Source of the DNA: an uncultured virus (IMG/VR IMGVR_UViG_3300027976_000010)
Taxonomy: Duplodnaviria > Heunggongvirae > Uroviricota > Caudoviricetes
Strand: one strand, 5' to 3'
Length of the DNA stretch: 64,000 bases
Virus record (IMG/VR): IMGVR_UViG_3300027976_000010
Part shown: positions 1 to 64,000 of the stretch, piece after piece
Layout of the letters: the number at the start of each line of letters is the position of its first letter
Numbering within the stretch: the first letter of the stretch is position 1
Program-made: the position numbers and the translations under genes
The notes under the pieces: generated by a model
Database searches by the model: none
What the model saw: the letters and a program-made list of their open reading frames with translations, nothing else
Told to the model about the DNA's origin: nothing

Positions 1-1
1 A

Positions 2-214
2 TGTCTATGTCGGATCGACGGAGCAGTGCCGTCAACAAAATCTGGGATGGATGAATTCGGCCGGCCCATTCTGAGGGGTATAGAAAACTGGCAACAGGGG
101 CTCGCCGTAGTGCAGTATCAGCCGCCGGGGGTGGGCGAGGAACATTTCAATTACGAGCCAATGTGGATATTTGATGGTCAAGGCTGGTTCAGGGGTAAGC
201 AGTACAAGGTATAA
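2..214 (+). CDS. C-terminal fragment of a probable phage metallophosphoesterase-like protein (partial)
   Basis: Frame is open from the window edge: CLCRIDGAVPSTK...ENWQQGLAVV, which resembles the C-terminus of actinophage calcineurin-like phosphoesterases. Confidence 0.5.
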   Translation, partial: CLCRIDGAVPSTKSGMDEFGRPILRGIENWQQGLAVVQYQPPGVGEEHFNYEPMWIFDGQGWFRGKQYKV

Positions 215-383
215 AGACGACATCTGGACAATGTATAAATGCTATACTCTATCTAGATAACCCTTATTCCATTTGGGCGGGATAGCCCCTAGTGACTAAA
301 GTGCGCATGATTCCTCTGCGTTTCATAAGCCCTGCTCTGCTAGAGTCTCCTAAACATAGAGAGAAAAGAACAGGTGAATAGAA

Positions 384-1004
384 ATGACAACAATCTTAGG
401 AATTCAGGGGGACGGATTCTGTGTTGTTGGTTGTGATTCCCGGATAGCTGATATTTATGAGGGTGGATCTGTAACTGTATCCGTGATGGGGGATTCAACT
501 AGGAAGATCTTTCCGAATCACCAGTACATTCTAGGAGCAGCTGGAGATGTGAGAGCAGTTAATATCCTCGCTCATACATTTGTTCCTCCTGTTCCGAAGA
601 TGAATGTTAAGGGTTTTTCTATTGATGCATTTATCACCACTGAGTTCATTCCGGCTCTTAGGACGTGTTTTGAGCTTACGGGCTATGCAACATCGGAAAA
701 AGAGTCTAGTAGATTGGCTCAGTTTGATTCTGAAATACTCGTAGCTCTTAATGGGCAGATATATGTAATTGGTGGAGATTACTCGTGGTCCAGTGACTCC
801 CATGGGCTTTACGCTATGGGTACTGGTGCGTCCTATGCAATGGGGGCACTATTAGCGACAGTTCCGATCGTACGAACCATGATTAGCGCTCGCAAGGCGA
901 TACTTAAAGCTTTATCTATAGCGGCTAGATGTGATCCCTTTACCGGAGCTCCGTACCACACAATGTCCCAGGACAATAAGACGCGTTCGCGCAAGGCGAA
1001 CTGA
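384..1004 (+). CDS. Ntn-hydrolase, proteasome beta/HslV-like threonine protease
   Basis: N-terminal M-T-T-I-L-G, then DSR, K33-equivalent (RKIF), GAAGD and AMGTGA, and C-terminal DPFTG. Confidence 0.85.
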   Translation: MTTILGIQGDGFCVVGCDSRIADIYEGGSVTVSVMGDSTRKIFPNHQYILGAAGDVRAVNILAHTFVPPVPKMNVKGFSIDAFITTEFIPALRTCFELTGYATSEKESSRLAQFDSEILVALNGQIYVIGGDYSWSSDSHGLYAMGTGASYAMGALLATVPIVRTMISARKAILKALSIAARCDPFTGAPYHTMSQDNKTRSRKAN

Positions 1005-1037
1005 TTAACCTTAGGAAAACTACCTGAGGAGAACTAC

Positions 1038-1409
1038 ATGAATGAAGATACCGTCCTGTCTGAGAAGGAGAAAAAGAGTAGGAGTATAAGTACACGACAA
1101 AATTATGATGATGTCGTTTCGTCTGGTGTTATACAAAGGTACAGATGGATGGACATGGCGCGATGCAAGGGGGAGACCGACAAGATGTTCCCCAAAGGCC
1201 ATAAGGATATTAGCTACATAAAAGACGCAAGAGAGATGTGTGCCAATTGCACCGTAAGACCGCACTGTCTTGAGTACGCAATACAGTTTCCGCCGGCGGA
1301 CATGCACGGAGTATGGGCCGGATTAACAAGTAGACAGCTGGCGGCTGAACAAAGAAGAAGAGGAACTGGGCCTACGCGACCAACACTGTCGCAGATGTGG
1401 GGAGACTGA
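1038..1409 (+). CDS. whiB: WhiB-family Fe-S transcription factor
   Basis: W...ARC...MFP...C-x2-C-x5-C, GVWAG. Confidence 0.9.
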   Translation: MNEDTVLSEKEKKSRSISTRQNYDDVVSSGVIQRYRWMDMARCKGETDKMFPKGHKDISYIKDAREMCANCTVRPHCLEYAIQFPPADMHGVWAGLTSRQLAAEQRRRGTGPTRPTLSQMWGD

Positions 1410-1708
1410 TGAAAATTATAATTCAGGCGCTTATGGTGTGCGTGCTGTTTATGTTGCTGGCGTACAACAGAGGACGGGATAACTGGGAGTAGAACAACTA
1501 GGGATAGAACACAACAGAGATGGATAATCATAAAAACAACAAAAGGGGGCGCCCGAGTCTCTTTTTATTAGTTTTGCCCCGATTTTGTAGTTGCTTTTGA
1601 CGTTTATTCTTTTCCTCTGGTTGTTTTCTTCTTGTAGTTTTTCTCTACGATTTTCGGCCTGTCGTTTTCTTCTTGTAGTTTTTATCCGGCCATAAAGTAC
1701 ACGACAAA

Positions 1709-2053
1709 TTATCTAGTACGAATTCCGCATGTCGTACAAAATTCTAATGAACCAGTTTTTTCAAGTATCATGTTGCATTTCTGTTTGCCGCACGGCATCA
1801 GCATTCTTTCTCCGGTGACATAGGCGCGTATTTGCTCTAAGGTCCCGGGCGGCGCTCGTGTTGCTGGGGGGGCTGCCGGCAGTCCCTTGCCGGCTCTTAC
1901 AGCAGTTTGAATAACTGTCAATGCCCAATCATTCAGCGAACAGTTTTCTCTTAGGCAGAGGTCGATTATAGAATTCTTAAGCTTGCCCGTCATTCTTACG
2001 ACGAACTGATACTCCCCATCATCGGAGCCGGCCCTAGTCGGTTTGAGCGGCAT
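1709..2053 (-). CDS. Ribbon-helix-helix DNA-binding protein with a C-terminal Cys cluster
   Basis: QFVVRM...LK...ENCSLNDW RHH pattern; CGKQKC...CTTCG. Confidence 0.6.
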   Translation of the reverse strand: MPLKPTRAGSDDGEYQFVVRMTGKLKNSIIDLCLRENCSLNDWALTVIQTAVRAGKGLPAAPPATRAPPGTLEQIRAYVTGERMLMPCGKQKCNMILEKTGSLEFCTTCGIRTR

Positions 2054-2210
2054 TATTCTCAACCAGGCTCACGAGGTATTCAGTGAGCGTCATATCGTAA
2101 CCGTCAGCAACATCTATCACGTGATTTTTAAATTTAGCCGGCACGCGTATTGTGATTAGCGCCCATTCCCCATAAGATTTCGCCGGCGGGCGCCCATTTC
2201 TTTTCTGCAT
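2034..2210 (-). CDS. Small RHH DNA-binding protein (58 aa, below the ORF-track cutoff)
   Basis: Manual translation: MQKRNGRPPAK...ITIRVPAKFKNHVIDVADGYDMTLTEYLVSLV. Confidence 0.65.
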   Translation of the reverse strand: MQKRNGRPPAKSYGEWALITIRVPAKFKNHVIDVADGYDMTLTEYLVSLVENNAAQTD

Positions 2211-2220
2211 ATTGAGAAGT

Positions 2221-2685
2221 CTACTTCACCTTGTATTCCCGGACTTCCCACTTGCTCATCTCGGAGGTGTAAGCCTGGACGAACCACTGGCGATCTCCGT
2301 TTGTATTCAGAGAGTAAGCCTGTGCACCTCCCAGGCTCGCTATGGTGGCCCGTAGGACATCGTGTACCTCTGTGTGCGTCACATGACCGCTCATAGTGCC
2401 CTCGGAAAGAGTCCTAAGCTGGTTCCAGGCCTCCCAGGCGGTCGGGGGAGCTCCAACTCGGTCTTTCATAGCCCACCGTCGTAATGTCGCGGGCCGAGGC
2501 ATCCTGTCGCCGTCCATCGCGATTAAGGCTGTCGCGGCTTCAAGGGCTTCTTCGTTCGTTAGGTCTTTGAGGACTGACTCCCATGCGTCTAGTAGCTCCC
2601 TATAGCGTCTGTCTACAGAGGGGAGACGTTCATTCCAGCAGTTGTAAACGCGGATGATTATTGCGGCCACTTCATCACGAGTCAT
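2221..2685 (-). CDS. Putative replicative helicase loader/inhibitor (G39P-like)
   Basis: MTRDEVAAII...W..VL.DL...A......D.MP.PA pattern; lies next to a replication-initiator-like gene. Confidence 0.55.
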   Translation of the reverse strand: MTRDEVAAIIIRVYNCWNERLPSVDRRYRELLDAWESVLKDLTNEEALEAATALIAMDGDRMPRPATLRRWAMKDRVGAPPTAWEAWNQLRTLSEGTMSGHVTHTEVHDVLRATIASLGGAQAYSLNTNGDRQWFVQAYTSEMSKWEVREYKVK

Positions 2686-2775
2686 AGTGTCCCCTTCTCA
2701 TCCGCCACCGTCACGCAAAATTAGAACACACGCGCGGCGTCCGGCAGTCCCGCTGGATCGTTTCATTTGCACAGC

Positions 2776-3192
2776 TTACTTTCCTCCCGGGCGATTGTCA
2801 AGCCCTGGGCGCTCATTTAAAGCTAATTGGACGAAGCGCTCGATTCGTTTTGCGTCTCGCAGAATCAGCTCGATATCGTCGTAGCGCTTCCCGTCAGGGT
2901 TTTCGCCCATATGCCAAGCCGAGAAGCTGCAGCCTTCTACGGCCAGCAGACAAGACTCTAGGCCGAAGTCGTGAATCCCAACGCCAATTAGAATCTTACG
3001 TTCGTCGCTCAGATTCGGCGGCGGGCCCAGATTTGACGTCTTGCACCACCGTCGCCAAGTTTGGAATACTAAATCAATGTCGGCGGGACTGACGCGTTCT
3101 GCCTTGGCCTTCTTTGACAGCTTTTTTGCTGAGATGCGCGCCGGCTTAACCGGGCCATCAAAACCGAAAAGGTTATTCTGTGTCATGAGCAA
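2776..3192 (-). CDS. Phage replication-initiator-like protein (C-terminal-domain type)
   Basis: AVEGCSFSAWHMGENPDGKRYDDIELILRDAKRIERF resembles phage replication protein C-termini. Confidence 0.5.
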   Translation of the reverse strand: MLMTQNNLFGFDGPVKPARISAKKLSKKAKAERVSPADIDLVFQTWRRWCKTSNLGPPPNLSDERKILIGVGIHDFGLESCLLAVEGCSFSAWHMGENPDGKRYDDIELILRDAKRIERFVQLALNERPGLDNRPGGK

Positions 3193-3743
3193 AATATTCC
3201 AGCTTTCTCGAGCCTTGGAAACCCAAAACCCTTTATCGAGAGTACGTTCTGTAGTTGTATTCGGAGCCTCTAGGAAGAGTAGATTACTAATCCCGAGGGT
3301 AGAGCACGCAGATGTCTAATAAATCAGTGCTTTCTAGGGATATCTACCCATTTACTACTGCAACTTCTTTTTAGCGGTGAACCGTAGCGCGTAATTTGTG
3401 CTCGGTCAGGGATGTCTCGGAAATATTTTGAATATTTCCACGAACCTGATATATCTGTGTGTATACTGCATTGTGTTGGAACCCCCTTTCCAGCTGCTGG
3501 GTTTGGGCTCCTGGGAATTGCCGCCGTAGGTCGGCTTTTCTGGTTGAGCCCATTCCTAGCGTAATTTCGCGTCGCATCATCCGCCACCGTTAGCGAAATT
3601 GGTAGATTGAAAAGCAGCGGATTGGTAGATTCAAATGCGTTCTCCCACATCAACTGGGCGCCCGGGAGCGCGGGTTGGTAAATGAAATGCGATGTTCGCC
3701 GGCGTTCGGTACCCAAAACAAGGGATTCGGGACTGTAGAACAC

Positions 3744-4040
3744 TTAAAACGTCTTTACGCTGTTCATTGCAACCCATTTTGATCCAGATCCTTGTGCGGG
3801 CTCGATTAAGACATCGCGGCGGCCGTAATTAAAACGTTCGTTTATAATATTCACCGTAAAAGTCAATTCATCACGTGTATATAAAGCCATGGAGCCGATG
3901 TGCGATCGTCGCTCAGTAGCCTTGCCCAGGTTGAAACAGCCTTGACACACCCTTTCGCCGTCATCAGGATCGGGGTAATAACCTTCTCCATCAGGGACAT
4001 CGGCGTTACAGCGGTCACAATATTCTTGGATAAAGTTCAT
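3744..4040 (-). CDS. Hypothetical protein with an N-terminal CxxC...CxxC
   Basis: ORF with upstream GGAG; part of a leftward gene run. Confidence 0.65.
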   Translation of the reverse strand: MNFIQEYCDRCNADVPDGEGYYPDPDDGERVCQGCFNLGKATERRSHIGSMALYTRDELTFTVNIINERFNYGRRDVLIEPAQGSGSKWVAMNSVKTF

Positions 4041-4050
4041 TTAGTTCTCC

Positions 4051-4524
4051 CTAATTAGATTTATGCCCTATTGGGTCTACCGGTGGGTCGTCGACCCATT
4101 TCCCGTTTTCTGGGTGGCGTGTTAATACGCCAGCGATGCCAGTTCCGTATAAACCGGTGCCCTGCCATGCCCATTCGCAACACGGTTTGTCCTCATCGCA
4201 ATAATGCGAGTTCAATGGGATTTTTTTGGCGAGGAGAGGAAGTGCGCCCAGGAGAATAACGACGCAGTCATGACACAAAACCCATGTTTTAGATGGCAGC
4301 GTATTGTAAAGCACCTCAATGTTGTCGCTAAAGCCGTTGTAATAACCAAAATCCTCATATGGCACTATCCAGCCACATGGAAGCAAACCCCCGTTGGAGA
4401 AGTCGCCGCGTTGCGTTCGTTCGCATCCGCTACAGGTAACCAAGTCATATTCGGCCGGGTCACCAAAGGTTGTTACTACGGGCATGACCTTACCAACTCG
4501 CCTGGTAGTAGATTTCGCAGTCAT
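4051..4524 (-). CDS. Hypothetical Cys-rich protein
   Basis: ORF in a tightly packed leftward run; CSGC, LCHDC. Confidence 0.6.
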   Translation of the reverse strand: MTAKSTTRRVGKVMPVVTTFGDPAEYDLVTCSGCERTQRGDFSNGGLLPCGWIVPYEDFGYYNGFSDNIEVLYNTLPSKTWVLCHDCVVILLGALPLLAKKIPLNSHYCDEDKPCCEWAWQGTGLYGTGIAGVLTRHPENGKWVDDPPVDPIGHKSN

Positions 4525-4963
4525 CCGGTAAATTATTTAGGATGTTGTTCAGCCCATCTACCGTTGCCTCAAGATCGTCGTAATAAAAATCGGTGTACTT
4601 TGTTATGTCCTTGTAGATAAGTGCATCCAAGGTCGGCAATAGAGTGTTGGATATATCCGTGTCGCGATTGCGCAGAATAACAGTGCAGGCATCCACGAGC
4701 TCGACTAGTTGCTCGCGGGGAATGAAGGTTTTGCGGCAATCGTCCACATTGTCCTGGCAATTCTTGACGAACCAGCTGTGGATAGCGGTTGACTTGCACC
4801 ATTGGAAGGCGAGGATTGAGATTGTTGCGCTTGGGAACATCGCGCTGCTGCGGAATGCTTGTGCATCAAGAACATCCAATAGCGCATTCCACTCTATGCC
4901 CTCTGCAACGCCGCGGATCGGCGAAATGAATTTTTCTATGTATAGGTATTGGTCTAGTCCCAT
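4490..4963 (-). CDS. Conserved phage hypothetical protein (MGLDQY...W..S.AIHSWFV...Y.ASW type)
   Basis: Recognisable phage family pattern; GAGG upstream of the ATG at 4963. Confidence 0.7.
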   Translation of the reverse strand: MGLDQYLYIEKFISPIRGVAEGIEWNALLDVLDAQAFRSSAMFPSATISILAFQWCKSTAIHSWFVKNCQDNVDDCRKTFIPREQLVELVDACTVILRNRDTDISNTLLPTLDALIYKDITKYTDFYYDDLEATVDGLNNILNNLPDDCEIYYQASW

Positions 4964-5123
4964 GTCTGCCTCTCGTTTATAGTTGAATTGTCCAGTTGAT
5001 GCCGATTGCAATGCTCCATAGATACAAAGCGATTATTCCGGCGATCCCGGTGATGAAATATTTGTTATGCACCGAGCGCCGCCCAGAGAAACACGATGAC
5101 GAAAAATAACGCGAGGTTGTCCA

Positions 5124-5360
5124 TCATGCGTGCGATCCTTTAGACACCCGTAAATCTAATAACACATTGCCGCTATGGCGTCGGCGCGAGCTGTGCCACT
5201 CGACAATGGAAAAAGTATCCTCTTCCCCTACATATACCGGTAGTGGATTGGAGATGTGTGCGGCCATGCGGCTTTCATAGACGATTAATTCCGCATCTGT
5301 TAAAAGTTTGTCGGTCGTGAATGATACGCGTATTTGGTATTCGTGTCGTTCTGTGCTCAT
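5124..5360 (-). CDS. Hypothetical protein
   Basis: ORF downstream of a predicted promoter and an AGGGG RBS. Confidence 0.6.
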   Translation of the reverse strand: MSTERHEYQIRVSFTTDKLLTDAELIVYESRMAAHISNPLPVYVGEEDTFSIVEWHSSRRRHSGNVLLDLRVSKGSHA

Positions 5361-5395
5361 ATGGGTTCCCCTTTGGAATTATTGATTAGGCCTGT

Positions 5396-5424
5396 AGATT
5401 ATCGGTAGCTACTTTAAAAAACAA
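5396..5424 (-). promoter_or_regulatory. Putative sigmaA-type promoter TTGTTT-N17-TAATCT
   Basis: Shares TTAAAAAACAACC with the 7454-7482 site; 17-bp spacer. Confidence 0.5.
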
Positions 5425-5521
5425 CCTCACATTATATAAATACCGGAAGACGAAGGTCATCCGCCACCGTCGCTTAATTTTCCAGGTATAAAACGCGGCG
5501 GCGGAGGCGGGGCTCCATTGC

Positions 5522-5770
5522 TCATGCATTGAAATTCGCCGGCGTATTAAATTTGCCGCGCTCGATTAGATCTGTGATGGCCAGGCCGATCGCTAAAAGT
5601 AAATTCTCTAGATCCGTCTCGAGCAGGCTCAGCTGTTCTTCGGTAAAGCCCCCGGCATAATAATCGCCAAGCATCGCATCAATAGCCTCACGTCCGGTCG
5701 ATCCGTTCTGATAGTAATTCTCGGCAAGTATCTTCTTTACCGCAAGCGCGACTTTGTGGTTCTTATTCAT
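5522..5770 (-). CDS. Hypothetical protein
   Basis: ORF in the leftward run. Confidence 0.6.
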   Translation of the reverse strand: MNKNHKVALAVKKILAENYYQNGSTGREAIDAMLGDYYAGGFTEEQLSLLETDLENLLLAIGLAITDLIERGKFNTPANFNA

Positions 5771-5915
5771 GTCGCCCCATCACTTTCGCATGGCCTTTAT
5801 CGGCGCATTTCTTGCACGACACATTTGCAAAGTAGCCAAATGCATCTTCGTGCCCGCATGGGGCGATGAATGTCTCCCATGGGATAGCGGGGGCCTCGTC
5901 GTGGTTCTCGCTCAT
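5763..5915 (-). CDS. Small hypothetical protein (50 aa, CGH...CKKC)
   Basis: Manual translation; ATGA overlap with the upstream gene and fills the gap exactly. Confidence 0.5.
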   Translation of the reverse strand: MSENHDEAPAIPWETFIAPCGHEDAFGYFANVSCKKCADKGHAKVMGRHE

Positions 5916-6436
5916 ATCCGTGAGGCCACTTCTAGTAAGGCCAAGGCATATTCGGCTTCACGCTTCCATCGTTCTGGCAGGTTGGCATTTTTGCAAACGT
6001 AGTGCCATGCAGTTACCGGATCGGTATTGCGTGGCCTCACCGCGGCGATCCCACAAAGAACGATTGCTTCGGCTTTTGCAACCCGTAAGTGGTTGGCTAA
6101 TTTCTCGAGCTGTATTGCTTCGCCGTAACAACCGGCGAAATAGGCGGCGTTGGAATATGCATGCATCGGCACGCCGAGATCATCAGATAGATGGACTTTG
6201 ACCAAGGGCTCCAAGCCGGGGAATGCTTCCAGTATTTCTTCATGGATAGCACCGGCCGAGACATCAGCCCAATGATAATTTTTGCGTTGCTCCTGGACTT
6301 GTCCGGTGATGCTGAAATATGGTCGTGGGTTCCCCTCGCGGTGCGTTAGCTCACCAGTGGCCGCAATACGGAACTTAACGTCGCGTTGGAAATATTCCTT
6401 ATCCCAGTGAGCAGCTGCGAGTACCATCGTCGTCAT
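5912..6436 (-). CDS. Hypothetical phage early-type protein
   Basis: ATGA-coupled ORF; YFSITG...GAIHEEI...FP.L..LV..HLSD..GVPMH. Confidence 0.7.
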   Translation of the reverse strand: MTTMVLAAAHWDKEYFQRDVKFRIAATGELTHREGNPRPYFSITGQVQEQRKNYHWADVSAGAIHEEILEAFPGLEPLVKVHLSDDLGVPMHAYSNAAYFAGCYGEAIQLEKLANHLRVAKAEAIVLCGIAAVRPRNTDPVTAWHYVCKNANLPERWKREAEYALALLEVASRI

Positions 6437-7035
6437 AATAGAACCACTGTGCTCGTGTAGATCTGGCCATCGGAATGGAATACATCGCCCAGGCTTTCCA
6501 TGTTGGATATAATCGCGTCATCGCTTACATAGTCATCGATCACGTTGTAACCGTAACGCTCGGTGGCGTTGCAGACATCGCGCAATGCGTCCCACAGTGC
6601 GACTGCCTGCACCTCGGCGGCCGGTATCTCTAAATCATCTGCGTAACAGGTGACCTCAAAGCAATTTTGATGCGTGTAATGGATACCCCATGAATTGCGA
6701 ACTAGTTTGGCTGTAGTTATTTCTCCCCATGGCAGATCTGGTGCATCCTTTGAGTTGATGGTGCCATAGATTGCTACGCCGTCACCCTGGGCATTAGATA
6801 GTGACCATTCAGCCTTAAGGCCTACAAGCTCTCCGAGCGTCTTAGCTGAAACTGCTCCGTTAGACTTAGCTAGGTTCAGCTGGGTCAGGATGAAGCCGTT
6901 AATCTCATCGCCCAGATCCTGGTTCTCGATCGCTTCGTAAAAAGTATCGCGTGCGATCTCAATTAGCCCCGGCTTAATACGGTCGTTGAGCTCGCCCCAG
7001 TTAAATAGCTGGAATGTCTGAGTGATGTTTTTCAT
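6433..7035 (-). CDS. Hypothetical phage early-type protein
   Basis: GAAGGA RBS before MKNITQ; W.LS..QGDG motif. Confidence 0.7.
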   Translation of the reverse strand: MKNITQTFQLFNWGELNDRIKPGLIEIARDTFYEAIENQDLGDEINGFILTQLNLAKSNGAVSAKTLGELVGLKAEWSLSNAQGDGVAIYGTINSKDAPDLPWGEITTAKLVRNSWGIHYTHQNCFEVTCYADDLEIPAAEVQAVALWDALRDVCNATERYGYNVIDDYVSDDAIISNMESLGDVFHSDGQIYTSTVVLL

Positions 7036-7061
7036 GGATCCTTCTTTCGGTAGGTACTCGT

Positions 7062-7090
7062 AGCCTAACGCCCTACAAGGGATAAGGCAA
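7062..7090 (-). promoter_or_regulatory. Putative promoter TTGCCT-N17-TAGGCT
   Basis: Spacing and position upstream of the 7035 start. Confidence 0.5.
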
Positions 7091-7376
7091 CACATTTAAA
7101 AGACTTTTTTGATAAATCAGCTGGATACCGGTATCGCGTGCGGCTTAGATTTATCTGAAGGCTGTCATCCGCCACCGTCGCCGGTAACGCGAAGAGTAAA
7201 AAATAAGGATTCGGCAGTCCCGCACGCCCGCACGGGGCAGAAGGCAGAGAAAAAGACCGGGGCGGGACTACAGTCTTTGCCTGGGGGATTTATTCTAAGA
7301 ACTTTACCGGCGCGTCTTCAGCTTGACGATTCAACCAGATGTAAAAGCATTTCTGAAGGCTGCCGGGGAATATAAA

Positions 7377-7414
7377 AGCGCCGCCAGACATCCTTTCGGT
7401 AGTCTGGCGGCGCT
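7377..7414. terminator. Strong hairpin, terminator-like
   Basis: AGCGCCGCCAGAC / GTCTGGCGGCGCT 13-bp stem, with an A-run on the left side (U-tail on the minus strand). Confidence 0.6.
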
Positions 7415-7453
7415 AACCATCTTCTGGTCATAGTGCCCCCTAGGGTTAATGCC

Positions 7454-7482
7454 AATATATAGAAGCCCACATTAAAAAACAA
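7454..7482 (-). promoter_or_regulatory. Putative promoter TTGTTT-N17-TATATT
   Basis: Paralogous to 5396-5424. Confidence 0.5.
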
Positions 7483-7854
7483 CCCCAAACAAAATAAAGT
7501 TTAAGAATCTCACATTTTGTTTTAGCGAAGGATTCGCACGTGTAGACGTGGGCAGCTCATCCGTCACCGTCGCTGTAAATCCGCACGGGAAGCGCTACGC
7601 GGTCCCGAGGGGCTCTTTTGGGGGAAAGACTGGGGGCGGGGCTTTAAGGCGAACCAGATGGCCGAGATGTCGGCCTTCAGAGGCGCTGGGAGTCGGGGCG
7701 GGACTCCATACTCGGAATTGTATTTACTTTTATCTAGCGGGCCACCAGCGATTGCTAAAACGCCATGTTGTATCTTGGATAACCATTGGTTGAGGGCGCG
7801 GGGCAAACCAGAACTCGACCAATGCCACAGTGACAGCGGTTACCTCTTCGTCGG

Positions 7855-8049
7855 TCATAGAAGACGACCTGAGTCGTCATATTTCTTGTGACGCATCTTA
7901 TAGGAGCGGCGCAGAGCGTTGGTTGCTAGTTTCCGTGAGCGTTCTGGCTCCCGAAGACGGCTGTATGCCTCAACCCGCTTACGGTTTTTGCGCTCTCGCT
8001 CGTAGATTTTCCGCTTTGCAGCTTTCTGCTCTTTAGTATTGACTGGCAC
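7855..8049 (-). CDS. Small basic hypothetical protein
   Basis: GGAGG RBS upstream; K/R-rich helix. Confidence 0.55.
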   Translation of the reverse strand: MPVNTKEQKAAKRKIYERERKNRKRVEAYSRLREPERSRKLATNALRRSYKMRHKKYDDSGRLL

Positions 8050-8074
8050 CGGTAAGACCTCCTAGTATGTAACA

Positions 8075-8263
8075 GTGATTTATGTATGCCATTTTTGCAA
8101 ACACCCCGTGGACATAAGCAATAAATCCACAATGCGACTTGTCCGGGCGTGGATTCCCTGTGGCTCGTCGTCGGGCGTAATACAGGCCGTGGACTTATTC
8201 ATGTACGGTCATCGGATTTGCGTTCAAGGAAAAGAAGTCGTTGAAATGGACACGTTGTTTTAA
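8075..8263 (+). CDS. Small putative Zn-binding protein
   Basis: CHFC...HRIC. Confidence 0.5.
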   Translation: MIYVCHFCKHPVDISNKSTMRLVRAWIPCGSSSGVIQAVDLFMYGHRICVQGKEVVEMDTLF

Positions 8264-8312
8264 CTTATCGCCACGAAAAATATGACTACAAAAAATAGCG
8301 CAAGATAGTCCA

Positions 8313-8579
8313 TCATAAGGCACTCCAGATTTTGGCTAGGGGTTGTCCCGTGGCTAATGCTTTGGTTATCATCTTTACGCAAAATGCCGGATGTTGCATT
8401 ACTTCTGGTCGGGATTCGTCCGCACCCAATACGAGCATGTGTTTGTCTGGGCCATACCGCAGACCATTGCTTTTGTCGTACGCGGCGGTGCCGTCACCGA
8501 AACCGACAACCAAAACTGACTCAATAGGAATTGAATTGCCGTTAATCGTGTTAACGACATAACCGATTTTAGTACTCAT
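8313..8579 (-). CDS. Hypothetical protein
   Basis: Translationally coupled to 8579-8872. Confidence 0.6.
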   Translation of the reverse strand: MSTKIGYVVNTINGNSIPIESVLVVGFGDGTAAYDKSNGLRYGPDKHMLVLGADESRPEVMQHPAFCVKMITKALATGQPLAKIWSAL

Positions 8580-8872
8580 TATTCTCCTTTGTTATAGCGC
8601 TGGATGTGACGATCAAGTTCGCCGGAAGTAACCCAATCAGGGAATTCGGTCTCGATCCATTCGCGGCATTCTGCTACCAATTTATCGGCAACTCCTTTAT
8701 CGGATAATTTGCCAATTCGCGGCACATCCAATGCGTAGTCCCATACATTGATTACCGCAAACGGGATTTTGCAACGTTTGGGGAAAATCTCACAGTATGG
8801 TCCGCCGTACCAGGCGAATTCAAGATTGTTTAAAGTAAGAGTGATTGCAGTCGGCGCAAGTTTTGTCTTCAT
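8579..8872 (-). CDS. Hypothetical protein
   Basis: ATGA overlap; W.GG.Y.EI...VINVWDY. Confidence 0.65.
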   Translation of the reverse strand: MKTKLAPTAITLTLNNLEFAWYGGPYCEIFPKRCKIPFAVINVWDYALDVPRIGKLSDKGVADKLVAECREWIETEFPDWVTSGELDRHIQRYNKGE

Positions 8873-9330
8873 GCATTATCCATTTCAAATATGGCCCTGG
8901 CCATTATGATTAGCATCGCCATCTTCAATTGCTCCGCAAGCGCACCAGAGCCACCAAGCATTACTTCTACATCTTTGGTTTCATCTGCAAACTGCATAGC
9001 GCTGGCCACTTCAAGATTGTGATCGATTCCAGTGACGAGCCGGACCCGGCGCCTCAGCGGGTGTTCGCTTGGTGACCCATCAAACGGTACATCCGGATGC
9101 ATTGGCGCTGCCCACCCGCATGTCTCAACACCCAGTAGGTCGTATTTGCCGAGAGGGGTACTGATATGGGAGACTTCATCTATCCCGTCGTACGCGTCGC
9201 CGTAAAAGCCGAGTGTTTTGATCTCGTCCCCAGTCATTGTGAATAGCCGGGCTTTGCCAAGGTGAAATGGATCCGGACTCTCTCCAGATAAATTTTCGTA
9301 GGCAAATTGTATCTGTTCTGCAAGTTTCAT
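8869..9330 (-). CDS. Hypothetical protein (GWAAP...PSEHP.RRRVRL)
   Basis: Coupled ORF with a motif seen in actinobacterial and actinophage proteins. Confidence 0.7.
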   Translation of the reverse strand: MKLAEQIQFAYENLSGESPDPFHLGKARLFTMTGDEIKTLGFYGDAYDGIDEVSHISTPLGKYDLLGVETCGWAAPMHPDVPFDGSPSEHPLRRRVRLVTGIDHNLEVASAMQFADETKDVEVMLGGSGALAEQLKMAMLIIMARAIFEMDNA

Positions 9331-9560
9331 TTCGTGTCTCCTGTTTGTTTTGTTAATAATTCGTCGTAATCCACTTTCAACAGCTTTAACTCGTCATTCA
9401 ATAAAAAGTTCACAAATGTGGCGTCATTGAGTTGTTCCCGGAGCCGTTCTACTTCAGTAATCCATCGCTGTACCGTTTGTGACATTGCAGGGGCTTCGCC
9501 CAAATCGACAAGCCATTTGGCTTCCTCGCGCATTTCAAAAATAATATCCGTGTCGCTCAT
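9327..9560 (-). CDS. Hypothetical coiled-coil protein
   Basis: Coupled ORF. Confidence 0.6.
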   Translation of the reverse strand: MSDTDIIFEMREEAKWLVDLGEAPAMSQTVQRWITEVERLREQLNDATFVNFLLNDELKLLKVDYDELLTKQTGDTK

Positions 9561-10192
9561 ACCGCTACCGCGAGTCGTTGGCCCAGCGTGGTGGGCAGCC
9601 GTCCTGCGAGTAGACCGGCGTCGACCGAGCGTGCGATCGCAGACTCGTAAGGTATTTCGGCGATCACCGGCGCGCCGACAACAGCCTCAACATCAGCTTT
9701 ATTGAGCGCGCGGCCTTCTTCAAAAATCAAGATGATGCCGGTGGGTGGTTGCTTGAGCGCAGCGGCATGACGCAGCGCCAAGTAACACGGCCGGATTACG
9801 AGGTATGAAACATCGGCGTAATCAACGAACGGTGAGCGACATGCGCCGCTGCCGGCATCGACGACGACAGGTACCGACATGTTCGTCAATGCCTTCGCAA
9901 GCGATTCGTAACGCGCTAGGTCGTCGAGCTCCTTGCTACCGAGCGGGATCAGCGAGAGTGAGTTGTTGGCGGGGACTAGTAGATCCTCAAGGATGCCGGC
10001 ATCGTCCTGCGACATCAGCCAGTCCGAAACCCCTGGGCCCTTTGGTTCGCCCATGCCCATCGCGGCCGGTAGGTCGCCGGCTAGGTCGACAATTCGTGCA
10101 CCGGAATCTGAACGGCCCGCAAGCATCACTCCGAGCGCGGCGGAAACCACGGTGGTACCGCTTCCACCTTTTACCGAAAAGCAAACAATCAC
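9557..10192 (-). CDS. ParA/MinD-like P-loop ATPase (Ssd/CpaE-like)
   Basis: Deviant Walker A SVKGGSGTT, VDLAGD, VVVDAG, IARSVDAGLL. Confidence 0.8.
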   Translation of the reverse strand: MIVCFSVKGGSGTTVVSAALGVMLAGRSDSGARIVDLAGDLPAAMGMGEPKGPGVSDWLMSQDDAGILEDLLVPANNSLSLIPLGSKELDDLARYESLAKALTNMSVPVVVDAGSGACRSPFVDYADVSYLVIRPCYLALRHAAALKQPPTGIILIFEEGRALNKADVEAVVGAPVIAEIPYESAIARSVDAGLLAGRLPTTLGQRLAVAV

Positions 10193-10216
10193 AAGAGCTC
10201 CTTTTGATTCATTGGG

Positions 10217-10447
10217 TTACCTCATCTCCTTGCGCCGAAACGTTCGGAATTCTTTGTTTAAAACTTTTTGCCGTTGTATGTCTTCGCGGTTCCGGCCGGC
10301 GATTCGCGTTGCCTGCTCGACAAAAGCCGAGTGGTCGATAGCGCTAATCGTTGTTACCTCGCCGCACATCTCCAACACATCCTGATGGCTCTTCAGCAGT
10401 TCTTTAAGAATCGCCATGACATCAGTGCCTATCATGGCGGCCGTCAT
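10217..10447 (-). CDS. Hypothetical protein
   Basis: GGAG RBS; TTGCTT-N17-TAGTCT upstream. Confidence 0.55.
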   Translation of the reverse strand: MTAAMIGTDVMAILKELLKSHQDVLEMCGEVTTISAIDHSAFVEQATRIAGRNREDIQRQKVLNKEFRTFRRKEMR

Positions 10448-10744
10448 TTGACATCTCCACGGTATGCAGACTTTGTATCCATATGGGCAGACTATGCCAA
10501 GTCTGCATGGAAAGCAACATAAAGTTTGTAATATATCACCAAGCCCGCCAAGAGCGACCCCAACGGGGCGATGTCCTGCGGAGGTAGGCCGTTATGCCCG
10601 GCAGGACGCCAGCAATGAGCTCAGGGAGTATTACATGAATCATAAGGTCGAGTCGGCGGATAAAGAAACAGGGGCTGTGAAGTCGCCAGCGGCTGATGGG
10701 CAAACACTCGTTCGCCCGGGCGTCACGCATCACCGTCGCGATGT

Positions 10745-10978
10745 TCATACGGGGTGCTCGGCGTTTCGTGCCTCTAGCCGTTCCACTTCCGCCTCTAGCC
10801 GCTCATTCTCGCCAAACAAGAAACCGTACCCAGTAACTAGCGCGGCGTTTCGTGCTTGTAGCCGCTTCACTTCGGCCTCAAGAACTTTCGCAGCGGCATA
10901 TATAGTCATAGTACGGGTGGCCCAATCCTCGCCAATCGCCTTCATCGCCTCAGTAACTTCATTCGTTGGTTCGTTCAT
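10745..10978 (-). CDS. Hypothetical coiled-coil protein with an internal repeat (LEAEVxRLxARNA x2)
   Basis: AGGA RBS; duplicated segment is also visible in the DNA. Confidence 0.6.
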   Translation of the reverse strand: MNEPTNEVTEAMKAIGEDWATRTMTIYAAAKVLEAEVKRLQARNAALVTGYGFLFGENERLEAEVERLEARNAEHPV

Positions 10979-11199
10979 ACGGACATCCTATGGTCGCCCC
11001 CTGTCCCTTACAACCCCTAAGGGAATAAAGTCTGCTTTAGCGGCGCTTTAATTTCCTGGAAGAAGGTCATCCGCCACCGTCGACTTTATTTTGCAAATAG
11101 AAAATGTGGTCTGGAGTCCCGCCGTATGGGGGGGAGGGGTATCCCGACGGGTGAGACTGGGGAACGGGTAGAGTTGTGCGAGTCGGGACTCAATTCCAA

Positions 11200-11439
11200 C
11201 TATTCCGTCGCTCCCTTTACATACGCCTTCGCTTCCCGACCGCCGTGGTCTAGTGCCCAATGAGAAAACATTAAGTGCATCTGGATGGACAAGGCTGAAT
11301 GGCTTTTGCGATTATTACAAGTTGCCTCTGCCACAGGTACACCTGTTTCCAATGTCTCTTCGCAGCGTGGACAAATCCATTTCTCATGCTTTTGGCTGAC
11401 TAGGTGGAATTTACTCATAATCATAATAGTTTGCCCCAT
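11200..11439 (-). CDS. Small Zn-ribbon-like hypothetical protein
   Basis: WICPRC...TCN...H; GAGG upstream. Confidence 0.45.
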   Translation of the reverse strand: MGQTIMIMSKFHLVSQKHEKWICPRCEETLETGVPVAEATCNNRKSHSALSIQMHLMFSHWALDHGGREAKAYVKGATE

Positions 11440-11756
11440 AGACGTCCTCTTTTGGCGGATGTTTACTTTTTCGGAATTGTCACACCCTACACGCACACTA
11501 CAGGTAATAACAACAATCCACTCCAAACCCTTACGGGGAAAGGATAACTGATGCCAAAGAATGAAATTGAGTCACACCGTCGCGACCATCGCCTTTATCA
11601 AGCGATATTCGGATTAACGGAACAATACCCGGTACGAACCGAGAAATGCCCAATCTGCAAAGGACTAGAAAACCCTTTTCTGGATACGGAGTAGGCATCG
11701 CGGCGTTCGAGCGGCACCGGTAAAAAAGCTGGAGAAAATACAACCCAGGACAATGC

Positions 11757-14700
11757 AGTCCCGACGCACCGAGTCACCGCTGTTCGTTTCTTGCGACATC
11801 GCGCTTGCTTCACCCGCTCGCTCGCCACAATGCCCTGCGGTCATGTGTCTCATACCCACGGGGGGTATGAGTCCCTCACTCACGGAGCTACGCAAGAACC
11901 ATGTCGCATAAACGAAATAGCTGGGTTGCAGTACTGACCCGGCGACAATTGACTTACTAGTCCCGAACCCAAGTCGCGGCCATTCGTTTGTGTAACCCTT
12001 CGGGCAACGCCAGCAGTGGTTCACTTCCTTCGTTTCAGTGGCCTACGGCCATGAAACCGCGCTTGCCGCACCCGGCCGCGCAGCAGGCTTAGTTCGCTCA
12101 CCACACCCTGGCTCTGCCCCCCGGGTTTCACAAAACGAAATGCCCTACTACATTGCTTGGAGACATCACTTATTAGTCCCGAATGTCAAATGCAAGTCAT
12201 TCGTTGACTTACCCTCTCGGTACCGCCAGAAACCGCCCCATTCCTTCGTTCCAAGAGCCTGCGGCCCTGGAACCGTGCGCCGAAGCGGCTGCACGGCGGG
12301 CTCAGTTCATTCGGCGGAATTCTGGCTACACCAAACGGGTAAAATCAAACGAATGCCCCTTTGCGCCAAAGGTCAACTTATTAGTCCCGATAAACCAGAC
12401 AGTCGTCCTTGTCTTCACCATCGCTCGGCGACGCTACGCGCCATTTTATCCGCGGCCAACCATCAGCAAAAACCGCTGATGAAACTGACATTCCGCTACG
12501 CTTCAGTCAGTTTAGTTAGTTGACCCCAAATAAAATTGATGCTCCGCACGCCAGCTACTGGTGATGCCAAGAGACAGACCATCTGGTTTCTAGTCCCGCT
12601 GTTTCAACTTTCCGACGCTCATCTTATACCTATCCCTACCGCCGGTCGGCTCGGCTCTGCTTGCCACGTCCGCTCCTGACAAGTCCATCAGCAAAAAACG
12701 CTGATAGAAATCACATTACGTTGTAATGGATTTCTTTCCTTGTCAGAAACTCCCTCGCAAGCAATGCCGAAGCCTCGCTCGCGTGCGGGATCGGCATAAA
12801 GAATGAGCATCTCTTCTTTAGAGTCCCGAGTTTTATTACTGGTTCGCGTTGCGCCAAGGCACGGCGTTATCCAGACACATACGCATCCTTTCAGAATGCT
12901 ACCGCTAGTGGAGCCACTCTCTGCCGCTACGCCGGCTTTCCGCCACGTTCCACTACGTTCCACGTCATCTCCAAGCCTGGCTTGCGTCAGACAGATGTCC
13001 CCCCCGCTTGCGTACTGGATAACTTCGCTTCTGGCGCCCCGAAATGACAAAGAACTTCATAGTCCCGAATCACAATCCCCGTTCTTTTAGCCACCTCGTC
13101 TACATTCGTGTCGCAACGGTCCGCCTCCCTTTAGTGTAAATGCGCCATAAACCGTGTTCGCTACGCTAGCAAGGCACAACCTTGCTGCGCACGGTCGTGC
13201 TCGCCACGCGTTTTCCGCTACACGCTTTTGCCTTTTTACACATCGGTTCGTCGGAACCAGTTGCTCCACGAAAGCCGCTCGCTAACTAAAAAGAACTAGC
13301 ACTAGTGGGTCCCGATAGTACAAATCACGCATCTGACTCCCGGCCCCACGGCGGCCGGTAGATCAAGATGCTTCGTCTAGCAATCTAGACCGCTTCATAG
13401 TCCCGATGAGATTTCTTTCCGATGGTCTGTTTTTATTCCGACAACCGCCACGCCGCTCGCAGTCATTTTGTACGCGGGATCCTTGATGCGCCGTTGGCAA
13501 TGCCAACCAGCGCATCGGCACATCCCTACCGTAAAAAATGAAATGCTCGCTAGTGGCTTCTGTCCGCATAAAAAACAAAACCATCTGGTTCCTGGTCCCG
13601 CAATCTTCCGATGCCCGCCCTTATTCTGACCGAGGTCTCCGCCCTCACCTTTATGTATTCACTACGGGTGCCAGAGCGCAACTTCAGCAAAAACCGCTGA
13701 GCCAAACGGCATTTTCGCGTACGCTCCAATGCTTGTTTGGTGTTGCGCCCGGGCTCCTCTCCGTAAATAAATAAAAGGCTCGTTCTCCGACCAAGGTCAT
13801 CGTAAGAGGCGGAGCATCTAGTTTCTAGTCCCGACTTTTAATGAACAATCGGTGCCGACGCCAAGACGCGAAAACTATCCAGAAGCACACTCCCCTGTTG
13901 CACACAACAGCCTCGTGACGCTACCGGATCCATTGTCTGAGCGTAACGCCCTGCTTTCCACTACGTTCCAAGCCCGGCTAACGCCAGAAAAATGGCTCCC
14001 CCGCTTGCTTACTGGACGTCTTTCGCTTCTGGCGACCAGCACAACCGACAAAGAACTTCCTGGTCCCGCCCCTAACAACTCACGGTTGCTTAGTCCGTCC
14101 CAAATAGGTACCGCTCCCTGCGTGCGTTTCGCTTTCCCGTCAAATCGCCACCAACCGTGTTCGCTACGCTTGCAAGGCACAACTTTGCTTCGCACGTTGT
14201 GCTAGCAGCGTTTTTCGCTACACGGTTCTGTCTCTTTGACGACCCGCTCACGCAACGCAGGACGCTTAACCTCATTTGGGAATGGACATAAACAACCTGG
14301 TTCCCTAGTCCCGACCATGTGAGCCATGTTGCAGAAAACTTTAACCCGTGTAATTTGGCGCCGTAACGCCAATGCGATGTGCCCATCGCAAGGCGTTAGG
14401 ACGGGGGGAGCGCCGAAATGACACTACTCAATTTTGTTACAGCCGTATCACCGTTCCCGGCTACTTAGTCCCGTATCGGCATTACTGTAATGTTCGCGGA
14501 CCCAATAACGCCATCTTCGTCTATGTTGCCACGCCTACACCGTTTGAAGTTACAGCTTCAGTCACGTCGATTTACAGCACCTTCCGAAATGGCTACGCCA
14601 TTCGGACGCTGATTTAGAAAAATCAGCCCCGGCGCGTAAATCTCGCTCGTTCGCGTAACACCAAACGAGTTCCGGCTGAGCAACACGCCAAATCTGCCGA

Positions 14701-17700
14701 TTATCGTGTCCTGTACTACTGAGTCCCGATCAATAAAACAAATCTTACGGCGCGTTTTCGGCAAGTCCTTCCAGGCTTGGGCTCCCACGCACGTACGCTG
14801 CCGCATCACACGCCACTCACACGTTGTATTCGCGGTACGTCTATGTCCTGCGTATGCCTCAGGCTCGATAACTTCGTTAGCGCCCAGTTTGTTCACTACG
14901 TTCCAAACCTGGCTTCTCGCTTTCTTCGGCACGCAGGACATAGAACCGTGTGCTGATGCCGCTCCCTCCGCGTGCGAACCCCAAAGCCAATGGAACGACA
15001 ATTGCCCAACGACGCCTGGTTCCCGCTTACAAGTCCCGTAGCAATATCCCTAACATCATCATTACATCTCGTGTACTTCGCACGTTGCCGGCTCCGTCTC
15101 CGAATCCGTGCTTCGCACTAGTTCGGAACCTACGCCCGGCAAGACACGGGTCAGACGCTATGCGTCGCCCCGCTTGCTCCCTACTCTCAATGTAACTCTA
15201 TAGTCCCGAATCTAATGATTTACAAACTGGGGAATTTCAATTTGGGACTCCGTCAAGTCGGACCCTCTCGTTTGATTAATTGGCTCTACCTCATCGCCTG
15301 CGGCTCTTCGGTGCGCCTACGTCTTTCGCTCAATTATTCAAACTGCCGGTTCTCAACTTAACGGAAGTCCCACCCGGGGTCGGCAAGGACCACTACCTAG
15401 TCCCGACTTCAATAACAATGACGATTACCTCGCACCAAAGTGTTTGCTGGCTTTTCAAATATTTCTCCTCCAACTATTTTGTTATTTACGCAGAAATACA
15501 CTGCTCTTCGCTCCTGCGTCGCTAGAAATAACAAACATAGTTTCCCCCGGAATATTTAAAAACCTACCCTTACTCTCTCGCGTTGCTCGTTCGTTTCGGC
15601 GAGCACACTTTGATTACTCGATAATCTAGTTTCAACTAGATAGTCCCGTCTATCGCAACCCGTGTCAGCTCGCCCACCGCGCCGCGGCGCTCCCGCTTCG
15701 CAGTACGCTGCCACTAAGCGGGCGCATCGCAACAACGGGTTGCTATAGGTCTCGCCCTTCTGAGTCCCGACTATCTTACAAGTTACGGCGTAATCCAAAT
15801 ACCCTGAAGTTTTTCGCACGCTGGCCCCCTTGTCGCTACGCTCCTACGGGCACCGCTGCACGAAAAATCACGAAATCACGCCCTTGCTTCGCCCGGTCGG
15901 ATTTCTTTACTTCAGCCTATTTGTCTTATGCCTGAATACCCTGGTTACTATAAACTTCCACTACGGGAAACGCGGTGCGTTCCCGTCGCGAACTAGGGGT
16001 TCGCGCTGTTATTCCCTAGTCCCGCACTATGTTGAATAACGATCGACCGTATCTTTATGCTTATGCGACCACTACGCAAAAAGTAAATACCGCTTCGCTA
16101 GCCCTGCGGGCTTATGTACTTTGTTACTGCGTGTCGCAACGCACAAAAGACACTAGTTCGTGATTGCGGACTTTACTTCAATCGGCACGCCACAAGGGCG
16201 TCCCTCACTAACAACTCCCGAGTCCCGAATGTAAACGGCTTCCCGCCCTTTGTGCTCCACCACGGAACCTGCGCACAACATTCGCACCGCTTCGCTAGGC
16301 CCTGGGGGCCTTGCTCTGTTGATGCTACGCTGCCGTGCTGTCCGCAAAAAAAGGCTGTCGTGTTGGTGTCAACTACAACTACTATAGAGTCCCGAATGTG
16401 AACAACTGACCGTACTTTTTTGCTTATGACTCTACGCTCCGCACATCGCTCGTACCGCTGCGCACTCGGCGATGACGCTTCGCTGCCAGTCATCGCAAGA
16501 AAAGATACGAGTTTGTGATCGGATAGTTTCCTTAATCGGCCCGCCACAAGGGCGGCCCTCATCATGAACTACCTAGTCCCGAATACATTGGGATAACAAC
16601 TAACCGTATCCGTAGTCAACTGTCTCTCGTGACGCTATCTTCTCCATTTCCACCGTGTTGCTTTGACGCTCCTTCGTCGCTCACCTTGTCTCCGACTTCG
16701 GTGCGAAAACAACACTCAAAAAATGTCGGCGTTGCGCTACCCGATCAACAGTTGCCATACGGACACTCTTTTATGGCTGGAGTCCCGGCACTCACGAGTC
16801 CCGACTACCCGATAGGGCGCGGCCTAATCCGAATATCCCAGAGTTTCCCGGTACTACGCCGTCGGACGCTTCGCTTACCGAAGCCCTAGCACCTGGAACC
16901 ACGAAATCACGCCTTCGCTACGCTCAATCGGATTTCTTTACTCTGGGCTATTAGTCTTACGCCTAGGTATCCCGGTTACTATAAATGTCCGTTACGGGAT
17001 GCGCGGTGCGCACCCGTCGCGAGCGGGGGGCTCGCGCCACTATTTCCTAGTCCCGAATGTTTTAGACCACTGACTCCCCGCATTTTTTGCTCCCCGCGTA
17101 AGCTACGCACGAAGTAAACACGCTTCGCTGGATCCTGCGGATCCGTGTACTTCAGCGCTACGCAGTACGCGTCCGCAAAGAAAATGCTATCCCCGGAGAC
17201 GGAGCACTCCAGAGTCCCGATTGTTATATGTCTGCGATTACGGAACCCAAAGCCCTAACCAGGTTATTTCAAAAGTGCTCCCCCGCATTCTGAAATGTTT
17301 GCGCAGAAAACCACTGCTTCCCGCTCCTGCGTCGCTCAAAACATTTCCGAAAGCTCCGCCGACTTTTGAAAAAACTACCCTTGCTCTCTCGCTTCGCTCA
17401 TTCGCTTCAGCTGGCACGCTTTGACTTTCCGCAATCTTCTCTATGGGAAGGCGTAGGCTTATGTTCCCGATATCTTCGCTCATACTTCGCTACGAGCATC
17501 GGAACCAACGCCATACGCCCCTGGAGTCGTGTCCGTTGGGGAGTCCCGAATAGTTAGTGGCGAAGCAAACTCGCTATCTCGTATGCGCTCGCTCCCCGAC
17601 GGCTGTGCTACTCCATTTTCTCACTTTGCGCACTCGCTCCTTCGTCGCTTCACTTCGCCTGCGGCTTCGTTCGTGCACCAAAGTTCAAAAATCGTCGGCG

Positions 17701-17777
17701 CCCGGCCGTCGGTACACTCTCACAATCCGAGCGCTCGTTTTAGACAACGCCTATCCGTGTTGTACTCAGGAGTCCCG
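11757..17777. repeat. Non-coding array of about 30 structured ~200-nt units delimited by RGTCCCG
   Basis: 27 AGTCCCG plus 3 GGTCCCG, all on +; unit ends are self-complementary; several units are paralogous; no credible ORFs. Confidence 0.9.
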
Positions 17778-18005
17778 TTACTTTTGTTCAATCTTTAATG
17801 TCACACGGATTGTGTCTCCGTCAACATCATTAACCTCCAACCCGAGTTCATCCAGTATTGTGTCGGCCACATCGCTCATCTGGCTATACAGTTTTCTCAG
17901 CTCATTATCCGAAAACCCCTCCTCAAAGGAGATGTCAAATAAGGTGTCTGCTATCTGGTTGACTATTGAAAGCCTTGCTTCATGCGGGTTTAAGACCATT
18001 GACAA
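17778..18005 (-). CDS. Small acidic hypothetical protein (start uncertain)
   Basis: Protein-like acidic helical ORF; its stop codon directly abuts the last array motif. Confidence 0.6.
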   Translation of the reverse strand: MSMVLNPHEARLSIVNQIADTLFDISFEEGFSDNELRKLYSQMSDVADTILDELGLEVNDVDGDTIRVTLKIEQK

Positions 18006-18069
18006 AGGCTACCAGATGACGGTATGCTACTGCAAGGCACATTCACGACAACACAAGGAGAATCCGAAC

Positions 18070-18558
18070 ATGTCATCAGCGCCTGTAACAATCACCGGTA
18101 ATCTTACCGCCGATCCGGAGGTCCGTTTCTTTGATTCGGGAGCCCAAAAGCTCTCGTTCTCAGTCGCGGTCAACAATTTCTGGACCGACGCAAAAGGTGA
18201 AAAGCAAGAAAAAACGTCCTTCTTCAACGTCGTTGCCTGGCGCAACCTCGCAGACGATGCCGTCAAAACATTGGAGAAAGGCCTACGCGTAGTAGTGACC
18301 GGCCGTCTCGAGCAAGAGTCATGGGACGACAAAGAGACTGGGAAAAAGCGTTCAACCGTTAATATCCTCGCCGACGAAATCGGCATCTCTGTCCGTGGTA
18401 TCGAGAGCATCCGCCGCAAGCCAAAAACCGAAGCGTCAGCAGATGGATATCCTTCCGCATCACGTGGGGGCGCCAAAACCGCAACACGTACTGCAACGCG
18501 CCCAGCCACAACCCGCCAGGAAGCCGATCAGTATGAAGAAGGCGTAGCGCCCTTCTGA
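18070..18558 (+). CDS. ssb: Single-stranded DNA-binding protein
   Basis: ITGNLTADPE...FFNVVAWRNLA...KG.RV.V.GRL.Q..W; acidic tail ending APF; AAGGAG RBS; TTGACA-N18-TATGCT upstream. Confidence 0.95.
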   Translation: MSSAPVTITGNLTADPEVRFFDSGAQKLSFSVAVNNFWTDAKGEKQEKTSFFNVVAWRNLADDAVKTLEKGLRVVVTGRLEQESWDDKETGKKRSTVNILADEIGISVRGIESIRRKPKTEASADGYPSASRGGAKTATRTATRPATTRQEADQYEEGVAPF

Positions 18559-19820
18559 GCCTTACATTCGGCTCGCTATTCGCCGGAGTCGGCGGCTTTG
18601 ATCTTGGGTTTGAAGCCGCCGATTGGCGTTGTCGTTGGCAAGTTGAATGGAATAAGGATTGTCAAAAGGTATTGAATAAAGTTTGGCCCGATATTCCAAA
18701 GCACTTAGATGTGCGTGATGTTCGGGGCGACCTGCTGGAGCCCGTGGACTGCATAAATTTTGGATCACCATGTCAGGATCTATCAGTTGCGGGTAAGCGC
18801 AAAGGATTGAGCGGAGAACGCTCTGGATTATTCCACGAAGCGATGCGAATCATAAAGGAGATGCGCCATGCAACCAACGGAGAGTTTCCACGCCTCGCTA
18901 TTTGGGAAAATGTCCCAGGAGCACTCACCTCTAATCGTGGAGCAGACTTCGGGGTCATCCTTGACGAAATGGTCAACGCAGGGAGTGTTTATCTTGAATG
19001 GGCAGTCTTGGATGCACAATATTTCGGAGTGCCCCAGCGACGCCGGCGAGTCTTCGTGTGTGCTGTCTTCAATCCTGCTGACGCAGAGCGATGTGGAGCG
19101 CCGGTACTATCTTTCAAAGAAGGCGTGCGCCGGCATTCTCAGGCGGGCCGACAGGCGGGGAAAGATTCTTCCAAGTCGTTTGAGGGAAGCACTGGAAGCG
19201 GTGACGAACAAGGAATGATGGCCTTTGAGAATAGCGGTTTCGCTAAGTGGCAAGAAACAGATAAAGCCATGACATTACGCGAGCGAGACTACAAGGGCCC
19301 TGGGACGATCATGGTTGAACCCCCAATTGTGTTTCACCCGCACCGCCAAGATGGCGTGCGACTGCAAGGAGAAACGATCAATACGTTAACTGCGTTCATG
19401 GGAACCGGTGGCCTTAACACGCCAATGGTTGCTCAGCCCTTAGATTTAAATAATAATATGGCCATGACACTACGCAGTGGTGGTGACGGTGGCGTGCCGT
19501 CTAGTCGCGGAGAGAACTTAGTAATTGAAGCTATTGCGTACGATGAATACAATGATACTCTTGTACCGGGCAGGGTACACCATTCTTTGCGAGCCGGAAC
19601 GCGTCAATCAAATGGCGTTCTCCAGGATATGGTTGTCCGCCGTCTGTCACCATTAGAGTGCGAACGTTTAATGGGCTGGCCGGACGGGCACACGAAATGG
19701 ACTGCTGACGGTACAATACAGGCAGACACCCATCGCTATAAACAGTGTGGTAATGGTGTTGTCGCTCCCGTGGCAAAATGGATTGGTAAAAAATTCGGAG
19801 CGGTTTTAACGCAGGCCTAG
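18555..19820 (+). CDS. DNA (cytosine-5)-methyltransferase
   Basis: Motif I SLFAGVGG lies upstream of the track start; GSPCQDLS, ENV, Q.RRR, RRLSPLECERL, YKQCGNGV; probable CTG start. Confidence 0.92.
   Translation: MSLTFGSLFAGVGGFDLGFEAADWRCRWQVEWNKDCQKVLNKVWPDIPKHLDVRDVRGDLLEPVDCINFGSPCQDLSVAGKRKGLSGERSGLFHEAMRIIKEMRHATNGEFPRLAIWENVPGALTSNRGADFGVILDEMVNAGSVYLEWAVLDAQYFGVPQRRRRVFVCAVFNPADAERCGAPVLSFKEGVRRHSQAGRQAGKDSSKSFEGSTGSGDEQGMMAFENSGFAKWQETDKAMTLRERDYKGPGTIMVEPPIVFHPHRQDGVRLQGETINTLTAFMGTGGLNTPMVAQPLDLNNNMAMTLRSGGDGGVPSSRGENLVIEAIAYDEYNDTLVPGRVHHSLRAGTRQSNGVLQDMVVRRLSPLECERLMGWPDGHTKWTADGTIQADTHRYKQCGNGVVAPVAKWIGKKFGAVLTQA
18868..19218 (+). CDS. Alternative-frame ORF inside the MTase; putative second MTase polypeptide
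   Basis: LSSILL...RYYLSKKACAGILRRA.RRGK.LP..L.EAL resembles the segment that follows motif VIII in C5 MTases. Confidence 0.6.
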   Translation: MQPTESFHASLFGKMSQEHSPLIVEQTSGSSLTKWSTQGVFILNGQSWMHNISECPSDAGESSCVLSSILLTQSDVERRYYLSKKACAGILRRADRRGKILPSRLREALEAVTNKE

Positions 19821-19988
19821 ATGGATGAGGAAACCGAAGATCCCGAGACGGTACACTTCTCAACTGGATTTCATGGGATTTCAATGTACCTAACTGCATG
19901 CAATCGTCCTGGTACAAATCATTACTTCAGCGGAAACAAGAGCCTTGTTGATTGTGAGAAATGTATAGCCACATGGCTCAAGAAATAA
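19821..19988 (+). CDS. Small hypothetical protein (55 aa)
   Basis: ATG immediately follows the MTase stop; C...CEKC. Confidence 0.5.
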   Translation: MDEETEDPETVHFSTGFHGISMYLTACNRPGTNHYFSGNKSLVDCEKCIATWLKK

Positions 19989-19991
19989 CTA

Positions 19992-20015
19992 GCGTCAATA
20001 GCTCAGCCTGGATAG
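19992..20015 (+). pseudogene. 5' fragment of a tRNA (acceptor strand plus D arm), similar to the downstream tRNA-Arg
   Basis: GCGTCAATAGCTCAGCCTGGATAG versus GCGTCCGTAGCTCAGTGGATAG at 20468. Confidence 0.7.
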
Positions 20016-20024
20016 GATTGATAC

Positions 20025-20477
20025 ATGTCTAAGCACATGTCATTAGAAGACAGGTTTTTCCAAAAGGTTCTTAAAACAGATTCTTGCTGGTTGTGGACCG
20101 GGGGTATTGCCACACAGGGATACGGTGTATTTAGGGTAGACGGCAAATCGGTTAGTGCCCATAGACATTCTTACAAAATCCACAAAGGAGAGATACCGGA
20201 TGGGATGCATGTCTGTCACTCGTGTGATGTCAGAAATTGTGTAAATCCAGATCATTTATGGGTTGGAACCGCAACCGACAACATGCAGGATATGATTAAG
20301 AAGGGCAGACAGTGCGCAGCTAATAAAAAGCAGGAAAGGTGCAAGCACGGTCACTCCTTTGAAATAGATGGGCATCGTGTATATGTCTATAAGGGCAGGT
20401 CGTGGCGCATATGCCTTACGTGTAAAAAAGCTGCTAATAGATCGGCATCTCTTGCATGTTCTTCATCGCGTCCGTAG
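20025..20477 (+). CDS. HNH homing endonuclease
   Basis: CWLWTG...YG.F...AHR.SY...VCHSCD.RNCVNPDHL..GT..DN..DM..KGR. Confidence 0.92.
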   Translation: MSKHMSLEDRFFQKVLKTDSCWLWTGGIATQGYGVFRVDGKSVSAHRHSYKIHKGEIPDGMHVCHSCDVRNCVNPDHLWVGTATDNMQDMIKKGRQCAANKKQERCKHGHSFEIDGHRVYVYKGRSWRICLTCKKAANRSASLACSSSRP

Positions 20478-20540
20478 CTCAGTGGATAGAGCAGCAGGTT
20501 TCTACCCTGCGTGTCGGGGGTTCGATTCCCTTCGGGCGCA
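20468..20540 (+). tRNA. tRNA-Arg(TCT)
   Basis: Cloverleaf; anticodon arm GCAGG-TTTCTAC-CCTGC; GGTTCGATTCC. Confidence 0.9.
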
Positions 20541-20561
20541 CGATAATGATATAGTTCATAT

Positions 20562-21266
20562 ATGGCCTGCGTGTATGCGTTATCCTCGTCTCTCGCTCCA
20601 GATATAGTGCGTTATGTCGGTCGTTCTAAATTGGATACCGCCGGAAATAGGTTGGGTAAACATCTATTCCTGGCTCGGAATAGTCAAAATTTAGGTCATA
20701 AAAATAATTGGATTAGGAGTGTTCTCAAACAAGGAGGCTCAATAGTGAGTTTGGTTTTAGAATCTGGGCTTTCATGGGGGGAGTCTGGCCAAAGAGAGAT
20801 TTTCCATATTGCTCATTATAAAAGTGTCGGGTATGATTTAACAAATATGACAGACGGTGGTGATGGCGTCATTGGATTCATTCATTCTGTTGAAGCACGT
20901 GCGAAAATGAGTGCCGCAAATTTAGGGAGAGTACATTCGCTTGAACATCGGGCAAAAATTAGAGTCGCACAATTGGGGAATAAGCGCTCGCCAGAAACCA
21001 GAGCTAAAATAAGCGCCGCAGGATTGGGGAGAGTACAGTCGCCTGAGCATCGGACAAAAATTGGGGCTGGGCATTTAGGGATAAAGCCCTCGCTGGAAGC
21101 TAGGGCCAAAATGAGTGCTGCGGGATTGGGGAAACCAAAGTCACCAGAGCATCGGGCAAAAATAGGCGCAGCGCACAAGGGGAGAGTATTATCTCCTGAA
21201 CACAGGGCGAAAATAAGTGCCACCCTGCGAAATAGATATAGGATCAGTACGTCTTCTCTGATATAG
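20562..21266 (+). CDS. GIY-YIG endonuclease with seven NUMOD3-type 17-aa repeats
   Basis: VYAL...RYVG...R..H...E...LTNMTDGGDG, then (H/S)SxExRAK(I/M)S repeats. Confidence 0.88.
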   Translation: MACVYALSSSLAPDIVRYVGRSKLDTAGNRLGKHLFLARNSQNLGHKNNWIRSVLKQGGSIVSLVLESGLSWGESGQREIFHIAHYKSVGYDLTNMTDGGDGVIGFIHSVEARAKMSAANLGRVHSLEHRAKIRVAQLGNKRSPETRAKISAAGLGRVQSPEHRTKIGAGHLGIKPSLEARAKMSAAGLGKPKSPEHRAKIGAAHKGRVLSPEHRAKISATLRNRYRISTSSLI

Positions 21267-21274
21267 TTAAAAAT

Positions 21275-21360
21275 GGAACGGTGACCGAGTGGTTTAAGGT
21301 ACTGCCTTGCTAAGGCAACGGGCTAGCGCCCCGTGGGTTCAAATCCCACTCGTTCCTCCA
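21275..21360 (+). tRNA. tRNA-Ser(GCT)
   Basis: Long variable arm, loop TTGCTAA, encoded CCA. Confidence 0.9.
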
Positions 21361-21381
21361 ATTTACTGATATAGTGAATGC

Positions 21382-21456
21382 ATCGGTGTAGTTCAACGGT
21401 AGAACGGCAGCTTCCAAAACTGCGCGTCGGGGGTTCGACTCCTCTCATCGGTGCCA
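21382..21456 (+). tRNA. tRNA-Trp(CCA)
   Basis: Loop TTCCAAA, T arm GGTTCGACTCC, encoded CCA. Confidence 0.8.
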
Positions 21457-21621
21457 GAACGTATAGGTGGCTATCCCTCTCGGGGCACTCGTAGGGGTTG
21501 GGTTCGATTCCCATTACATTCACGGACGGGTGGGGGGTGCGGTGCCCGAGGAGGGTGTCGGTCTAGACCCCCCTACCCCACCCCAAGTTGTTATTATCTC
21601 CTCTTGGTGTTATGCTGATAG

Positions 21622-21693
21622 AGCGGAATAGAACATTGGTAGTTCGCCGGGCTCATAACTCGGATGTAGTGGGTCCGATTCCCACTTCCGCCA
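21622..21693 (+). tRNA. tRNA-Met(CAT), initiator-like
   Basis: Loop CTCATAA, GGG in the anticodon stem, 1:72 mismatch. Confidence 0.8.
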
Positions 21694-21697
21694 CTAA

Positions 21698-21770
21698 GTC
21701 AGGGTAGTTCAATGGACGAGAATGCTAGTTTACGGAACTAGCGATGGGGGTTCGACTCCCTCTCTTGACA
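21698..21770 (+). tRNA. tRNA-Arg(ACG)
   Basis: CTAGT-TTACGGA-ACTAG. Confidence 0.85.
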
Positions 21771-21780
21771 CGAAAAATAA

Positions 21781-21853
21781 CGGAGTGTAGCGCAGTTGGC
21801 AGCGCGCCTGGTTTGGGACCAGGAGGCCGGTGGTTCGAGACCACCCACCCCGA
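21781..21853 (+). tRNA. tRNA-Pro(TGG)
   Basis: CGGAGTGTAGCGCAG...CCTGG-TTTGGGA-CCAGG. Confidence 0.9.
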
Positions 21854-21858
21854 CGTAT

Positions 21859-21931
21859 GTGGCTGTAGTCCAATGGCAGAACGCGGGGTTGTGGTCCCCG
21901 TCACGTAGGTTCGATTCCTACTGGTCACCCA
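21859..21931 (+). tRNA. tRNA-His(GTG)
   Basis: CGGGG-TTGTGGT-CCCCG; C discriminator. Confidence 0.85.
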
Positions 21932-21933
21932 AA

Positions 21934-22006
21934 CGGCGTGTAGCTCAAACGGCAGAGCATCTGTGTGAAGTGCAGAGGGTTGGTGGTTCGACTCCATCCG
22001 CGTCGG
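21934..22006 (+). tRNA. tRNA-Phe(GAA), atypical anticodon loop
   Basis: TCTGT-GTGAAGT-GCAGA; normal D and T arms. Confidence 0.75.
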
Positions 22007-22034
22007 CGTTACAATCTATACGTATACTATTTAT

Positions 22035-22107
22035 GCCCGTGGACCTGGTTGGGACTAGGACCTCACTTGTAATGAGGACACAGGAGGTCCGAATCCTCTC
22101 GCGGGCT
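22035..22107 (+). tRNA. tRNA-Thr(TGT)
   Basis: CCTCA-CTTGTAA-TGAGG; acceptor GCCCGTG/CGCGGGC. Confidence 0.8.
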
Positions 22108-22140
22108 CAAGGAGGTGCGGCATGCGCGTCGCACCGACTA

Positions 22141-22231
22141 GGAGTACCAGCCGGTGATTGGTTTTCCCGCTAAAGTCGCCATACTCCCGCGCAAGGGATG
22201 CTGTGGATATGCGGGCACTGGCTGGTATTCC
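22141..22231 (+). ncRNA. Candidate ~90-nt structured ncRNA within the tRNA cluster
   Basis: 16-bp closing stem GGAGTACCAGCCGGTG/CACTGGCTGGTATTCC, with inner CCCGC/GCGGG and TCCC/GGGA stems. Confidence 0.5.
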
Positions 22232-22238
22232 AAATTTT

Positions 22239-22313
22239 GCATCATTAACTCATCGTTGGTAGAGTGTCAGTTTTCCAAACTGAATGCGGTCAGTTCAAGC
22301 CTGACATGATGCT
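22239..22313 (+). tRNA. tRNA-Gly(TCC)
   Basis: TCAGT-TTTCCAA-ACTGA; acceptor GCATCAT/ATGATGC. Confidence 0.85.
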
Positions 22314-22388
22314 CCGGTTAAGCAGTCCACATAAATATAAAACAGATTATAGCCACGCACGAGGCTATTATTAAATATTTAATCATGA

Positions 22389-24344
22389 TTATATATTATC
22401 AAGCCCGCGGCGCAATAGACCCAACATGAGTTCTCCTTGTGCGTATTCCTCCTCTTCTTCACCGAAAGATCCCTCAATCGCAACCGTAGTGACGCGACGC
22501 TTGCTTTTGATTAGCCGAAGTATGTCTTCATCAATAGTCCCAGAAGCTATCCCGTAGGTCACCATCACTGATCCTTTCTGACCGAGCCTGTGACAACGAG
22601 AGTACAGCTGGTCAACATCTGCTGGCGTCCACGGCAGTTCAACAAAGAGCACCTTTTGGGCGGCTGTTAGAGTGTGCCCGGTTTTGGCAGCCTGGATCGA
22701 CAGAACAATGACTGGAGCATCCTCTATTGATAATTCCTGGAAGTCCTTCTTTGCTTGTTCCACGGCGTCCACCTTCATCCCGCCCTGAATCTTTAAACCG
22801 CCAAACGTATTAGCAAGCATGTCAACGATGTCACGATGGTGGGCGGCGATTACAACCTTTTCACCCGCATCTATCTGAGATTGAACCCATTCTTTCACGG
22901 ACCCCATTTTTGCTTTTGCCGCCAAGCGACGTAGCACAGAAAGACGGACTAAGTGCTCGTTTGATTCAGTCTTGAACCGGGAAACCACGGCAGCCGAATG
23001 GGGGGACTTACCTAATTCTAAAGCGATAGCTTTTGCCCGTAGCACCAAGAATTCAACTATGTCATCTTCTGCCTTTTTGTATTCCTCCATTGCTTTATCG
23101 GATATTTGAATCATGAAAGTATCGTGCAGTACGTCTGGTAGTTCTTTTAAAACATGTTTCTTTGTGCGCCTGATGTAACAGTTAGAACGCAGGGTTTCGT
23201 TTAGCTCCTCTAGGTTTGTCGCTCCAGAGATATTCCAGTGCCCCCACTTGTCTTTGAATGCGCCACAGTACCGGCGATAAAAGCCCCATGTGCCGCCAAG
23301 ATCATTTAACCGACCGATTACCTCCAATTGGCTTGCGTATTCGGCCGGACGATTTGTGACCGGCGTCCCCGTTAGACACAGAACAAGACCACCCGTGACT
23401 GTTTTCGCGATCTTTAGTGCAGCTTTCGTGCGTAATGCGGTTGGAGTCTTAAGAAAATGTGACTCATCACAAATTAGAGACTTGTAACCTTTAATCGCTT
23501 TCGCCCAGTGGCCTATGTTGGAGTACCCGATAATCATGAAGTCGTGTGGCGATTCACCCAACAGGGGTAATGTTGAACGATCCAGTGTCACAGCCACGCT
23601 CCGATGTGGCGCCCACTTACTCACTTCGTTTTTCCAATTAAGAATAAGATTCGGCGGGCATATGACTATTGCCGGGTATACGGATTGACCCAGTGACGTA
23701 CAGTATTCAAGGGATGCAATTGCCTGTAATGTCTTGCCAAGACCCATGTCGTCGGCGATGAAGCAACGCCTGGCCTCAGCGACATACGCCACGCCGGCCG
23801 CCTGATAAGGCAATAGCTGACCGGAGATTGTCGGTATTGATAGCGATGCACTACTAGCCCGTGATGCATCTGCACGCTCTCTGCCGGTGGAGACAACCAC
23901 ATCAGACTCAATGCGGAGTTCGGGTGGAATTTCCATTTTGAACATTGTGGCCCATCGGATTGCCTCTTGAATCGCCGTTTTGGGTATCCTCCATGCCTTG
24001 GATGGTGGATGCCAGGTAGCGCCGGGTATTGTTTTAACGGACCTGACCTTAACTGGGTCGTAGTTAAACCCAAGATATATGAATGATTCGTCGTGGGTCA
24101 TCCCTGCTGCTTTATTGAGTTTTTTGGGAAGATCAAACGTTAAAACGCTATTGTCTATTACGAAATCGTGTTTTATGGCGAACTCGCGGACTTCACCAAT
24201 GCTGGTGGCCGGAGCTTTCCATACCTTGTTAACCTTGTCCCACTTGGCGCCCTGTATCTGTTTAATTATGTGCACCTCGTCGCTACTAAACGGAAAATCA
24301 AGTATTAATTCATCGTTGTGTAGCCACAGGGTTTTATTGCTCAA
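22389..24344 (-). CDS. SNF2-family helicase (SMARCAL1/HARP-like, with two N-terminal repeats)
   Basis: ADDMGLGKT, DESH, LTGTP, Q..SR.HR.GQ; duplicated F.Y....K.IPGA.W....K.W. Confidence 0.92.
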   Translation of the reverse strand: MSNKTLWLHNDELILDFPFSSDEVHIIKQIQGAKWDKVNKVWKAPATSIGEVREFAIKHDFVIDNSVLTFDLPKKLNKAAGMTHDESFIYLGFNYDPVKVRSVKTIPGATWHPPSKAWRIPKTAIQEAIRWATMFKMEIPPELRIESDVVVSTGRERADASRASSASLSIPTISGQLLPYQAAGVAYVAEARRCFIADDMGLGKTLQAIASLEYCTSLGQSVYPAIVICPPNLILNWKNEVSKWAPHRSVAVTLDRSTLPLLGESPHDFMIIGYSNIGHWAKAIKGYKSLICDESHFLKTPTALRTKAALKIAKTVTGGLVLCLTGTPVTNRPAEYASQLEVIGRLNDLGGTWGFYRRYCGAFKDKWGHWNISGATNLEELNETLRSNCYIRRTKKHVLKELPDVLHDTFMIQISDKAMEEYKKAEDDIVEFLVLRAKAIALELGKSPHSAAVVSRFKTESNEHLVRLSVLRRLAAKAKMGSVKEWVQSQIDAGEKVVIAAHHRDIVDMLANTFGGLKIQGGMKVDAVEQAKKDFQELSIEDAPVIVLSIQAAKTGHTLTAAQKVLFVELPWTPADVDQLYSRCHRLGQKGSVMVTYGIASGTIDEDILRLIKSKRRVTTVAIEGSFGEEEEEYAQGELMLGLLRRGLDNI

Positions 24345-24571
24345 CGCAGACTCCTCACAATGACTTTGCGCTCGTCTTCTGTCTTCCCGCCCCAAATCCC
24401 AAATTGGATTTCATTGTCGATTGCATATTGAAGGCACTCTGTTGATACTGGGCACACCATACAGTACGACAGTGCGGTGCGCTTTTGTTTACCCGTGCGC
24501 GGGAAAAAGAGTTTCATGTCTTGGTCGATACATGCACGCAGTTCGCGCCATGCTTGTAATACGTAGTTCAT
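24341..24571 (-). CDS. whiB: WhiB-family transcription factor
   Basis: W...RAC...FFP...CMVCPVSTEC...GIWGG. Confidence 0.92.
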   Translation of the reverse strand: MNYVLQAWRELRACIDQDMKLFFPRTGKQKRTALSYCMVCPVSTECLQYAIDNEIQFGIWGGKTEDERKVIVRSLR

Positions 24572-24849
24572 AGCTCCCCAGTGATATTTTGGTGTTCTTT
24601 ACAATTTATCATTGTCGCACCTAGAACACAACATTCTGCACGGGGTTCTTTGTTAACCGCCCTCGGGGGCATCCAGAAGGTTGCGCAGATCCAAAAGAAT
24701 GTCAACAACTTCGCTTACCCGCATTGTTAGATGGTGATCGTGCTTGTAACGCTTTGCCAAACCGAGTATAGCCTTGTCAATGATAGCCACTTCGGAATCG
24801 GTCATAGATACAAGTATAACATCGTAAAAAAACTACTTATATATATGTC

Positions 24850-25191
24850 CTATACGCAACCAGATGGGTTTGATGCCGTTTCCCACCATTCAAGAAATGG
24901 TTTGGTTGCCTTCTCGTACGAGAAACGTTCCTCTGATATATAACCGGGGAAAAGATCATTTTCAAGTAGCGCCGATATGCCGACGAGAACATCCCTTATA
25001 TTGGAGATCGTCTCTGCGTCCAGAATAAACCCATTTGAGTTTAGGTCAAGGACATTATTTAACGTGTCGTGGGTCCTAGAGAGTGTCCCCATTAGGGCCC
25101 GCTCTTCCAACATCCACGAGGGTGCCCGTTTTTGGGGGTCTGGTAATTTCACGTTGTTGTATATTCCTTTACTTTGGTCGGTGTTTCTCAA
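24850..25191 (-). CDS. Hypothetical protein
   Basis: ORF overlaps the stop of the upstream gene. Confidence 0.55.
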   Translation of the reverse strand: MRNTDQSKGIYNNVKLPDPQKRAPSWMLEERALMGTLSRTHDTLNNVLDLNSNGFILDAETISNIRDVLVGISALLENDLFPGYISEERFSYEKATKPFLEWWETASNPSGCV

Positions 25192-25873
25192 ATAATGAAC
25201 TGGGGCTAATCGTTGACCCGGTACGTGCTACTTCTGTTATTACAAGAAACGCTACGATCTGCTTAATTAAGCGTTGTCCCAAAATGTTGTCAAGCGATGT
25301 ATCAAAAACATTCCCATGATAAGTCGTTTCTATTTCCTGGAACGCCGGCATGCCTTCGTCGTTATACCCGTACAAGGATATCCCGGAACAGTAGTTCCCA
25401 CGGCTGTCAAAGCAAAGTGCCGTGAAGGCTTCTGATAAACGGGTGTCGTGGGGGAATTGAGCGTGTATTTCCTGAAGGCTCAGACCGGAGTATTCTTTTT
25501 GTATTGATTGTTTTTCACCCTTACCCGCATTACAGGCGACGCAATCAAAAACAAAAACAAACCACGTAGGGAGAATTGAAAGACCGTTGTAGGCGTCGGT
25601 CAACGCGGCAAATACGAAGTCGCTTTCATTCTCCGATTGGTTGTGTAATTCACAAAATACAACCCGCTCATCAGATGCGTCGTCGTCAATGGGTTCTCCG
25701 ATTTTTTCGTTAACTTCGTTTGCCGGCATTGCATAAAGCATGATTGAGGGAACATCGTCCGGCCCATGACGCAATTTGCAAGAGAGCATCTTTATCATCT
25801 GCAAAGATGTGATTGCCTGGGCGGCCCGTGTGGTGAGAAACTCTGCGGTTTTGGGAGTATGGTTAGGTGTCAT
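25169..25873 (-). CDS. Hypothetical protein
   Basis: 234-aa ORF. Confidence 0.65.
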   Translation of the reverse strand: MTPNHTPKTAEFLTTRAAQAITSLQMIKMLSCKLRHGPDDVPSIMLYAMPANEVNEKIGEPIDDDASDERVVFCELHNQSENESDFVFAALTDAYNGLSILPTWFVFVFDCVACNAGKGEKQSIQKEYSGLSLQEIHAQFPHDTRLSEAFTALCFDSRGNYCSGISLYGYNDEGMPAFQEIETTYHGNVFDTSLDNILGQRLIKQIVAFLVITEVARTGSTISPSSLFEKHRPK

Positions 25874-25956
25874 CCATGGAATAGTATCTGTAGAATGTCA
25901 ATAAAGCAATTTTTAGGGTTAATCTTTTTATGTGAGATAATATTCAAGGAGGGTCT

Positions 25957-26973
25957 ATGCCACACGGATTAGATAGAACGAAAACCGGCAGAATCAGGAT
26001 GGCGTATAACGACCGTCTTATCCCGTGGCATAGGCTTGGAACCCCATTGGCCGGTCTACAGACCATGGAGACAATGCTCCAGGCGGCTGAAGCTGATTAC
26101 GATGTAATCCTTACCAAGGTCGCTGCGGTTGATGACTTGGGGAACCTAATAAGAAACCCCGACGGCGAACCCGTGTTCGTAAATGACAGTCGGGCCACCC
26201 TCCGCCAAAACATAGATGGCACATTTGATGCGTTGGCTACGGTTGGTACACGCTACGAGGTTAGACAGAATCGCGAAGTGCTTGAGCGTGCACTCGCGGT
26301 TGTTGGAGCGTCGCGTGGTGATGCCGTTATGGATACGTGTGGATGCCTGAAGGGCGGAGCGCGGTTTTTTGCAACCATTGATTTGGGCCCGTTAGTTCTT
26401 GACCCGACAGGCATAAATGACAAACTTGAACGGTACTTAGTTATATCGACAGGACATGATGGCGTCTGGCCGATTAGATATTCCAATACGGAAATAAGAG
26501 CGGTGTGCAATAACACCGTTGTCCTGGCTCAGAAATCAGCCCGTCGTGTTTATACGGCTCGGCACACGCGAAATATGGATACGGTCATAGATGACGCCCA
26601 AACGGTGTTGGGTATTTCTACGGTTTGGGCAAGTGAATTTCGCAAAAGCGCAGAAGAATTGTTGTCCGTAAAGATGTTGCCGAGCTACCTCCCCGATAAG
26701 GTTATAGATGTGCTCGCACCCGTGGATAAAAAGTCATCCAAGCGCTCAAAAGACTATAGGGATTCTCTCGGCGATATGTTGAATGAGATTTACCGGAACA
26801 AACGCAACGCCGGCAGTTATGGCAACAATGGCTGGACGGCCTATAACGCAGTGTGCGAGCTCCTGGACCATTATCGGTATACAACGCCAGAGGAGCATGC
26901 GCTCGCGAGCATGGATGAAAATTCATCTGTAACAAAAAAGAAACTACAAATACAGCAACTGCTTTTAAACTAA
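25957..26973 (+). CDS. DUF932/DUF945-family phage/plasmid protein
   Basis: PWHRLG, VG.RY...QN, L.GG...F, HDG, R.VCNNT, W.AYNAV.E..DH. Confidence 0.85.
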   Translation: MPHGLDRTKTGRIRMAYNDRLIPWHRLGTPLAGLQTMETMLQAAEADYDVILTKVAAVDDLGNLIRNPDGEPVFVNDSRATLRQNIDGTFDALATVGTRYEVRQNREVLERALAVVGASRGDAVMDTCGCLKGGARFFATIDLGPLVLDPTGINDKLERYLVISTGHDGVWPIRYSNTEIRAVCNNTVVLAQKSARRVYTARHTRNMDTVIDDAQTVLGISTVWASEFRKSAEELLSVKMLPSYLPDKVIDVLAPVDKKSSKRSKDYRDSLGDMLNEIYRNKRNAGSYGNNGWTAYNAVCELLDHYRYTTPEEHALASMDENSSVTKKKLQIQQLLLN

Positions 26974-26988
26974 TGGATCGGAGTCGTT

Positions 26989-27543
26989 ATGAGTGAGCAT
27001 TACGCAGATGACAACCCGTGGGACGATGCTGACCAATACCCCGAGAGTGCCGGGTATGGGAGCAACTACGAGTCATACGAATACGAAGGTCAAATTGACG
27101 ACCCCGTAGCAGTTGCGCAAATCTCAAATTATGCGGATGAGATCGGCGTGTATTGTGCAATGATTTCTGAACGCGAATTTATTGGCGCGATTGATGAATT
27201 AAAGACGAGCGAGGGAGAGTCTGGCGTTCTCAAGATGGTTTTCGCAATCGAGCAGGTTACGGGTTGGCATTTAGAAATAATGGGCTCACGATCTCAAGTA
27301 GACGATATATTAATGAGTAGATACAATAAGTTCGATCCAAATGCATGGGACCGAATAAGAAATAGCGATCAGTGGCAGGACGCAATTTATCAGGCATCGC
27401 ACGTCATGGATAAATTTGTTAGTGACGCAACCCGTATATACATAATGGGGTCGATGCCCTCATCCAAGATACGAGCCTCCGTCAGAAAGTTTTTATGGTC
27501 TTTTTGGTCTGCGCTTGACGAACGGATGTCACGCAACGTATAG
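26989..27543 (+). CDS. Hypothetical protein
   Basis: GGAG RBS; operon position. Confidence 0.7.
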   Translation: MSEHYADDNPWDDADQYPESAGYGSNYESYEYEGQIDDPVAVAQISNYADEIGVYCAMISEREFIGAIDELKTSEGESGVLKMVFAIEQVTGWHLEIMGSRSQVDDILMSRYNKFDPNAWDRIRNSDQWQDAIYQASHVMDKFVSDATRIYIMGSMPSSKIRASVRKFLWSFWSALDERMSRNV

Positions 27544-27914
27544 TGATCGACATGACAATTCAGGATCAGGATGTTGCCGTAGCCCGTCGCCAGCGAATGA
27601 AGTATCGGCACCTTGATACGGATGGTCCACCAAAGCCCCCATCTGGCGGTGCATGCGTAAACACGCCGACGGATTTATTTTTTCCTGGCCCGAATGGAAA
27701 CATCGGGGACCGGCTCAAGATAAAGGAAGCTAAAAAGATTTGTGCACAGTGTCGCGTGCAGACGCAATGTTTGGTTTATGCCCTTGAATGGGAACCTTAC
27801 GGTATCTGGGGTGGTCATACCGAGAGCCAGCGTATTTATTTGCGTCGTAAGTTACAAGTAACATCCCGTCGTTCCGACGAGGCCGTCCGTCTCAATAATC
27901 TCATGGAGCTATAA
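27543..27914 (+). CDS. whiB: WhiB-family transcription factor
   Basis: GAC...FFP...AKKICAQCRVQTQC...GIWGG. Confidence 0.92.
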   Translation: MIDMTIQDQDVAVARRQRMKYRHLDTDGPPKPPSGGACVNTPTDLFFPGPNGNIGDRLKIKEAKKICAQCRVQTQCLVYALEWEPYGIWGGHTESQRIYLRRKLQVTSRRSDEAVRLNNLMEL

Positions 27915-30679
27915 TGTCCGGTGTCCCATCCGCAACAGTTAGTGACTTTCTATCGCGGTTACAAGGCGTCCGGCGGTCTGGCGATGAATGGCAGGCTCGT
28001 TGCCCGTGTCGCGACGATGACGAAAATCCATCGCTATCTATTGCGGAAGGCGAAGGCGGGAAGGTCATTGTCCATTGCCATCGGGGCAACCCGTGTAATG
28101 CAAATCAGATATGCGACGCTCTGAACACCACGGTTCGCGAAGCTTTGTTTCCTAAGCAAGACAAGAATGACTGGGCTAATGGGGACAAGGGCAAAGCCCC
28201 TCAAAAGATTTTAACCAACACATATAAATACCACGATGCTGATGGTGTAGTTGTGTATGAGAAGTTGCGGTATAAAACATCAGACGGGAAGAAGACCTTC
28301 TCTCAGCGACGACCAGACGAGAATAAGGCTGGGGCATGGATCTATTCATTGGAGGGGATTCAACGGGTACTTTATAATCTCCCGGCAGTTCTCGCGGCCG
28401 TTAAGGCTAAGGAACCGGTCTGGGTGGTTGAGGGTGAAAAAGATGCAGATGTATTAATAGCCCGTGGCATCACGGCCACAACTGGCCCCGGCGGTGCTGG
28501 TCGTTCTAAATGGGACTCGCAATTTACTGCGGCATTGGCTGGCGCTCATGTTGAAATCATTGCAGACAAAGATGAAGTTGGAATAATGTTTGCAGTTGGC
28601 ATCCATGAAGAGTTAGTTGAAGCGGGCTGTGTAGCAAATATCTGGCTTGCCGCTTCTGGCAAAGATACCTATGACCACTTTGCGGCCGGTCATGCTGTTG
28701 AAGATTTTGTTTTGTATGACCCGGCCGTTCTCGCCCTCCCGATTGAACCCGTGGAGATAAAAGAACAGAGCTCCAAGATTGAAACTGTGTTCCTTAAGAT
28801 AGAAGAGATTTTTGCAAGCGATAAGCTTTCCGATGAGCAAAAGTTAAACCGTGCATCTATCGCGATAAGTGCATCAGTTGTTACCAAGGTCGCAGATACC
28901 GGGCGTCTTGTCAATTGGGAACAGTTTATATCCGAAACAGATGACGATAACTACGATTGGGTAATCCCCGGTTTGCTTGAGCGCAAAGAACGTGTGATTG
29001 TTGTGGCTTCGGAGGGGGTCGGCAAGCGTGCTATAATAAGTAGCGTGATACCCACTCCTTCTGGCTGGACGACACTTGGGGATGTGCGTGTTGGGGACCA
29101 AGTAATTGATAGGTTTGGTAATCCTTGTTCCGTTACCTACATCAGCCCTATAGAGAATAACCCCGATGCGTACCGGGTGACATTCTCTGATGGTAATCAT
29201 GTTGATGCCGATGCCGAACACCAGTGGTACACCGAGACACTGGATGAGAGGGAAAAGCGACGACTTGGTAAAGTCCGAACGACTCAGGAGATCAAGGCAA
29301 CATTGGGTTCGGGTCGTTCCAATAGGGCAGTCACACACGCTATCCCTACAACTAAACCGCTCTGTCTCCCCAGGGCGCAACTATCAATTCCGCCGTATAC
29401 CCTGGGGGCGTGGCTCGGAGATGGGACAACATTAAACGGTTCTATTTGTAGCGAAGATAATGGGGTACTTGAAAACATTCGCCAAGATGGATATGCCGTT
29501 CGCAAGCGCGAATCTACGACGAATATGTACGGCATTCTGGGCTTGCAGGTCCAATTGCGTGAACTCGGCTGCCTAGGACACAAGCACATACCCCTTGTTT
29601 ACACCCGTGGCTCTTACGAGCAGCGACTTGCATTGGTTCAAGGTCTTATGGACACCGATGGTTATGTCGGCAAAAATGGGACATGTGAGTTTTCTGTTAA
29701 CAATGAAGTACTTGCCCGTGGTTTTCTTGATCTGATTCAAACATTAGGCATCAAGGTTACAATGAGAACAGGTTTGTCTAAACTTTATGGCAGAATCACG
29801 GGGACTAGATACCGGATGTCATTCAAAACCGATCTTCCGGTATTTAGGTTAAAGCGGAAATTGGATCGGTTACCAACTGGTCTCCCTACGTCTCGTTCTC
29901 TGTATCGTTACATTATTTCAGTAGAGCCGATACCGCCAGCCCCAATGCGCTGTATCTCTGTTGATAGCCCTGATAACACCTATCTAATCGGAGACGCTTA
30001 TATCCCAACTCATAACACGATGCTTGCTCGCCAGGTGGCCATACTGTCGGCCGCCGGGATTAATCCATTCACTTATCAGGCGATGAAGCCCGTAGTGACT
30101 TTAACGATCGACCTTGAAAACCCAGAACGAATCATCCGTCGTACATCTCGCAACATTATGAATGCCGCGATAGCAAGGACACAGCTTCTATCCGGAAAAC
30201 GGATTAGTGCAGTCGGTGCTCATCTACTGATAAAACCGGCCGGGATTGACCTAATAGGAACCGCTGATCGCGCCCATATAGAACAGATAGTAGATCAAAT
30301 ACGTCCGGACATACTCCTACTCGGTCCCCTATATAAAGCCTTCGTTGATAGCGGAACCCGTACAAGCGAAGCTGTTGCTGTTGATGTGGCCAAGTATCTT
30401 GACTACATTCGCGACACTTATAATTGTGCATTGTGGCTCGAGCATCACGCCCCACTGGGTAACGCCAGCACGCGAGAGCTTCGTCCCTTTGGTTCCGCTG
30501 TGTGGTCTCGCTGGCCGGAGTTTGGCATATCTCTCAAGCCTGATCCCAGTGCATTAGGAGAATATGTCTATGATGTTGGCCATTTTCGTGGTGCACGTGA
30601 TGAGCGTGCCTGGCCGACTAAAATGCGTCGTGGGAAACTGTTTCCTTTTGAAGTGGTAGAATTTAGGAAGGTTGGGTAG
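27914..30679 (+). CDS. Primase-helicase (Zn finger, TOPRIM, RecA-like helicase) interrupted by an intein
   Basis: ARCP..DD.NPSL, VEGEKD, IADKD, Walker A ASEGVGK|T, PFGSAVWSRWP. Confidence 0.92.
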   Translation: MSGVPSATVSDFLSRLQGVRRSGDEWQARCPCRDDDENPSLSIAEGEGGKVIVHCHRGNPCNANQICDALNTTVREALFPKQDKNDWANGDKGKAPQKILTNTYKYHDADGVVVYEKLRYKTSDGKKTFSQRRPDENKAGAWIYSLEGIQRVLYNLPAVLAAVKAKEPVWVVEGEKDADVLIARGITATTGPGGAGRSKWDSQFTAALAGAHVEIIADKDEVGIMFAVGIHEELVEAGCVANIWLAASGKDTYDHFAAGHAVEDFVLYDPAVLALPIEPVEIKEQSSKIETVFLKIEEIFASDKLSDEQKLNRASIAISASVVTKVADTGRLVNWEQFISETDDDNYDWVIPGLLERKERVIVVASEGVGKRAIISSVIPTPSGWTTLGDVRVGDQVIDRFGNPCSVTYISPIENNPDAYRVTFSDGNHVDADAEHQWYTETLDEREKRRLGKVRTTQEIKATLGSGRSNRAVTHAIPTTKPLCLPRAQLSIPPYTLGAWLGDGTTLNGSICSEDNGVLENIRQDGYAVRKRESTTNMYGILGLQVQLRELGCLGHKHIPLVYTRGSYEQRLALVQGLMDTDGYVGKNGTCEFSVNNEVLARGFLDLIQTLGIKVTMRTGLSKLYGRITGTRYRMSFKTDLPVFRLKRKLDRLPTGLPTSRSLYRYIISVEPIPPAPMRCISVDSPDNTYLIGDAYIPTHNTMLARQVAILSAAGINPFTYQAMKPVVTLTIDLENPERIIRRTSRNIMNAAIARTQLLSGKRISAVGAHLLIKPAGIDLIGTADRAHIEQIVDQIRPDILLLGPLYKAFVDSGTRTSEAVAVDVAKYLDYIRDTYNCALWLEHHAPLGNASTRELRPFGSAVWSRWPEFGISLKPDPSALGEYVYDVGHFRGARDERAWPTKMRRGKLFPFEVVEFRKVG
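29027..30016 (+). mobile_element. Class 3 intein with LAGLIDADG endonuclease (330 aa)
   Basis: PTPSGWTT.GD (block A), ADAEHQW (B), LGAWLGDG and GLMDTDG (endonuclease), MRCISVD (F), IPTHN|T (G). Confidence 0.9.
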
Positions 30680-31313
30680 TTTGAGTAAGAACGACGGAGC
30701 ATTATCTAAAGAGTTCCTAACAGAGCGTGATACGAGAATATTCAAACTGAGACAAGCGGGCGTCACGCAGTCAGAGATCGCTAAACGATTCAATATGTCA
30801 ACCCGTGCCGTTACTAATGCGGTTAGACGGCAGTTAGAGCGTTTCAGTTCGGAAGCCTTAATGGCCTATCCGGAACTACTCCGGATGGAACTAGAAAGAC
30901 TGGATTCTCTTCAGGCGGCCATTTGGCCAATGACCCAACACAGAAGGGTTACAATGGATGACGGTAACGAAGTACAAGTGGAGCCGGATTTCAAAGCGAT
31001 TCAACAGGTATTGGCAATAATGGATAGACGGACAAAGCTTCTAGGCATGGAGCAGACTAATGTCAATGTTCAAATGGATGTGAATTCTCGGGTGGACGTG
31101 CGATCCACTCTGTCTGGGGCAATTACTGTGTCTAATGTCCATTCATTCTCTCCCGAAGCAGAAGCCAGGAAATTGCTGGAAATCATGGGTCGTACTGGCG
31201 TGCTACCGGCGAATATCGTGAATGAAATCATGGGGGTCCCATTGGCTATAAATGGCTCTCCAGATGATGAATTAATACCCGTGTCTGAAAACGCCGACGA
31301 CCTAGTAGATTGA
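30672..31313 (+). CDS. HTH DNA-binding protein, possibly terminase small subunit-like
   Basis: LRQAGVTQSEIAKRF HTH; ELERLD.LQ...W...AI..VL.IMDRR.KLLG. Confidence 0.6.
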   Translation: MGSLSKNDGALSKEFLTERDTRIFKLRQAGVTQSEIAKRFNMSTRAVTNAVRRQLERFSSEALMAYPELLRMELERLDSLQAAIWPMTQHRRVTMDDGNEVQVEPDFKAIQQVLAIMDRRTKLLGMEQTNVNVQMDVNSRVDVRSTLSGAITVSNVHSFSPEAEARKLLEIMGRTGVLPANIVNEIMGVPLAINGSPDDELIPVSENADDLVD

Positions 31314-31334
31314 TAGTATGCCGGATGAGCCCCA

Positions 31335-31658
31335 ATGAGTCCCCCTGAAGATGAACTACCTAATAACCTACGTGCCGCTGTTGACAAAGTAATGGAGCAA
31401 GAGACATTGGTACGAAAACCAAGCACTGGTTCTGTCCCTGGGATGCCGGCCACGAAACAGGTATTGATTAGGGCTACCGATAAAGATAAAGATCTTTGGC
31501 AGAGGGCCGCAGAGCATAAAGGGGTATCGCTATCGGAGTTTGTGCGAACTGCCTGCAATGAAGCTTCATCGTTTCTTGAGTGCCAGCATCCACGAGAGTA
31601 TCGGCGCACATATTCCTGGTCTGATACATGCACGCTATGCGGAAAGCGCTTAAAGTAA
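31335..31658 (+). CDS. RHH DNA-binding protein with a C-terminal Zn site
   Basis: VLIRAT......WQRAAE..GVSLSEFVR; CQH...CTLC. Confidence 0.7.
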   Translation: MSPPEDELPNNLRAAVDKVMEQETLVRKPSTGSVPGMPATKQVLIRATDKDKDLWQRAAEHKGVSLSEFVRTACNEASSFLECQHPREYRRTYSWSDTCTLCGKRLK

Positions 31659-31661
31659 CCC

Positions 31662-31889
31662 GTGACGGATTATCTTTCCTATTCGGATTTCATTGCCGAT
31701 GTCAGCATTAAGTATGAGAAGCAAAATAGGCTCACCCCGGGGAAGTGGCGATATGGCCAAATGTTTTTCAATATGGCAAGCAATGTACGACCGGATGTGG
31801 CAGAAGCCCTGCGCGGAACACTGCATGACCCATTTCACAAGAATGTAATATCCCCAGAGACTCATGTGTTCATTGAGGGATTGTGGTAA
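31662..31889 (+). CDS. Hypothetical protein (RYGQ.FFN...DPF)
   Basis: Pattern common in phage proteins; operon position. Confidence 0.65.
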   Translation: MTDYLSYSDFIADVSIKYEKQNRLTPGKWRYGQMFFNMASNVRPDVAEALRGTLHDPFHKNVISPETHVFIEGLW

Positions 31890-31947
31890 TCCGAGATAAC
31901 TGACTACCGGGTTGTTCTATTCCCTAGAGGCGGATAGGGTTTATGTA

Positions 31948-32319
31948 ATGACTATACATAACGAGACTGCCAGTCGACCCCAGGCGATAGGGACTTCCTT
32001 AAAATATGGCGGGAAACCGTACACAGTGCTGTGCTACGCAAAGATGAAGAAGACATGGTTCACCCGTGTTGATTACAACGCGATGCAGTTGCATCGGGCG
32101 CGAATGTGCAAGGATTCTCAACGCAGTCTAGATACTCTGCATCGGAATGGCTTCTTGGATAAGATGAACGACAATAGTCGTGTCTTCTACCAGATCACGT
32201 CATGGGGGGATCATGCTCTTTACGCTCTTGGTAAAAACAAACAAAAGCAACTGTCGCGAATAAATACCGTGCACGGCGCACGCGGTAACGCCATGCGAGC
32301 CATCATGAACGATTACTAA
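31948..32319 (+). CDS. Putative winged-helix protein
   Basis: L..L...GFL.......YQIT..G. Confidence 0.5.
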   Translation: MTIHNETASRPQAIGTSLKYGGKPYTVLCYAKMKKTWFTRVDYNAMQLHRARMCKDSQRSLDTLHRNGFLDKMNDNSRVFYQITSWGDHALYALGKNKQKQLSRINTVHGARGNAMRAIMNDY

Positions 32320-32645
32320 TGGACACGCCACAATGGATTAGCAATAATCCCAACATCACATCTATCTATTACTTCGGAATAACAAAACGGCAACAGAGGA
32401 ACAACCTGTTCACTCACGCCGATCTACTCAATCACAATGCACTTAGGTTCGGCGACGAAGAGAAGACCATTCAGTGCCTAAATCAGATGATCAAGCGCAA
32501 CGTTGTAGAACAGGTTCATGGGGCGATTGATCGCTGGCGCATTACGCCATTCGGAGTGAAGATGGGCCCCAGCGTGGGGAAGTACAGCATGCCTTGGATG
32601 GTTACCCAAATAAACGGTTCCACCAGGTTTTCTTCTTTGGTTTAA
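32319..32645 (+). CDS. Putative winged-helix protein
   Basis: L..M.....V........WRITPFG; TAATG coupling. Confidence 0.5.
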   Translation: MDTPQWISNNPNITSIYYFGITKRQQRNNLFTHADLLNHNALRFGDEEKTIQCLNQMIKRNVVEQVHGAIDRWRITPFGVKMGPSVGKYSMPWMVTQINGSTRFSSLV

Positions 32646-32763
32646 CGACTGGTGCGACCGTGATATTTACGATCGGCGGCGCAACCGGTTTTGCTACGGC
32701 AACCTTTGCTGTCGTCTTCTTGGGTGTTGCTTTCTTCTGTGGGGCTTTCTTGTTTGTTGTCAT
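32602..32763 (-). CDS. Small K/A/P-rich basic peptide (53 aa)
   Basis: Manual translation: MTTNKKKAPQKKATPKKTTAKVAVAKP...KKKTWWNRLFG. Confidence 0.5.
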   Translation of the reverse strand: MTTNKKAPQKKATPKKTTAKVAVAKPVAPPIVNITVAPVVKPKKKTWWNRLFG

Positions 32764-32827
32764 GGGGTAGATACTAGTCGTATAGGTGGTGCCACTAGGG
32801 AACGCACCCGTGGCCTAAACTACGAAA

Positions 32828-33469
32828 ATGAACGGACGCTATGAGGACCGGATGTCCAAGCTCACTATCGTTCTCGTCACCGCAGTAGAGGCCAAGTCCG
32901 ATTTGGTGCTTCAATACGGGATAGGGGAAGACCTGTCCCAGGTGCTGTATGGATGGAAGGGCCCGGATCTCGTCGTTATATGCCGGATGACTGACCGGCT
33001 CCGGAAGAAGAGCAACATGGTCCGACTACGGAAGTGCGGAGATGCTGTGGCGGTGATGAGACAGGGCTGGGGTGTTGATGCGCTAAGCATGGTTGCCGAG
33101 GGGTATGTGAGTGACTCTCCATCGGATACAGATGGAGTGGACTTTGTTAGGGAGTTTGCAAACGGGAACAAGACGATAAAGGAGTGCATAACAGTCACCC
33201 ATGTGGCTGGGGACGAAATCTCATTTGTTAGCAAGTCGTATGTCGTTTCTGTGCCACGACAGGTGGTGTGGGACGAGGAGGTGTTCACTCCAGGCACAAC
33301 ATTGGTGAGGGGGCCGCCACGTATGTATCCATTGCTATTCAGCAAGGCATTAGAACTGGATATCGTAGGCTTTGACGAAGAGAAGATGGGCAGCGAACAG
33401 AAGGCATTTTATGCAGTACTTGTTGACGGGCTGAAAGACATTGGGTTTGATGCACACTCAATGGTTTAG
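32828..33469 (+). CDS. Hypothetical protein
   Basis: 213-aa ORF. Confidence 0.7.
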   Translation: MNGRYEDRMSKLTIVLVTAVEAKSDLVLQYGIGEDLSQVLYGWKGPDLVVICRMTDRLRKKSNMVRLRKCGDAVAVMRQGWGVDALSMVAEGYVSDSPSDTDGVDFVREFANGNKTIKECITVTHVAGDEISFVSKSYVVSVPRQVVWDEEVFTPGTTLVRGPPRMYPLLFSKALELDIVGFDEEKMGSEQKAFYAVLVDGLKDIGFDAHSMV

Positions 33470-33623
33470 TGCCGTCGCAGGGCGAAAGGAAAGGAAATTC
33501 CCTGCGACGACATACTCACAGTAACACCGAATTATCGCACCCGTGCGAACTCTTTGGCTCTGTCCTCCGACTGATGTAGCGGTGCGACACTCCACCTCTT
33601 GCTGTTGTGGCGACCTCATGCAA

Positions 33624-33923
33624 TTAGCAACCTCTCTGCGTCTCTTTAGTCTCATTAGGTATCACGCCACACTTCTCTGTTGTTGGTAGGTAGATGACCT
33701 GCCCTACATAGATGCCAGAACCATAGGTATCTACAACGCTGTCAGTTACCTTCTGTGTATCACCCGTGCAGTTTCTACGGACTATGTGATATATCGTGTC
33801 GCCAGACTTGACTACTTGCCTATTCGGAGAGCAGGTAAAGCCACTCTCTTGCTGTTGGGACAGAACCATAGCAAAGATGCCGACTATCCCTATCACCACT
33901 AACCCTCTAAGTGTCCTGTTCAT
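33624..33923 (-). CDS. Membrane-anchored LysM-domain protein
   Basis: N-terminal hydrophobic helix; VKSGDTIYHI...IYVGQVIYLP; GAGAGG RBS. Confidence 0.8.
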   Translation of the reverse strand: MNRTLRGLVVIGIVGIFAMVLSQQQESGFTCSPNRQVVKSGDTIYHIVRRNCTGDTQKVTDSVVDTYGSGIYVGQVIYLPTTEKCGVIPNETKETQRGC

Positions 33924-33979
33924 TGTGTCCTCTCGGTTGATGTTGGTTGATGTTGGTTGATGTTCATCTTGGCAATAAG

Positions 33980-34008
33980 AGCGTAGCCTACTGATAATGA
34001 GATGTCAA
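33980..34008 (-). promoter_or_regulatory. Strong promoter TTGACA-N17-TACGCT
   Basis: Consensus -35 with a 17-bp spacer. Confidence 0.6.
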
Positions 34009-34092
34009 GCATTGTTCTAAAAAGCCAACCCGTGTCATTTTATTCCCGTTATGGCTAATCCCCAGATCTTGACCTCTTGACCTCTTGACCTT

Positions 34093-34272
34093 TCACGCCT
34101 CGCCTAGAGCCTCGCTGTGCCTCACGCCTCACCTAGACGCTCACGCCTCGCCTAGACGCTCACGCCTCGCCTAGAGCCTCGCTGTGCCTCACGCCTCACC
34201 TAGACGCTCACGCTCACGCTAGACGCACCTAGACGCTCACGCTCACGCTCACGCTAGACGCTCACGCCTAGC
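34093..34272 (+). repeat. Cluster of CCTAGA/CGCTCA short repeats, including a 54-bp direct repeat (34093 and 34160)
   Basis: Directly visible. Confidence 0.9.
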
Positions 34273-34284
34273 CCTATAAATAAG

Positions 34285-34316
34285 AGAGCCCCAACCGCCT
34301 AGACGGTTGGGGCTCT
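34285..34316. terminator. Hairpin terminator after 34330-34515
   Basis: AGAGCCCCAACCG/CGGTTGGGGCTCT. Confidence 0.65.
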
Positions 34317-34329
34317 ATCGGGGGAACTA

Positions 34330-34515
34330 TTAGGCTAGGATAAGTGATTGCCAACCTGCGAACACTTGTTCGGCTTGCTCATTGCTTAGGCAATGGATAG
34401 GGAACAAGTGACTATCTGAACTATCGCCAGTTGGGGAACTGACCCAGAGTGTAACGATATTGCCAGTCTGGACTACCGCTACTGGTAATCCTTTCATTTC
34501 TAGTCTTAGTGACAT
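34330..34515 (-). CDS. Small early-type hypothetical protein
   Basis: AAAGG RBS, upstream TTGACA promoter, downstream hairpin. Confidence 0.65.
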   Translation of the reverse strand: MSLRLEMKGLPVAVVQTGNIVTLWVSSPTGDSSDSHLFPIHCLSNEQAEQVFAGWQSLILA

Positions 34516-34558
34516 TGTGAGCCTTTCGTTTGGGTAAGCCTTGTGGCTTACGAATACC

Positions 34559-34587
34559 AAACTAATAGATAGATATTCACTTGTCAA
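34559..34587 (-). promoter_or_regulatory. Strong promoter TTGACA-N17-TAGTTT
   Basis: Consensus -35 with a 17-bp spacer. Confidence 0.6.
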
Positions 34588-34636
34588 GTGATATTTGGAT
34601 ATACTTATGATATATTACCAAATAGCGATATTGACA

Positions 34637-34762
34637 CTCTCTAAGGCTCTAGGTCGCTCTCACTCTCTCTAGGTCGCTCTCAGGCTCTCAGGCTCTCTCT
34701 AGGCTCTCTCAGGCTCGCTCTAGGTCGCTCTAGGGCTCTAGGTCGCTCTAGGTCGCTCTAGG
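34637..34762 (+). repeat. Cluster of TCTAGG(TCGC) short repeats
   Basis: About 8 copies; the core is the reverse complement of CCTAGA. Confidence 0.9.
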
Positions 34763-34860
34763 CAAGTATCCGTTCCAACTTTTTACGATATGCGAATATG
34801 GGGGGGGAAGCCCGGCGCCAGTATTTGTGATTTCCGGGTGGCAAATAGATTTAGCTGAGA

Positions 34861-35301
34861 TTACAGGAACTTTAATGTGATCGCTTTCATTGCCGGGCTG
34901 GATAGTTCTACGCGTGTTTTCTCAATCAGCATGTTCGCCGGTATGGATGATTTCCTCATTATGATGACGGCGCTAAGCAGGCCCCCCATTTCTGCTTCTG
35001 CTGGGCCGTGTTCGGCGATCCACTCGTCATCAATGCGGTAGCAAACGGTGTCGGGAAAGACGACAAGACCGGTTATAGTTCGTTTATTGTCACTGTAATC
35101 CACGGTCATTCGCTGGCCCCCGAGTACGGCTATCCACAGGGATGCATATTCAGGGTTCTCAGATGTGGTGATTGTGTATCGCATCTCAAATTTTGATAAG
35201 TGGAGTTCGGCGATATGTGATGGGGTAGTTAGACCAAAATTATCCACATCGTTTTCTTGGTCTGGGTATACCGCTATCCAGTGTTCAGTCTGTTTACGCA
35301 T
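34861..35301 (-). CDS. Hypothetical protein
   Basis: ORF. Confidence 0.55.
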   Translation of the reverse strand: MRKQTEHWIAVYPDQENDVDNFGLTTPSHIAELHLSKFEMRYTITTSENPEYASLWIAVLGGQRMTVDYSDNKRTITGLVVFPDTVCYRIDDEWIAEHGPAEAEMGGLLSAVIIMRKSSIPANMLIEKTRVELSSPAMKAITLKFL

Positions 35302-35474
35302 AGATACAAATATACACACGTGATTCCCTAAATCAAATAGATCTAGATGAACTCCTCAGAAAAAAAAAATCGTTAGGGCGTTCCGTTCTTATGGATATAT
35401 CCCATAATATTGAGCTCACTACCGCAGATTGTTATAAAGGGGGCCGCCGTTTTCAGGTGTTTGGCCCCTATTAG

Positions 35475-35549
35475 TCGGGCTGGCGGGATTTGAACCCGCG
35501 ACCTCTTGTCCCCCAGACAAGCGCGCTAACCAAGCTGCGCTACGGCCCG
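35475..35549 (-). tRNA. tRNA-Pro(GGG)
   Basis: Minus strand CGGGCCGTAGCGCAG...CTTGT-CTGGGGG-ACAAG...GGTTCAAATCC. Confidence 0.92.
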
Positions 35550-35554
35550 AAATA

Positions 35555-36352
35555 TCAGAATTGCAGGGTTATCAAGTTACCTTGAATATGTTCTGGTGCG
35601 ACGTATGAATCCCGAACCATCACCCGGCGGAGCCACCGGTCGGTTCCGTCGTACCGGGGAGTAAAGGGAACCCGGCCGTGGATCATGGTCCGGTTATTGA
35701 TGACGAGAGCGTCGCCATCCTCTAGAACAGTATATTTTAGCGACGCATCAACGGCTGCTTTAAATTTATCCAGCGCCACTTGTGCCCGCTCAGTGGTTGC
35801 AATGGTCAGCGCACTGTCGTAACACATCACAATCCCATCCTTTGTCTGCGTTAATGGCCTGATTGGGAATGCGCGATCGGACTCACCATTTGTCATAAAA
35901 CTTGGGTCTATAGATGTAACGAATTCATCGGCCATCAAAACGCTAATGGACTCTTTATCGATATGGCTCAAAATGTCGTCTATAAACGCATGGCTGGTAC
36001 TGGCCAGTGGATCTCCGCGAAGACAAAAAAGAATCACCCAGGCCGGCAGATATGGATGGAAAGCCGTTTCGGTGTGTAACGCTAAATTCACCAATGACGA
36101 TGTCGATATCTGCTCGGTCTCGTTCTGCTTAATCGGGAATATATCCTGGACCAGTTTCCCGTTCTGCTCCTGGATGTATCCAATCGGATACCCTAATCGC
36201 GAGCCAATAAGCATGGCGGCCTGCCAGGTCTCGTCGCTTGCATGCAGATGCGCAGTGTCCATACTGGACGGCGTTTGGGCTGTCGCCGGCGGAACCGCGT
36301 TTTTTATCACACGGATTGATGCGATGTCCGAACTAGTAAAATCGGGGATCAT
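35555..36352 (-). CDS. Fe(II)/2-oxoglutarate dioxygenase, clavaminate synthase/AsnO/VioC-like
   Basis: LALHTE.AFHP, LFCLRGD, INN...HGR..F.PRYDGTDRWL.R. Confidence 0.88.
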   Translation of the reverse strand: MIPDFTSSDIASIRVIKNAVPPATAQTPSSMDTAHLHASDETWQAAMLIGSRLGYPIGYIQEQNGKLVQDIFPIKQNETEQISTSSLVNLALHTETAFHPYLPAWVILFCLRGDPLASTSHAFIDDILSHIDKESISVLMADEFVTSIDPSFMTNGESDRAFPIRPLTQTKDGIVMCYDSALTIATTERAQVALDKFKAAVDASLKYTVLEDGDALVINNRTMIHGRVPFTPRYDGTDRWLRRVMVRDSYVAPEHIQGNLITLQF

Positions 36353-36594
36353 TACAGTGCCTTAATGGCAGTAACAGTCATAATGCTTCCGCGTTGGAGT
36401 AGCATCGTTATCAATTGTTCGGATGTATAGTGGGCCGACATTCCGTCACCTAGGTGCCTATGCATAGATATGACAAAGGTGTCACTCATTTTCGTCATAC
36501 GGCTAGCGTTTTCGTATTCGTGGATGTTTCGGGCGTCTTTTTCTATATCCCAGGCGGAATCCGACTCAATATCCGCAATCTCATTTGGAGTCAT
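36352..36594 (-). CDS. Hypothetical protein
   Basis: Coupled ORF. Confidence 0.55.
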   Translation of the reverse strand: MTPNEIADIESDSAWDIEKDARNIHEYENASRMTKMSDTFVISMHRHLGDGMSAHYTSEQLITMLLQRGSIMTVTAIKAL

Positions 36595-37100
36595 GCCGTA
36601 CGTCGCCCCTCCAGTTTGAGGTCAAGCAAAATCCCGACTAGCTCGTCAAACGAAATCAACAAAGACGCACTAGCGGAGTAGAAACTTTCCGTTATGTGTT
36701 GGTTTTCGTCGCGGGTGGTCTTAATGCTCCACTTGGGGTACGTTTCCGTTAGAATGCATACCGGATCGCCGGTTACCTTAGAAACGATAATGTAGGCAAA
36801 CGGTTTTTCAATTTTCGCATCGTATCCAGATACCGTATCTACAAAAAGCGACCGCCACGGGAACTCTTTAATATCGGTGGTATGGTCGCCCTTTGTCGAT
36901 TTAACCTCAAGGCAAAAATCAAAGTCATCAAGAAGAATGTCCTTTTCGTTTAGGGTCATGTTCCGGCGTTCTGCGTTATTTCGGGCAATTTGAACTGCGG
37001 GCGCATGACAGCTAACGCCGGCTTGGTTTAATAATAATGCAACATGCTTGGCCCATTCGCCTCCCTCAAGGAAGGCCTTAGTGTAATCAAAATCTGACAT
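36591..37100 (-). CDS. PD-(D/E)XK-like nuclease
   Basis: E...D-I...LEVKS. Confidence 0.55.
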   Translation of the reverse strand: MSDFDYTKAFLEGGEWAKHVALLLNQAGVSCHAPAVQIARNNAERRNMTLNEKDILLDDFDFCLEVKSTKGDHTTDIKEFPWRSLFVDTVSGYDAKIEKPFAYIIVSKVTGDPVCILTETYPKWSIKTTRDENQHITESFYSASASLLISFDELVGILLDLKLEGRRTA

Positions 37101-37342
37101 TATACACGCTCCGATTTTTTCTTGTGTTTGTGTGTTTTGAGATCAAGATCATACATCTTTTTGAAATCGGAAATCATCGGCTTTAAGCACTGGGGTGTGC
37201 CGTGAGTCGAGTAAATCCGTCCAGGGATATGTGCAGGCGGGATGATCTTGAAGCCGCCCCTTGTACTTGTCACGATAAATCCAAGCTGTTCAATCAGCCG
37301 GAAAAATTCCGTTATTTCCTTACAGCCATGTTTGCGAGCCAT
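37100..37342 (-). CDS. HicA-like (dsRBD-fold) protein
   Basis: IEQLGF.V....GG.KI..P......STHGTP. Confidence 0.55.
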   Translation of the reverse strand: MARKHGCKEITEFFRLIEQLGFIVTSTRGGFKIIPPAHIPGRIYSTHGTPQCLKPMISDFKKMYDLDLKTHKHKKKSERV

Positions 37343-37468
37343 AGTCTCTCCTCTTGGTTGTGGTTAGGTAAGGGGAACGATATAGTCATTTTGGCCGAAT
37401 GTCAACCCACGGCGATAAGATATGTTAAAACCCTTATGAACAGGCACCTACAGGACGGAGATAATAAA

Positions 37469-37693
37469 ATGAGTGAATACGAAAAATCAGTTCGCGGAAC
37501 AAATAAGCGAGGGCGCAAGCCTCTTCCGATCAAAGAGAAAGAGCGTAGGATCAAAATCCAACAGTTGGCAAATCGCATGAGGCAAGAAGCGCGACGACGT
37601 GCGGCATTGGTTCTACAGCACCGCTATAGTGACGAATTTTTAAAACTGTATTCCGATGAGTTCACCGCACTCAAAAAAAAGACTAATGCCTAA
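37469..37693 (+). CDS. Basic putative DNA-binding protein
   Basis: KRGRKP motif plus a long basic helix; GGAG RBS. Confidence 0.65.
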   Translation: MSEYEKSVRGTNKRGRKPLPIKEKERRIKIQQLANRMRQEARRRAALVLQHRYSDEFLKLYSDEFTALKKKTNA

Positions 37694-37946
37694 TAAAGAA
37701 ATAGCATTCACCCAGTGGATGGCACTAGGCGTTACTAACGGTTGGTGCTCCGGCCCGGCATGCATCGTTCACGAGGGGCTCCCGCAGTCTTATGCCGAAT
37801 ATGAATCATTTGGAGACGCAGATTTGTGTGTATACGGAGTGCGGTTGTTCCAGGACGGGACAGAGCGCAATGCGGTTTTGGAGCATAACCCGACAATGAA
37901 ACGGGAAATGGATGCCATTATGGCCGGCAAGACGACTCTTGAATGA
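37686..37946 (+). CDS. Hypothetical protein
   Basis: F..W...G...GWC....C..H.G.P. Confidence 0.65.
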   Translation: MPNKEIAFTQWMALGVTNGWCSGPACIVHEGLPQSYAEYESFGDADLCVYGVRLFQDGTERNAVLEHNPTMKREMDAIMAGKTTLE

Positions 37947-37961
37947 TGAAAATATTAATCC

Positions 37962-38035
37962 GGGCCTGTAGCTCAGTGGTCAGTAGCAGGGTGCTCATAA
38001 CGCTTTGGTCGTCGGTTCGATCCCGACCGGGCCCA
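37962..38035 (+). tRNA. tRNA with CAT anticodon (Ile2-like or elongator Met)
   Basis: GGGCCTGTAGCTCAG...CTCATAA...GGTTCGATCCC. Confidence 0.88.
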
Positions 38036-38133
38036 CTAATTAACGAAATGAAAGAGCGAAAATAAAGCCACGATATAGGCAAATACCGCTTGAACCAGCC
38101 ACCTTTAATAATCCACAAGAAATAGAAGATTAT

Positions 38134-38529
38134 TTGAGTGAGCGCCAAAAGATTGGGGAAAAAATATTTGCCGCCGAGACAGAAGCCCTCAAACCTTTTG
38201 GTTTCTTCGCTATAAGTCACAGCGCGGTAGCGTCTATCAGAACTGAAAGTTTAAAAAAACTACACGACAAAGTGGTCAAGTTTTGTCCCCACTTTGTCAC
38301 AACAGCCCCAACGATGAGATACTTTATGCTCCCGTCTATAAACACTGGGTGCTGTGTCGAATGTTTCCCAGATTTTCTCCCCCTTTTACAAGATGACGAC
38401 AGCGGTTGCGATCTATGCGGTATCAAGGGAAAGGAATATGTAGAAATATCGATCCCGCTTGGGTACGGTTCGCTTGCGGCGAACCTGGGGGCGAACTGCT
38501 GTGCCGAAATATTCACAAAAACGGAATAG
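38134..38529 (+). CDS. Cys-rich hypothetical protein
   Basis: CPH, CVEC, CDLC. Confidence 0.55.
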   Translation: MSERQKIGEKIFAAETEALKPFGFFAISHSAVASIRTESLKKLHDKVVKFCPHFVTTAPTMRYFMLPSINTGCCVECFPDFLPLLQDDDSGCDLCGIKGKEYVEISIPLGYGSLAANLGANCCAEIFTKTE

Positions 38530-38567
38530 ACGCAATCCAAAGGGGCCTATTGGTGTAAAATGCGAGA

Positions 38568-38879
38568 ATGAGCAACACGCCGGGCGGTATCTTTTACAAC
38601 GACTCCGTGCTTGGCATAGACATTCTTCGTGCTACCCGAGAACCGTGCATAGTATGTGGGCATCCGACTGGGGACTGTAGTTCTTCGGAATCAAAACACG
38701 ACAATATTGCCTTTGCAACACAAGTTATCCACAGCATGATCGACTCACAGAAAATATTAGTTGAGGAAACGGTTTATGAAAACCGCCAAATTACACCGTA
38801 CACAGTCACGCGGGTTGTCATTGCGCGGAAGGGGTCATACATCACTGTCGCCCATGCAAAAGAAATTGGGATTATCTGA
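38568..38879 (+). CDS. Hypothetical protein
   Basis: PCIVCGHPTGDC...A.E.G. Confidence 0.7.
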   Translation: MSNTPGGIFYNDSVLGIDILRATREPCIVCGHPTGDCSSSESKHDNIAFATQVIHSMIDSQKILVEETVYENRQITPYTVTRVVIARKGSYITVAHAKEIGII

Positions 38880-38950
38880 GAACTTGACACCGAAGTGAAT
38901 TGAGATCGGTGTATCATCATCCCTCTAGTCACCTAACGTGAGGGGTTATC

Positions 38951-40873
38951 ATGCAAAAACTATCCGACGATTTTATCGCAACATATGCCGATAAGACAAT
39001 TCCATGGGGTTTTGGTGGGCTCGGAGAGATAGTTTATTTACGCACGTATTCGCGTCGCAAAGAAAATGACGATCTTGAGACATGGCCCGAGACTTTATAT
39101 AGGGTCATAAACGGAGCCATTGACATCGGAGTGCCGTATACGCAGGATGAGGCCGAGCGCCTGTTTGACCACATGTTCAACTTGCGCTGTTCGTTTGCCG
39201 GTCGTTCGTTGTGGCAACTCGGCACGCCGTTGGTGCAACAGATGAACGGCACATCGCTAAATAATTGCTACTGGGTAGACATTGAGGCTATTGAGGATTT
39301 TGAATTGCTTTTTGAATACCTAATGCTTGGCGGGGGTGTCGGTTTCTCTGTCGAGCGCTCAAAAATTCACGATTTGCCAAAAGTCATTCCGGGCGTCACC
39401 ATCACCAACGAACGCAGTAATGACGCCGACATCATTGTTCCAGATTCCCGCCAGGGATGGAAGCGCCTACTCCACGCAGTCCTAAAGTCGTATTTTTACA
39501 CCGGCGGATCATTCACCTATTCAACAATTCTGATTCGCGAATACGGTGCTCCGCTCAAGACATTCGGCGGCACCGCCTCTGGTCCGGGTGCGCTCATTGA
39601 CGGAGTCAAGGACATTTGCGCAGTGATGCAAAATCGTGAAGGCAAGAAACTCCGCTCAATCGACGTTCTTGATATTTGTAACATCATCGGACGGATTGTT
39701 GTTTCCGGCTCTTCGCGCCGTTCTGCACAGATTGCGATAGGCGACCCAGACGATGTTCTTTTTCTTCGTGCAAAGAATTGGGGCACAGGCTCCGTTCCGG
39801 CCTGGCGGGGCAATAGCAATAATAGTATTTTCGCAGACTCATACGACGAGATTCAGTCTGAATTATGGAAAGGCTATGATGGTTCGGGTGAACCATATGG
39901 ATTAATGAACCGTAAATTGGCCCGGAAATACGGTCGACTCGGCGAGGCCAAAATGGACAACACCATTGAGGGCATGAATCCATGTGGCGAGATTCCGCTA
40001 GGAAATGGTGAGAGCTGCAACCTTGCGACGATCTTCCTGCCCAATGTCGATTCGCTAGAACAGATGCATGACATTTCCAAATTATTGTACATGGCCCAGA
40101 AACAAATCACGCGGCTCACGTACCCGTACAAGAAGACCACGGAGATAGTCCAGAAAAATGCACGACTCGGTCAATCAATAACCGGGATACTCCAGGTCGG
40201 AGGGGAAAAGTTGACATGGCTTGATCCCGTATATAGCGGTCTTGTTGCTTTTGACAAGGAGTATTCCGCAATGCACGGATTCCCCGTGTCCGTGCGCCTG
40301 ACCACCGTGCAACCCTCTGGGACGCTCTCCCTGCTCCCAGGCGTCACGCCGGGCATCCATCCCGCATACGCACGGTATTACACTCGTAGGGTCCGTTTTG
40401 GTTCGGCCGATCCGTTGGTTGATGCTTGTCGCAAACGGGGTTACAGGGTTCAGTGGGATATCGGGCTGGACGGGCGCGAAGAACACTCCAGATATGTGGT
40501 GGATTTCCCGTGCATGTCTCCGGAGGGCTCGGTCCTAGCGGCGGACATGTCAGCAATCGAGCAACTGGAGTGGGTTAAGAAAATGCAGATGGATTGGGCC
40601 GATAACGCCGTATCCGTAACCGTTTATTACCGAAAAGAAGAACTTGAGGACATTAAAACATGGCTATCCAAGAACTACGATAAGGGCATCAAGTCGGTGT
40701 CGTTTTTACTCCACGCAGACCACAATTTCTCACTTCCCCCATATGAAGAAATAACGCAGGCGGAATACGAAAAAGCGATTTCCAAAATTGATACTTCAAT
40801 TCCGATGGTTCAACGGTTTCATGCGGGCTCTATGGACTTAGAGGATTGTGTTGGGGCATGCCCGATCAAGTAG
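38951..40873 (+). CDS. nrdJ: Class II (adenosylcobalamin-dependent) ribonucleotide reductase
   Basis: RTYSR, NNC, GGGVG, RRSAQI, NPCGEI, CNL, TTVQPSGT, C-terminal CVGACPIK. Confidence 0.93.
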   Translation: MQKLSDDFIATYADKTIPWGFGGLGEIVYLRTYSRRKENDDLETWPETLYRVINGAIDIGVPYTQDEAERLFDHMFNLRCSFAGRSLWQLGTPLVQQMNGTSLNNCYWVDIEAIEDFELLFEYLMLGGGVGFSVERSKIHDLPKVIPGVTITNERSNDADIIVPDSRQGWKRLLHAVLKSYFYTGGSFTYSTILIREYGAPLKTFGGTASGPGALIDGVKDICAVMQNREGKKLRSIDVLDICNIIGRIVVSGSSRRSAQIAIGDPDDVLFLRAKNWGTGSVPAWRGNSNNSIFADSYDEIQSELWKGYDGSGEPYGLMNRKLARKYGRLGEAKMDNTIEGMNPCGEIPLGNGESCNLATIFLPNVDSLEQMHDISKLLYMAQKQITRLTYPYKKTTEIVQKNARLGQSITGILQVGGEKLTWLDPVYSGLVAFDKEYSAMHGFPVSVRLTTVQPSGTLSLLPGVTPGIHPAYARYYTRRVRFGSADPLVDACRKRGYRVQWDIGLDGREEHSRYVVDFPCMSPEGSVLAADMSAIEQLEWVKKMQMDWADNAVSVTVYYRKEELEDIKTWLSKNYDKGIKSVSFLLHADHNFSLPPYEEITQAEYEKAISKIDTSIPMVQRFHAGSMDLEDCVGACPIK

Positions 40874-41082
40874 TAAAATATCATTTAATTATGAAATTAG
40901 TTTAGCTACGCATATGGTCTATGCCCCGCAAGGGTTTTATATGCGGCGGGGCTGCGCAAAATTAGCCATAACGGCATATCGTTGGTATAATTAATGGATG
41001 GAGTTACAAGGGGTTCTTAGCTAAAAAAGGCAGGCTCTAATGAGTCGCCCTATTTCCAATCCACTCAATCAAGGAGTTTAAC

Positions 41083-41673
41083 TTGAATACGAAACGTTGC
41101 GTTATGTTGGTTTTTATTACCCTAATAGCGAGCCTTGGTTTGACAGCAGCAAATGCCGAGGAGACTAAACCGGCCGACGGAGTAAGTGCTTATATTTCAT
41201 TGGGTGATTTATATAAGGACGGTTTGGGCCGGCGTGTTGAGAATATGGCGCCGCTATCCGCCATCCCATTAGAACCCCTACCGCAATTGCCCCCTGTCAA
41301 AAATGACCACACGGGAAAGCGCAAACCAGTACCCCAGGATTTAACCAAGCGATGCCCTCAGTGGGAACCGGTATTTGAACAATACGGACTCCTTCCGGTA
41401 GAGACTTGGAGTTATATAGCCTGGCGCGAAAGTCGCTGTCGCATAAAGGCCATCAACATCATATGGGACAAGCACGGGAATATCGTCTGGGCGCTAAACA
41501 GCGACAAGTCATACGATTCGGGTCTCCTTCAAATAAATAGCAGCTGGAAAACGGTCACTCGTCAGGTTTGTGGAACCGGTATAGAGGGTCTTATGATTCT
41601 TGACTGCAACCTACGGGTAGCTCGACATCTAATGGAAAACACTAAAAGCGGGTTGGGCAATTGGCGGATGTAG
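41083..41673 (+). CDS. Secreted lytic transglycosylase (SLT/lysozyme-like)
   Basis: Signal peptide; IAWRESRC, DSGLLQINS, CNL..A, G..NW. Confidence 0.85.
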   Translation: MNTKRCVMLVFITLIASLGLTAANAEETKPADGVSAYISLGDLYKDGLGRRVENMAPLSAIPLEPLPQLPPVKNDHTGKRKPVPQDLTKRCPQWEPVFEQYGLLPVETWSYIAWRESRCRIKAINIIWDKHGNIVWALNSDKSYDSGLLQINSSWKTVTRQVCGTGIEGLMILDCNLRVARHLMENTKSGLGNWRM

Positions 41674-41799
41674 GTGGCACCACCACAAAGTACACCGCGT
41701 TTATTTTTATGATTCTGGTCGGTCCGGTTTGCGCTGCGGTTATCGGACTCATCCATTGGCTTAACGCTCTGTAGCGGGTAATTGTATTAGACTCGGGGT

Positions 41800-41997
41800 A
41801 TGGCAAATTCTAAAAACAGCGGCTCCAGAACACGTTTTAACTATATAACCGGCAAAGAGGAACAGGTTCCCGGCACTAAAGCCGGCAAAAAACGAATGAG
41901 ACTATCGGTGGGCGACCCATTGCGTACCCATGATTTACGCCGTCTCCCGCCAAAAACAAAAGCCAAAATGTATATCGACAGAACCGACTCAGACTGA
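41800..41997 (+). CDS. Small basic hypothetical protein
   Basis: ORF. Confidence 0.5.
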   Translation: MANSKNSGSRTRFNYITGKEEQVPGTKAGKKRMRLSVGDPLRTHDLRRLPPKTKAKMYIDRTDSD

Positions 41998-42429
41998 AAA
42001 CCTCTTGAGGGCATCGGGGTCAAGAAATATATATCCGCCGCCGATCGATATCCCGTCCTCGTCTTCGTCCACATGAATTAACACATCGTCAGCGGAAATA
42101 TCTAGATTTTTTGCTATAGCCGCCCGCATGCGCGCTACGTCTTCAAGTATTGACGACATCTCTACTTCGGTGGGATCAGGCGGCATTTCAATATCGGTGT
42201 ATTGTTCATAGCCAACGCCGGAACGAACCAGGGATAATTGTTGTTTTGCAAAGGCGTCCGACCGAACGCATAGGCCACATGCTATTTTGGGGGTTGCGGC
42301 GGGCCGTTTCCGTTCCTCAATATGGCCACACGATAAACGGTGAAGGTACACAACCGAACCCCAGCGACCCTGCCTGATTATCTCGCCAACATCTCGTTGC
42401 GGGGCACTCTTTTTATTTATTTTTTCCAT
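41989..42429 (-). CDS. Hypothetical protein
   Basis: LSCGH...CGLC. Confidence 0.65.
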   Translation of the reverse strand: MEKINKKSAPQRDVGEIIRQGRWGSVVYLHRLSCGHIEERKRPAATPKIACGLCVRSDAFAKQQLSLVRSGVGYEQYTDIEMPPDPTEVEMSSILEDVARMRAAIAKNLDISADDVLIHVDEDEDGISIGGGYIFLDPDALKRFSV

Positions 42430-42498
42430 TTATCCGGCCGTTGATTTTTTGTAGAATCTATATATACTTATCCTAACATTCGTAGAAGGGTTCTTGCT

Positions 42499-42954
42499 GT
42501 GCAGACTTTCGTACCATATCCATCGTTCACGGAATCAGCTAAAATTCTAGATTATCGTCGGCTCGGGAAACAACGAGTTGAGGTGTTGCAGATACTAAAT
42601 TCTCTGGTGTTAAATCGACAGTATGGTTGGCGCTATCACCCAGCAACCAAAATGTGGGCTGGTCACGAACGAGGCCTAGCAGCATACGGCTTAAGTATCT
42701 GTTCCGAATGGGTTCAGCGCGGTTACAAAGATACATGTACTCAAAAAATAAGCGACTTGGTTACTCCGGATTGGGAAGATATGCCATCCTGGTGGGGCGA
42801 CGAACGAATCCACTCTAGCCACAGGGCAAATTTATTGCGAAAAGATCCAATTTATTACGGGCAATACAATTGGACCGAAGATCCAGAAATGCCGTACTTT
42901 TGGCCAACAACTGATTTAACCGTAATCACACTTAGCGACAATCTAATTTTTTAA
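42499..42954 (+). CDS. Pyrimidine-dimer DNA glycosylase/DenV-like (MSMEG_6728 family)
   Basis: MQTFVPY...LDYRRLGKQRVE..QI...HPA.KMW.G...EW..RGY.D...SH...L.RKDP. Confidence 0.88.
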   Translation: MQTFVPYPSFTESAKILDYRRLGKQRVEVLQILNSLVLNRQYGWRYHPATKMWAGHERGLAAYGLSICSEWVQRGYKDTCTQKISDLVTPDWEDMPSWWGDERIHSSHRANLLRKDPIYYGQYNWTEDPEMPYFWPTTDLTVITLSDNLIF

Positions 42955-42970
42955 TGAGCGCAATAAGTAA

Positions 42971-43297
42971 CTAACTCTTTGCGAGTTTATCTAGTACTGC
43001 AATTAGGTAATCGGGGGTTGTTGCCCCAATAACCGTGGAAACATGTAATCCATTTTCAAATAGGAGCATGCTCGGTATACTCATGACCGAAAATCTAGAT
43101 GCCAAATCGGGGTTTTCGTCAACATTGGATTTTGCAAAACGAATACGCCCCGCAAACATATCGGAAAGTCCTTCTAGTAACGGCGCCATGACCACACACG
43201 GCCCGCACCACGGAGCCCAAATATCAAGGAGCAATGGCGTGTTGCCGGATTTAAGAAACGAATCAAACTCGGCCGAGGAAATTTTAACAATAGCCAT
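42971..43297 (-). CDS. trxA: Thioredoxin
   Basis: WAPWCGPC, NVDENP, VMSIP. Confidence 0.93.
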   Translation of the reverse strand: MAIVKISSAEFDSFLKSGNTPLLLDIWAPWCGPCVVMAPLLEGLSDMFAGRIRFAKSNVDENPDLASRFSVMSIPSMLLFENGLHVSTVIGATTPDYLIAVLDKLAKS

Positions 43298-43303
43298 GCG
43301 TGC

Positions 43304-43588
43304 CTATCTCCTAAGAGATTTGGTAATTTCGCCAAGCGTCGCGCCTAAGACGCTTCCGATTGGGGGCAATCCTAATGCGCCCGAATTGCGATCCAATTTA
43401 ACATGGACATCCGGCAGCGGCGTTATTTGAAGCTGTTTATTGTTATTGGCCATCGCGGCGGCGGACAAAGCTGATTGGCGTTGAATAATATTCAACTGTT
43501 CCTCAATACGGTCTACCCTTTCCCGAAGTTCGTTTAATTCTGGGTCATCGGTTTGGCGGGTCGGTATATTGTTTTGGCGGGTTGACAT
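43304..43588 (-). CDS. Hypothetical coiled-coil protein
   Basis: ORF. Confidence 0.55.
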   Translation of the reverse strand: MSTRQNNIPTRQTDDPELNELRERVDRIEEQLNIIQRQSALSAAAMANNNKQLQITPLPDVHVKLDRNSGALGLPPIGSVLGATLGEITKSLRR

Positions 43589-43628
43589 AGATGAAGTCTA
43601 TCATCCAGGCCTGAAGCCGGCCCACCAT

Positions 43629-43670
43629 AAAGCAAAACCCCCGCCCTAACCTTGCGGTCGGAGCGGGGGT
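43629..43670 (-). terminator. Intrinsic terminator after the capsid gene
   Basis: ACCCCCGC/GCGGGGGT stem followed by TTTGCTTT on the minus strand. Confidence 0.75.
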
Positions 43671-43687
43671 AGATTGCTACTTACTAA

Positions 43688-45058
43688 TTATGATCCGGCC
43701 ACCACCGGTGCGTTGTTAAATGTGACAGCAACGAACGACTCTGGACGCTTGACGGCCAGCGCGAGACGCTGTTCGGCAAGAATCACGATTGCATTACGGA
43801 TGAAGAAGTCAGCATGTTGTTCGCTGATGCGAATGCTGGCCTGCTCACGGTCGTAAATTTGTGCACCGGTACCGAATGCGCCGACCAAAGCCGTGCCTTC
43901 TGCAATTGCTGGAGTCTCGACTACTGGCATGCGCCAGATGCGTGGCTCTCCACCCATTGCAACCGAAATGGCGATCAAGTACTGACCGTTTGAGTCTTTT
44001 GTCAACTCAATGTCTTCCCAGTCGTTTGGATGCAAGATAACGCCCGTTGGCTCATAGTAGGCCAGGAACGCTAGTGTCGCGGCGCGACGAACGGCATCAG
44101 CCTTGGTGTCCGCTACCGGCAATGTTGCGCCACTGCTCCACGAATATTCCTGAACGCCCTGGGTATTCAAAATGCCCAGAAGGTTTTCGCCGGTACCAGA
44201 ACCACTCAAGATTTGGGCATCTTCCTGCAAACGGAGACCGTACATCAGTTCGTTGTCGATGATTGAGCGCAATTGTGGCTCGTCAGCGAGAACGTTTCTG
44301 TGTGCAGCTTCCCAGTGGGCGAGCGTACGAACAGGCGCTTGCTGACCCACAAACTGGAATGACGATTGTGGCTTGCGACCGAATCCGGCGACGCTATCCT
44401 CGACACCGCGGTCGGCGACTACCGCTGCGGCGTTTGTGCCGCGCGTTCTGTTATCGCCGACAGCACCAGTAACCGGGGTTGTAAAACCGATGTGCTGGAA
44501 GTACTCGATAACGGCTGCGGTTGTGGTGCGACTTGGGAACAAGTCACGAATTCGCTTTGTGCGAGTTGGTGGCAGGACCATTGCGTCTCTTTGGATCGTC
44601 CCAAAGCTATTTAGGGTGCCAGATGGCAGTGCGCTGTAAACGTCCTTGACGTTATAGTTCGTCAGGGTTGTGTTCAGGGTGAACGGTGCCGCCATGTTGA
44701 CGCTATTTCTTCCGCCGCCGAGTGCTTTGAACTCTGGCGAATCAACAAAGTGTTGACCGATGGTCTTGGCTGTAACCGGCATTGACTGGCCGGCAGCTGC
44801 GTGGGCCGCAACCGAAGCGGACGCCTGGGTCGTGCCCCAGTCGCTTACTTGCTGCATCTGCTCCATGCCGTCGATGAGACTTTTGATCTCGCGGATGTCT
44901 GTCATGTTTTTGTCAAATGCTGACTTCTGTTCAGCCGAAACAACTACGGTGCCATTTTCAACTCTGAATGAGTCGGCAATCGTTTTGTTATCTGACATTT
45001 TGCCACGGAGAGCGCTTTGAAGCTCTGTTACGCGGTCTTTGGTTTCTGATGTTGACAT
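43688..45058 (-). CDS. Major capsid protein, HK97 fold, with an N-terminal delta domain
   Basis: IRDLF, AHW......L.D.PQL...I...L.YGL...ED.QIL.G.G, HPNDW..I...KD..GQY, F..N...I.AE.R.AL.V.RP..F; GAGGAG RBS. Confidence 0.95.
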   Translation of the reverse strand: MSTSETKDRVTELQSALRGKMSDNKTIADSFRVENGTVVVSAEQKSAFDKNMTDIREIKSLIDGMEQMQQVSDWGTTQASASVAAHAAAGQSMPVTAKTIGQHFVDSPEFKALGGGRNSVNMAAPFTLNTTLTNYNVKDVYSALPSGTLNSFGTIQRDAMVLPPTRTKRIRDLFPSRTTTAAVIEYFQHIGFTTPVTGAVGDNRTRGTNAAAVVADRGVEDSVAGFGRKPQSSFQFVGQQAPVRTLAHWEAAHRNVLADEPQLRSIIDNELMYGLRLQEDAQILSGSGTGENLLGILNTQGVQEYSWSSGATLPVADTKADAVRRAATLAFLAYYEPTGVILHPNDWEDIELTKDSNGQYLIAISVAMGGEPRIWRMPVVETPAIAEGTALVGAFGTGAQIYDREQASIRISEQHADFFIRNAIVILAEQRLALAVKRPESFVAVTFNNAPVVAGS

Positions 45059-45188
45059 TTTTTCTCCTCTTAAGAAAAATTTATTGGATGGTTGAGTTTG
45101 CTAGACAATGCTCAGGTAAGCACCCAGCCGTGTATGTCTCTTGTACAAATTTAACACGCCTTAAACGACCGTAGGGAAAGTACGGTTA

Positions 45189-45386
45189 TTAGTTTGAAAT
45201 GTCGACAATTCCGCCCATTTTGATGATTTTGAGCACGTCTGTTTTTGCTATCTCAAGCATGTCCCTGTTCGCCTGGGTGTCCGCAAGGCCGACCTCTAAT
45301 AGCGTAAAATCGTTAGCGGCGGCCAGAGACAGCGCCTCTATCGGGGAAAGGCCATGCATGGCTTTGGGTATCGAGAGTGAGCTCAT
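45189..45386 (-). CDS. Small hypothetical protein
   Basis: ORF between the giant gene and the capsid gene. Confidence 0.6.
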   Translation of the reverse strand: MSSLSIPKAMHGLSPIEALSLAAANDFTLLEVGLADTQANRDMLEIAKTDVLKIIKMGGIVDISN

Positions 45387-45397
45387 TGGGGTGCGTC

Positions 45398-48300
45398 CTA
45401 TCTTTTATCGTAGCTTACATAGCCATAAAGCTTTTTATTCAAAATCTCCAGCGGCTCGCCTTGTCCGCGGCGGGCTAAGGCCACCGGAGATGTTGGGTCT
45501 TTTTCCGAATCCCATATATGTAGTTCGTCAAATAATGAGTCCATTTGGGGGACAAGCATAGAAAGGTTCCTGTTAATTACTGGTGGTATCCACTCCGGGA
45601 CCATTCTGCCAGTTCTTTTGAATCTGTCGTTATTCCGGGTTGCCAAAACATCATCCGGAGCAAAGAAGTAATGGGCGACTACTTTGTAGCCCTTTTTCTT
45701 CCACTTTTCAATATCTGAAGTCCCATCATTGAACTGCCCGCTCGTGTCATAGACCAAGTCAATTCCACGCTTAATCGCCTCGGCCGTGAGTTTTGCGGTG
45801 ATAGCACGGGATTCAATATGGGCCAAATTGGCGGCGTTGGGGTTCATTTCCCCGAACCAATGCCGAACTTCCGGCATAATAATTTTTGCATCGTCGGGAT
45901 CGGCGACGACAGCATTATCGTAACTCGGGATACCCATAAACCCGTTCATCCTAGCGTATGTTTTACCAGTACCGCTAGATCCGCCAAGGATGTATGCGGT
46001 TGGCAAATCTTCCGGATTTCTATCAGCAGAGCCGTCCAGCGCACGTTTTATGCTTCGGTTTATATACGGCATCCATAATCCGTTATATCGCGCGTCGGAA
46101 ATTTTGCCGCCCATCAGCCCGTATTTTTCTGCGGTTGATACTGGGTTTGATGAATTAAGCTCATCAAGACTGTAATCGGTTTTGTAGTCATCTATTAGAC
46201 CCAAATCTCGCGCCAAACTTACATCGACAAACGGCCTAATTGGGCCCGACATTGAGCCACTCGGATCGCTTACCGGCCACCGGTCGGATTCAAATGCAAC
46301 ACCCCATGGCATCAGTGGGTGTGGCATCAATCCCTCTGGAAGGAATTCTTCTGCGCCCTTTTCTCGTCTGACGGCATTAATGCGGGAGATGATTCGCTGG
46401 TTGCGTAATCTTTGTGCTTTGGCCAATATGTTCAATCGCCTTGCAATAGACACCCTCATGTCATGGAATTTATCAATCGAGCCATCGCCCACCGGCGGAT
46501 TTTTTAGCTCAGTTACCGCTCGGCGAATCCATTCGGCGTGACCAAATGCTATTGCATGCTTCCCCTCCGCAATTTCAGACAACGAAACCCAATCGGCTTT
46601 TTTAGCATCTGAGGCAGCCTGGAATTTGGTGTCCCATGGGATCATGAAAAATCCACCGCCGACACGGGTTCCTTTTACGAATCGCGGATCCCAGTCTGGA
46701 GTCGATATTAATCCAAGGGCTTTACCGCTTATCGAGTTATTTAGATCGATACCGACTTCCTCTAGGCCCTCTCGTGTTGCCGTGGTCATGTAGTCTTCGT
46801 CCCCGTCACGAAGTCCGCCCACTAATGCCTTGGCGTTTGTAAACGGACCGGATTTTCTGTCAATCATCAGCAATTGGGCGGTGGTGATGTCATTTCCCTG
46901 CATACGCATGATGACTGCGTCTGATCCTTCTATGAAACTTGTTTTCGCAATTGACCAGGCGTTTGAAGACCAGGTAACATCGTCATCATCGCCATATGTT
47001 AAGTTCAAATCTAGATTAAGTGGACTTGATAGGTTGACGGCAGCCGCGGCTTTTCTAAGCTCTGACTCGGATTCCAGCGCGGGCCCATAAATCGACTGGT
47101 AATATTCGTCCTGCGGCATCTGCGGCCGAGAAACGAACATTTTACCAATCGGTTCGTAGACTAGGCCAAAACTGCCGGCGCCGTCCATTGAGCCACTCGG
47201 AGCATCCTTTTCGCCATCAAATATTTGGGCGTGGGAATCGGTATCAAAAAATAGTTTGGCCTGTTGTCTTATTGTGGCATAGCGCGCGGCCTGTGTCGCA
47301 TCAATCCCGGTGAGTACGTCAATAACATTCATGCGGTAAGCGATTGCGCCGACTAAGTCAGTTGGTTCTTGCCCAATATCTCCGAATATCAATGCGGAGT
47401 TCGTTTGGAGAATTGCGTTTACCGAGAAAGGAGACATCCCATTCCTATAATCGTTGGCGCTAATTTGCTTACTGGAAATCTTAACTACGTATTCGTCAAG
47501 CAGTCTTTCAAATTCGTCAACCTGTTGTTTGTCTGTCGCTATATTAAGAACAATTTCAATAACCCTGTCGACAGTAAACCACTCATCTCCCGCCGCCTTT
47601 ATCATAAATGCACGCGCACGTTCCCTTTGATCATCTGTCTGCCTGGGGTAAAACTGCATTGAGCCTGACGGACCGGCTTCGTTAGGGAAGGAACCCATAT
47701 TGAATGCCTCAGTCGCCGCGATCGTTTCAGCGATAAGCTGCTCTTTTGTAATGCCCAACTCGCTTAACACCCCGGACAATGAGTCGTCATATTTATCATT
47801 GGCACTTGCTATCGCCAACAGTAAGTGATCGGTACCAACAAAATTCTGCCCCTTATTCATCGCCTGTTTTACTGCCCTAACCATTACGGTCCGAGCGTTT
47901 GCGCTAATTGGAACAATTCTGTTCTCCTTGTTACCGTCGGGGGCCCCCGGTGCAATGATCTCATTAATTGCGGTGCGCAATTTATTAATGTCTACATTCA
48001 GCCTCTTTAGAACGCGCCCAGCTATGGTCTGGTTGTACGCCCGCTTGCCGATATTTTCTCGTGCGAGGCCCAATAGGAGGTGCGGGACACTTACTTCGTT
48101 GTGATCAGATTTCTTCGCCTCTTCGTGACCATGAACAATGGCCAATAGGCCCGGCTTTGTATACCTATGGAGGGCCATTGATCCGCTGACGGCATCGCTT
48201 GGCGGTATCTCATCATGTTTGTATTCGTAAGTTAGGTATTCGTAACCATTGCTTCCGAGCCATTCATTAAATGTCGGAATATAAACGTCATCCTTATTTG

Positions 48301-51300
48301 ATGTGGCGCCGTCGTTTGTCACTCGGTCGAGTTGGGCGACATCAAGGACTGTTCGCTTATATTTCCCAAGTAAATTTTTACGTTCCACCCTGGCGTCATG
48401 CTCGCGGTCGAATATCGCAATTTTTCTCAACATCTCGCCGACGGAAATAACCGAATCAAGCGATTCCAGCCGTCCGGCGGTAAATTTCACCAATTGCTCA
48501 ATCGTAGGACCGATGACCGGCTCTAGTGCCTCCTTGAAATCCTGCTGTCTAGCGAGCTGTCTTTCGGCATCCGCAATTCGGCCGAGCATTTCCTCATCTT
48601 CGGCAAATTCCGCATTGGATTTCAGTGCGGCAATTAAACCACTATACATTTCAATTAAGTCCTCAGCCTGATGTAGATCTTGCGTCATCTCCATAACGAT
48701 GCCGTATTGCATTTTGTTATATTCGCGCACCCGGCGCAAATTCTGATTTATAACCGCTCTTTTGGCAACCCATGGCCAACTTCGTTGCTCGCCCGTAATA
48801 ATGTCATCCATGTTAAGTACCGGATACAGATCGTGGGTTTTATTCCAGTCGATCCACGGGAACATTCTGTTTGCCGTATTCCCGGATGATATTCCGGGGA
48901 AGTCATCTCGGGTTTCAATCTCGTATTGCATCATTTCCGAAAGGTCACGTAGCGCTGCCGTCATGCCTTCTGGGATATGGAGCATTTTGGTCGGCTGAAT
49001 CAGGTCATTAATGATTTTTGCAATTGAACCGATTTCATTGGCATCCCTGTTTCTTGCAATATGCGAAATAAATGCACCGAATTCATCCGATGCGTCCATT
49101 TGCATCAATTCAAGGGCCGAAACACCATACTCACCGTCCGCGTCAAAACGCACCTCCCACAGATACTTATCCGGCGAACCACTTAAGTCTTCGTCAAAGT
49201 TTACAATTCCGGCATTTAGGCTAGGATCGGCGCTCCACCTAACCGACCTGTTATAAGGTTTTTTGGCGCCATAACCGGCGTACACAATATCTGGTCCATA
49301 AATTGTCCATTGACCAGTCCAGTCTTTTCGCGGAAAGATTCCAACCATTGGATCGGAACTGGAATTAGTACCAATATGATACGCCAGTTGGTCTGAAAAT
49401 AATTGTGCAACCGTCGACGCTATGCCGTTTGCGGCGTCATTAAATTGTTCGCGGGCTGACGCGGACAGCGTAATCGGGGCGTGATCGTCTATATCATCAT
49501 CTTCGTCCGCCCAGGGTCTATCTATCATGGTCGCGTTTCTCTCATCGTTTGCTTTTCCTATCACCCTGTCAACGAAGTCCAAATCAGCCCCAGGCAAATC
49601 GTATATGGACTTGAGTACCCTGTCAAAGAAATGCGCAGCTACCTGGTCGTCGACAACGCCTGGATTATCAAAATTCATAGACGCATTGAAACTCGCCAGG
49701 GCGAATTTATCAATTACATGGTTCGCCATGCTCTGAATGGAAACCATAAATCTCGCTTTTTGCATCCACTGCTTAGAATCTTTGGATGAGTTTAACTTGC
49801 GGATAAATAAGTTATATAGTCTGTCTGCGTTTTCGGCTGTTGATTCATCAAGTGTGTTTCTTGACGCCGCATACGATCGCGCGAATTCGTTCAACCAGTC
49901 TGCGTCCGATCCGGTTATCAAAACTGGGCGCGGATCCAGGGAATTAACAACCATACTTACAAAGTCGCTAAATGACATCCCCGGCCCATCGGTATCATCA
50001 ATATCTTCGTCCGGCTCAAGCATGTCCCTAAAATCGCCATCCATGTCGGCTCCGTCATATGCGCCCCGAGGTTGATTTTCCAACCGCCATAGTGACAAAA
50101 TGGCTTGTTCAAAAAGATTATTCATGGCACGCCCGATGCCGGGGAAAGCGCCATACTCATCCATTTGGTCGACGCTAAGCTTCATTCCGTCAATTGCTTC
50201 GCCGATAGCAACTTCATCCGGCATCGTAATTGAAAAGTTTGGCTCGTCCACCGCGGAGGTGGCGTCTAGATCAAACTCGTCATCGTCGATGAGATTCTGC
50301 GCATCATCATGGTTTTCTAAAACCCCACCGTTCATGACCCAATTCAACATTTTGGCCATAGACGGCCTCCAGCGATTTAATGCATCCTGGTCTTTTGCGG
50401 CGCCGTTTGCGCGGAGACGAGCGGATGCCGGGCCGGTTTCTGGGCTATACGGTTCCGCGACAACGGTCGGGGGAAATTCTGGAAGAAATACGCGAACGCT
50501 CGGATCGTCCGAGTCCCAAGCCGGGGTCGGGCCGGCTACCTGTTCAACATCTTCACCCACTCTTCTATTTGCCATTGAACCACTCGGACTATCTCCCGAA
50601 ATCAAATCTGAGGCATTCTGATAGTCTATTGGCGCATTGGATTCCGTTAATATCGAGCGTATTGTTTCTGCTCCGACTCCATACTTTCTCATCGCCTGTC
50701 GTTTTGACATACCGCCGGCCATGTCGGCAATAACCTTGTCGGCGTTGGCCATTATCCAAATTTTCTTTCCTACGGCGTCGGGGGCGATTCCGGCCCGCCT
50801 AAGGTCGTGCAATATGTTCCTTACCGTATTTGCATTAAACCCGGTTACGCCGATAATGTCCTGTTCTCCGTAGCCTGATTGGGCCAAGGCCAGCACGGCA
50901 TCTTTTTTGGAAGTTGGCATTACGGACAGCAAGTATTTGCGAACTTCGCTATCTGATGGATTCGTTTTGCCCACGGCCCTACCAAAGGCGTCCATTGTTT
51001 TATTTTTTTGTAATTTTTTAAGTTGTGCTAGCTGTAGCACGGCACGTTTCCCAAGTGTTTTTTCAATTGCGGCATCGCTTCGGTGCGCATCACTCATTTC
51101 AAGAAGTTTTTGGATAACCGACCAGTTACCGGCGATCCACAAAAAATGCCCATTTGGGGCTTTTATCTTGTCAATCTTTTTATTTTTGGACCAGATGTCG
51201 TTTAATTGAACGCCAAGCGCATTGGCCACACGCGAGGCCGCCGCGGTTGATAATCCGAATTTACCAGACCGAAGTTTCTTGATTACACCTGGTTGTGTAT

Positions 51301-54300
51301 TAAAAAATGCCGCGAGCGCAACATCATTCAGAATCCCCAAAGACCCATATTTTTCAAAGATCGATTTTGTGGGAAATTTACCGCTTCGTACGAGGTCTGA
51401 ATCCTTCAAGCCGACCCATGAGAATATCGGACTTTCTCCGGTCGGGGTAACCGAATTCATCCCAAAAATAGCTTCGGATATATTTGAGCGACGGAGAGCC
51501 GAAGCCGTTGCGCCATAGGGCCCATCAAGGGAGCCGTAAGCCTCTGCCATTTCATTTAATTGGAGTTTCTGGAATTGACGCATTTCTTCCGGTATGGCGG
51601 TTTTGCCCATATCCGAATCGAGCCAATCAAGTTGCTCCCCATAGGTCATAAATCTCCAATCATCTGGAGTTAGTGCATCAAATCTTAGGCCGCCATACCG
51701 CTTCGTCTGTTCAATTTCGGCAGAAAATTTACGTAGTGAATTTATTGACGAAGTTGGAATGCCGGCACTACGGGCAGCCCGTTCTATCTGATCGGATACA
51801 TAAAGCGTATTGGCGTTGGATTTTGCGATGTGTCTTAATGCCAGTTCTATATTATCCAGGGATGCTAGTGCAATATGTTCTGGCGTATCCAGTATTGCCT
51901 CAATCGTAATGCCAAGTTCCCCAAGCTCTGGTATTTTTTCAGATATTATTCCCGCGGCTGCATTTTTTGTATAGCCATCTTTTAGGATGTAGGCCATTTC
52001 TTGCGCCCCGGTAATTAAAATTGCAAGTTTCCGTGACTGCAAATCTGCGTCTAGCGCCCGCCGTAGTAAATTCAGGTCCAAGTTTAAGCGCTCGGCGATA
52101 GTGGACATCGGTGAGGTTTTTGATTCGTCACGGATTGAGTTCATAATTTCTGATCGCTCGTGCTCTATCAGGGATATGCCTCTATCAAATATCCCATGTT
52201 TTAAAATTGTTTTATCTCGGCCAATATTTCGTAGGTCGGAAAGAATTGTTGCGGACACCGCCGGAAGAATGGATTCCGCCAATTCAGAGAATACGGCGTA
52301 GTCGGGCGTTAATTCATTTGCGTGGAGGCGGCTTCGCTCTAAAAGAATTGAATTTCTTACAGCGTCTGAAATTGTTGCATCTGGCCCCGATCGCAGATTA
52401 GATACTAAATTTCTAGAAAACCTACTTCTTATGGAGCGGGCTGTCCGTTGTAGCCCAAGGACGGATTGTGCAATTCTTGAAACTTGTATATTCCCTGATA
52501 CCAAAGCGCCAAGCGCCGACTGTCGCGCAATCTTGGAGCTGGCATTTATGTCCGTCAGATCAAGGCCCTTTAATGCATTCAGCTGGCGGAGCACATGCTG
52601 CGAAAACTCTTTTTCGGCAGGCGTCATCAGCACGCGTGCATCCCGTCGCTCGGCTTCTTGTGCCTGAACGCCCTGAGCGTAAATTGCGACTCCAGTGGTC
52701 GGATGTCTCCCGACCCGCTTCATCGACCCAGATGGCGACGATCCATCGCCCATAATGTTGTTAGGGTCATCGCTTAGTGCCTGTAGCGCATCATCGGTCG
52801 CTCTCTGAAGAGCCCTAATCCGAATAAATTCGGCTGCGTTATCTGCTAATTCCCGTATTTCCTTAACTCGTTCCTGAAGTTCCGAAACTGTTTCATCATA
52901 GCCACGGAGAGCCCGAAGACTCGCCTCTGCCTGGATGCTGAGATCTTGGATCCCGGCTTCAAGTTGCAAAAGTATCGGGCCGTAATTTGCATCCCACTTT
53001 TGTAGATTATACAAATAATCACGCGGAGTGGTTGTGATCGCATCGTAGCGCTCAAGTTGTTTACGTGTATTAAGTAGCGTCCGTTGAGAGCTCACACGTT
53101 TTAGTATTTCTGCCCGTATTCGCGCCTGATACTGTTTTGATGTGACGTCTTTGGATAATTCGGCATCCTGTATAAGCGAGTCGATATGAAAAAGCTGACC
53201 CGCTATAGACTCGTTTGAGTCTATTATTTCAACAATTTTTGCGAGCGCAAATGAGCGAGCGAGTTCTTGTGCCCTGTCCCTGCCGGCTTGGCGTGCGCGA
53301 GAAAGCATTCTGTCAAAATTATCAATTTGACCATTTTCACGAGCGACGGTTTTCAGGCCGGCAATGACCGCTTCTTCCAGGTAGCCAGAGGTCTGCGCAA
53401 TTTCTATTTCATCAAGCGTGTCTGGTCCGGTGAACAGAGGCCACCAGGAATCCCGAAGGGCCTTACTGGATAGGGCTTTTGAGCGAACAATTTTCTTCTC
53501 TTTTTCTAAGCGGGCCGTATCGATAAGACGACTTCTACGTTCCGCCCCGAAACCGGTAGTGCGTCCTATCGGCGATTCGGTTACTAATCCAGATGACAAC
53601 GGCAGGGTTTCTATGTCCATCCAGTCGCCCTGTGATTCAACATACGCCAGGATCTTGTCCATATCCAATGATGACGGGTCTGATTCAAGTAGCTGTAAGA
53701 GCTTATTCGTTTCTGTCCCGTATCGGGTATTTTCGTGTAGCCACTCCGAGCCAAAAGAATGCTTCGCCCCAGTAAAATTATCGTGACGGTCGCGCAGAGC
53801 GACGGCTGTTGGGTGGGTGCGGATATCAAAATTTTGTGGGCGCAGCGATAAATCATCATCGGTATTAGCGTCGTATGGTTCAAATTCGGCGATGGCATCA
53901 GGCGCCTCGGGGCCGTCCGCAAGAAGACGCGCCGGGACATAGAGCATTAATCCTCTTGAGTCAGCCCTAAACTCGGAGTGCGGAAACTCCGACACGATTA
54001 TTTTTTCAAGTTCTATATTGATAGCTTTCTGTATAGAAATTAGACGTTTTTCTATATCTGACGCGGTGACAGCGCCCGCATTTGAAAATAAATTCATTGC
54101 AGTTCCATCAAAAGTCTGGCTGTCAATTCCCGTATAGTCATTTGGGATATCAATTCCGTTATTGCGCACAATTTCTATTGCGCGTTTTTCGGCTATACTA
54201 AACTGGGAACGCGCTTCATCGTCATGCTTTTTACGCGGTGTCCGCTTTGCATCAAGAAGAGCGATATACCGCGGACTAACATTCGGCAGTGCGGACAACA

Positions 54301-57300
54301 TAGATCCGCTTGGATTTTCGTTATCGATTTCAAATACGTCATCGGCTTCCTCCCACTCACTGTCCGCCGGTTGGACATTGTATTTTTTTATTTCTGATCT
54401 GTGGCGGCGCTTTTGTTCTTGGAGGCGTGCAAACTCTTCTTCATCCAAGGCCCGTGATACGGCGTCATCGTCATCACGATTAATGAATTGTTTTAGCAGG
54501 CTGGCGACATCGCTATCCAGCTGTGCCCCGGCATCGTTTGCCAGTTGTGTCATTTCCACTCGATCAGCAGCGATTGCACTTTGTTTCTTGCCGAGCCGGG
54601 TTTGTGCGTATTGCAATTTGCGCGCCGCCTCCGCATACTCGCCGATTGGAAGAATTTCCCTACCGCCACTGAAAAAATAGTCAACGAGCGATACATAGTT
54701 TCCGAAGTCGTCGGCATTTGTCCCATCTGGCAATAAATCTCCGAAGGCGCTATTGGCGGCAGTCGTAATTAGATCCGTTATGTCATCCGGTCCATATCCA
54801 TCGGCATTGGTATACGTGGACACCCCGTGGGGTGACTTGGAAAACTCGGCATTGATCCTGGCGAGCTGTTTTTGCATTTTTATTCTGGCTTGGTTGATGG
54901 ACCTTTTATTGGCCAGGCCGGGATTACTTTTATGAAGCGCCGGCAGAATGAATTTCTCAAATAGTCGTTCAATTTGTTGAGACGTCAACGCGCCTATTAT
55001 CCGATTTGCGGATTCTGTCGTACCATCGTATGAACTGATTGTGTCAAATTGAATCGAGCGAATTATATTTTGGTCATCCGCCGAAAGATCGGCAATGTCA
55101 TTGGTGGTCTCGTTTGACCCAGCAATACGAACCGATCCGACGCCGTCAACGGGGTACTTCTTGACAAAATTATAGAGCGTGTGCCGAAGTTCATTTTTGG
55201 CTTTATTCCCGTGAATTGCCAAAACGAACGCGTGTCGTCGCATTCGTGCTGTCGACTCATTTGCAACATCTTGCAGTTCGCGTGCGATGTCGCTATCTAC
55301 ACCCGTTAGCGGTTTGACTACATGGAACCATATTGCACCCATATCGTTATAGTTATCAATTGGGAATAACGCCCGAAGCGCGGCGTCAAAGGAGATCTCA
55401 TCTTGGCTTGCACTTAAAATGATTTTATCAATTACATCATCGGCGAGCTGAACTTTTGTATTTTCCTTCATCAAAGATGCGATCGTGCGTAATTGGTTTC
55501 TACCAGTTTGGGTAGCGGAATAATGCGAAATACCCAAAGCGGACTGCTGTCTGAATTGCTCTGTCCGTTCGGCTTCGTTATCCTCTCTACTTAATGTCCG
55601 AGGTTGCCCCTGCCCAGAGCTTACGTGATCGGAAATAACAGACAATTGTTCCCGTGACAAACTGTCGACAAAATCCTCGGCTGAATTAACGGATTCGTCT
55701 ATACTATTAATCAGGAAATTTTGCATTTGCTGTTGCGGAGTTGGAGCGTACTGGACAGCGGCCGGATCAGCGTCGCCGTCGGCACGATCATTGGTTATCC
55801 GAAGTAATTCCGTCCTAATTTCGGGCGACATTTCCGATGATGGGCCGTTCAAAAGTTGTGCCAAAAACGCACGGTCAAAGTCAAAATTTTCACCGAGAAT
55901 TTCGGCTGCCTCTTTGGGGGTTGTAAACTCAAGTAATTCATTCCGCGTTGGTTCCGGGGCCCAAATGTCCGGCACTATGGCTGGTGCGTCATCTCCACGA
56001 ACGGATAGCCGACCATTGATATGGTCGACAAATTCCCCACGTCGCTTAATATCGGTCGAGTTTGGGAGCCCAGACGATATTTCATCAAATATTGTGGATA
56101 TTTGACTATCGGTAAAACCATAAATTTTACCCGAAAAGGTTACATCTGAATCGGTGGCCTCCAGCGCAAGGTTATGTAAATCCCTTAGGGCATTTGTTTT
56201 CGGGAATGGGCCGAGCGCGACCCAGTCGGCGTCAATTATTTTCTCTAATTGAGATTTTTTCCATTGCGTTACCCTGAATTGGCGCTCTTCATCGGGCGAC
56301 ATTTCAAGTGCCTTCTTATTGGCCCTAAGAATATGTAGCCGATCAAAGTCTTGCCGTAGTAGCGCCATTTTTTCCGGATCGGGGATCTTCCACCAGTCAA
56401 TATTTGAACTCTCGTCGTTTCCCGCACCCTGTGTCATTGACCCAGACGGGTTTGCGGTATCTCTAACCTGAAGGTCCGTTACGCCCATTTCCGAAAGCAA
56501 CGCGCGAATGGCTTCATCATCATAGAGATCAGCGTGGGATCCCTGTGCTAATAGTTCTTTTATTTCATAAAATGACAAATTCTTATAGTCGTCCATAATG
56601 ATCGACAAAATATCTTTATTCGCATCGAGTTCTTCTATGGGTATTCCGCTCAGCGGATTAACCGGTGCGTCTAGGTCGATTTTGATTTTATTCCAGAGGC
56701 TCGGTTCGGTTGCCGCCAAAATATTAACAATATCTTCGGCTGTTGCGAAATCAAAATTATTCCATCGGTTCAATTGCGCGTTCACTCGTTTTGTTAATGA
56801 ATGTACCGTTTCGGAGTCAGTTTCTAAATTCGCTGAAAGTATTGTTTGCAATGCCGTTGTTTTTAATGACGACGAAATATCCCCGTCGTACCGCCCGGGG
56901 ATTCTTCGCGGTCTGAAATTATCAAACGTTTGTTGCGGAGCCTTTTCTTCTATGATGTCGTAAAGCCCATCAATTCGTTTGTTGAATTCCATCATCATTT
57001 TGATGCGGTCGTTATTGAAAAATTTCCGCACGCCGGTTTCCTTGCCGGTTTTTGCATTCTCCATAACCATATCTGGATCCCGAATCCAGGTTTCAAACCT
57101 GTATGCAAACTGGGTTGGATTCAGTTCCTCGGAGTGATACGACAGAATATCGCTTACGGCCTTTGATCCAGCAACACCGCTAGACGGAGTAAGCGAAAAT
57201 GTAGCCAGGGTGCTAAACATGTCAGCATAATATGGATACCTCCCCCGTATGTACATTCCGACTCCGAGTTCATCGGCAATATACTCACTTATATTTTTTG

Positions 57301-60300
57301 CCATCTCTGAATTTTTATGTAACGATGATTTCGGGAAAATAGCCCCATCTCTTCCGCCGGGAGTGCGATATATCGGCGGAAACTGTTTGCCCGATGTGAG
57401 TAATCGTAAATATGCGTTTCTGGACACTTCGTCGGTCCAGTTGAACGTAATACTAGAAAGCCCTGCCGGTTCCTGCTGCGACTCCAACCGATACTTCCAA
57501 AATAATTCATTATTGTCATCCATGCTTTGCCAATGTTTGGCAAACTCTGGCGAATCATGTAACCCCGTGACCAAATTGGACAGTGTTAGCTGATGTGGTG
57601 AATAACGACCGGCCATGGAGCCAGAAACGGGGGTTTCATCGTCGCCCTCCCATTCAAACTTCTTCGGCGCCCCCCGGGGAGGAGGCGTTACTTCGTTGAT
57701 GTTACGGACGGTTACGCTAATCGCCACCCGCAAGTTTTCGGCCCGTGCGGTCTGGTTATTTGTAATTGCATCATCCAATAGGCTATTCTGCATTGTTAGG
57801 CGCTCATTAAGTAGCTCTATCGGCTTAAGTCCCCTGCGACGCTTACTACGGCTCCGTACCGAGTATAGATTCACACTGGAAAACGCAGAAGCTAGGAGCG
57901 GGTCGTCTTGGTATTTTTTTCGCATGCGGCCGGCGAAGGTATCAAATGATCTAGTAAGTTCCGCAGTTAAGCGCAATGGAAGACCGCCCTGGATCATGTC
58001 GTCGACATGGCTTGAAATTATTTCAAGTGCGGTTTTGAGCCCGCTGGCCTGCGCCCACTGCTCGTTAATTAGGTCGTCAAGAAGGGTTTCAAGTTGCAGT
58101 AGCTTATTGGATATCGGTACCGATGCGGCGGATTCGTAAATTAGATCACTTGCCGCGGCATCAAATGCGGCCCAGCGCAATTCAAGACTGGCGTATTTGC
58201 TATTTTTTAACTTAGCAAATCTTTCTCTGGGACTTCGTATGCCGCCCATTGAGCCGGTCGGGTCCGTTGACGAAATTTTCCGTGGAAGACTCCCAACAAA
58301 GGGCCGTTTTGATGAATAGAACGGGAGGAAGTGGTCGGCCCATTGATAAACTTCCTGCGTCAAGCCGTCGATTAAATCTCTATCTTTTGGCGTGCGGGCA
58401 CCAACTGATGCGGCGGTCATCACCAGGGTGATGGCCCTGAATAGGCTCATTTCTCCTTTGAGTACGGACGCTGGCGTCTTGGGATTAAAGGCATCCAGTT
58501 TTAATTTTTCGGTTTTTTGATCATACGATGTCGCATAATCTTCCAATCTAAGCGTTCCGTTTCTCGCCCGTTCGTACATCGTGTCTAGTAGTTCTGCCGC
58601 CTCCCGGACAAGCTCCGCCTGTCGGTATCGCGAGCCCAGGGATATCCGCATGGATCCATTTCTTTTTTTCGGGAATTGATACCCCCGCGCGATCTCCGTC
58701 CTAATATTGTCGGCCACAGGGCTCCAGGATCCAGATTCCCTTTTGTCACGGGGATAGTTTTGGCCGATATGCCCGACCATGGATCCACTCGGACCGTACC
58801 CAAAAGGGGCGGCGTTTAGGTAGTTTTCAACCAGTGGATCAATGTCGTAATTTTCTCGATCAATTAAATCGTCCGTAATAAGCACCATTCGCCGTGACGC
58901 CATATTGGCATATTCATCCATGTTCCCGGCAAGCCCGGCAAGTGCGTGTTTTGCGTCCCCCAAAACCCCAAGGGCCGTCATTGTATTGGGGTATACCGAA
59001 TCATTATTTCTAAATTGACCACGATTGTTGCCCTGAATGTCGTTATCATATTCTCCCAGCGTGTGTAAAAAGTTGGGGATGCTATTCGCGTAGCGGTCAA
59101 TTAAAAGCGCGGCGGGCGATGGCAGAATCATTAAATCAAAAATTTTGTTTGATTGTTTTGGATTGCCACCGAGAAGGCCGTCGATTAAGGCTCGTATGGA
59201 ATTTGTATAATCGTTATTGTTGACTCGGTCCAGCTGATACTGGCGAAGGCGCAGGGCGTTAGCTATCAGGACAAGCGGATTAGAGGAGCTATCCGTAATG
59301 CGCTGCGGGATTCTGTAATGAACATCCTCGATCGGATAGTTTGTCAGCGTGGCGTTGATATTGTCATCAAGCGGATAATTGTCGGGGCCGAACCCCTCGT
59401 TGATCTGTCTGTGGGATAGCCATGATTCCTTGGCCGAGTCAAGAAGGACATCGGCCGTCTCAGGGTCTACGGCCATAAACTCAGCGCGTTTTTTGGGGCT
59501 CATTTGTTTCAGGGTGCGGTGTAACATTCGGCGTTTGCCGTATTGCAATAAATTTGCCCATAGTTGGATTTGGTCGTTGTTGTCGACCAAAAATATTGGA
59601 TTATCAGAATAGAGATATGAGGTAATAGATTCAAATGCTTTTGCGTTTTCCGTGCTGAGCCTGGTAATATTCCTGTCCCTTTGCGGGGGATTTAATTCGG
59701 AAGCGAGAGCTATGGCGTCACCGGGAGAAGCTGGGGAATATTTCTCTATCGTGCTCCCGTCTAAATAATTGTTGCGCGCGAAAATGTCCCGCATTACTCT
59801 TCGCAACTTATCTTCGCCAATCGGCGCTATAACCGCGGCGACATGCTCATTTCTTGTAGAAAATGCTTGTTTTGAGTTGTCAAGATGCTCTGCGACAGCA
59901 AGCGGCACATCGTTATCAAATAAGTCCTCACTTTTCCTCAATAATCCATTTTCTTTCGCAGCGGCAATTATTTCTAAGCGCGCTCTTCTTCTAGCTTCGG
60001 TATAATCAACAAGATGCGTATCTAGCAAATCAAATAATTGTCCCATTTTTGCTAGTACGGCAGTTGATTCTTTGTCAGCTAGTAACTGTTCAAGAAGATT
60101 GTTCATTATTCCAAATGAGCTATCCATTAAATCTGAATCATGGACCAGAACGCCATGCGCCGCGACATACATTGCGAATGAATTCAGGGCCGACCCAAGG
60201 ATGGTTTCGCGTATTGGCTCGCTATTAGCGTTACGGACGGAATTTGATACATCGAGCAGGCGTCGCAATAAGACATTTCCATAGTCATGCGGGTAGACGG

Positions 60301-61711
60301 CGCGGTTTGCGGTAAAACCGGCACGAAGTTTATTCCCCTCCGGAAAGGTTTGCGCATTTTCGCGTTGCACGGGAAACTTTAATTGGCTAACCGCCGCCCT
60401 AAAAATATCCGTTATCGCTATAATCCCCTGAGCCCCAAATGACTGAAGTGGAGTGGTATTCGGGGTCATGCTTTCAATCGTTGTTGGCAGCGTCCATCCG
60501 GACAGGTTGGAAAATAAAACTTCTTCGTCAATTCCGGGATCAGCCACTGCGTACGTGTCCATGATCCCCCGTGAAAAATCAGGCGCCTGAGAGACGGCTT
60601 TTTGGTATAACCTAAAAGCATCCACGTAGTCGGCCTCGTTAAGCGTCCCGGTATCGATTTTGGTGATGACGCGGTCTGCCGAATCCGCAAATTGGCCACC
60701 CCAATAGGCAACCGCCGCATCTGCGGTTTCTATATCACCCCATATGAAACTCCGCAGCGTCGACCGCGCGGCGTCGTCTTGGTACATCTGGGCGAAGAAA
60801 TTGTTGCGCCCACTTCTGTCATTCCGCTGAAGCAAATTACTGCGTTCGCGCTCCGGGGTTCCATCAAGCCATTTGGCAATTGCGCCTTTTACGCGACGAA
60901 CAAGTTCGTCATTCTCCGGTAATATGAATCTAGCCGGAGTGACCTTGTCGCCACGCATTGCTCCCGTAGCGGCAGGTACAGTATCTCTAGCTGTGTTCCT
61001 TCTGGGTTCGGTGTCAATTTTGGGAGCCAGGGAGTCTGTCGGAGCGATTGACGCTCGGCGCGTTGATGGCTTTTTAGGAGAACGCGCTATGGACGGTTTA
61101 TCACTAGGGGCAGCGCCCGGATCTGGGCGTGTCGGTAGATCGGGGCCATCAATATCGCTTGCTCGATTAGCGGTATCGCTTAATTCTGGCGCGTCAGGCG
61201 TTGACGGAGCGGGGATGGCGACGTCCGAGCCGGGGGTCGGGTCGATAACGCCGCGACCCCTATTTATCGTTGGAATTCCCTCTAGGACAAATGGGTCATT
61301 ATCGGCATTTCGCGCCGTAGCTGGATTCATATCCCGTTGAGGTCCGCCGATCGGTGGACCAAGTGCCTTAACTTCGTCGGTTTTTTTCTTTAGTATTCTG
61401 GCAATACGTCTAGACAAATCCCGCTCTGATCTTCGTCCGGCTAAAACTCCCACTCCGGTTACCCGTCGGTAATCTGATTCATTAGAGCACGGCATCCAAA
61501 CAAATCCCCCAGAAACAGAATTATACTGACGAATCCCGATGCAGCCGAGCTGGCGAGATCTTTCCCGGGCGGACTCTTTATCGACAAAGACATCGTGGCC
61601 GTCGGACCGAACTCGGCGAGGCCCGAATCCTACTGATTTTTGATTTATCTGGTCGGCGCCATCATCTGGGGCGATGGGACAGCAGTCACCAGTGTCTGTA
61701 TTTTCGGCCAT
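45398..61711 (-). CDS. Giant 5437-aa multidomain head-module protein: N-terminal WMPC motif, HTH-like segments, Clp-N, Nudix, zeta-toxin-like kinase; 13 GSM/GAM linkers
   Basis: Uninterrupted 16.3-kb ORF; Clp-N (HLLLGL...HLLLAI), Nudix box (GG....E....A.RE..EEVG), P-loop GGSSGTGKT. Confidence 0.9.
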   Translation of the reverse strand: MAENTDTGDCCPIAPDDGADQINQKSVGFGPRRVRSDGHDVFVDKESARERSRQLGCIGIRQYNSVSGGFVWMPCSNESDYRRVTGVGVLAGRRSERDLSRRIARILKKKTDEVKALGPPIGGPQRDMNPATARNADNDPFVLEGIPTINRGRGVIDPTPGSDVAIPAPSTPDAPELSDTANRASDIDGPDLPTRPDPGAAPSDKPSIARSPKKPSTRRASIAPTDSLAPKIDTEPRRNTARDTVPAATGAMRGDKVTPARFILPENDELVRRVKGAIAKWLDGTPERERSNLLQRNDRSGRNNFFAQMYQDDAARSTLRSFIWGDIETADAAVAYWGGQFADSADRVITKIDTGTLNEADYVDAFRLYQKAVSQAPDFSRGIMDTYAVADPGIDEEVLFSNLSGWTLPTTIESMTPNTTPLQSFGAQGIIAITDIFRAAVSQLKFPVQRENAQTFPEGNKLRAGFTANRAVYPHDYGNVLLRRLLDVSNSVRNANSEPIRETILGSALNSFAMYVAAHGVLVHDSDLMDSSFGIMNNLLEQLLADKESTAVLAKMGQLFDLLDTHLVDYTEARRRARLEIIAAAKENGLLRKSEDLFDNDVPLAVAEHLDNSKQAFSTRNEHVAAVIAPIGEDKLRRVMRDIFARNNYLDGSTIEKYSPASPGDAIALASELNPPQRDRNITRLSTENAKAFESITSYLYSDNPIFLVDNNDQIQLWANLLQYGKRRMLHRTLKQMSPKKRAEFMAVDPETADVLLDSAKESWLSHRQINEGFGPDNYPLDDNINATLTNYPIEDVHYRIPQRITDSSSNPLVLIANALRLRQYQLDRVNNNDYTNSIRALIDGLLGGNPKQSNKIFDLMILPSPAALLIDRYANSIPNFLHTLGEYDNDIQGNNRGQFRNNDSVYPNTMTALGVLGDAKHALAGLAGNMDEYANMASRRMVLITDDLIDRENYDIDPLVENYLNAAPFGYGPSGSMVGHIGQNYPRDKRESGSWSPVADNIRTEIARGYQFPKKRNGSMRISLGSRYRQAELVREAAELLDTMYERARNGTLRLEDYATSYDQKTEKLKLDAFNPKTPASVLKGEMSLFRAITLVMTAASVGARTPKDRDLIDGLTQEVYQWADHFLPFYSSKRPFVGSLPRKISSTDPTGSMGGIRSPRERFAKLKNSKYASLELRWAAFDAAASDLIYESAASVPISNKLLQLETLLDDLINEQWAQASGLKTALEIISSHVDDMIQGGLPLRLTAELTRSFDTFAGRMRKKYQDDPLLASAFSSVNLYSVRSRSKRRRGLKPIELLNERLTMQNSLLDDAITNNQTARAENLRVAISVTVRNINEVTPPPRGAPKKFEWEGDDETPVSGSMAGRYSPHQLTLSNLVTGLHDSPEFAKHWQSMDDNNELFWKYRLESQQEPAGLSSITFNWTDEVSRNAYLRLLTSGKQFPPIYRTPGGRDGAIFPKSSLHKNSEMAKNISEYIADELGVGMYIRGRYPYYADMFSTLATFSLTPSSGVAGSKAVSDILSYHSEELNPTQFAYRFETWIRDPDMVMENAKTGKETGVRKFFNNDRIKMMMEFNKRIDGLYDIIEEKAPQQTFDNFRPRRIPGRYDGDISSSLKTTALQTILSANLETDSETVHSLTKRVNAQLNRWNNFDFATAEDIVNILAATEPSLWNKIKIDLDAPVNPLSGIPIEELDANKDILSIIMDDYKNLSFYEIKELLAQGSHADLYDDEAIRALLSEMGVTDLQVRDTANPSGSMTQGAGNDESSNIDWWKIPDPEKMALLRQDFDRLHILRANKKALEMSPDEERQFRVTQWKKSQLEKIIDADWVALGPFPKTNALRDLHNLALEATDSDVTFSGKIYGFTDSQISTIFDEISSGLPNSTDIKRRGEFVDHINGRLSVRGDDAPAIVPDIWAPEPTRNELLEFTTPKEAAEILGENFDFDRAFLAQLLNGPSSEMSPEIRTELLRITNDRADGDADPAAVQYAPTPQQQMQNFLINSIDESVNSAEDFVDSLSREQLSVISDHVSSGQGQPRTLSREDNEAERTEQFRQQSALGISHYSATQTGRNQLRTIASLMKENTKVQLADDVIDKIILSASQDEISFDAALRALFPIDNYNDMGAIWFHVVKPLTGVDSDIARELQDVANESTARMRRHAFVLAIHGNKAKNELRHTLYNFVKKYPVDGVGSVRIAGSNETTNDIADLSADDQNIIRSIQFDTISSYDGTTESANRIIGALTSQQIERLFEKFILPALHKSNPGLANKRSINQARIKMQKQLARINAEFSKSPHGVSTYTNADGYGPDDITDLITTAANSAFGDLLPDGTNADDFGNYVSLVDYFFSGGREILPIGEYAEAARKLQYAQTRLGKKQSAIAADRVEMTQLANDAGAQLDSDVASLLKQFINRDDDDAVSRALDEEEFARLQEQKRRHRSEIKKYNVQPADSEWEEADDVFEIDNENPSGSMLSALPNVSPRYIALLDAKRTPRKKHDDEARSQFSIAEKRAIEIVRNNGIDIPNDYTGIDSQTFDGTAMNLFSNAGAVTASDIEKRLISIQKAINIELEKIIVSEFPHSEFRADSRGLMLYVPARLLADGPEAPDAIAEFEPYDANTDDDLSLRPQNFDIRTHPTAVALRDRHDNFTGAKHSFGSEWLHENTRYGTETNKLLQLLESDPSSLDMDKILAYVESQGDWMDIETLPLSSGLVTESPIGRTTGFGAERRSRLIDTARLEKEKKIVRSKALSSKALRDSWWPLFTGPDTLDEIEIAQTSGYLEEAVIAGLKTVARENGQIDNFDRMLSRARQAGRDRAQELARSFALAKIVEIIDSNESIAGQLFHIDSLIQDAELSKDVTSKQYQARIRAEILKRVSSQRTLLNTRKQLERYDAITTTPRDYLYNLQKWDANYGPILLQLEAGIQDLSIQAEASLRALRGYDETVSELQERVKEIRELADNAAEFIRIRALQRATDDALQALSDDPNNIMGDGSSPSGSMKRVGRHPTTGVAIYAQGVQAQEAERRDARVLMTPAEKEFSQHVLRQLNALKGLDLTDINASSKIARQSALGALVSGNIQVSRIAQSVLGLQRTARSIRSRFSRNLVSNLRSGPDATISDAVRNSILLERSRLHANELTPDYAVFSELAESILPAVSATILSDLRNIGRDKTILKHGIFDRGISLIEHERSEIMNSIRDESKTSPMSTIAERLNLDLNLLRRALDADLQSRKLAILITGAQEMAYILKDGYTKNAAAGIISEKIPELGELGITIEAILDTPEHIALASLDNIELALRHIAKSNANTLYVSDQIERAARSAGIPTSSINSLRKFSAEIEQTKRYGGLRFDALTPDDWRFMTYGEQLDWLDSDMGKTAIPEEMRQFQKLQLNEMAEAYGSLDGPYGATASALRRSNISEAIFGMNSVTPTGESPIFSWVGLKDSDLVRSGKFPTKSIFEKYGSLGILNDVALAAFFNTQPGVIKKLRSGKFGLSTAAASRVANALGVQLNDIWSKNKKIDKIKAPNGHFLWIAGNWSVIQKLLEMSDAHRSDAAIEKTLGKRAVLQLAQLKKLQKNKTMDAFGRAVGKTNPSDSEVRKYLLSVMPTSKKDAVLALAQSGYGEQDIIGVTGFNANTVRNILHDLRRAGIAPDAVGKKIWIMANADKVIADMAGGMSKRQAMRKYGVGAETIRSILTESNAPIDYQNASDLISGDSPSGSMANRRVGEDVEQVAGPTPAWDSDDPSVRVFLPEFPPTVVAEPYSPETGPASARLRANGAAKDQDALNRWRPSMAKMLNWVMNGGVLENHDDAQNLIDDDEFDLDATSAVDEPNFSITMPDEVAIGEAIDGMKLSVDQMDEYGAFPGIGRAMNNLFEQAILSLWRLENQPRGAYDGADMDGDFRDMLEPDEDIDDTDGPGMSFSDFVSMVVNSLDPRPVLITGSDADWLNEFARSYAASRNTLDESTAENADRLYNLFIRKLNSSKDSKQWMQKARFMVSIQSMANHVIDKFALASFNASMNFDNPGVVDDQVAAHFFDRVLKSIYDLPGADLDFVDRVIGKANDERNATMIDRPWADEDDDIDDHAPITLSASAREQFNDAANGIASTVAQLFSDQLAYHIGTNSSSDPMVGIFPRKDWTGQWTIYGPDIVYAGYGAKKPYNRSVRWSADPSLNAGIVNFDEDLSGSPDKYLWEVRFDADGEYGVSALELMQMDASDEFGAFISHIARNRDANEIGSIAKIINDLIQPTKMLHIPEGMTAALRDLSEMMQYEIETRDDFPGISSGNTANRMFPWIDWNKTHDLYPVLNMDDIITGEQRSWPWVAKRAVINQNLRRVREYNKMQYGIVMEMTQDLHQAEDLIEMYSGLIAALKSNAEFAEDEEMLGRIADAERQLARQQDFKEALEPVIGPTIEQLVKFTAGRLESLDSVISVGEMLRKIAIFDREHDARVERKNLLGKYKRTVLDVAQLDRVTNDGATSNKDDVYIPTFNEWLGSNGYEYLTYEYKHDEIPPSDAVSGSMALHRYTKPGLLAIVHGHEEAKKSDHNEVSVPHLLLGLARENIGKRAYNQTIAGRVLKRLNVDINKLRTAINEIIAPGAPDGNKENRIVPISANARTVMVRAVKQAMNKGQNFVGTDHLLLAIASANDKYDDSLSGVLSELGITKEQLIAETIAATEAFNMGSFPNEAGPSGSMQFYPRQTDDQRERARAFMIKAAGDEWFTVDRVIEIVLNIATDKQQVDEFERLLDEYVVKISSKQISANDYRNGMSPFSVNAILQTNSALIFGDIGQEPTDLVGAIAYRMNVIDVLTGIDATQAARYATIRQQAKLFFDTDSHAQIFDGEKDAPSGSMDGAGSFGLVYEPIGKMFVSRPQMPQDEYYQSIYGPALESESELRKAAAAVNLSSPLNLDLNLTYGDDDDVTWSSNAWSIAKTSFIEGSDAVIMRMQGNDITTAQLLMIDRKSGPFTNAKALVGGLRDGDEDYMTTATREGLEEVGIDLNNSISGKALGLISTPDWDPRFVKGTRVGGGFFMIPWDTKFQAASDAKKADWVSLSEIAEGKHAIAFGHAEWIRRAVTELKNPPVGDGSIDKFHDMRVSIARRLNILAKAQRLRNQRIISRINAVRREKGAEEFLPEGLMPHPLMPWGVAFESDRWPVSDPSGSMSGPIRPFVDVSLARDLGLIDDYKTDYSLDELNSSNPVSTAEKYGLMGGKISDARYNGLWMPYINRSIKRALDGSADRNPEDLPTAYILGGSSGTGKTYARMNGFMGIPSYDNAVVADPDDAKIIMPEVRHWFGEMNPNAANLAHIESRAITAKLTAEAIKRGIDLVYDTSGQFNDGTSDIEKWKKKGYKVVAHYFFAPDDVLATRNNDRFKRTGRMVPEWIPPVINRNLSMLVPQMDSLFDELHIWDSEKDPTSPVALARRGQGEPLEILNKKLYGYVSYDKR

Positions 61712-61788
61712 ATTATCCCTGCGTCAGAATACTTCGTGTGCGTTTATCGTACCAATAATATTGGTGAACGCGGGAAGGTAGCGTGAGA

Positions 61789-62331
61789 TTACGCTGTGGG
61801 GAATTGATTTAAGTATTTTCTTTTGCCGTCAGAAACGCTAAACATTTTTGAAAGTGCACTCGCGGAAACTATTCCGCCGCCGTCCAGGGACGACAAGCCA
61901 ATTACCCCGCGTTCGGTTAAACGCTCCCATTTGGCACCCCGCGCCTTGCGTTTTGATCTTCGTGGGGAACCGTTGTCCAAACTGCCAAGACGTTGAATTA
62001 TCGCCGATCGGGGGAGCACAATTGGCTTATTTCTTTTTATGGCCAAATATTTCCTGGTTCCCCCTATTTTGCCAATTTGATTTTCGGATGTTGGGCTACG
62101 TCCTCCCCCTTTCGCACTACGTTTTTGGACGGTTCCGGCGGTACCGTACTGCCCAGATTTTGCCGATTGTTTTTTCAGCCATGAGTCGCTCTCCGCGGCT
62201 TGCGAAAGTCTCTGTAGGGTATCATGATCGGCGCACGGCATCCACTCACCCTTGTTGCCCTTGTGGACGCCGGAGCACCCCATATACCTGGCGATTTTTA
62301 ACGCCTGTCTTTTTTGATTCCCGTCATTCAT
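61789..62331 (-). CDS. Basic head-module protein with a DUF3721-like A..MGC.G.H....WMPC motif
   Basis: Motif shared with the N-terminus of the giant protein; ATGA coupling. Confidence 0.7.
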   Translation of the reverse strand: MNDGNQKRQALKIARYMGCSGVHKGNKGEWMPCADHDTLQRLSQAAESDSWLKKQSAKSGQYGTAGTVQKRSAKGGGRSPTSENQIGKIGGTRKYLAIKRNKPIVLPRSAIIQRLGSLDNGSPRRSKRKARGAKWERLTERGVIGLSSLDGGGIVSASALSKMFSVSDGKRKYLNQFPTA

Positions 62332-62753
62332 CGCGGTATCTCTGCGTCGCCGACCCAAATTGTGAATCCTTGAAGTTCCTGTTTTGATGGCTTAATGCCG
62401 ATATGGCGCATATAGCTCATCGCCGCCGCCTCTGGGGTGTCGTATAATTTACGGTACGAATTGGCTTCCTCTATATCTATTTCGTATTCGGCGTCTATGG
62501 CGGCAAATGAATCATATTCCTTTATCCCGCGTGTGAAAGCAGCCAATTCGCCTAAGAGCAACTCCCTGTAGCGTCGCCCTACACCCAGCGCTCTATAGGA
62601 GAATGGCGGATATTTGGCCAGATTGTCATAGGCGTAATAATCTTCCTTAATTTCATTTGTGGCATTGTCGAGTACGGCCGTATCGTCGTCTGATAAAGCC
62701 TCTGCGCGGAGCGTTGCTTTTTTGAAAAGTTCAGCAATTGATTGCGTATCCAT
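62328..62753 (-). CDS. Hypothetical protein
   Basis: ORF in the head module. Confidence 0.65.
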   Translation of the reverse strand: MDTQSIAELFKKATLRAEALSDDDTAVLDNATNEIKEDYYAYDNLAKYPPFSYRALGVGRRYRELLLGELAAFTRGIKEYDSFAAIDAEYEIDIEEANSYRKLYDTPEAAAMSYMRHIGIKPSKQELQGFTIWVGDAEIPR

Positions 62754-62762
62754 AATCTAAGT

Positions 62763-64000
62763 CTACCTGCTCTTGTAGATATGCATTGTCTCGCCGTTTG
62801 GCATAATAACCCCGAAGGAGTCCATAAATTCCATGGCAGACGCCAAGGAAATGGGCGAATCCAGCACGATTAAGGCCGACCTATTGACCACCATGACGTG
62901 GTTGTACATTCCGTATTTGCCTGGGAACATTGAAAGGAATAGCCGTCGTGGATCTTTGTCTATGGAGAAACTATTACCTCCGCCCGACAGATATGCGTCG
63001 TATCCGAGAATTGGGCTCATTGTCACTTCGTCGGTAAGGAAATTGAGATATGTCTGCGCGTTAACGAGGCGACTTATTGCCTGCTGCTGTTCTGATGTCT
63101 CTGCGCCGGAAGCCAACAGCGCATTCCTTTTAATTTCCAGCTGTATATACCATCCGACAATTTCTGCCCGAGTGTTCTTAAACCACTCTAGACCACCGAT
63201 CGGCTCGGAGGCGCTAGGGAAATCATCGCGTGGGTTGTCGTAGACTGAGAATGAAAATTCCGAAGAGTCAGCTAAGTGCATGCCGTCGGACAGAATGGCG
63301 ACCATGACTGCTTTTTGAAGGGCGTGCAAACCATCAAAATCATCCCACTCAACGATCGCCGGCATATTCGGTCGTGCGGTTTCATTCGGATACAGGTTCT
63401 CCCAGGCGGTCCGCCTTCCCGCAGATGGATCCGTCTCATAGCGCTCACTTACACCAGAAGGTTGAACATGTTCGCTTGGGTGGTTGATGGATCTATTAAT
63501 GAATTTATGGATATCCCGAACATGCGTGGCAATCTTTTCTACTTCTTGCGTGGTGCTCAGACGCGATGAACGCGGTATCAATGCCAGGATTGAACCGCGC
63601 GCTTCGTCGCCTGGGTCGTATCCGCCAATTGGGTTTGATGCGGTGGAAAAATTGTCCCCTTCTCCGCCGGCGGATCCCCCTTGGCCGGCAGTAATAAATC
63701 TATCCCCGGAAATATATTCTTGCGCCATTTCGCGTGGCGACCTATCGTCGTTGCCCCTTCTGCTGATTCCGCGGACAATAGGTATGTACATCGGCTGCCC
63801 TTCACTGTCCAGTGTTTTAAGCAATAATTCCATTTCTTCAAGGGTGACCTGTACTGGTAAATCATTAAATCCACTTTGGCCGAGAGTCGCCAGATGCTGA
63901 GCTCGTTGTTGATGGGCGTCTTCCAGTGCGAGTCCGGTACGGTAATCGTGTGAGGCGTCACGGGCTTTTTGTACGGTATCCATAAAATCTATTTGGGAAT
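62763..64000 (-). CDS. C-terminal part of a large protein, possibly with an ADP-ribosyltransferase-like domain (partial)
   Basis: Frame stays open to the window edge; IVRGI...G.G.NFS...V.VVNRSAL pattern. Confidence 0.5.
   Translation of the reverse strand, partial: SQIDFMDTVQKARDASHDYRTGLALEDAHQQRAQHLATLGQSGFNDLPVQVTLEEMELLLKTLDSEGQPMYIPIVRGISRRGNDDRSPREMAQEYISGDRFITAGQGGSAGGEGDNFSTASNPIGGYDPGDEARGSILALIPRSSRLSTTQEVEKIATHVRDIHKFINRSINHPSEHVQPSGVSERYETDPSAGRRTAWENLYPNETARPNMPAIVEWDDFDGLHALQKAVMVAILSDGMHLADSSEFSFSVYDNPRDDFPSASEPIGGLEWFKNTRAEIVGWYIQLEIKRNALLASGAETSEQQQAISRLVNAQTYLNFLTDEVTMSPILGYDAYLSGGGNSFSIDKDPRRLFLSMFPGKYGMYNHVMVVNRSALIVLDSPISLASAMEFMDSFGVIMPNGETMHIYKSR

Follow-up and report, generated by a model that had tools for sequence, protein, structure and literature searches.

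A conserved array of covarying hairpin modules bounded by a single-orientation heptamer in lake actinophages, a possible template of a long multi-module RNA

Results

A single-orientation array of sequence-diverse modules

The DNA analysed here (the window, 64,000 nt) comes from a lake phage of actinobacteria and carries an array of about 6 kb. Our results support a real, selected array of sequence-diverse modules that fold independently and share a short boundary site in a single orientation. The results cover the array, its motif, the covarying structure of its modules, their strand bias and the conservation of such arrays in three phage groups. Our preferred reading, to which we give an even chance, is that the host transcribes the array early into one long non-coding RNA. 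Its many modules would be parted by a recognised site and, cut apart or simply displayed, would act in bulk as stable structured RNAs.

The 30 RGTCCCG copies reported in the preliminary description were all found (27 AGTCCCG and 3 GGTCCCG), every one on the plus strand and with no reverse copy at 11757-17777. Scaled from whole-window shuffles, about 0.65 copies per strand would be expected by chance in 6 kb, in agreement with the earlier estimate of fewer than one, and the window as a whole holds 41 copies against 13.8 +/- 3.7 in shuffles (0 of 100 reached 41). Spacing from motif to motif is mostly 160-255 nt, as had been described (24 of 29 intervals), the remaining five measuring 16, 91, 121, 310 and 329 nt. 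The diversity noted among the units likewise held, paralogous pairs being few and 72-79% identical. An extended site, U-CGGGACU-A-NNN-A on the opposite strand, is common to two of the phage groups. The features are collected in Table 1.

Table 1. Coordinates of the array and of associated features in the window.
Feature	Position	Strand	Basis or remark
Promoter-like TTGCAG, 18 nt, TAGCCT; ends 6 nt before ATG at 17999	18006..18035	-	authors' sequence reading
Small acidic ORF, about 73-75 aa, directly upstream of array	17778..17999	-	ORF list
First motif copy in minus sense, abutting TAA stop of upstream small ORF	17771..17777	-	sequence read
Array, 29 intervals: 28 modules of 91-329 nt and one 16-nt interval; 30 CGGGACY copies	11757..17777	-	motif positions, spacing, composition, folding z-scores; strand assigned from sister arrays
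Last motif copy (CGGGACUGC type): 7-pair hairpin, then U-rich run, terminator-like	11745..11764	-	consensus scan only
Zinc-ribbon ORF, 72 aa (CPxC...CxNxxxH), just downstream of array	11200..11418	-	conserved there in all three groups
Hairpin element closed by GAGUCCCG...CGGGACUC, then (minus sense) U-rich run	11115..11190	-	
16-mer CGACGGTGGCGGATGA after hairpin element 11115..11190	11067-11082	-	
Paralogous hairpin element, closed by motif and inverted copy; 16-mer at 7557-7572	7601..7705	-	
Paralogous hairpin element, closed by motif and inverted copy; 16-mer at 7165-7180	7216..7269	-	
Intergenic CGGGACUGC copy, 32 nt before 16-mer copy, 61 nt before start of ORF 2221-2685 (-)	2746..2752	-	

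The region had been described as lacking a credible ORF, and we found no conserved coding signal in it: a tblastn search with 95 six-frame array segments against the two other arrays gave 0 matches, where the flank control gave 34, and codon periodicity was absent from the array of phage group G004. Searches of the array region for Rfam families, tRNAs and CRISPR returned no match, including 0 matches with ARAGORN and the Rfam tRNA model and none to 6S or any other Rfam family. The earlier statement that the region fits no CRISPR, integron or tRNA architecture was upheld, and the array fits no known RNA or repeat family.

The modules fold and covary

Folding was compared with shuffled sequences for 28 units, that is, all intervals except the one of 16 nt. 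RNA parameters (60 shuffles) gave mean z-scores of -3.05 on the plus and -3.56 on the minus strand, and DNA parameters (20 shuffles) gave -3.12 and -3.78, with 24 of the 28 units below z -2 on the minus strand; both parameter sets thus beat shuffles on both strands, as the proposal of structured units had implied. The helices also covary. In one unit family, 19 of 76 pairs were altered on both sides, compared with 9.7 +/- 1.8 in shuffles, none of 500 shuffles reached 19, and slid controls gave 0-5; in a unit family common to two phage groups, 17 of 58 pairs were compensated.

The predicted folds are rods or Ys in which Watson-Crick stems are linked by G-A-type internal loops. The examples of paired unit ends quoted in the preliminary description are present in the sequence, and minimum-energy folds extend such pairing to 17 of the 28 units, where the partner of the first base to pair behind the 5' motif lies within 15 nt of the 3' motif. 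The accompanying claim, that the motif occupies an unpaired linker, was not borne out by partition-function folding, which predicts no special unpairing (P(unpaired) 0.3-0.45, the average being 0.36); when units are folded singly, GACU is wholly unpaired in only 3 of the 28 copies at the 5' end and 9 of the 28 at the 3' end. An unpaired motif would be favoured by the rarity of its complement (RGUYYYG), missing from 23 of 29 units in the window and 23 of 28 in L032, rather than by the folding predictions.

No GNRA or UNCG tetraloop was seen among the predicted hairpin loops (0 of 14 in the window, 0 of 21 in L032). C(GNA)G triloops, a loop type of very stable DNA mini-hairpins, make up 21 of 37 predicted triloops in the window. 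Most CGNAG copies are opposed as 3x3 internal loops and do not lie at hairpin tips, and the element is skewed to the motif (minus) strand (copies on this and on the other strand: window 80 and 20, L012 70 and 15, G004 261 and 61).

Strand assignment

The preliminary description had read the array on the plus strand, which we correct to minus from consensus folds, G-U use and composition. The minus strand is most likely the functional one, and the motif is given as CGGGACU because the evidence favours the strand opposite to that first read. In all but one of 15 unit families (14 of 15), the motif strand gave the consensus fold of lower energy (summed over the 15, -674 against -471 kcal/mol; family 6, -81.5 against -41.9 kcal/mol). 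Across the same families, G-U cells numbered 550 on the motif strand and 278 on the other, and A-C cells 44 and 81. The units of G004 fold with z -1.67 on the motif strand and -0.45 on the other, and on the motif strand G exceeds C and A exceeds T in all three phage groups.

Arrays in related phages

Arrays with this motif also occur in two more groups of lake actinophages, one array measuring 13.2 kb; across the groups, the arrays extend over about 4 to 13 kb and comprise 19-37 units. Every array precedes the same small-gene cluster and shares its strand, and this position in the operon is constant among the groups, between which the flanking proteins share only 30-70% identity. The suggestion of syntenic arrays in relatives was thus borne out, although a position upstream of ssb is not general: ssb adjoins the array in two groups and this adjacency is lost in G004, so that the neighbour kept in all groups is the small-gene cluster downstream. 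Some 20 distinct unit families were recognized, and their order is kept across five sister genomes, while unit number shifts through segmental duplication and loss. Module sequences diverge fast but retain their pairing.

Gene context and motif copies outside the array

The small ORF upstream of the array is 51-57% identical to its counterpart in the L032 group, was not found in G004 and matches no Pfam or PHROG family; its stop lies directly against the first motif in two groups (the window and L012). The promoter-like element before this ORF, which the consensus scan did not report, would give a leaderless transcript; TANNNT is an actinobacterial type of -10 element. At the other end of the array, the terminator reading of the last-motif hairpin is weak because the consensus scan found 11 such sites in the region where 9.6 are expected. 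No partner protein was identified; the conserved zinc-ribbon neighbour gave no informative match, and its structure model (pLDDT 75) matched no fold at E <= 0.001. The window also contains a ParA-like gene (9557-10192), a C5 methyltransferase gene (18672-19820) and, 2.7 kb from the array, a cluster of 10 tRNAs.

A scan of 136 of the 139 ORFs of at least 110 aa in the complete sister genome revealed no phage RNA polymerase; two giant ORFs of that genome (as four halves) and 83 already-scanned ORFs were run against PADLOC only, whose defence families are uninformative on RNA polymerase. Neither an HUH-type nuclease, a relaxase, an N4-type polymerase nor a reverse transcriptase was found by ORF profile scans, RVT_1 and PADLOC.

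Outside the array the motif hexamer is scarce, both strands pooled: 7 copies against 18 expected at 18.1-64 kb of the window (z -3.4, rank 2 of 4096) and 2 against 11.2 expected at 13-174 kb of G002 (z -3.2). The full copies of the motif that remain are concentrated between genes of the downstream cluster and keep the orientation of the array.

Discussion

Comparison with known RNA arrays

Several known systems share part of this layout. Phage tRNA clusters are likewise tandem structured RNAs with paired 5' and 3' ends, released from a single precursor by cutting at unit boundaries, as is proposed for the array; here, however, there is no cloverleaf, the units are rods of 91-329 nt, and the boundary is a sequence motif and not a structure. 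CRISPR arrays, too, interleave variable segments with a short conserved element that keeps one orientation and is the place of cutting (proposed for our array), but the element here has 7-9 nt compared with a repeat of 23-50 nt, the variable parts are long, structured and grouped in homologous families, and no cas genes were found by ORF profile scans and PADLOC. In type III toxin-antitoxin systems, a sequence-specific endoribonuclease cuts the tandem ToxI RNA array at a short conserved site, and phages can use ToxI-like arrays as molecular mimics (pseudo-ToxI). Cutting at such a site is proposed for our array as well, which lacks the short, near-identical repeats and the adjoining toxin gene of ToxI.

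Sponge RNAs such as CsrB and RsmZ carry many copies of a short, exposed motif set among hairpins, but their motif is GGA in hairpin loops and differs from ours. The rod-like 6S and Ms1 RNAs have about 200-300 nt and little sequence conservation; the array is 10-40 times longer than these and the sponge RNAs, and its folds show no evident central bubble of the 6S kind. Finally, phage early operons may be punctuated by RNase III or RNase E, as in T7 early mRNA. There, as here, a signal recurs between cistrons, and our motif also stands between the downstream genes, but most 'cistrons' of the array are structured modules that encode no protein, with a specific heptamer as the signal.

Alternative explanations

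An uncut structured RNA leader, C-poor and resistant to termination and decay, could delay or insulate the downstream cluster, with the motif as a pause, antitermination or protein-loading signal. The constant position and strand of the array upstream of the same cluster, its variation in length between groups and the recurrence of the motif between downstream genes agree with this; given the properties of Rho sites, a G-rich, C-poor composition would suit an untranslated RNA escaping Rho. We nevertheless regard a leader as unlikely, since a timer or insulator needs neither some 20 ordered unit families with covarying helices nor a seven-base invariant site at each module boundary, and the terminator-like hairpin after the last motif also argues against it.

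Unlikelier still are hairpins of minus-strand single-stranded DNA, used for priming or loading, as a replication element or as a decoy for DNA-directed defences, with the motif as a nick or binding site. DNA-parameter folds beat shuffles as strongly as RNA folds, CGNAG is enriched on the minus strand, GCGWAGC-type elements resemble the very stable d(GCGAAGC) mini-hairpin, and both the lack of predicted GNRA and UNCG loops and the adjacency of ssb in two groups would fit. That adjacency is lost in G004, however; CGNAG mostly occupies internal loops, G-T cells, costly in DNA, make up 6-27% of predicted pairs, no route exposing the minus strand is evident, and the layout of promoter, ORF, array and operon suits a transcript.

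We give little credence to a protein site on double-stranded DNA (a repressor 'stoperator', partition, packaging or restriction-related site) with only secondary folding of the spacers. The array resembles stoperators in having about 30 short asymmetric sites in an actinophage, intergenic and all pointing the same way with respect to transcription; counted over both strands together, the hexamer is avoided elsewhere, and the ParA-like and methyltransferase genes are at hand. The stoperators of cluster A mycobacteriophages, however, are spread over the whole genome and have no covarying hairpins between them, whereas the copies here are gathered in one array and separated by such hairpins. The strand-asymmetric covariation and G-U use of the spacers would remain unexplained, and the ParA-like gene is missing at that place in the sister groups.

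Of known systems, the UG27 reverse-transcriptase ncRNA array of phages comes closest, but there is no reverse transcriptase here. In the accessible text of its description (bioRxiv 10.64898/2026.09.22.753630), UG27 units are phage-borne tandem elements of 135-167 nt with diverse sequence, conserved structure and short motifs, gained and lost between close relatives and counted at 82,314 in 14,118 loci, about 6 per locus. Our array is strikingly similar: tandem hairpin units of like size, diverse in sequence and conserved in structure, with short motifs and gain and loss of units. Copying of its hairpins into cDNA by an unrecognised or host enzyme deserves even less credence. A six-frame RVT_1 search of 5 records, one of them the complete sister genome of 174 kb, gave 0 matches while control genomes matched, Pfam and PADLOC scans revealed no reverse transcriptase, and the array has no accessory genes. 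Compared with UG27 as that text presents it, the array has 19-37 units, belongs to phages of actinobacterial hosts and lacks the UG27 motifs (the window has 7 copies of the start motif AUCN7UANAG, 6.6 being expected, and the array only one); its conserved site lies between units, at module boundaries, and not in an internal loop.

Least probable of all is a selfish or neutral repeat of small foldback elements multiplied locally with no phage role, which would account for the duplication and loss of units and their fast divergence but not for an invariant motif, compensatory changes that maintain pairing, unit order kept in five sister genomes and the same operon position beside such diverged flanking proteins, and no transposase was found.

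A proposed long early RNA of many modules

We therefore return to a transcribed array. Among the roles first listed for it, RNA is favoured over single-stranded DNA, and a recombination cassette is without support. Host RNA polymerase would transcribe the minus strand, the array leading an operon of small, probably early, genes, to give a transcript of about 30 independently folding rod or Y modules. Both sides of its helices would be purine-rich, and the transcript C-poor, because Watson-Crick stems are joined by G-A-type internal loops. The invariant site U-CGGGACU-A-NNN-A, which parts the modules and also punctuates the downstream gene gaps, would be read by a sequence-specific factor, either an endoribonuclease or a protein bound at many sites on the RNA.

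One candidate cutter is actinobacterial RNase E, which acts on single-stranded RNA and would cut before a C that follows purines (GGGA|CU). The accessible text of PMC10641625 describes, for the mycobacterial enzyme, cleavage of single-stranded RNA on the 5' side of cytidines, with a preference for RR|CNU. Unpaired RRC sites inside the modules of the window number 40 against 66.8 +/- 7.5 in shuffles, but depletion is clear only there (58 against 65 +/- 5.6 in L032, 43 against 55 +/- 6.2 in G004), and 1.4-2.2 exposed sites per module are left. The motif has A at position +3, where RNase E prefers U, and RNase E, to our knowledge, needs far fewer than seven invariant bases. For these reasons RNase E is a weak candidate for cutting at the motif.

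Were an endoribonuclease to act there, the precursor would yield many stable structured RNAs of about 200 nt. Early in infection, such RNAs may serve in bulk as a decoy or sponge.

A non-coding array delimited by a conserved boundary site

The window holds 41 copies of the motif RGTCCCG, which reads CGGGACY on the minus strand (the motif strand), where shuffled sequences have 13.8 ± 3.7 (0 of 100 shuffles reach 41), and 30 of the 41 copies are concentrated in one array. All 30 plus-strand positions listed in the preliminary description were confirmed exactly, no opposite-strand copy was found among them, and 24 of the 29 intervals between neighbouring copies (units or modules) fall in the 160-255 nt range that had been claimed. 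The conserved boundary site is longer than the motif, U-CGGGACU-A-NNN-A(G)(U), its invariant part being seven bases only, plus a few conserved flanking positions. The motif had been placed in an unpaired linker between stems; this stands insofar as most units contain no possible pairing partner (a complement, G-U pairs allowed, is missing from 23 of 29 window units and from 23 of 28 units of the sister-group locus L032), but the folding models give the motif no special unpaired status.

The array was described as non-coding, and the evidence agrees: its longest stretch without a stop is 175 codons, and 95 six-frame array segments gave no tblastn match against two sister arrays, while the flanks gave 34, so that no conserved coding signal was detected. 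Codon periodicity is uninformative as a coding test in the window, where the flanks are flat too, and works only in G004, a GC-rich record of a third phage group, whose array lacks it (GC3 spread 0.01-0.07 versus 0.12-0.5 in the flanks).

Outside the array the motif is scarce. Its hexamer is under-represented in the rest of the window (7 versus 18 expected, rank 2 of 4096) and of G002, a complete 174-kb genome of the sister group (2 versus 11.2 expected), in which 23 of 27 motif copies share one orientation inside 1.6-12.5 kb. Non-array copies, some of them inverted, lie mostly in intergenic gaps of the downstream gene set and have the form CGGGACUGC. Because the motif is avoided elsewhere, keeps one orientation in the array and recurs in the downstream intergenic gaps, it behaves as a punctuation mark of the array operon. 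The array-enriched word GAAGCGA is one of the 7-mers that fall furthest below expectation in the remainder of G002 (13001-173962; 11 versus 24.8, z -3.9), which suggests that avoidance may extend to array words besides the boundary motif.

Phage groups carrying the array

A pattern scan of viral contigs yielded 29 loci, seven of them true arrays; the rest are coding repeats of GGCAAnGTCGGCATCGGGACT type (L002, L022 and L026), tandem repeats or chance. One array locus, L010, is the window's own phage (99.99% identity). The remaining arrays belong to the sister group, whose flanks share about 70% DNA identity with the window and whose array itself is unalignable. A search of relatives for arrays upstream of ssb had been suggested. 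Of 39 SSB-relative loci, 16 carry at least four motif copies upstream, and all of these have SSB identities of at least 72% (16/16), but the G004 array lies away from ssb. The G004 array, in a 97.9-kb record of 65% GC, is the largest found, occupying about 13% of the 98 kb; its motif spacing is irregular (63-1273 nt), and it shows the word biases of the other arrays. All three groups have, downstream of the array and on the same strand, a small zinc-ribbon ORF, after which come homologues of the window ORFs 8313-9330, 4490-5011, 2221-3192 and 1709-2062. No array was seen in G003, G005 and G006, which are incomplete records. A pattern scan of 6 of 64 metagenome parts gave at least 117 loci; among the matches listed, none was blastn kin of the arrays, and the loci were tandem or coding repeats or chance.

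The window represents a large phage of actinobacteria, with two WhiB genes, a capsid protein 46% identical to those of Gordonia phages, and genes for SSB, a C5 methyltransferase, an SNF2 helicase, a primase-helicase, ribonucleotide reductase and ten clustered tRNAs. The 5437-aa ORF resembles a giant protein of several domains that is part of the virion or is injected, and the LAGLIDADG domain of the primase-helicase ORF suggests an intein. The tRNA cluster, which harbours homing endonuclease genes, is missing at the corresponding place in the sister group, and the weak tRNA-like match within it may be a degenerate tRNA. In G002 (L188-L196), GATC is absent from 13001-173962 (0 versus 940 expected), ACGT, TCGA and CGCG are strongly avoided there, and more than twelve 2OG-Fe(II) oxygenase paralogues are encoded; no DNA polymerase family was matched among the G002 ORFs scanned.

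Features of the window and of the related G004 record
Feature	Coordinates	Strand	Remarks
Motif array	11757-17777	motif RGTCCCG on +	30 copies
Zinc-ribbon ORF, 72 aa	11200-11418	-	W-x-CPxC...C-x-N-x3-H; directly downstream of array in three groups
Three paralogous hairpin elements	7216-7269, 7601-7705, 11115-11190		closed by motif and inverted copy
16-mer TCATCCGYCACCGTCG	2698-2713, 3577-3592, 5457-5472, 7165-7180, 7557-7572, 11067-11082	one orientation	0-2 mismatches
5437-aa ORF	45398-61711	-	adjoins capsid gene; Zeta_toxin, Clp_N, NUDIX domains
Primase-helicase ORF	27914-30679	+	LAGLIDADG domain
HNH and NUMOD3 homing endonuclease genes	20025-21266	+	within tRNA cluster
Weak tRNA-like (mascRNA-type) Rfam match	21457-21521	+	between tRNA-Trp and tRNA-Met; E 0.058, below gathering score
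G004 array (loci L186, L187)	G004:C1:17529-30700	all copies on one strand	13.2 kb, 37 CGGGACY copies

Operon context

In the window and in the sister group, the TAA stop of a small acidic ORF upstream of the array abuts the first motif, and a promoter-like sequence read by hand and unreported by the scan, TTGCAG-18-TAGCCT, is a candidate promoter upstream of the ATG of this ORF. The last motif copy is itself predicted to form a hairpin, after which comes a U-rich run. In the mechanism that we propose, the host polymerase would transcribe the minus strand into a long non-coding RNA whose many modules fold independently, with a recognised site between neighbours; either cutting would release many stable RNAs, or the RNA would serve as a multivalent binder. 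A rival explanation that shares this transcript is that the array is an uncut leader or timer. No phage RNA polymerase, RNA ligase or dedicated RNase family was matched among the window ORFs or among 136 of 139 G002 ORFs, the two giant ORFs of G002 being covered by PADLOC and a six-frame RVT_1 search only, so that an RNA polymerase domain is possible there. G002 does encode a homologue of staphylococcal nuclease and a protein resembling sigma-70 region 4.

The zinc-ribbon protein is a candidate partner of the array. It matched no Pfam family, Atlas offered no lead scoring above 0.89, and Foldseek matched nothing in the PDB at E <= 0.001. A CGGGACY array is missing from the loci of its distant homologues (L206-L211). 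The three hairpin elements have interiors that are G-rich on the plus strand and are followed, in the minus sense, by a U-rich run and a conserved 16-mer; they may be operon terminators or stabilisers, or the source of array growth. The 16-mer TCATCCGYCACCGTCG has six copies versus about 0.9 expected at up to three mismatches, all in intergenic gaps of minus-strand genes, and four of the six lie 28-35 nt downstream (minus sense) of CGGGACY. Short ORFs ending in the word are not conserved, so it looks like a regulatory signal.

Predicted folding, strand preference and covariation

The unit-end pairings quoted in the preliminary description are present in the sequence, and in the predicted folds the unit ends pair together in 17 of 28 window units and 15 of 28 L032 units. 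The predicted folds of the units beat dinucleotide shuffles on both strands, with RNA parameters (28 units, 60 shuffles; mean z -3.05 on the plus and -3.56 on the minus strand, mean energies -67.9 and -84.6 kcal/mol) as well as with DNA parameters (20 shuffles; mean z -3.12 and -3.78).

Clustering placed 240 units, 158 of them distinct, in 49 clusters, and the two strands were compared in the 15 families that have four or more units of comparable length. The motif strand gives the stronger consensus fold in 14 of the 15, with energies summing to -674 kcal/mol versus -471 kcal/mol for the other strand, more G-U cells (550 versus 278) and fewer A-C cells (44 versus 81). In one family of seven sequences the consensus energy is -81.5 kcal/mol on the motif strand versus -41.9 kcal/mol on the other, and 19 of 76 pairs are altered on both sides yet still paired, against 9.7 ± 1.8 in 500 column shuffles (0/500 reach 19) and 0-5 in slid controls, counts that come from small, related sequence sets with kinship ignored in the statistics. 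The window and the sister group have just one recognisable unit family in common (nhmmer E 3e-9), in which 17 of 58 pairs are compensated.

Most often, a module is predicted to form a rod that forks at its tip. Its internal loops are modelled as G-A type, including a 3x3 loop with CGUAG opposite CGAAG, and GCGA, CGAG and GAGC each pair with their own copies in predicted helices. In each of the three groups the motif strand is enriched in G and A, and G-A type loops account for its strand-biased words: comparing the motif strand with the other strand, AGCG occurs 95 versus 11 times in the window, 104 versus 14 in the sister-group locus L012 and 298 versus 38 in G004; AGCGA 36 versus 0, 48 versus 4 and 121 versus 7; and CGNAG 80 versus 20, 70 versus 15 and 261 versus 61, respectively. 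Together, the G-A loops and self-pairing words explain how so purine-rich a strand can fold fully. This amounts to a putative design rule, by which GCGA/GCGA, CGAG/CGAG and CGNAG/CGNAG helices would allow tight folding of a strongly purine-rich strand.

That the array works as ssDNA hairpins is a rival explanation. Two loop features count against an RNA reading: predicted hairpin loops contain no GNRA or UNCG tetraloop (0/14 in the window, 0/21 in L032) and include many predicted C(GNA)G triloops. One unit family has, judged by eye, a predicted C(UUCG)G tip.

Comparison with known elements

The closest known comparison is UG27, a reverse-transcriptase (RT) system. According to the available text of the preprint (bioRxiv 10.64898/2026.09.22.753630), UG27 arrays are phage ncRNAs that serve as templates for cDNA hairpins, an RT and two accessory ORFs lie beside the array, and an internal loop of each unit carries the conserved motifs AUCN7UANAG and UUYA. 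As far as that text describes them, the two arrays are alike in having tandem hairpin units that are diverse in sequence, conserved in structure, and gained or lost between relatives, and they differ in that for the present array neither an RT nor a recurrent AUCN7UANAG motif was found. A rival explanation makes the array the template for an unseen RT. A six-frame RVT_1 search matched 0 of 5 records, the 100%-complete G002 among them, while control genomes were matched; Pfam scans found no RT in the window ORFs or in 136 of 139 G002 ORFs, and PADLOC none in 87 G002 sequences (83 ORFs and four halves of the two giant ORFs). The motif ATCN7TANAG is not enriched (7 in the window versus 6.6 expected; 1 within the array). 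Since comparable arrays depend on an RT and this phage array has none, its mechanism is probably different from that of UG27. We file the array under the general kind of phage arrays of structured ncRNA units.

Duplex-DNA binding sites are a further rival. Stoperators are short asymmetric repressor-bound sites throughout the intergenic gaps of a genome; the motif described here keeps one orientation in the array and has some intergenic copies, and most of its copies are concentrated in one place. Lastly, the array may be a selfish repeat; sister genomes differ by unit gain, loss and duplication. Pairing within the modules is kept while sequence changes fast, a pattern pointing to RNA (or ssDNA) shape and copy number, not protein, as the carrier of the function.

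The statement that the array matches no CRISPR, integron or tRNA architecture withstood each comparison. Near-identical direct repeats of 23-50 bp are absent, and no Cas family was found in PHROG, Pfam or PADLOC scans, the sole PADLOC match being to a generic 2OG domain. An integron cassette array would have attC sites with pairing inverse core sites, and an integron integrase; the array contains no inverted copy with which the motif could pair, most units lack even a G-U-tolerant complement, and PHROG and Pfam scans found no integrase family. ARAGORN and Rfam RF00005 matched only at 20468-22315, 35474 and 37962, none within the array. No Rfam family matched the arrays at E <= 1 (window 1-23000) or E <= 0.5 (L032, L186/G004), and blastn of the array DNA against 50,697 phage records gave no match. 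The literature search returned no description of the array, and the available text of the COBRA paper on lake actinophages does not mention it (PMC10914622).

Other candidates were rejected. Type III toxin-antitoxin RNA arrays consist of short near-identical repeats adjoining an endoribonuclease toxin gene, whereas the phage units are 91-329 nt long and mostly unalignable with one another, and no ToxN/AbiQ-type toxin was matched in Pfam or PADLOC. 6S RNA and Ms1 are rods with a large central bubble, which the predicted modules, with many small loops (shape judged by eye), do not consistently have, and Rfam gave no match. N4-type ssDNA hairpin promoters go with a virion RNA polymerase gene and are small sets of short, 3-nt-loop hairpins preceding early genes; the domains of the 5437-aa ORF include no polymerase, and Pfam matched no RNA polymerase family among 136 of 139 G002 ORFs. 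That the motif is a promoter used by a phage polymerase or an ECF sigma factor was discarded, as the ORFs scanned include no phage RNA polymerase and nothing is conserved 15-30 nt downstream of the motif. Mimicry of 16S rRNA or of the tRNA T-arm by AGUCCCG ends at 7 nt and conflicts in strand logic. A Chi-like or Type III restriction strand bias does not fit the inverted copies outside the array and leaves the covarying rods unexplained. A genome-end position is not indicated by the G002 'terminal repeat', which at only 123 bp is probably a circular-assembly overlap.

Proposed mechanism and implications

The array RNA would act by mass, early in infection. Host RNase E would be one concrete candidate cutter at the motif. 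Mycobacterial RNase E, according to the available text of two sources, cleaves single-stranded RNA on the 5' side of a C that follows purines (PMC10641625; 10.64898/2026.04.06.716707), a preference that GGGA/CU (the slash marking the cut) would match in part. Purine-purine-C sites predicted to be exposed within the window modules are depleted (40 versus 66.8 ± 7.5), a depletion not clear in the other two groups. RNase E as the cutter thus has modest support, and the seven invariant motif bases argue for a reader more specific than RNase E.

A more far-reaching reading, which we regard as rather unlikely, is an RT-independent class of phage RNA weapon: multi-kb arrays of C-poor, G-A-stitched RNA rods, released or displayed via the invariant CGGGACU, would flood the cell early and jam a host nucleic-acid machine, candidates being the actinobacterial RNase E degradosome and RNA-sensing defence, with modules diversifying in an arms race.

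Comparable arrays are known only from a 2026 description, in the available text of which they are RT-dependent (bioRxiv 10.64898/2026.09.22.753630). Although phages seldom have sequence to spare, these actinophages of lakes devote 4-13 kb to non-coding modules, about 2% of the complete 174-kb genome. The bacteria concerned are abundant in lakes and mostly uncultured. If the punctuation site is indeed a processing or binding site, it would give access to a new sequence-specific RNA-protein interaction.

Follow-up and report, generated by a model that had tools for sequence, protein, structure and literature searches.

Repeated Met-ended joints suggest that a 5437-aa phage head-module protein is a cut-up cargo polyprotein

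We propose that the 5437-aa protein encoded within a 64,000-nucleotide stretch of DNA from an uncultured member of the Caudoviricetes (IMG/VR IMGVR_UViG_3300027976_000010; the whole stretch is referred to here as the window) is one of four head-module cargo polyproteins that are loaded by means of a tag, cut by an S78 protease at short joints and injected as pieces, a reading that sequence comparison makes reasonably probable. The Pro-Ser-Gly-Ser-Met joint probably marks where the capsid protease of this phage cuts. The phage is large (about 150–175 kb) and its host probably belongs to the Actinobacteria; its habitat is freshwater, and that of the wider group freshwater and estuarine. A phage acts first on its host through the proteins that it packs in its head and injects with the DNA; only in a few model phages is it understood how such cargo is selected, loaded and held at constant ratios. 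In a broader picture, which we regard as plausible yet somewhat short of probable, an aquatic actinophage-like clade would handle its capsid cargo in the manner of RNA-virus polyproteins, devoting more than 11,000 aa to four tagged chains, one of them headed by an HK97-type protease, that give rise to around 29 injected takeover proteins through cuts at a Met-ended site whose spelling shifts from lineage to lineage. Full-text searches outside subscription journals returned no account of the motif, the tag or Met-ended prohead-protease sites.

The open reading frame reported in a preliminary description of this DNA is present in the window (Table 1). It was intact, with zero indels, in contigs from four public DNA runs, which indicates that the gene is real; these contigs differed by 14 SNPs, eight of them synonymous and none inside the motifs. 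No RNA run was listed as carrying the gene. Two related phage lineages, G002 and G003, encode collinear orthologues with lengths of 5347 aa and 4975 aa. A search for near-length homologues returned only the protein itself, and residues 1–2996 had no match either among 50,697 phage records (tblastn) or among solved structures. The nearest related record, G001, carries neither the protease described below nor the giant gene.

All 13 Met codons listed in the preliminary description were found, and its count of ten exact SGSM motifs in the giant protein was reproduced, against 0.05 expected from composition (for GSM, 12 against 0.67). Elsewhere in the window, [ST]G[SA]M was absent from every stop-to-stop frame of at least 50 aa. 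In the contig that overlaps the window (G006), which carries four head-module polyproteins with the joint motif, the strict form [PVI][ST]GSM occurred 24 times within these chains (11,244 aa) and not once in the remaining 34,143 aa of other six-frame ORFs of at least 80 aa; in 1000 shuffles it averaged 0.04 occurrences and never exceeded 1. Without any prior choice of 4-mer, SGSM came out as the most over-represented one in G006 ORFs of at least 600 aa (20 observed vs. 0.2 expected). Two sites of the giant protein, at residues 252 (TGAM) and 1021 (NGSM), lack Pro or Val at position -4 and have no counterpart in relatives.

As had been noted, codons vary synonymously: the eight PSGSM sites are written in seven different 15-nt spellings, so the motif is not a DNA repeat. 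The codons also bear on the idea that the joint Met codons are internal translation starts yielding separate modules. An ATG does begin every module, and in lineages using the AEAGM spelling the codon table implies that, if Glu is encoded by GAG and the next codon is GCN, GAGG would stand five bases ahead of the ATG. However, the 12 bases preceding the ATG encode P-S-G-S with synonymous variation, i.e., conservation is at the protein level, and the last Ser before the joint Met is TCN at 12 of 12 GSM sites in the giant gene, which leaves no Shine-Dalgarno-like run. Internal starts were rejected on this codon evidence for the joints of this phage, and overall we consider them highly improbable.

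Table 1. Coordinates in the window of the giant gene, its modules and joints, and other genes discussed.
Feature	Motif or residues	Coordinates	Strand	Remarks
Giant head-module polyprotein gene (P0001)	5437 aa	45398..61711	-	
DUF3721-like Cys-containing N-terminal element	aa 45-78	61478..61579	-	PF12518, 1.7e-05, 24.9 bits
Tag of ~50 aa, candidate capsid-targeting element	aa 104-167	61211..61402	-	Common to other polyproteins
Joint 1	AATGAM, Met 252	60956..60970	-	Met codon 60958; doubtful; relatives without counterpart
Joint 2	PSGSM, Met 978	58778..58792	-	Met codon 58780; aligned PSGAM in G002
Joint 3	RNGSM, Met 1021	58649..58663	-	Met codon 58651; doubtful; not conserved
Joint 4	PTGSM, Met 1155	58247..58261	-	Met codon 58249; aligned PIGKI in G002, without Met
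Joint 5	VSGSM, Met 1366	57614..57628	-	Met codon 57616; PVGRM / PVGSM in G002 / L005
Joint 6	PSGSM, Met 1759	56435..56449	-	Met codon 56437; relatives without aligned motif
Joint 7	PSGSM, Met 2471	54299..54313	-	Met codon 54301; PVGSM in G002 and L005
Joint 8	PSGSM, Met 2997	52721..52735	-	Met codon 52723; aligned PVGNM, PVGSM, PAGGM, NAGM, TASM
Joint 9	PSGSM, Met 3713	50573..50587	-	Met codon 50575; aligned Met-ended motif in 8/8 other lineages
Joint 10	VSGSM, Met 4512	48176..48190	-	Met codon 48178; immediately precedes Clp_N module
Module 11, Clp_N double repeat, ClpC1-N-domain-like		47660..48178	-	PF02861, 8.2e-20, 71.2 bits, 2 stretches
Joint 11	PSGSM, Met 4685	47657..47671	-	Met codon 47659; aligned in 8/8 other lineages
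Joint 12	PSGSM, Met 4842	47186..47200	-	Met codon 47188; 8/8 other lineages, shift of at most 2 residues
Module 13, NUDIX hydrolase		46253..47188	-	PF00293, 6.5e-08, 33.1 bits vs. 21.1-bit cut-off; phrog_1198
Joint 13	PSGSM, Met 5154	46250..46264	-	Met codon 46252; 7/8 other lineages; PVGKV in G002
Module 14, zeta-toxin-like P-loop kinase		45401..46252	-	PF06414, 6.9e-20, 71.8 bits vs. 22.3-bit cut-off
Major capsid protein, HK97 fold family		43688..45058	-	phrog_10, 5e-59; PF05065, 6e-43
Upstream ORF with DUF3721 element	189 aa	61789..62358	-	PF12518, 5.3e-08
C-terminal part of head-module ORF, start outside window	1481 aa (whole ORF)	62763..64000	-	No family, no motif
HslV-type Ntn peptidase, starts MTT		384..1004	+	phrog_1040, 6.8e-21; Pfam Proteasome, 7.3e-05

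The three domains recognized by eye in the preliminary description were recovered in profile searches, with Clp_N in residues 4512–4684, NUDIX in 4842–5153 and Zeta_toxin in 5154–5437, and the Pfam domains lie complete within joint-bounded segments. Searched against solved chains, the Clp_N module gave 39 matches, nearly all to the N-domains of ClpC, ClpC1 or ClpC2 (best 4.5e-11), and Ala4513, the first residue past the Met of Joint 10, aligns with Met1 of ClpC1. The NUDIX domain occupies residues 102–222 of Module 13, where a Nudix-box-like GGLRDGDEDYMTTATREGLEEVGI is readable (G-x5-E-x7-REGLEEVGI, with Gly at the first 'U' position). Module 14 also matches phrog_16619, 'minor head protein' (6.4e-17), and contains a Walker A-like GGSSGTGKT. 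The DUF3721-like element near the N-terminus scores below the 27-bit cut-off and recurs as a conserved feature in the orthologues from G002 and G003. Neither Pfam nor PHROGs assigned a family to the nine segments 2–10 (residues 252–4511), and Phage_Mu_F had no match in the giant protein. For segment 9, a protein atlas offered only helix-turn-helix leads, at 0.82, under the tool's meaningful level. All four C-terminal joints fall where AlphaFold gives a pLDDT below 50, in segments flanked by better-folded parts (in model numbering, 184–228 for Joint 11, 335–356 for Joint 12 and 642–672 for Joint 13), in a model of moderate quality (mean pLDDT 61.8) where 308 of 948 residues are below 50, so that a joint landing in a low-confidence stretch is not rare.

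Conservation of the motif in homologs, which the preliminary description had named as a check, was partly borne out: nine of the 13 sites keep their position in at least one other lineage, while four (252, 1021, 1155 and 1759) have no Met-ended counterpart. The aligned joints are spelled GP[VI]GxM, AEAGM, NAGM, PTASM, DSGAM or DTGRM elsewhere, with Met constant. EAGM is the top 4-mer in G003 (21 observed vs. 0.32 expected), and lineage motifs occur in the polyproteins 20 times against 2 elsewhere in G002 and 21 against 2 in G003. Among 37 tag-bearing representatives (E <= 2.2e-7), 14 contain a Met-ended 4-mer at least three times, where at most 0.12 would be expected, and the protein P0030 has 17 [D/E]-[T/S]-G-x-M sites. 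Each lineage keeps positions -4 to 0 fixed, with an invariant Met, and Ala, Ser or Gly occupies position +1 at 15 of 24, 16 of 20 and 17 of 21 sites in G006, G002 and G003, respectively. Position -1 is free in G002, which points to Met as P1, and the cut would more likely fall behind Met than ahead of it. The module swapping at joints that had been expected was not observed in the giant protein: all 14 of its segments run collinear to those of G002 and G003, and joint shuffling is therefore not supported for it. Module content differs between lineages only in the protease-bearing polyprotein; when those of G006 and G002 were compared by BLAST, matches began at residues 1–3 of segments 5, 6, 8, 9 and 10.

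These comparisons also bear on whether the joint Met residues are fossil start codons of once-separate, now fused genes, within a motif that has no present function. In keeping with such an origin, M-[A/S/G] resembles natural N-termini, the Clp_N module begins like native ClpC1, and in the nearest cultured relatives this interval is occupied by separate genes. However, lineages that are only 31–38% identical overall have retained Met and the four residues preceding it at some 20 sites per genome, and each lineage spells all its own sites uniformly, which requires ongoing selection. We thus judge fossil starts very unlikely.

A second shared element is the tag of about 50 aa, with the consensus KALGxPIG..NPxTARNADNDxFVLEGIPxINRGRGVIDPTPG, which occurs once per polyprotein and is also present in the other polyproteins of G006, G002 and G003. 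It was detected at 50 loci on 28 viral contigs, and a search among 1.84 billion representatives gave 40 matches. Since it occurs once per chain and is far better conserved than the joint motif, the tag appears to be the better docking candidate. Complex prediction for the capsid protein with the tag returned a score of 0.00, to which we give no weight for or against binding.

The tag weakens one of the two readings put forward in the preliminary description, that of the motif as a docking peptide in the capsid interior. More generally, the motif might be a repeated docking or binding peptide or a flexible hinge in a chain that stays whole inside the capsid, as it is short, Gly/Ser-rich and located in linkers. 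In some phages, very large proteins are indeed packaged uncut; one such case, according to the polyvalent-protein paper (PMC5512222), is the virion RNA polymerase of N4, which goes into the virion unprocessed. Against this, a hinge would need neither an invariant Met nor a fixed five-residue spelling per lineage, docking is better served by the tag, and at the ClpC1-like module the end of the motif coincides exactly with a domain N-terminus of native type. We consider a whole, docked or hinged chain quite unlikely. The other reading, a protease site, is well supported by the comparison: the motif marks module boundaries and recurs in three other polyproteins, one of which is headed by a protease, and relatives keep aligned joints with lineage-specific spelling.

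The protease in question is encoded in G006, outside the window, as the N-terminal domain of a polyprotein of about 2750 aa that has nine motifs and adjoins the portal-MuF gene. It was assigned to the HK97-type S78 prohead proteases (PF04586, 1.5e-11, 45.1 bits vs. a 21-bit cut-off; phrog_80, 5.8e-29) and shares 41% identity with gp34 of Gordonia phage Gray, which is annotated as a capsid maturation protease. The His in 'VVWGH' and the Ser in 'QEWSIGY', which we take from HK97 gp4 to be the catalytic pair, are invariant in six of six aligned proteases, two of them annotated. The first ~180 aa of the S78 domain are 78–90% identical between lineages with different joint spellings, and co-evolution of enzyme and site is therefore not demonstrated. 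Sigma-70 region-4 modules are carried by a sister chain of the giant protein. An AlphaFold model of the protease-scaffold-tag segment from a 12-row alignment was unusable (mean pLDDT 39.2). Terminase and portal genes are present in G006, the MuF domain sits on the portal protein (PF04233, 5.8e-07), and the gene order runs from portal-MuF through the polyproteins to the capsid gene. In line with the preliminary description, an HK97-type capsid gene lies directly downstream of the giant gene; its product shares 46% identity with the capsid proteins of Gordonia phages. The capsid protein has no joint motif; a 'GQSM' at its residues 90–93 was dropped as a cleavage site, as it is not conserved in relatives. 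The capsid protein is a classical prohead-protease substrate, and its lack of the motif counts against the explanation that we favor.

The same lack would fit cleavage of the joints by another enzyme, i.e., an HslV-type peptidase, a protease module hidden in the chain, or a host protease after injection. Of the two candidates named earlier, the S78 prohead protease is the likeliest, and the HslV-like product is retained as a rival. The latter starts MTT, like active Ntn peptidases, and is kept in G002 (62% identity) and G003 (49%). However, its gene is distant from the head module, beside whiB, and to our knowledge HslV-type peptidases are not sequence-specific processing enzymes. The long stretch without family assignment could harbor a hidden protease, yet none of the 14 giant segments matched a peptidase family (Pfam E <= 0.01, PHROGs E <= 0.001). 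A protease inside the giant protein was rejected, BLASTP with the Gray and Cantare proteases having given nothing significant. The fusion of the S78 protease to a chain with nine sites argues against other enzymes in general, and we regard them as unlikely.

In the mechanism that we favor, cutting by the S78 protease, the conserved tag would bring each polyprotein into the procapsid. The prohead protease, itself the N-terminal domain of one chain, would then cut all chains at P-[S/T]-G-S-M, likeliest after Met (P1 = Met, P1' = Ala/Ser/Gly), with a predicted yield of 12 to 14 products from the giant protein and about 29 from the four chains. By analogy, the pieces may remain inside the head and pass into the host along with the DNA; this cargo would include the ClpC1-N-domain look-alike, the Nudix hydrolase, the zeta-type kinase and the sigma-70 region-4 modules. 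If this is true, a single chain that is cut afterwards would let many host-takeover proteins be packed together and then separated under a simple set of rules, in which each chain has one tag and each joint one cut mark, covering a large uncultured group of freshwater and estuarine phages. It would also define, for the first time in the S78 family, a specificity for multiple sites (..G-x-M, then A/S/G), a new one for the very common HK97-type capsid protease, and provide a catalogue of ~29 predicted injected proteins, most without known function, whose targets would be abundant aquatic bacteria, probably Actinobacteria. The lineage-specific spellings would amount to a natural experiment on protease-substrate co-evolution, and the tag-plus-site logic could be reused for bringing chosen proteins into laboratory phage capsids.

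Among known systems, the polyvalent proteins of phages and conjugative elements carry 2–15 unrelated effector-type domains per polypeptide, with predicted co-delivery with DNA and proteolytic release; in that paper, processing is assigned to an embedded zincin-like MPTase, frequent though not universal, no cleavage motif is defined, and phages are noted to have MuF fusions of zeta-like kinases (Iyer et al. 2017, PMC5512222). The giant protein likewise holds Clp_N, NUDIX and Zeta_toxin domains and nine unassigned segments in one chain, and its gene lies among virion genes, between those for portal-MuF and capsid. It differs in showing no match to an MPTase or another peptidase family and in having an explicit repeated site, a link to S78 through a sister chain and a shared tag.

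The ejection proteins of phiKZ-type phages are mostly products of separate genes, with a protease of a different lineage and the motif S/A/G-x-E. For phiKZ, 201phi2-1 and SPN3US, the sections of the published accounts used here describe ejection proteins located inside the head, several of which are cleaved by the prohead protease gp175/gp245 (PMC5694885, PMC10052503, PMC7411985). A large mass of head-internal protein and a short prohead-protease consensus would be shared with the system proposed here, whereas those sections describe no 5000-aa chains with a dozen sites.

The closest capsid proteins (46–52% identity) and the closest protease (the 41% noted above) are those of the Gordonia Gray/GMA6 group and Brevibacterium Cantare. 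In these phages, however, the accessory proteins are encoded by separate genes between portal and protease, including an RNA ligase and a VIP2-like toxin, the protease is a protein of 417–455 aa, and the tag was absent from the head regions examined. Encapsulin cargo-loading peptides share a short Gly/Ser-containing peptide and an HK97-fold shell, but they belong to shells with neither portal nor terminase, whereas the genome described here, which has terminase, portal and capsid genes, is that of a true phage, and the motif is internal and repeated rather than terminal. Unlike MuF-fused polymorphic toxins, the giant chain has no N-terminal MuF, which is found instead on the portal protein.

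The polyproteins that eukaryotic RNA viruses make are cut by 3C/NIa-type proteases at a short consensus site that varies between virus lineages. One chain, a protease within the set and a short lineage-variable site are common to both; there is no homology, though, and in this dsDNA tailed phage the purpose would be to package cargo together, not to express it from one RNA. In T4, the internal proteins IPI-III and Alt carry a capsid-targeting sequence, are cleaved in the prohead by gp21 and are then injected; they are single proteins, cut once each by an S77 protease at L/I-x-E. With respect to the features that define T4- and phiKZ-type systems, the phage encodes its own prohead protease, and the shared motif is present in the four polyproteins, including the protease chain, and not in the capsid protein. 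Both T4 and the system proposed here would combine a short N-terminal address element with a prohead-protease cut at a simple motif, whereas the system described here has as many as 14 modules per chain, together with an S78 protease, the motif ..G-x-M and a 50-aa tag unrelated in sequence.

All 13 motif methionines of the giant protein, including ten exact SGSM (eight PSGSM and two VSGSM), were recovered at precisely the places given in the preliminary description when its 5437-codon ORF, which is open throughout, was searched by script for every G-[S/A]-M. The remaining sites read PTGSM, NGSM and TGAM. From the composition of the protein, 0.05 SGSM and 0.67 GSM would be expected, compared with the 10 and 12 seen. 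Since the eight PSGSM sites are written with seven different 15-nt spellings, in line with the synonymous codon variation described earlier, the motif is conserved at the protein level. No [ST]G[SA]M was present in the other stop-to-stop frames of at least 50 aa in the 64-kb window. Six DNA runs from four studies, with freshwater or estuary metagenome as their label, contain near-identical DNA and may include the source itself; no RNA run was among the matches listed. Because contigs from four of these six runs cover the whole giant gene without indels, the ORF is not an assembly artefact; these contigs differ by 14 transitions, 8 of them synonymous and 0 in motif codons.

The 74,450-bp viral contig G006 is identical to window positions 44430-64000 and reaches approximately 55 kb beyond the giant gene on its upstream side, while the remaining window sequence is absent from it. 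Its genes run from the terminase (minus strand) through a portal-MuF fusion, an ORF of about 2750 aa, ORFs of 607, 1257, 1748, 703 and 1481 aa and two small ORFs to the 5437-aa ORF and the capsid gene; the capsid gene thus lies next downstream of the giant gene, as described before, and its product is an HK97-type major capsid protein. In an unbiased k-mer count over G006 ORFs of at least 600 aa, SGSM ranked first among 4-mers (20 vs. 0.2 expected). The strict motif [PVI][ST]GSM occurred in 24 copies within four ORFs, namely the ~2750-aa (9), 1257-aa (2), 1748-aa (2) and giant (11) chains, with none in all other G006 six-frame ORFs of at least 80 aa (34,143 aa); when the four chains were shuffled 1000 times, the motif turned up 0.04 times on average and never more than once. 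The motif is a property of the head module, not of one protein.

The close relatives are G002, a 173,962-bp sequence that has terminal repeats and is rated complete, the 78,965-bp G003 and several partial contigs. Between G006, G002 and G003, the giant proteins are collinear at 31-38% identity, and the module swapping at joints envisaged earlier was not seen. Aligned with the 13 G006 sites, G002 and the related locus L005 carry P-[V/I/S/A/T]-G-x-M and G003 carries (A/P)-E-A-G-M or PAGGM; the C-terminal joints of nine aligned lineages read PSGSM, GP[VI]GKM, AEAGM, NAGM, PTASM or DSGAM. Conservation in homologues held in position for 9 of the 13 sites: a Met-ended motif lies within a few residues in 8/8 other lineages at sites 3713, 4512, 4685 and 4842 and in 7/8 at site 5154, but sites 252, 1021, 1155 and 1759 have no Met-ended counterpart in the aligned lineages. 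EAGM was the top 4-mer in G003 (21 seen vs. 0.32 expected), and G002 has 20 motif copies in polyproteins vs. 2 outside, G003 21 vs. 2. The protease chain, by contrast with the collinear giant protein, measures between ~2750 and 5154 aa and carries insertions specific to individual lineages. A further dialect, G-V-S-G-x-M, was seen at locus L046. Four more distant phages (L038, L040, L044 and L047) encode ORFs that exceed 4000 aa and run open into the locus edge; their only shared part is the Nudix or zeta module, and no repeated Met-ended motif is present in the part covered.

Site profiles were derived from 24, 20 and 21 sites of three lineages. Positions -4 to -1 are fixed per lineage, though -1 is nearly free in G002; the Met is invariant, A, S or G stands at +1 in 15/24, 16/20 and 17/21 sites, and hydrophobic content near the sites is 0.20-0.26 vs. 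a background of 0.28-0.29. As Met never varies while -1 is nearly free in G002, we favour Met as P1, with a predicted cut after it, over a scissile bond before the Met, which is possible.

Clp_N in segment 11, NUDIX in segment 13 and Zeta_toxin in segment 14, all recognised earlier, were confirmed by Pfam and PHROGs; these databases gave no family match for segments 2-10 (aa 252-4511), and no solved structure matched aa 1-2996. The Pfam envelopes of Clp_N, NUDIX, Zeta_toxin, S78 and Sigma70_r4 lie, near full length, inside single segments. In the match to solved ClpC1 N-domains, giant residue 4515 aligns to ClpC1 residue 3, so that Ala4513 occupies the position of ClpC1 Met1 and the motif Met stands one residue before. 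BLAST matches between the protease chains of G006 and G002 start at residues 1-3 of segments 5, 6, 8, 9 and 10 and reach the segment ends. An AlphaFold model of aa 4490-5437, computed from a nine-lineage alignment (mean pLDDT 61.8), places 4/4 motifs at pLDDT <50 (model residues 1-23, 184-228, 335-356 and 642-672), in stretches that flank better-folded parts. With 308 of the 948 model residues below 50, this placement would arise by chance at ~0.01, and it is suggestive rather than conclusive of linkers. At the other end of the protein, a DUF3721-type element, which may bind metal, sits ahead of the tag in all giant orthologues.

The interval between the giant and capsid genes contains no protease gene, and the proteases of the cultured phages Gray and Cantare did not match the giant protein. 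With Pfam Peptidase_S78 and the Gray protease as queries, searches of G006 and G002 located an S78 (HK97-type prohead) protease right at the N-terminus of the ~2750-aa G006 chain and of its 3190-aa G002 orthologue (41% identity to Gray gp34, 6.3e-35; PF04586, 1.5e-11; phrog_80, 5.8e-29). A six-protease alignment contains an invariant His ('VVWGH') and Ser ('QEWSIGY'), which we take to correspond to the HK97 gp4 catalytic pair. The prohead protease is thus the first module of a chain bearing nine joint motifs, and one 5154-aa protease chain (P0030) has 17 [D/E]-[T/S]-G-x-M sites. A conserved 'FFTNPSGPMKKPNG' about 60 aa past the protease domain was observed in every lineage but G006, whatever the local dialect, and may be an ancestral self-release site.

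Motif statistics, restriction to the head module, dialects at conserved positions, linkers and protease linkage all argue for the protease-site reading put forward in the preliminary description, cleavage itself being predicted from sequence. Against cutting by the S78 enzyme, the capsid protein lacks the joint motif, and a conserved HslV-type peptidase is also present. No shared Met-ended site was found in the capsid's variable delta-domain end, and this protein is either cut by other rules or uncut. Co-evolution of enzyme and site is not demonstrated, since the protease domain is 78-90% identical across lineages with different dialects. The HslV-type peptidase, together with the ClpC1-N-domain module predicted to be packaged, suggests that the phage group interferes with host proteolysis.

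When relatives were searched with the N-terminus of the giant protein, several other large ORFs matched per genome. They share a tag of ~50 aa, KALGxPIG..NPxTARNADNDxFVLEGIPxINRGRGVIDPTPG, with 13 invariant columns in 10 copies from three lineages. In a scan of viral contigs, 50 tag loci came up on 28 contigs, several per contig, at ~37-60, ~130 or ~450-590 residues from the ORF start; the tag is present in 12/12 of the distinct ORFs recovered with a protease. When 1.84 billion representatives were searched exhaustively with a profile, no more than 40 proteins matched, 35 of them at E <= 1e-10, and almost all measure 852-6391 aa; among the 37 with E <= 2.2e-7, 14 repeat a Met-ended 4-mer at least three times (SGSM, VGAM, EAGM, TASM, SGAM, SGNM, SGRM or TGRM). 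Neither the Gray and Cantare regions nor the remainder of the window contains the tag. We infer that it is an addressing element, and the docking role once proposed for SGSM would fall to the tag instead.

The host is probably actinobacterial, on three grounds: the 46-52% identity of the capsid protein to its counterparts in Gordonia phages (Gray/GMA6 group) and Brevibacterium phage Cantare, a whiB gene in the window, and a Clp_N module whose nearest solved structures are ClpC/ClpC1-type N-domains. The window also holds 12 tRNA genes, two with a CAT anticodon, and ten form one cluster split by a homing-endonuclease-like ORF. Inteins or inserted homing endonucleases probably account for the LAGLIDADG_3 matches inside the primase/helicase-like and large terminase genes. 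Within the window, the capsid gene is not followed by tail genes.

Features of the window and of related contigs
Feature	Location	Strand	Remarks
Giant gene	window 45398-61711	-	
DUF3721-type Cys-containing element (GDCCPI .. LGCIG .. WMPC)	window 61478-61579	-	weak match, aa 45-78; heads giant protein
Second DUF3721-type copy	window 61789-62358	-	small ORF upstream of giant gene
Tag, giant protein	aa 104-167		
Tag, 1257-aa chain	N-terminus		followed at once by PTGSM
Tag, protease chain	beyond protease and a further ~250 aa		
Sigma-70 region-4 modules	G006 29172-37481 (outside window)		protease-led polyprotein, segments 2 and 3; PF04545, 1.1e-07 and 9.9e-10
'FFTNPSGPMKKPNG' carriers	G002 85088-94657		also P0004, P0030, P0032
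HslV-type Ntn peptidase	window 384-1004	+	starts MTT; also in G002 (62% identity), G003 (49%)
whiB-like regulator	window 1038-1409	+	adjoins HslV-type peptidase
Possible block of small early genes	window 12000-17500	both	strongly negative GC skew (~-0.2); short ORFs only, most <120 aa
tRNA genes	window 20468-22315	+	
tRNA gene	window 35474-35549	-	
tRNA gene	window 37962-38036	+	
NUMOD3 homing-endonuclease-like ORF	window 20562-21266		splits tRNA cluster
Primase/helicase-like 921-aa ORF	window 27914-30679	+	LAGLIDADG_3 matches inside
Large terminase	G006 24325-26670	-	LAGLIDADG_3 matches inside
Class II (B12-type) ribonucleotide reductase	window 38951-40873	+	near capsid gene
Thioredoxin	window 42971-43297	-	directly after capsid gene

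In the mechanism that we propose, the tag would direct each chain to the inside of the procapsid, the chains would be cut at ..G-x-M by the S78 protease, and the products would be kept in the head until they pass into the cell along with the DNA. This last step is drawn by analogy with the polyvalent-protein concept and with the T4 internal proteins and Alt and the phiKZ/SPN3US ejection proteins. If true, many effectors would be co-packaged at a fixed ratio from one address tag. Speculatively, the ClpC1-N-domain look-alike may serve to decoy the Clp system of the host. The Nudix module may have a nucleotide signal or an RNA cap as its target, the substrate of the zeta-type kinase may be a cell-wall precursor or some other nucleotide sugar, and the sigma region-4 modules, which would be injected transcription factors if packaged, may redirect transcription.

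No description of the motif, the tag or the polyproteins of this phage group was found in the full-text literature covered, which excludes subscription journals, and the accessible part of the COBRA paper on whiB phages (PMC10914622) makes no mention of them. According to the polyvalent-protein paper, domain release is predicted to occur via embedded MPTase peptidases, and zeta-like kinases are fused to MuF in phages (PMC5512222). The strategy itself is known or predicted, both as head cargo cut by the prohead protease and as polyvalent proteins; new are the scale (13 sites in a single chain, about 25 across four), the predicted Met-ended cleavage site of an S78 protease, the dialects that clearly distinguish the lineages and the 50-aa tag that the chains share.
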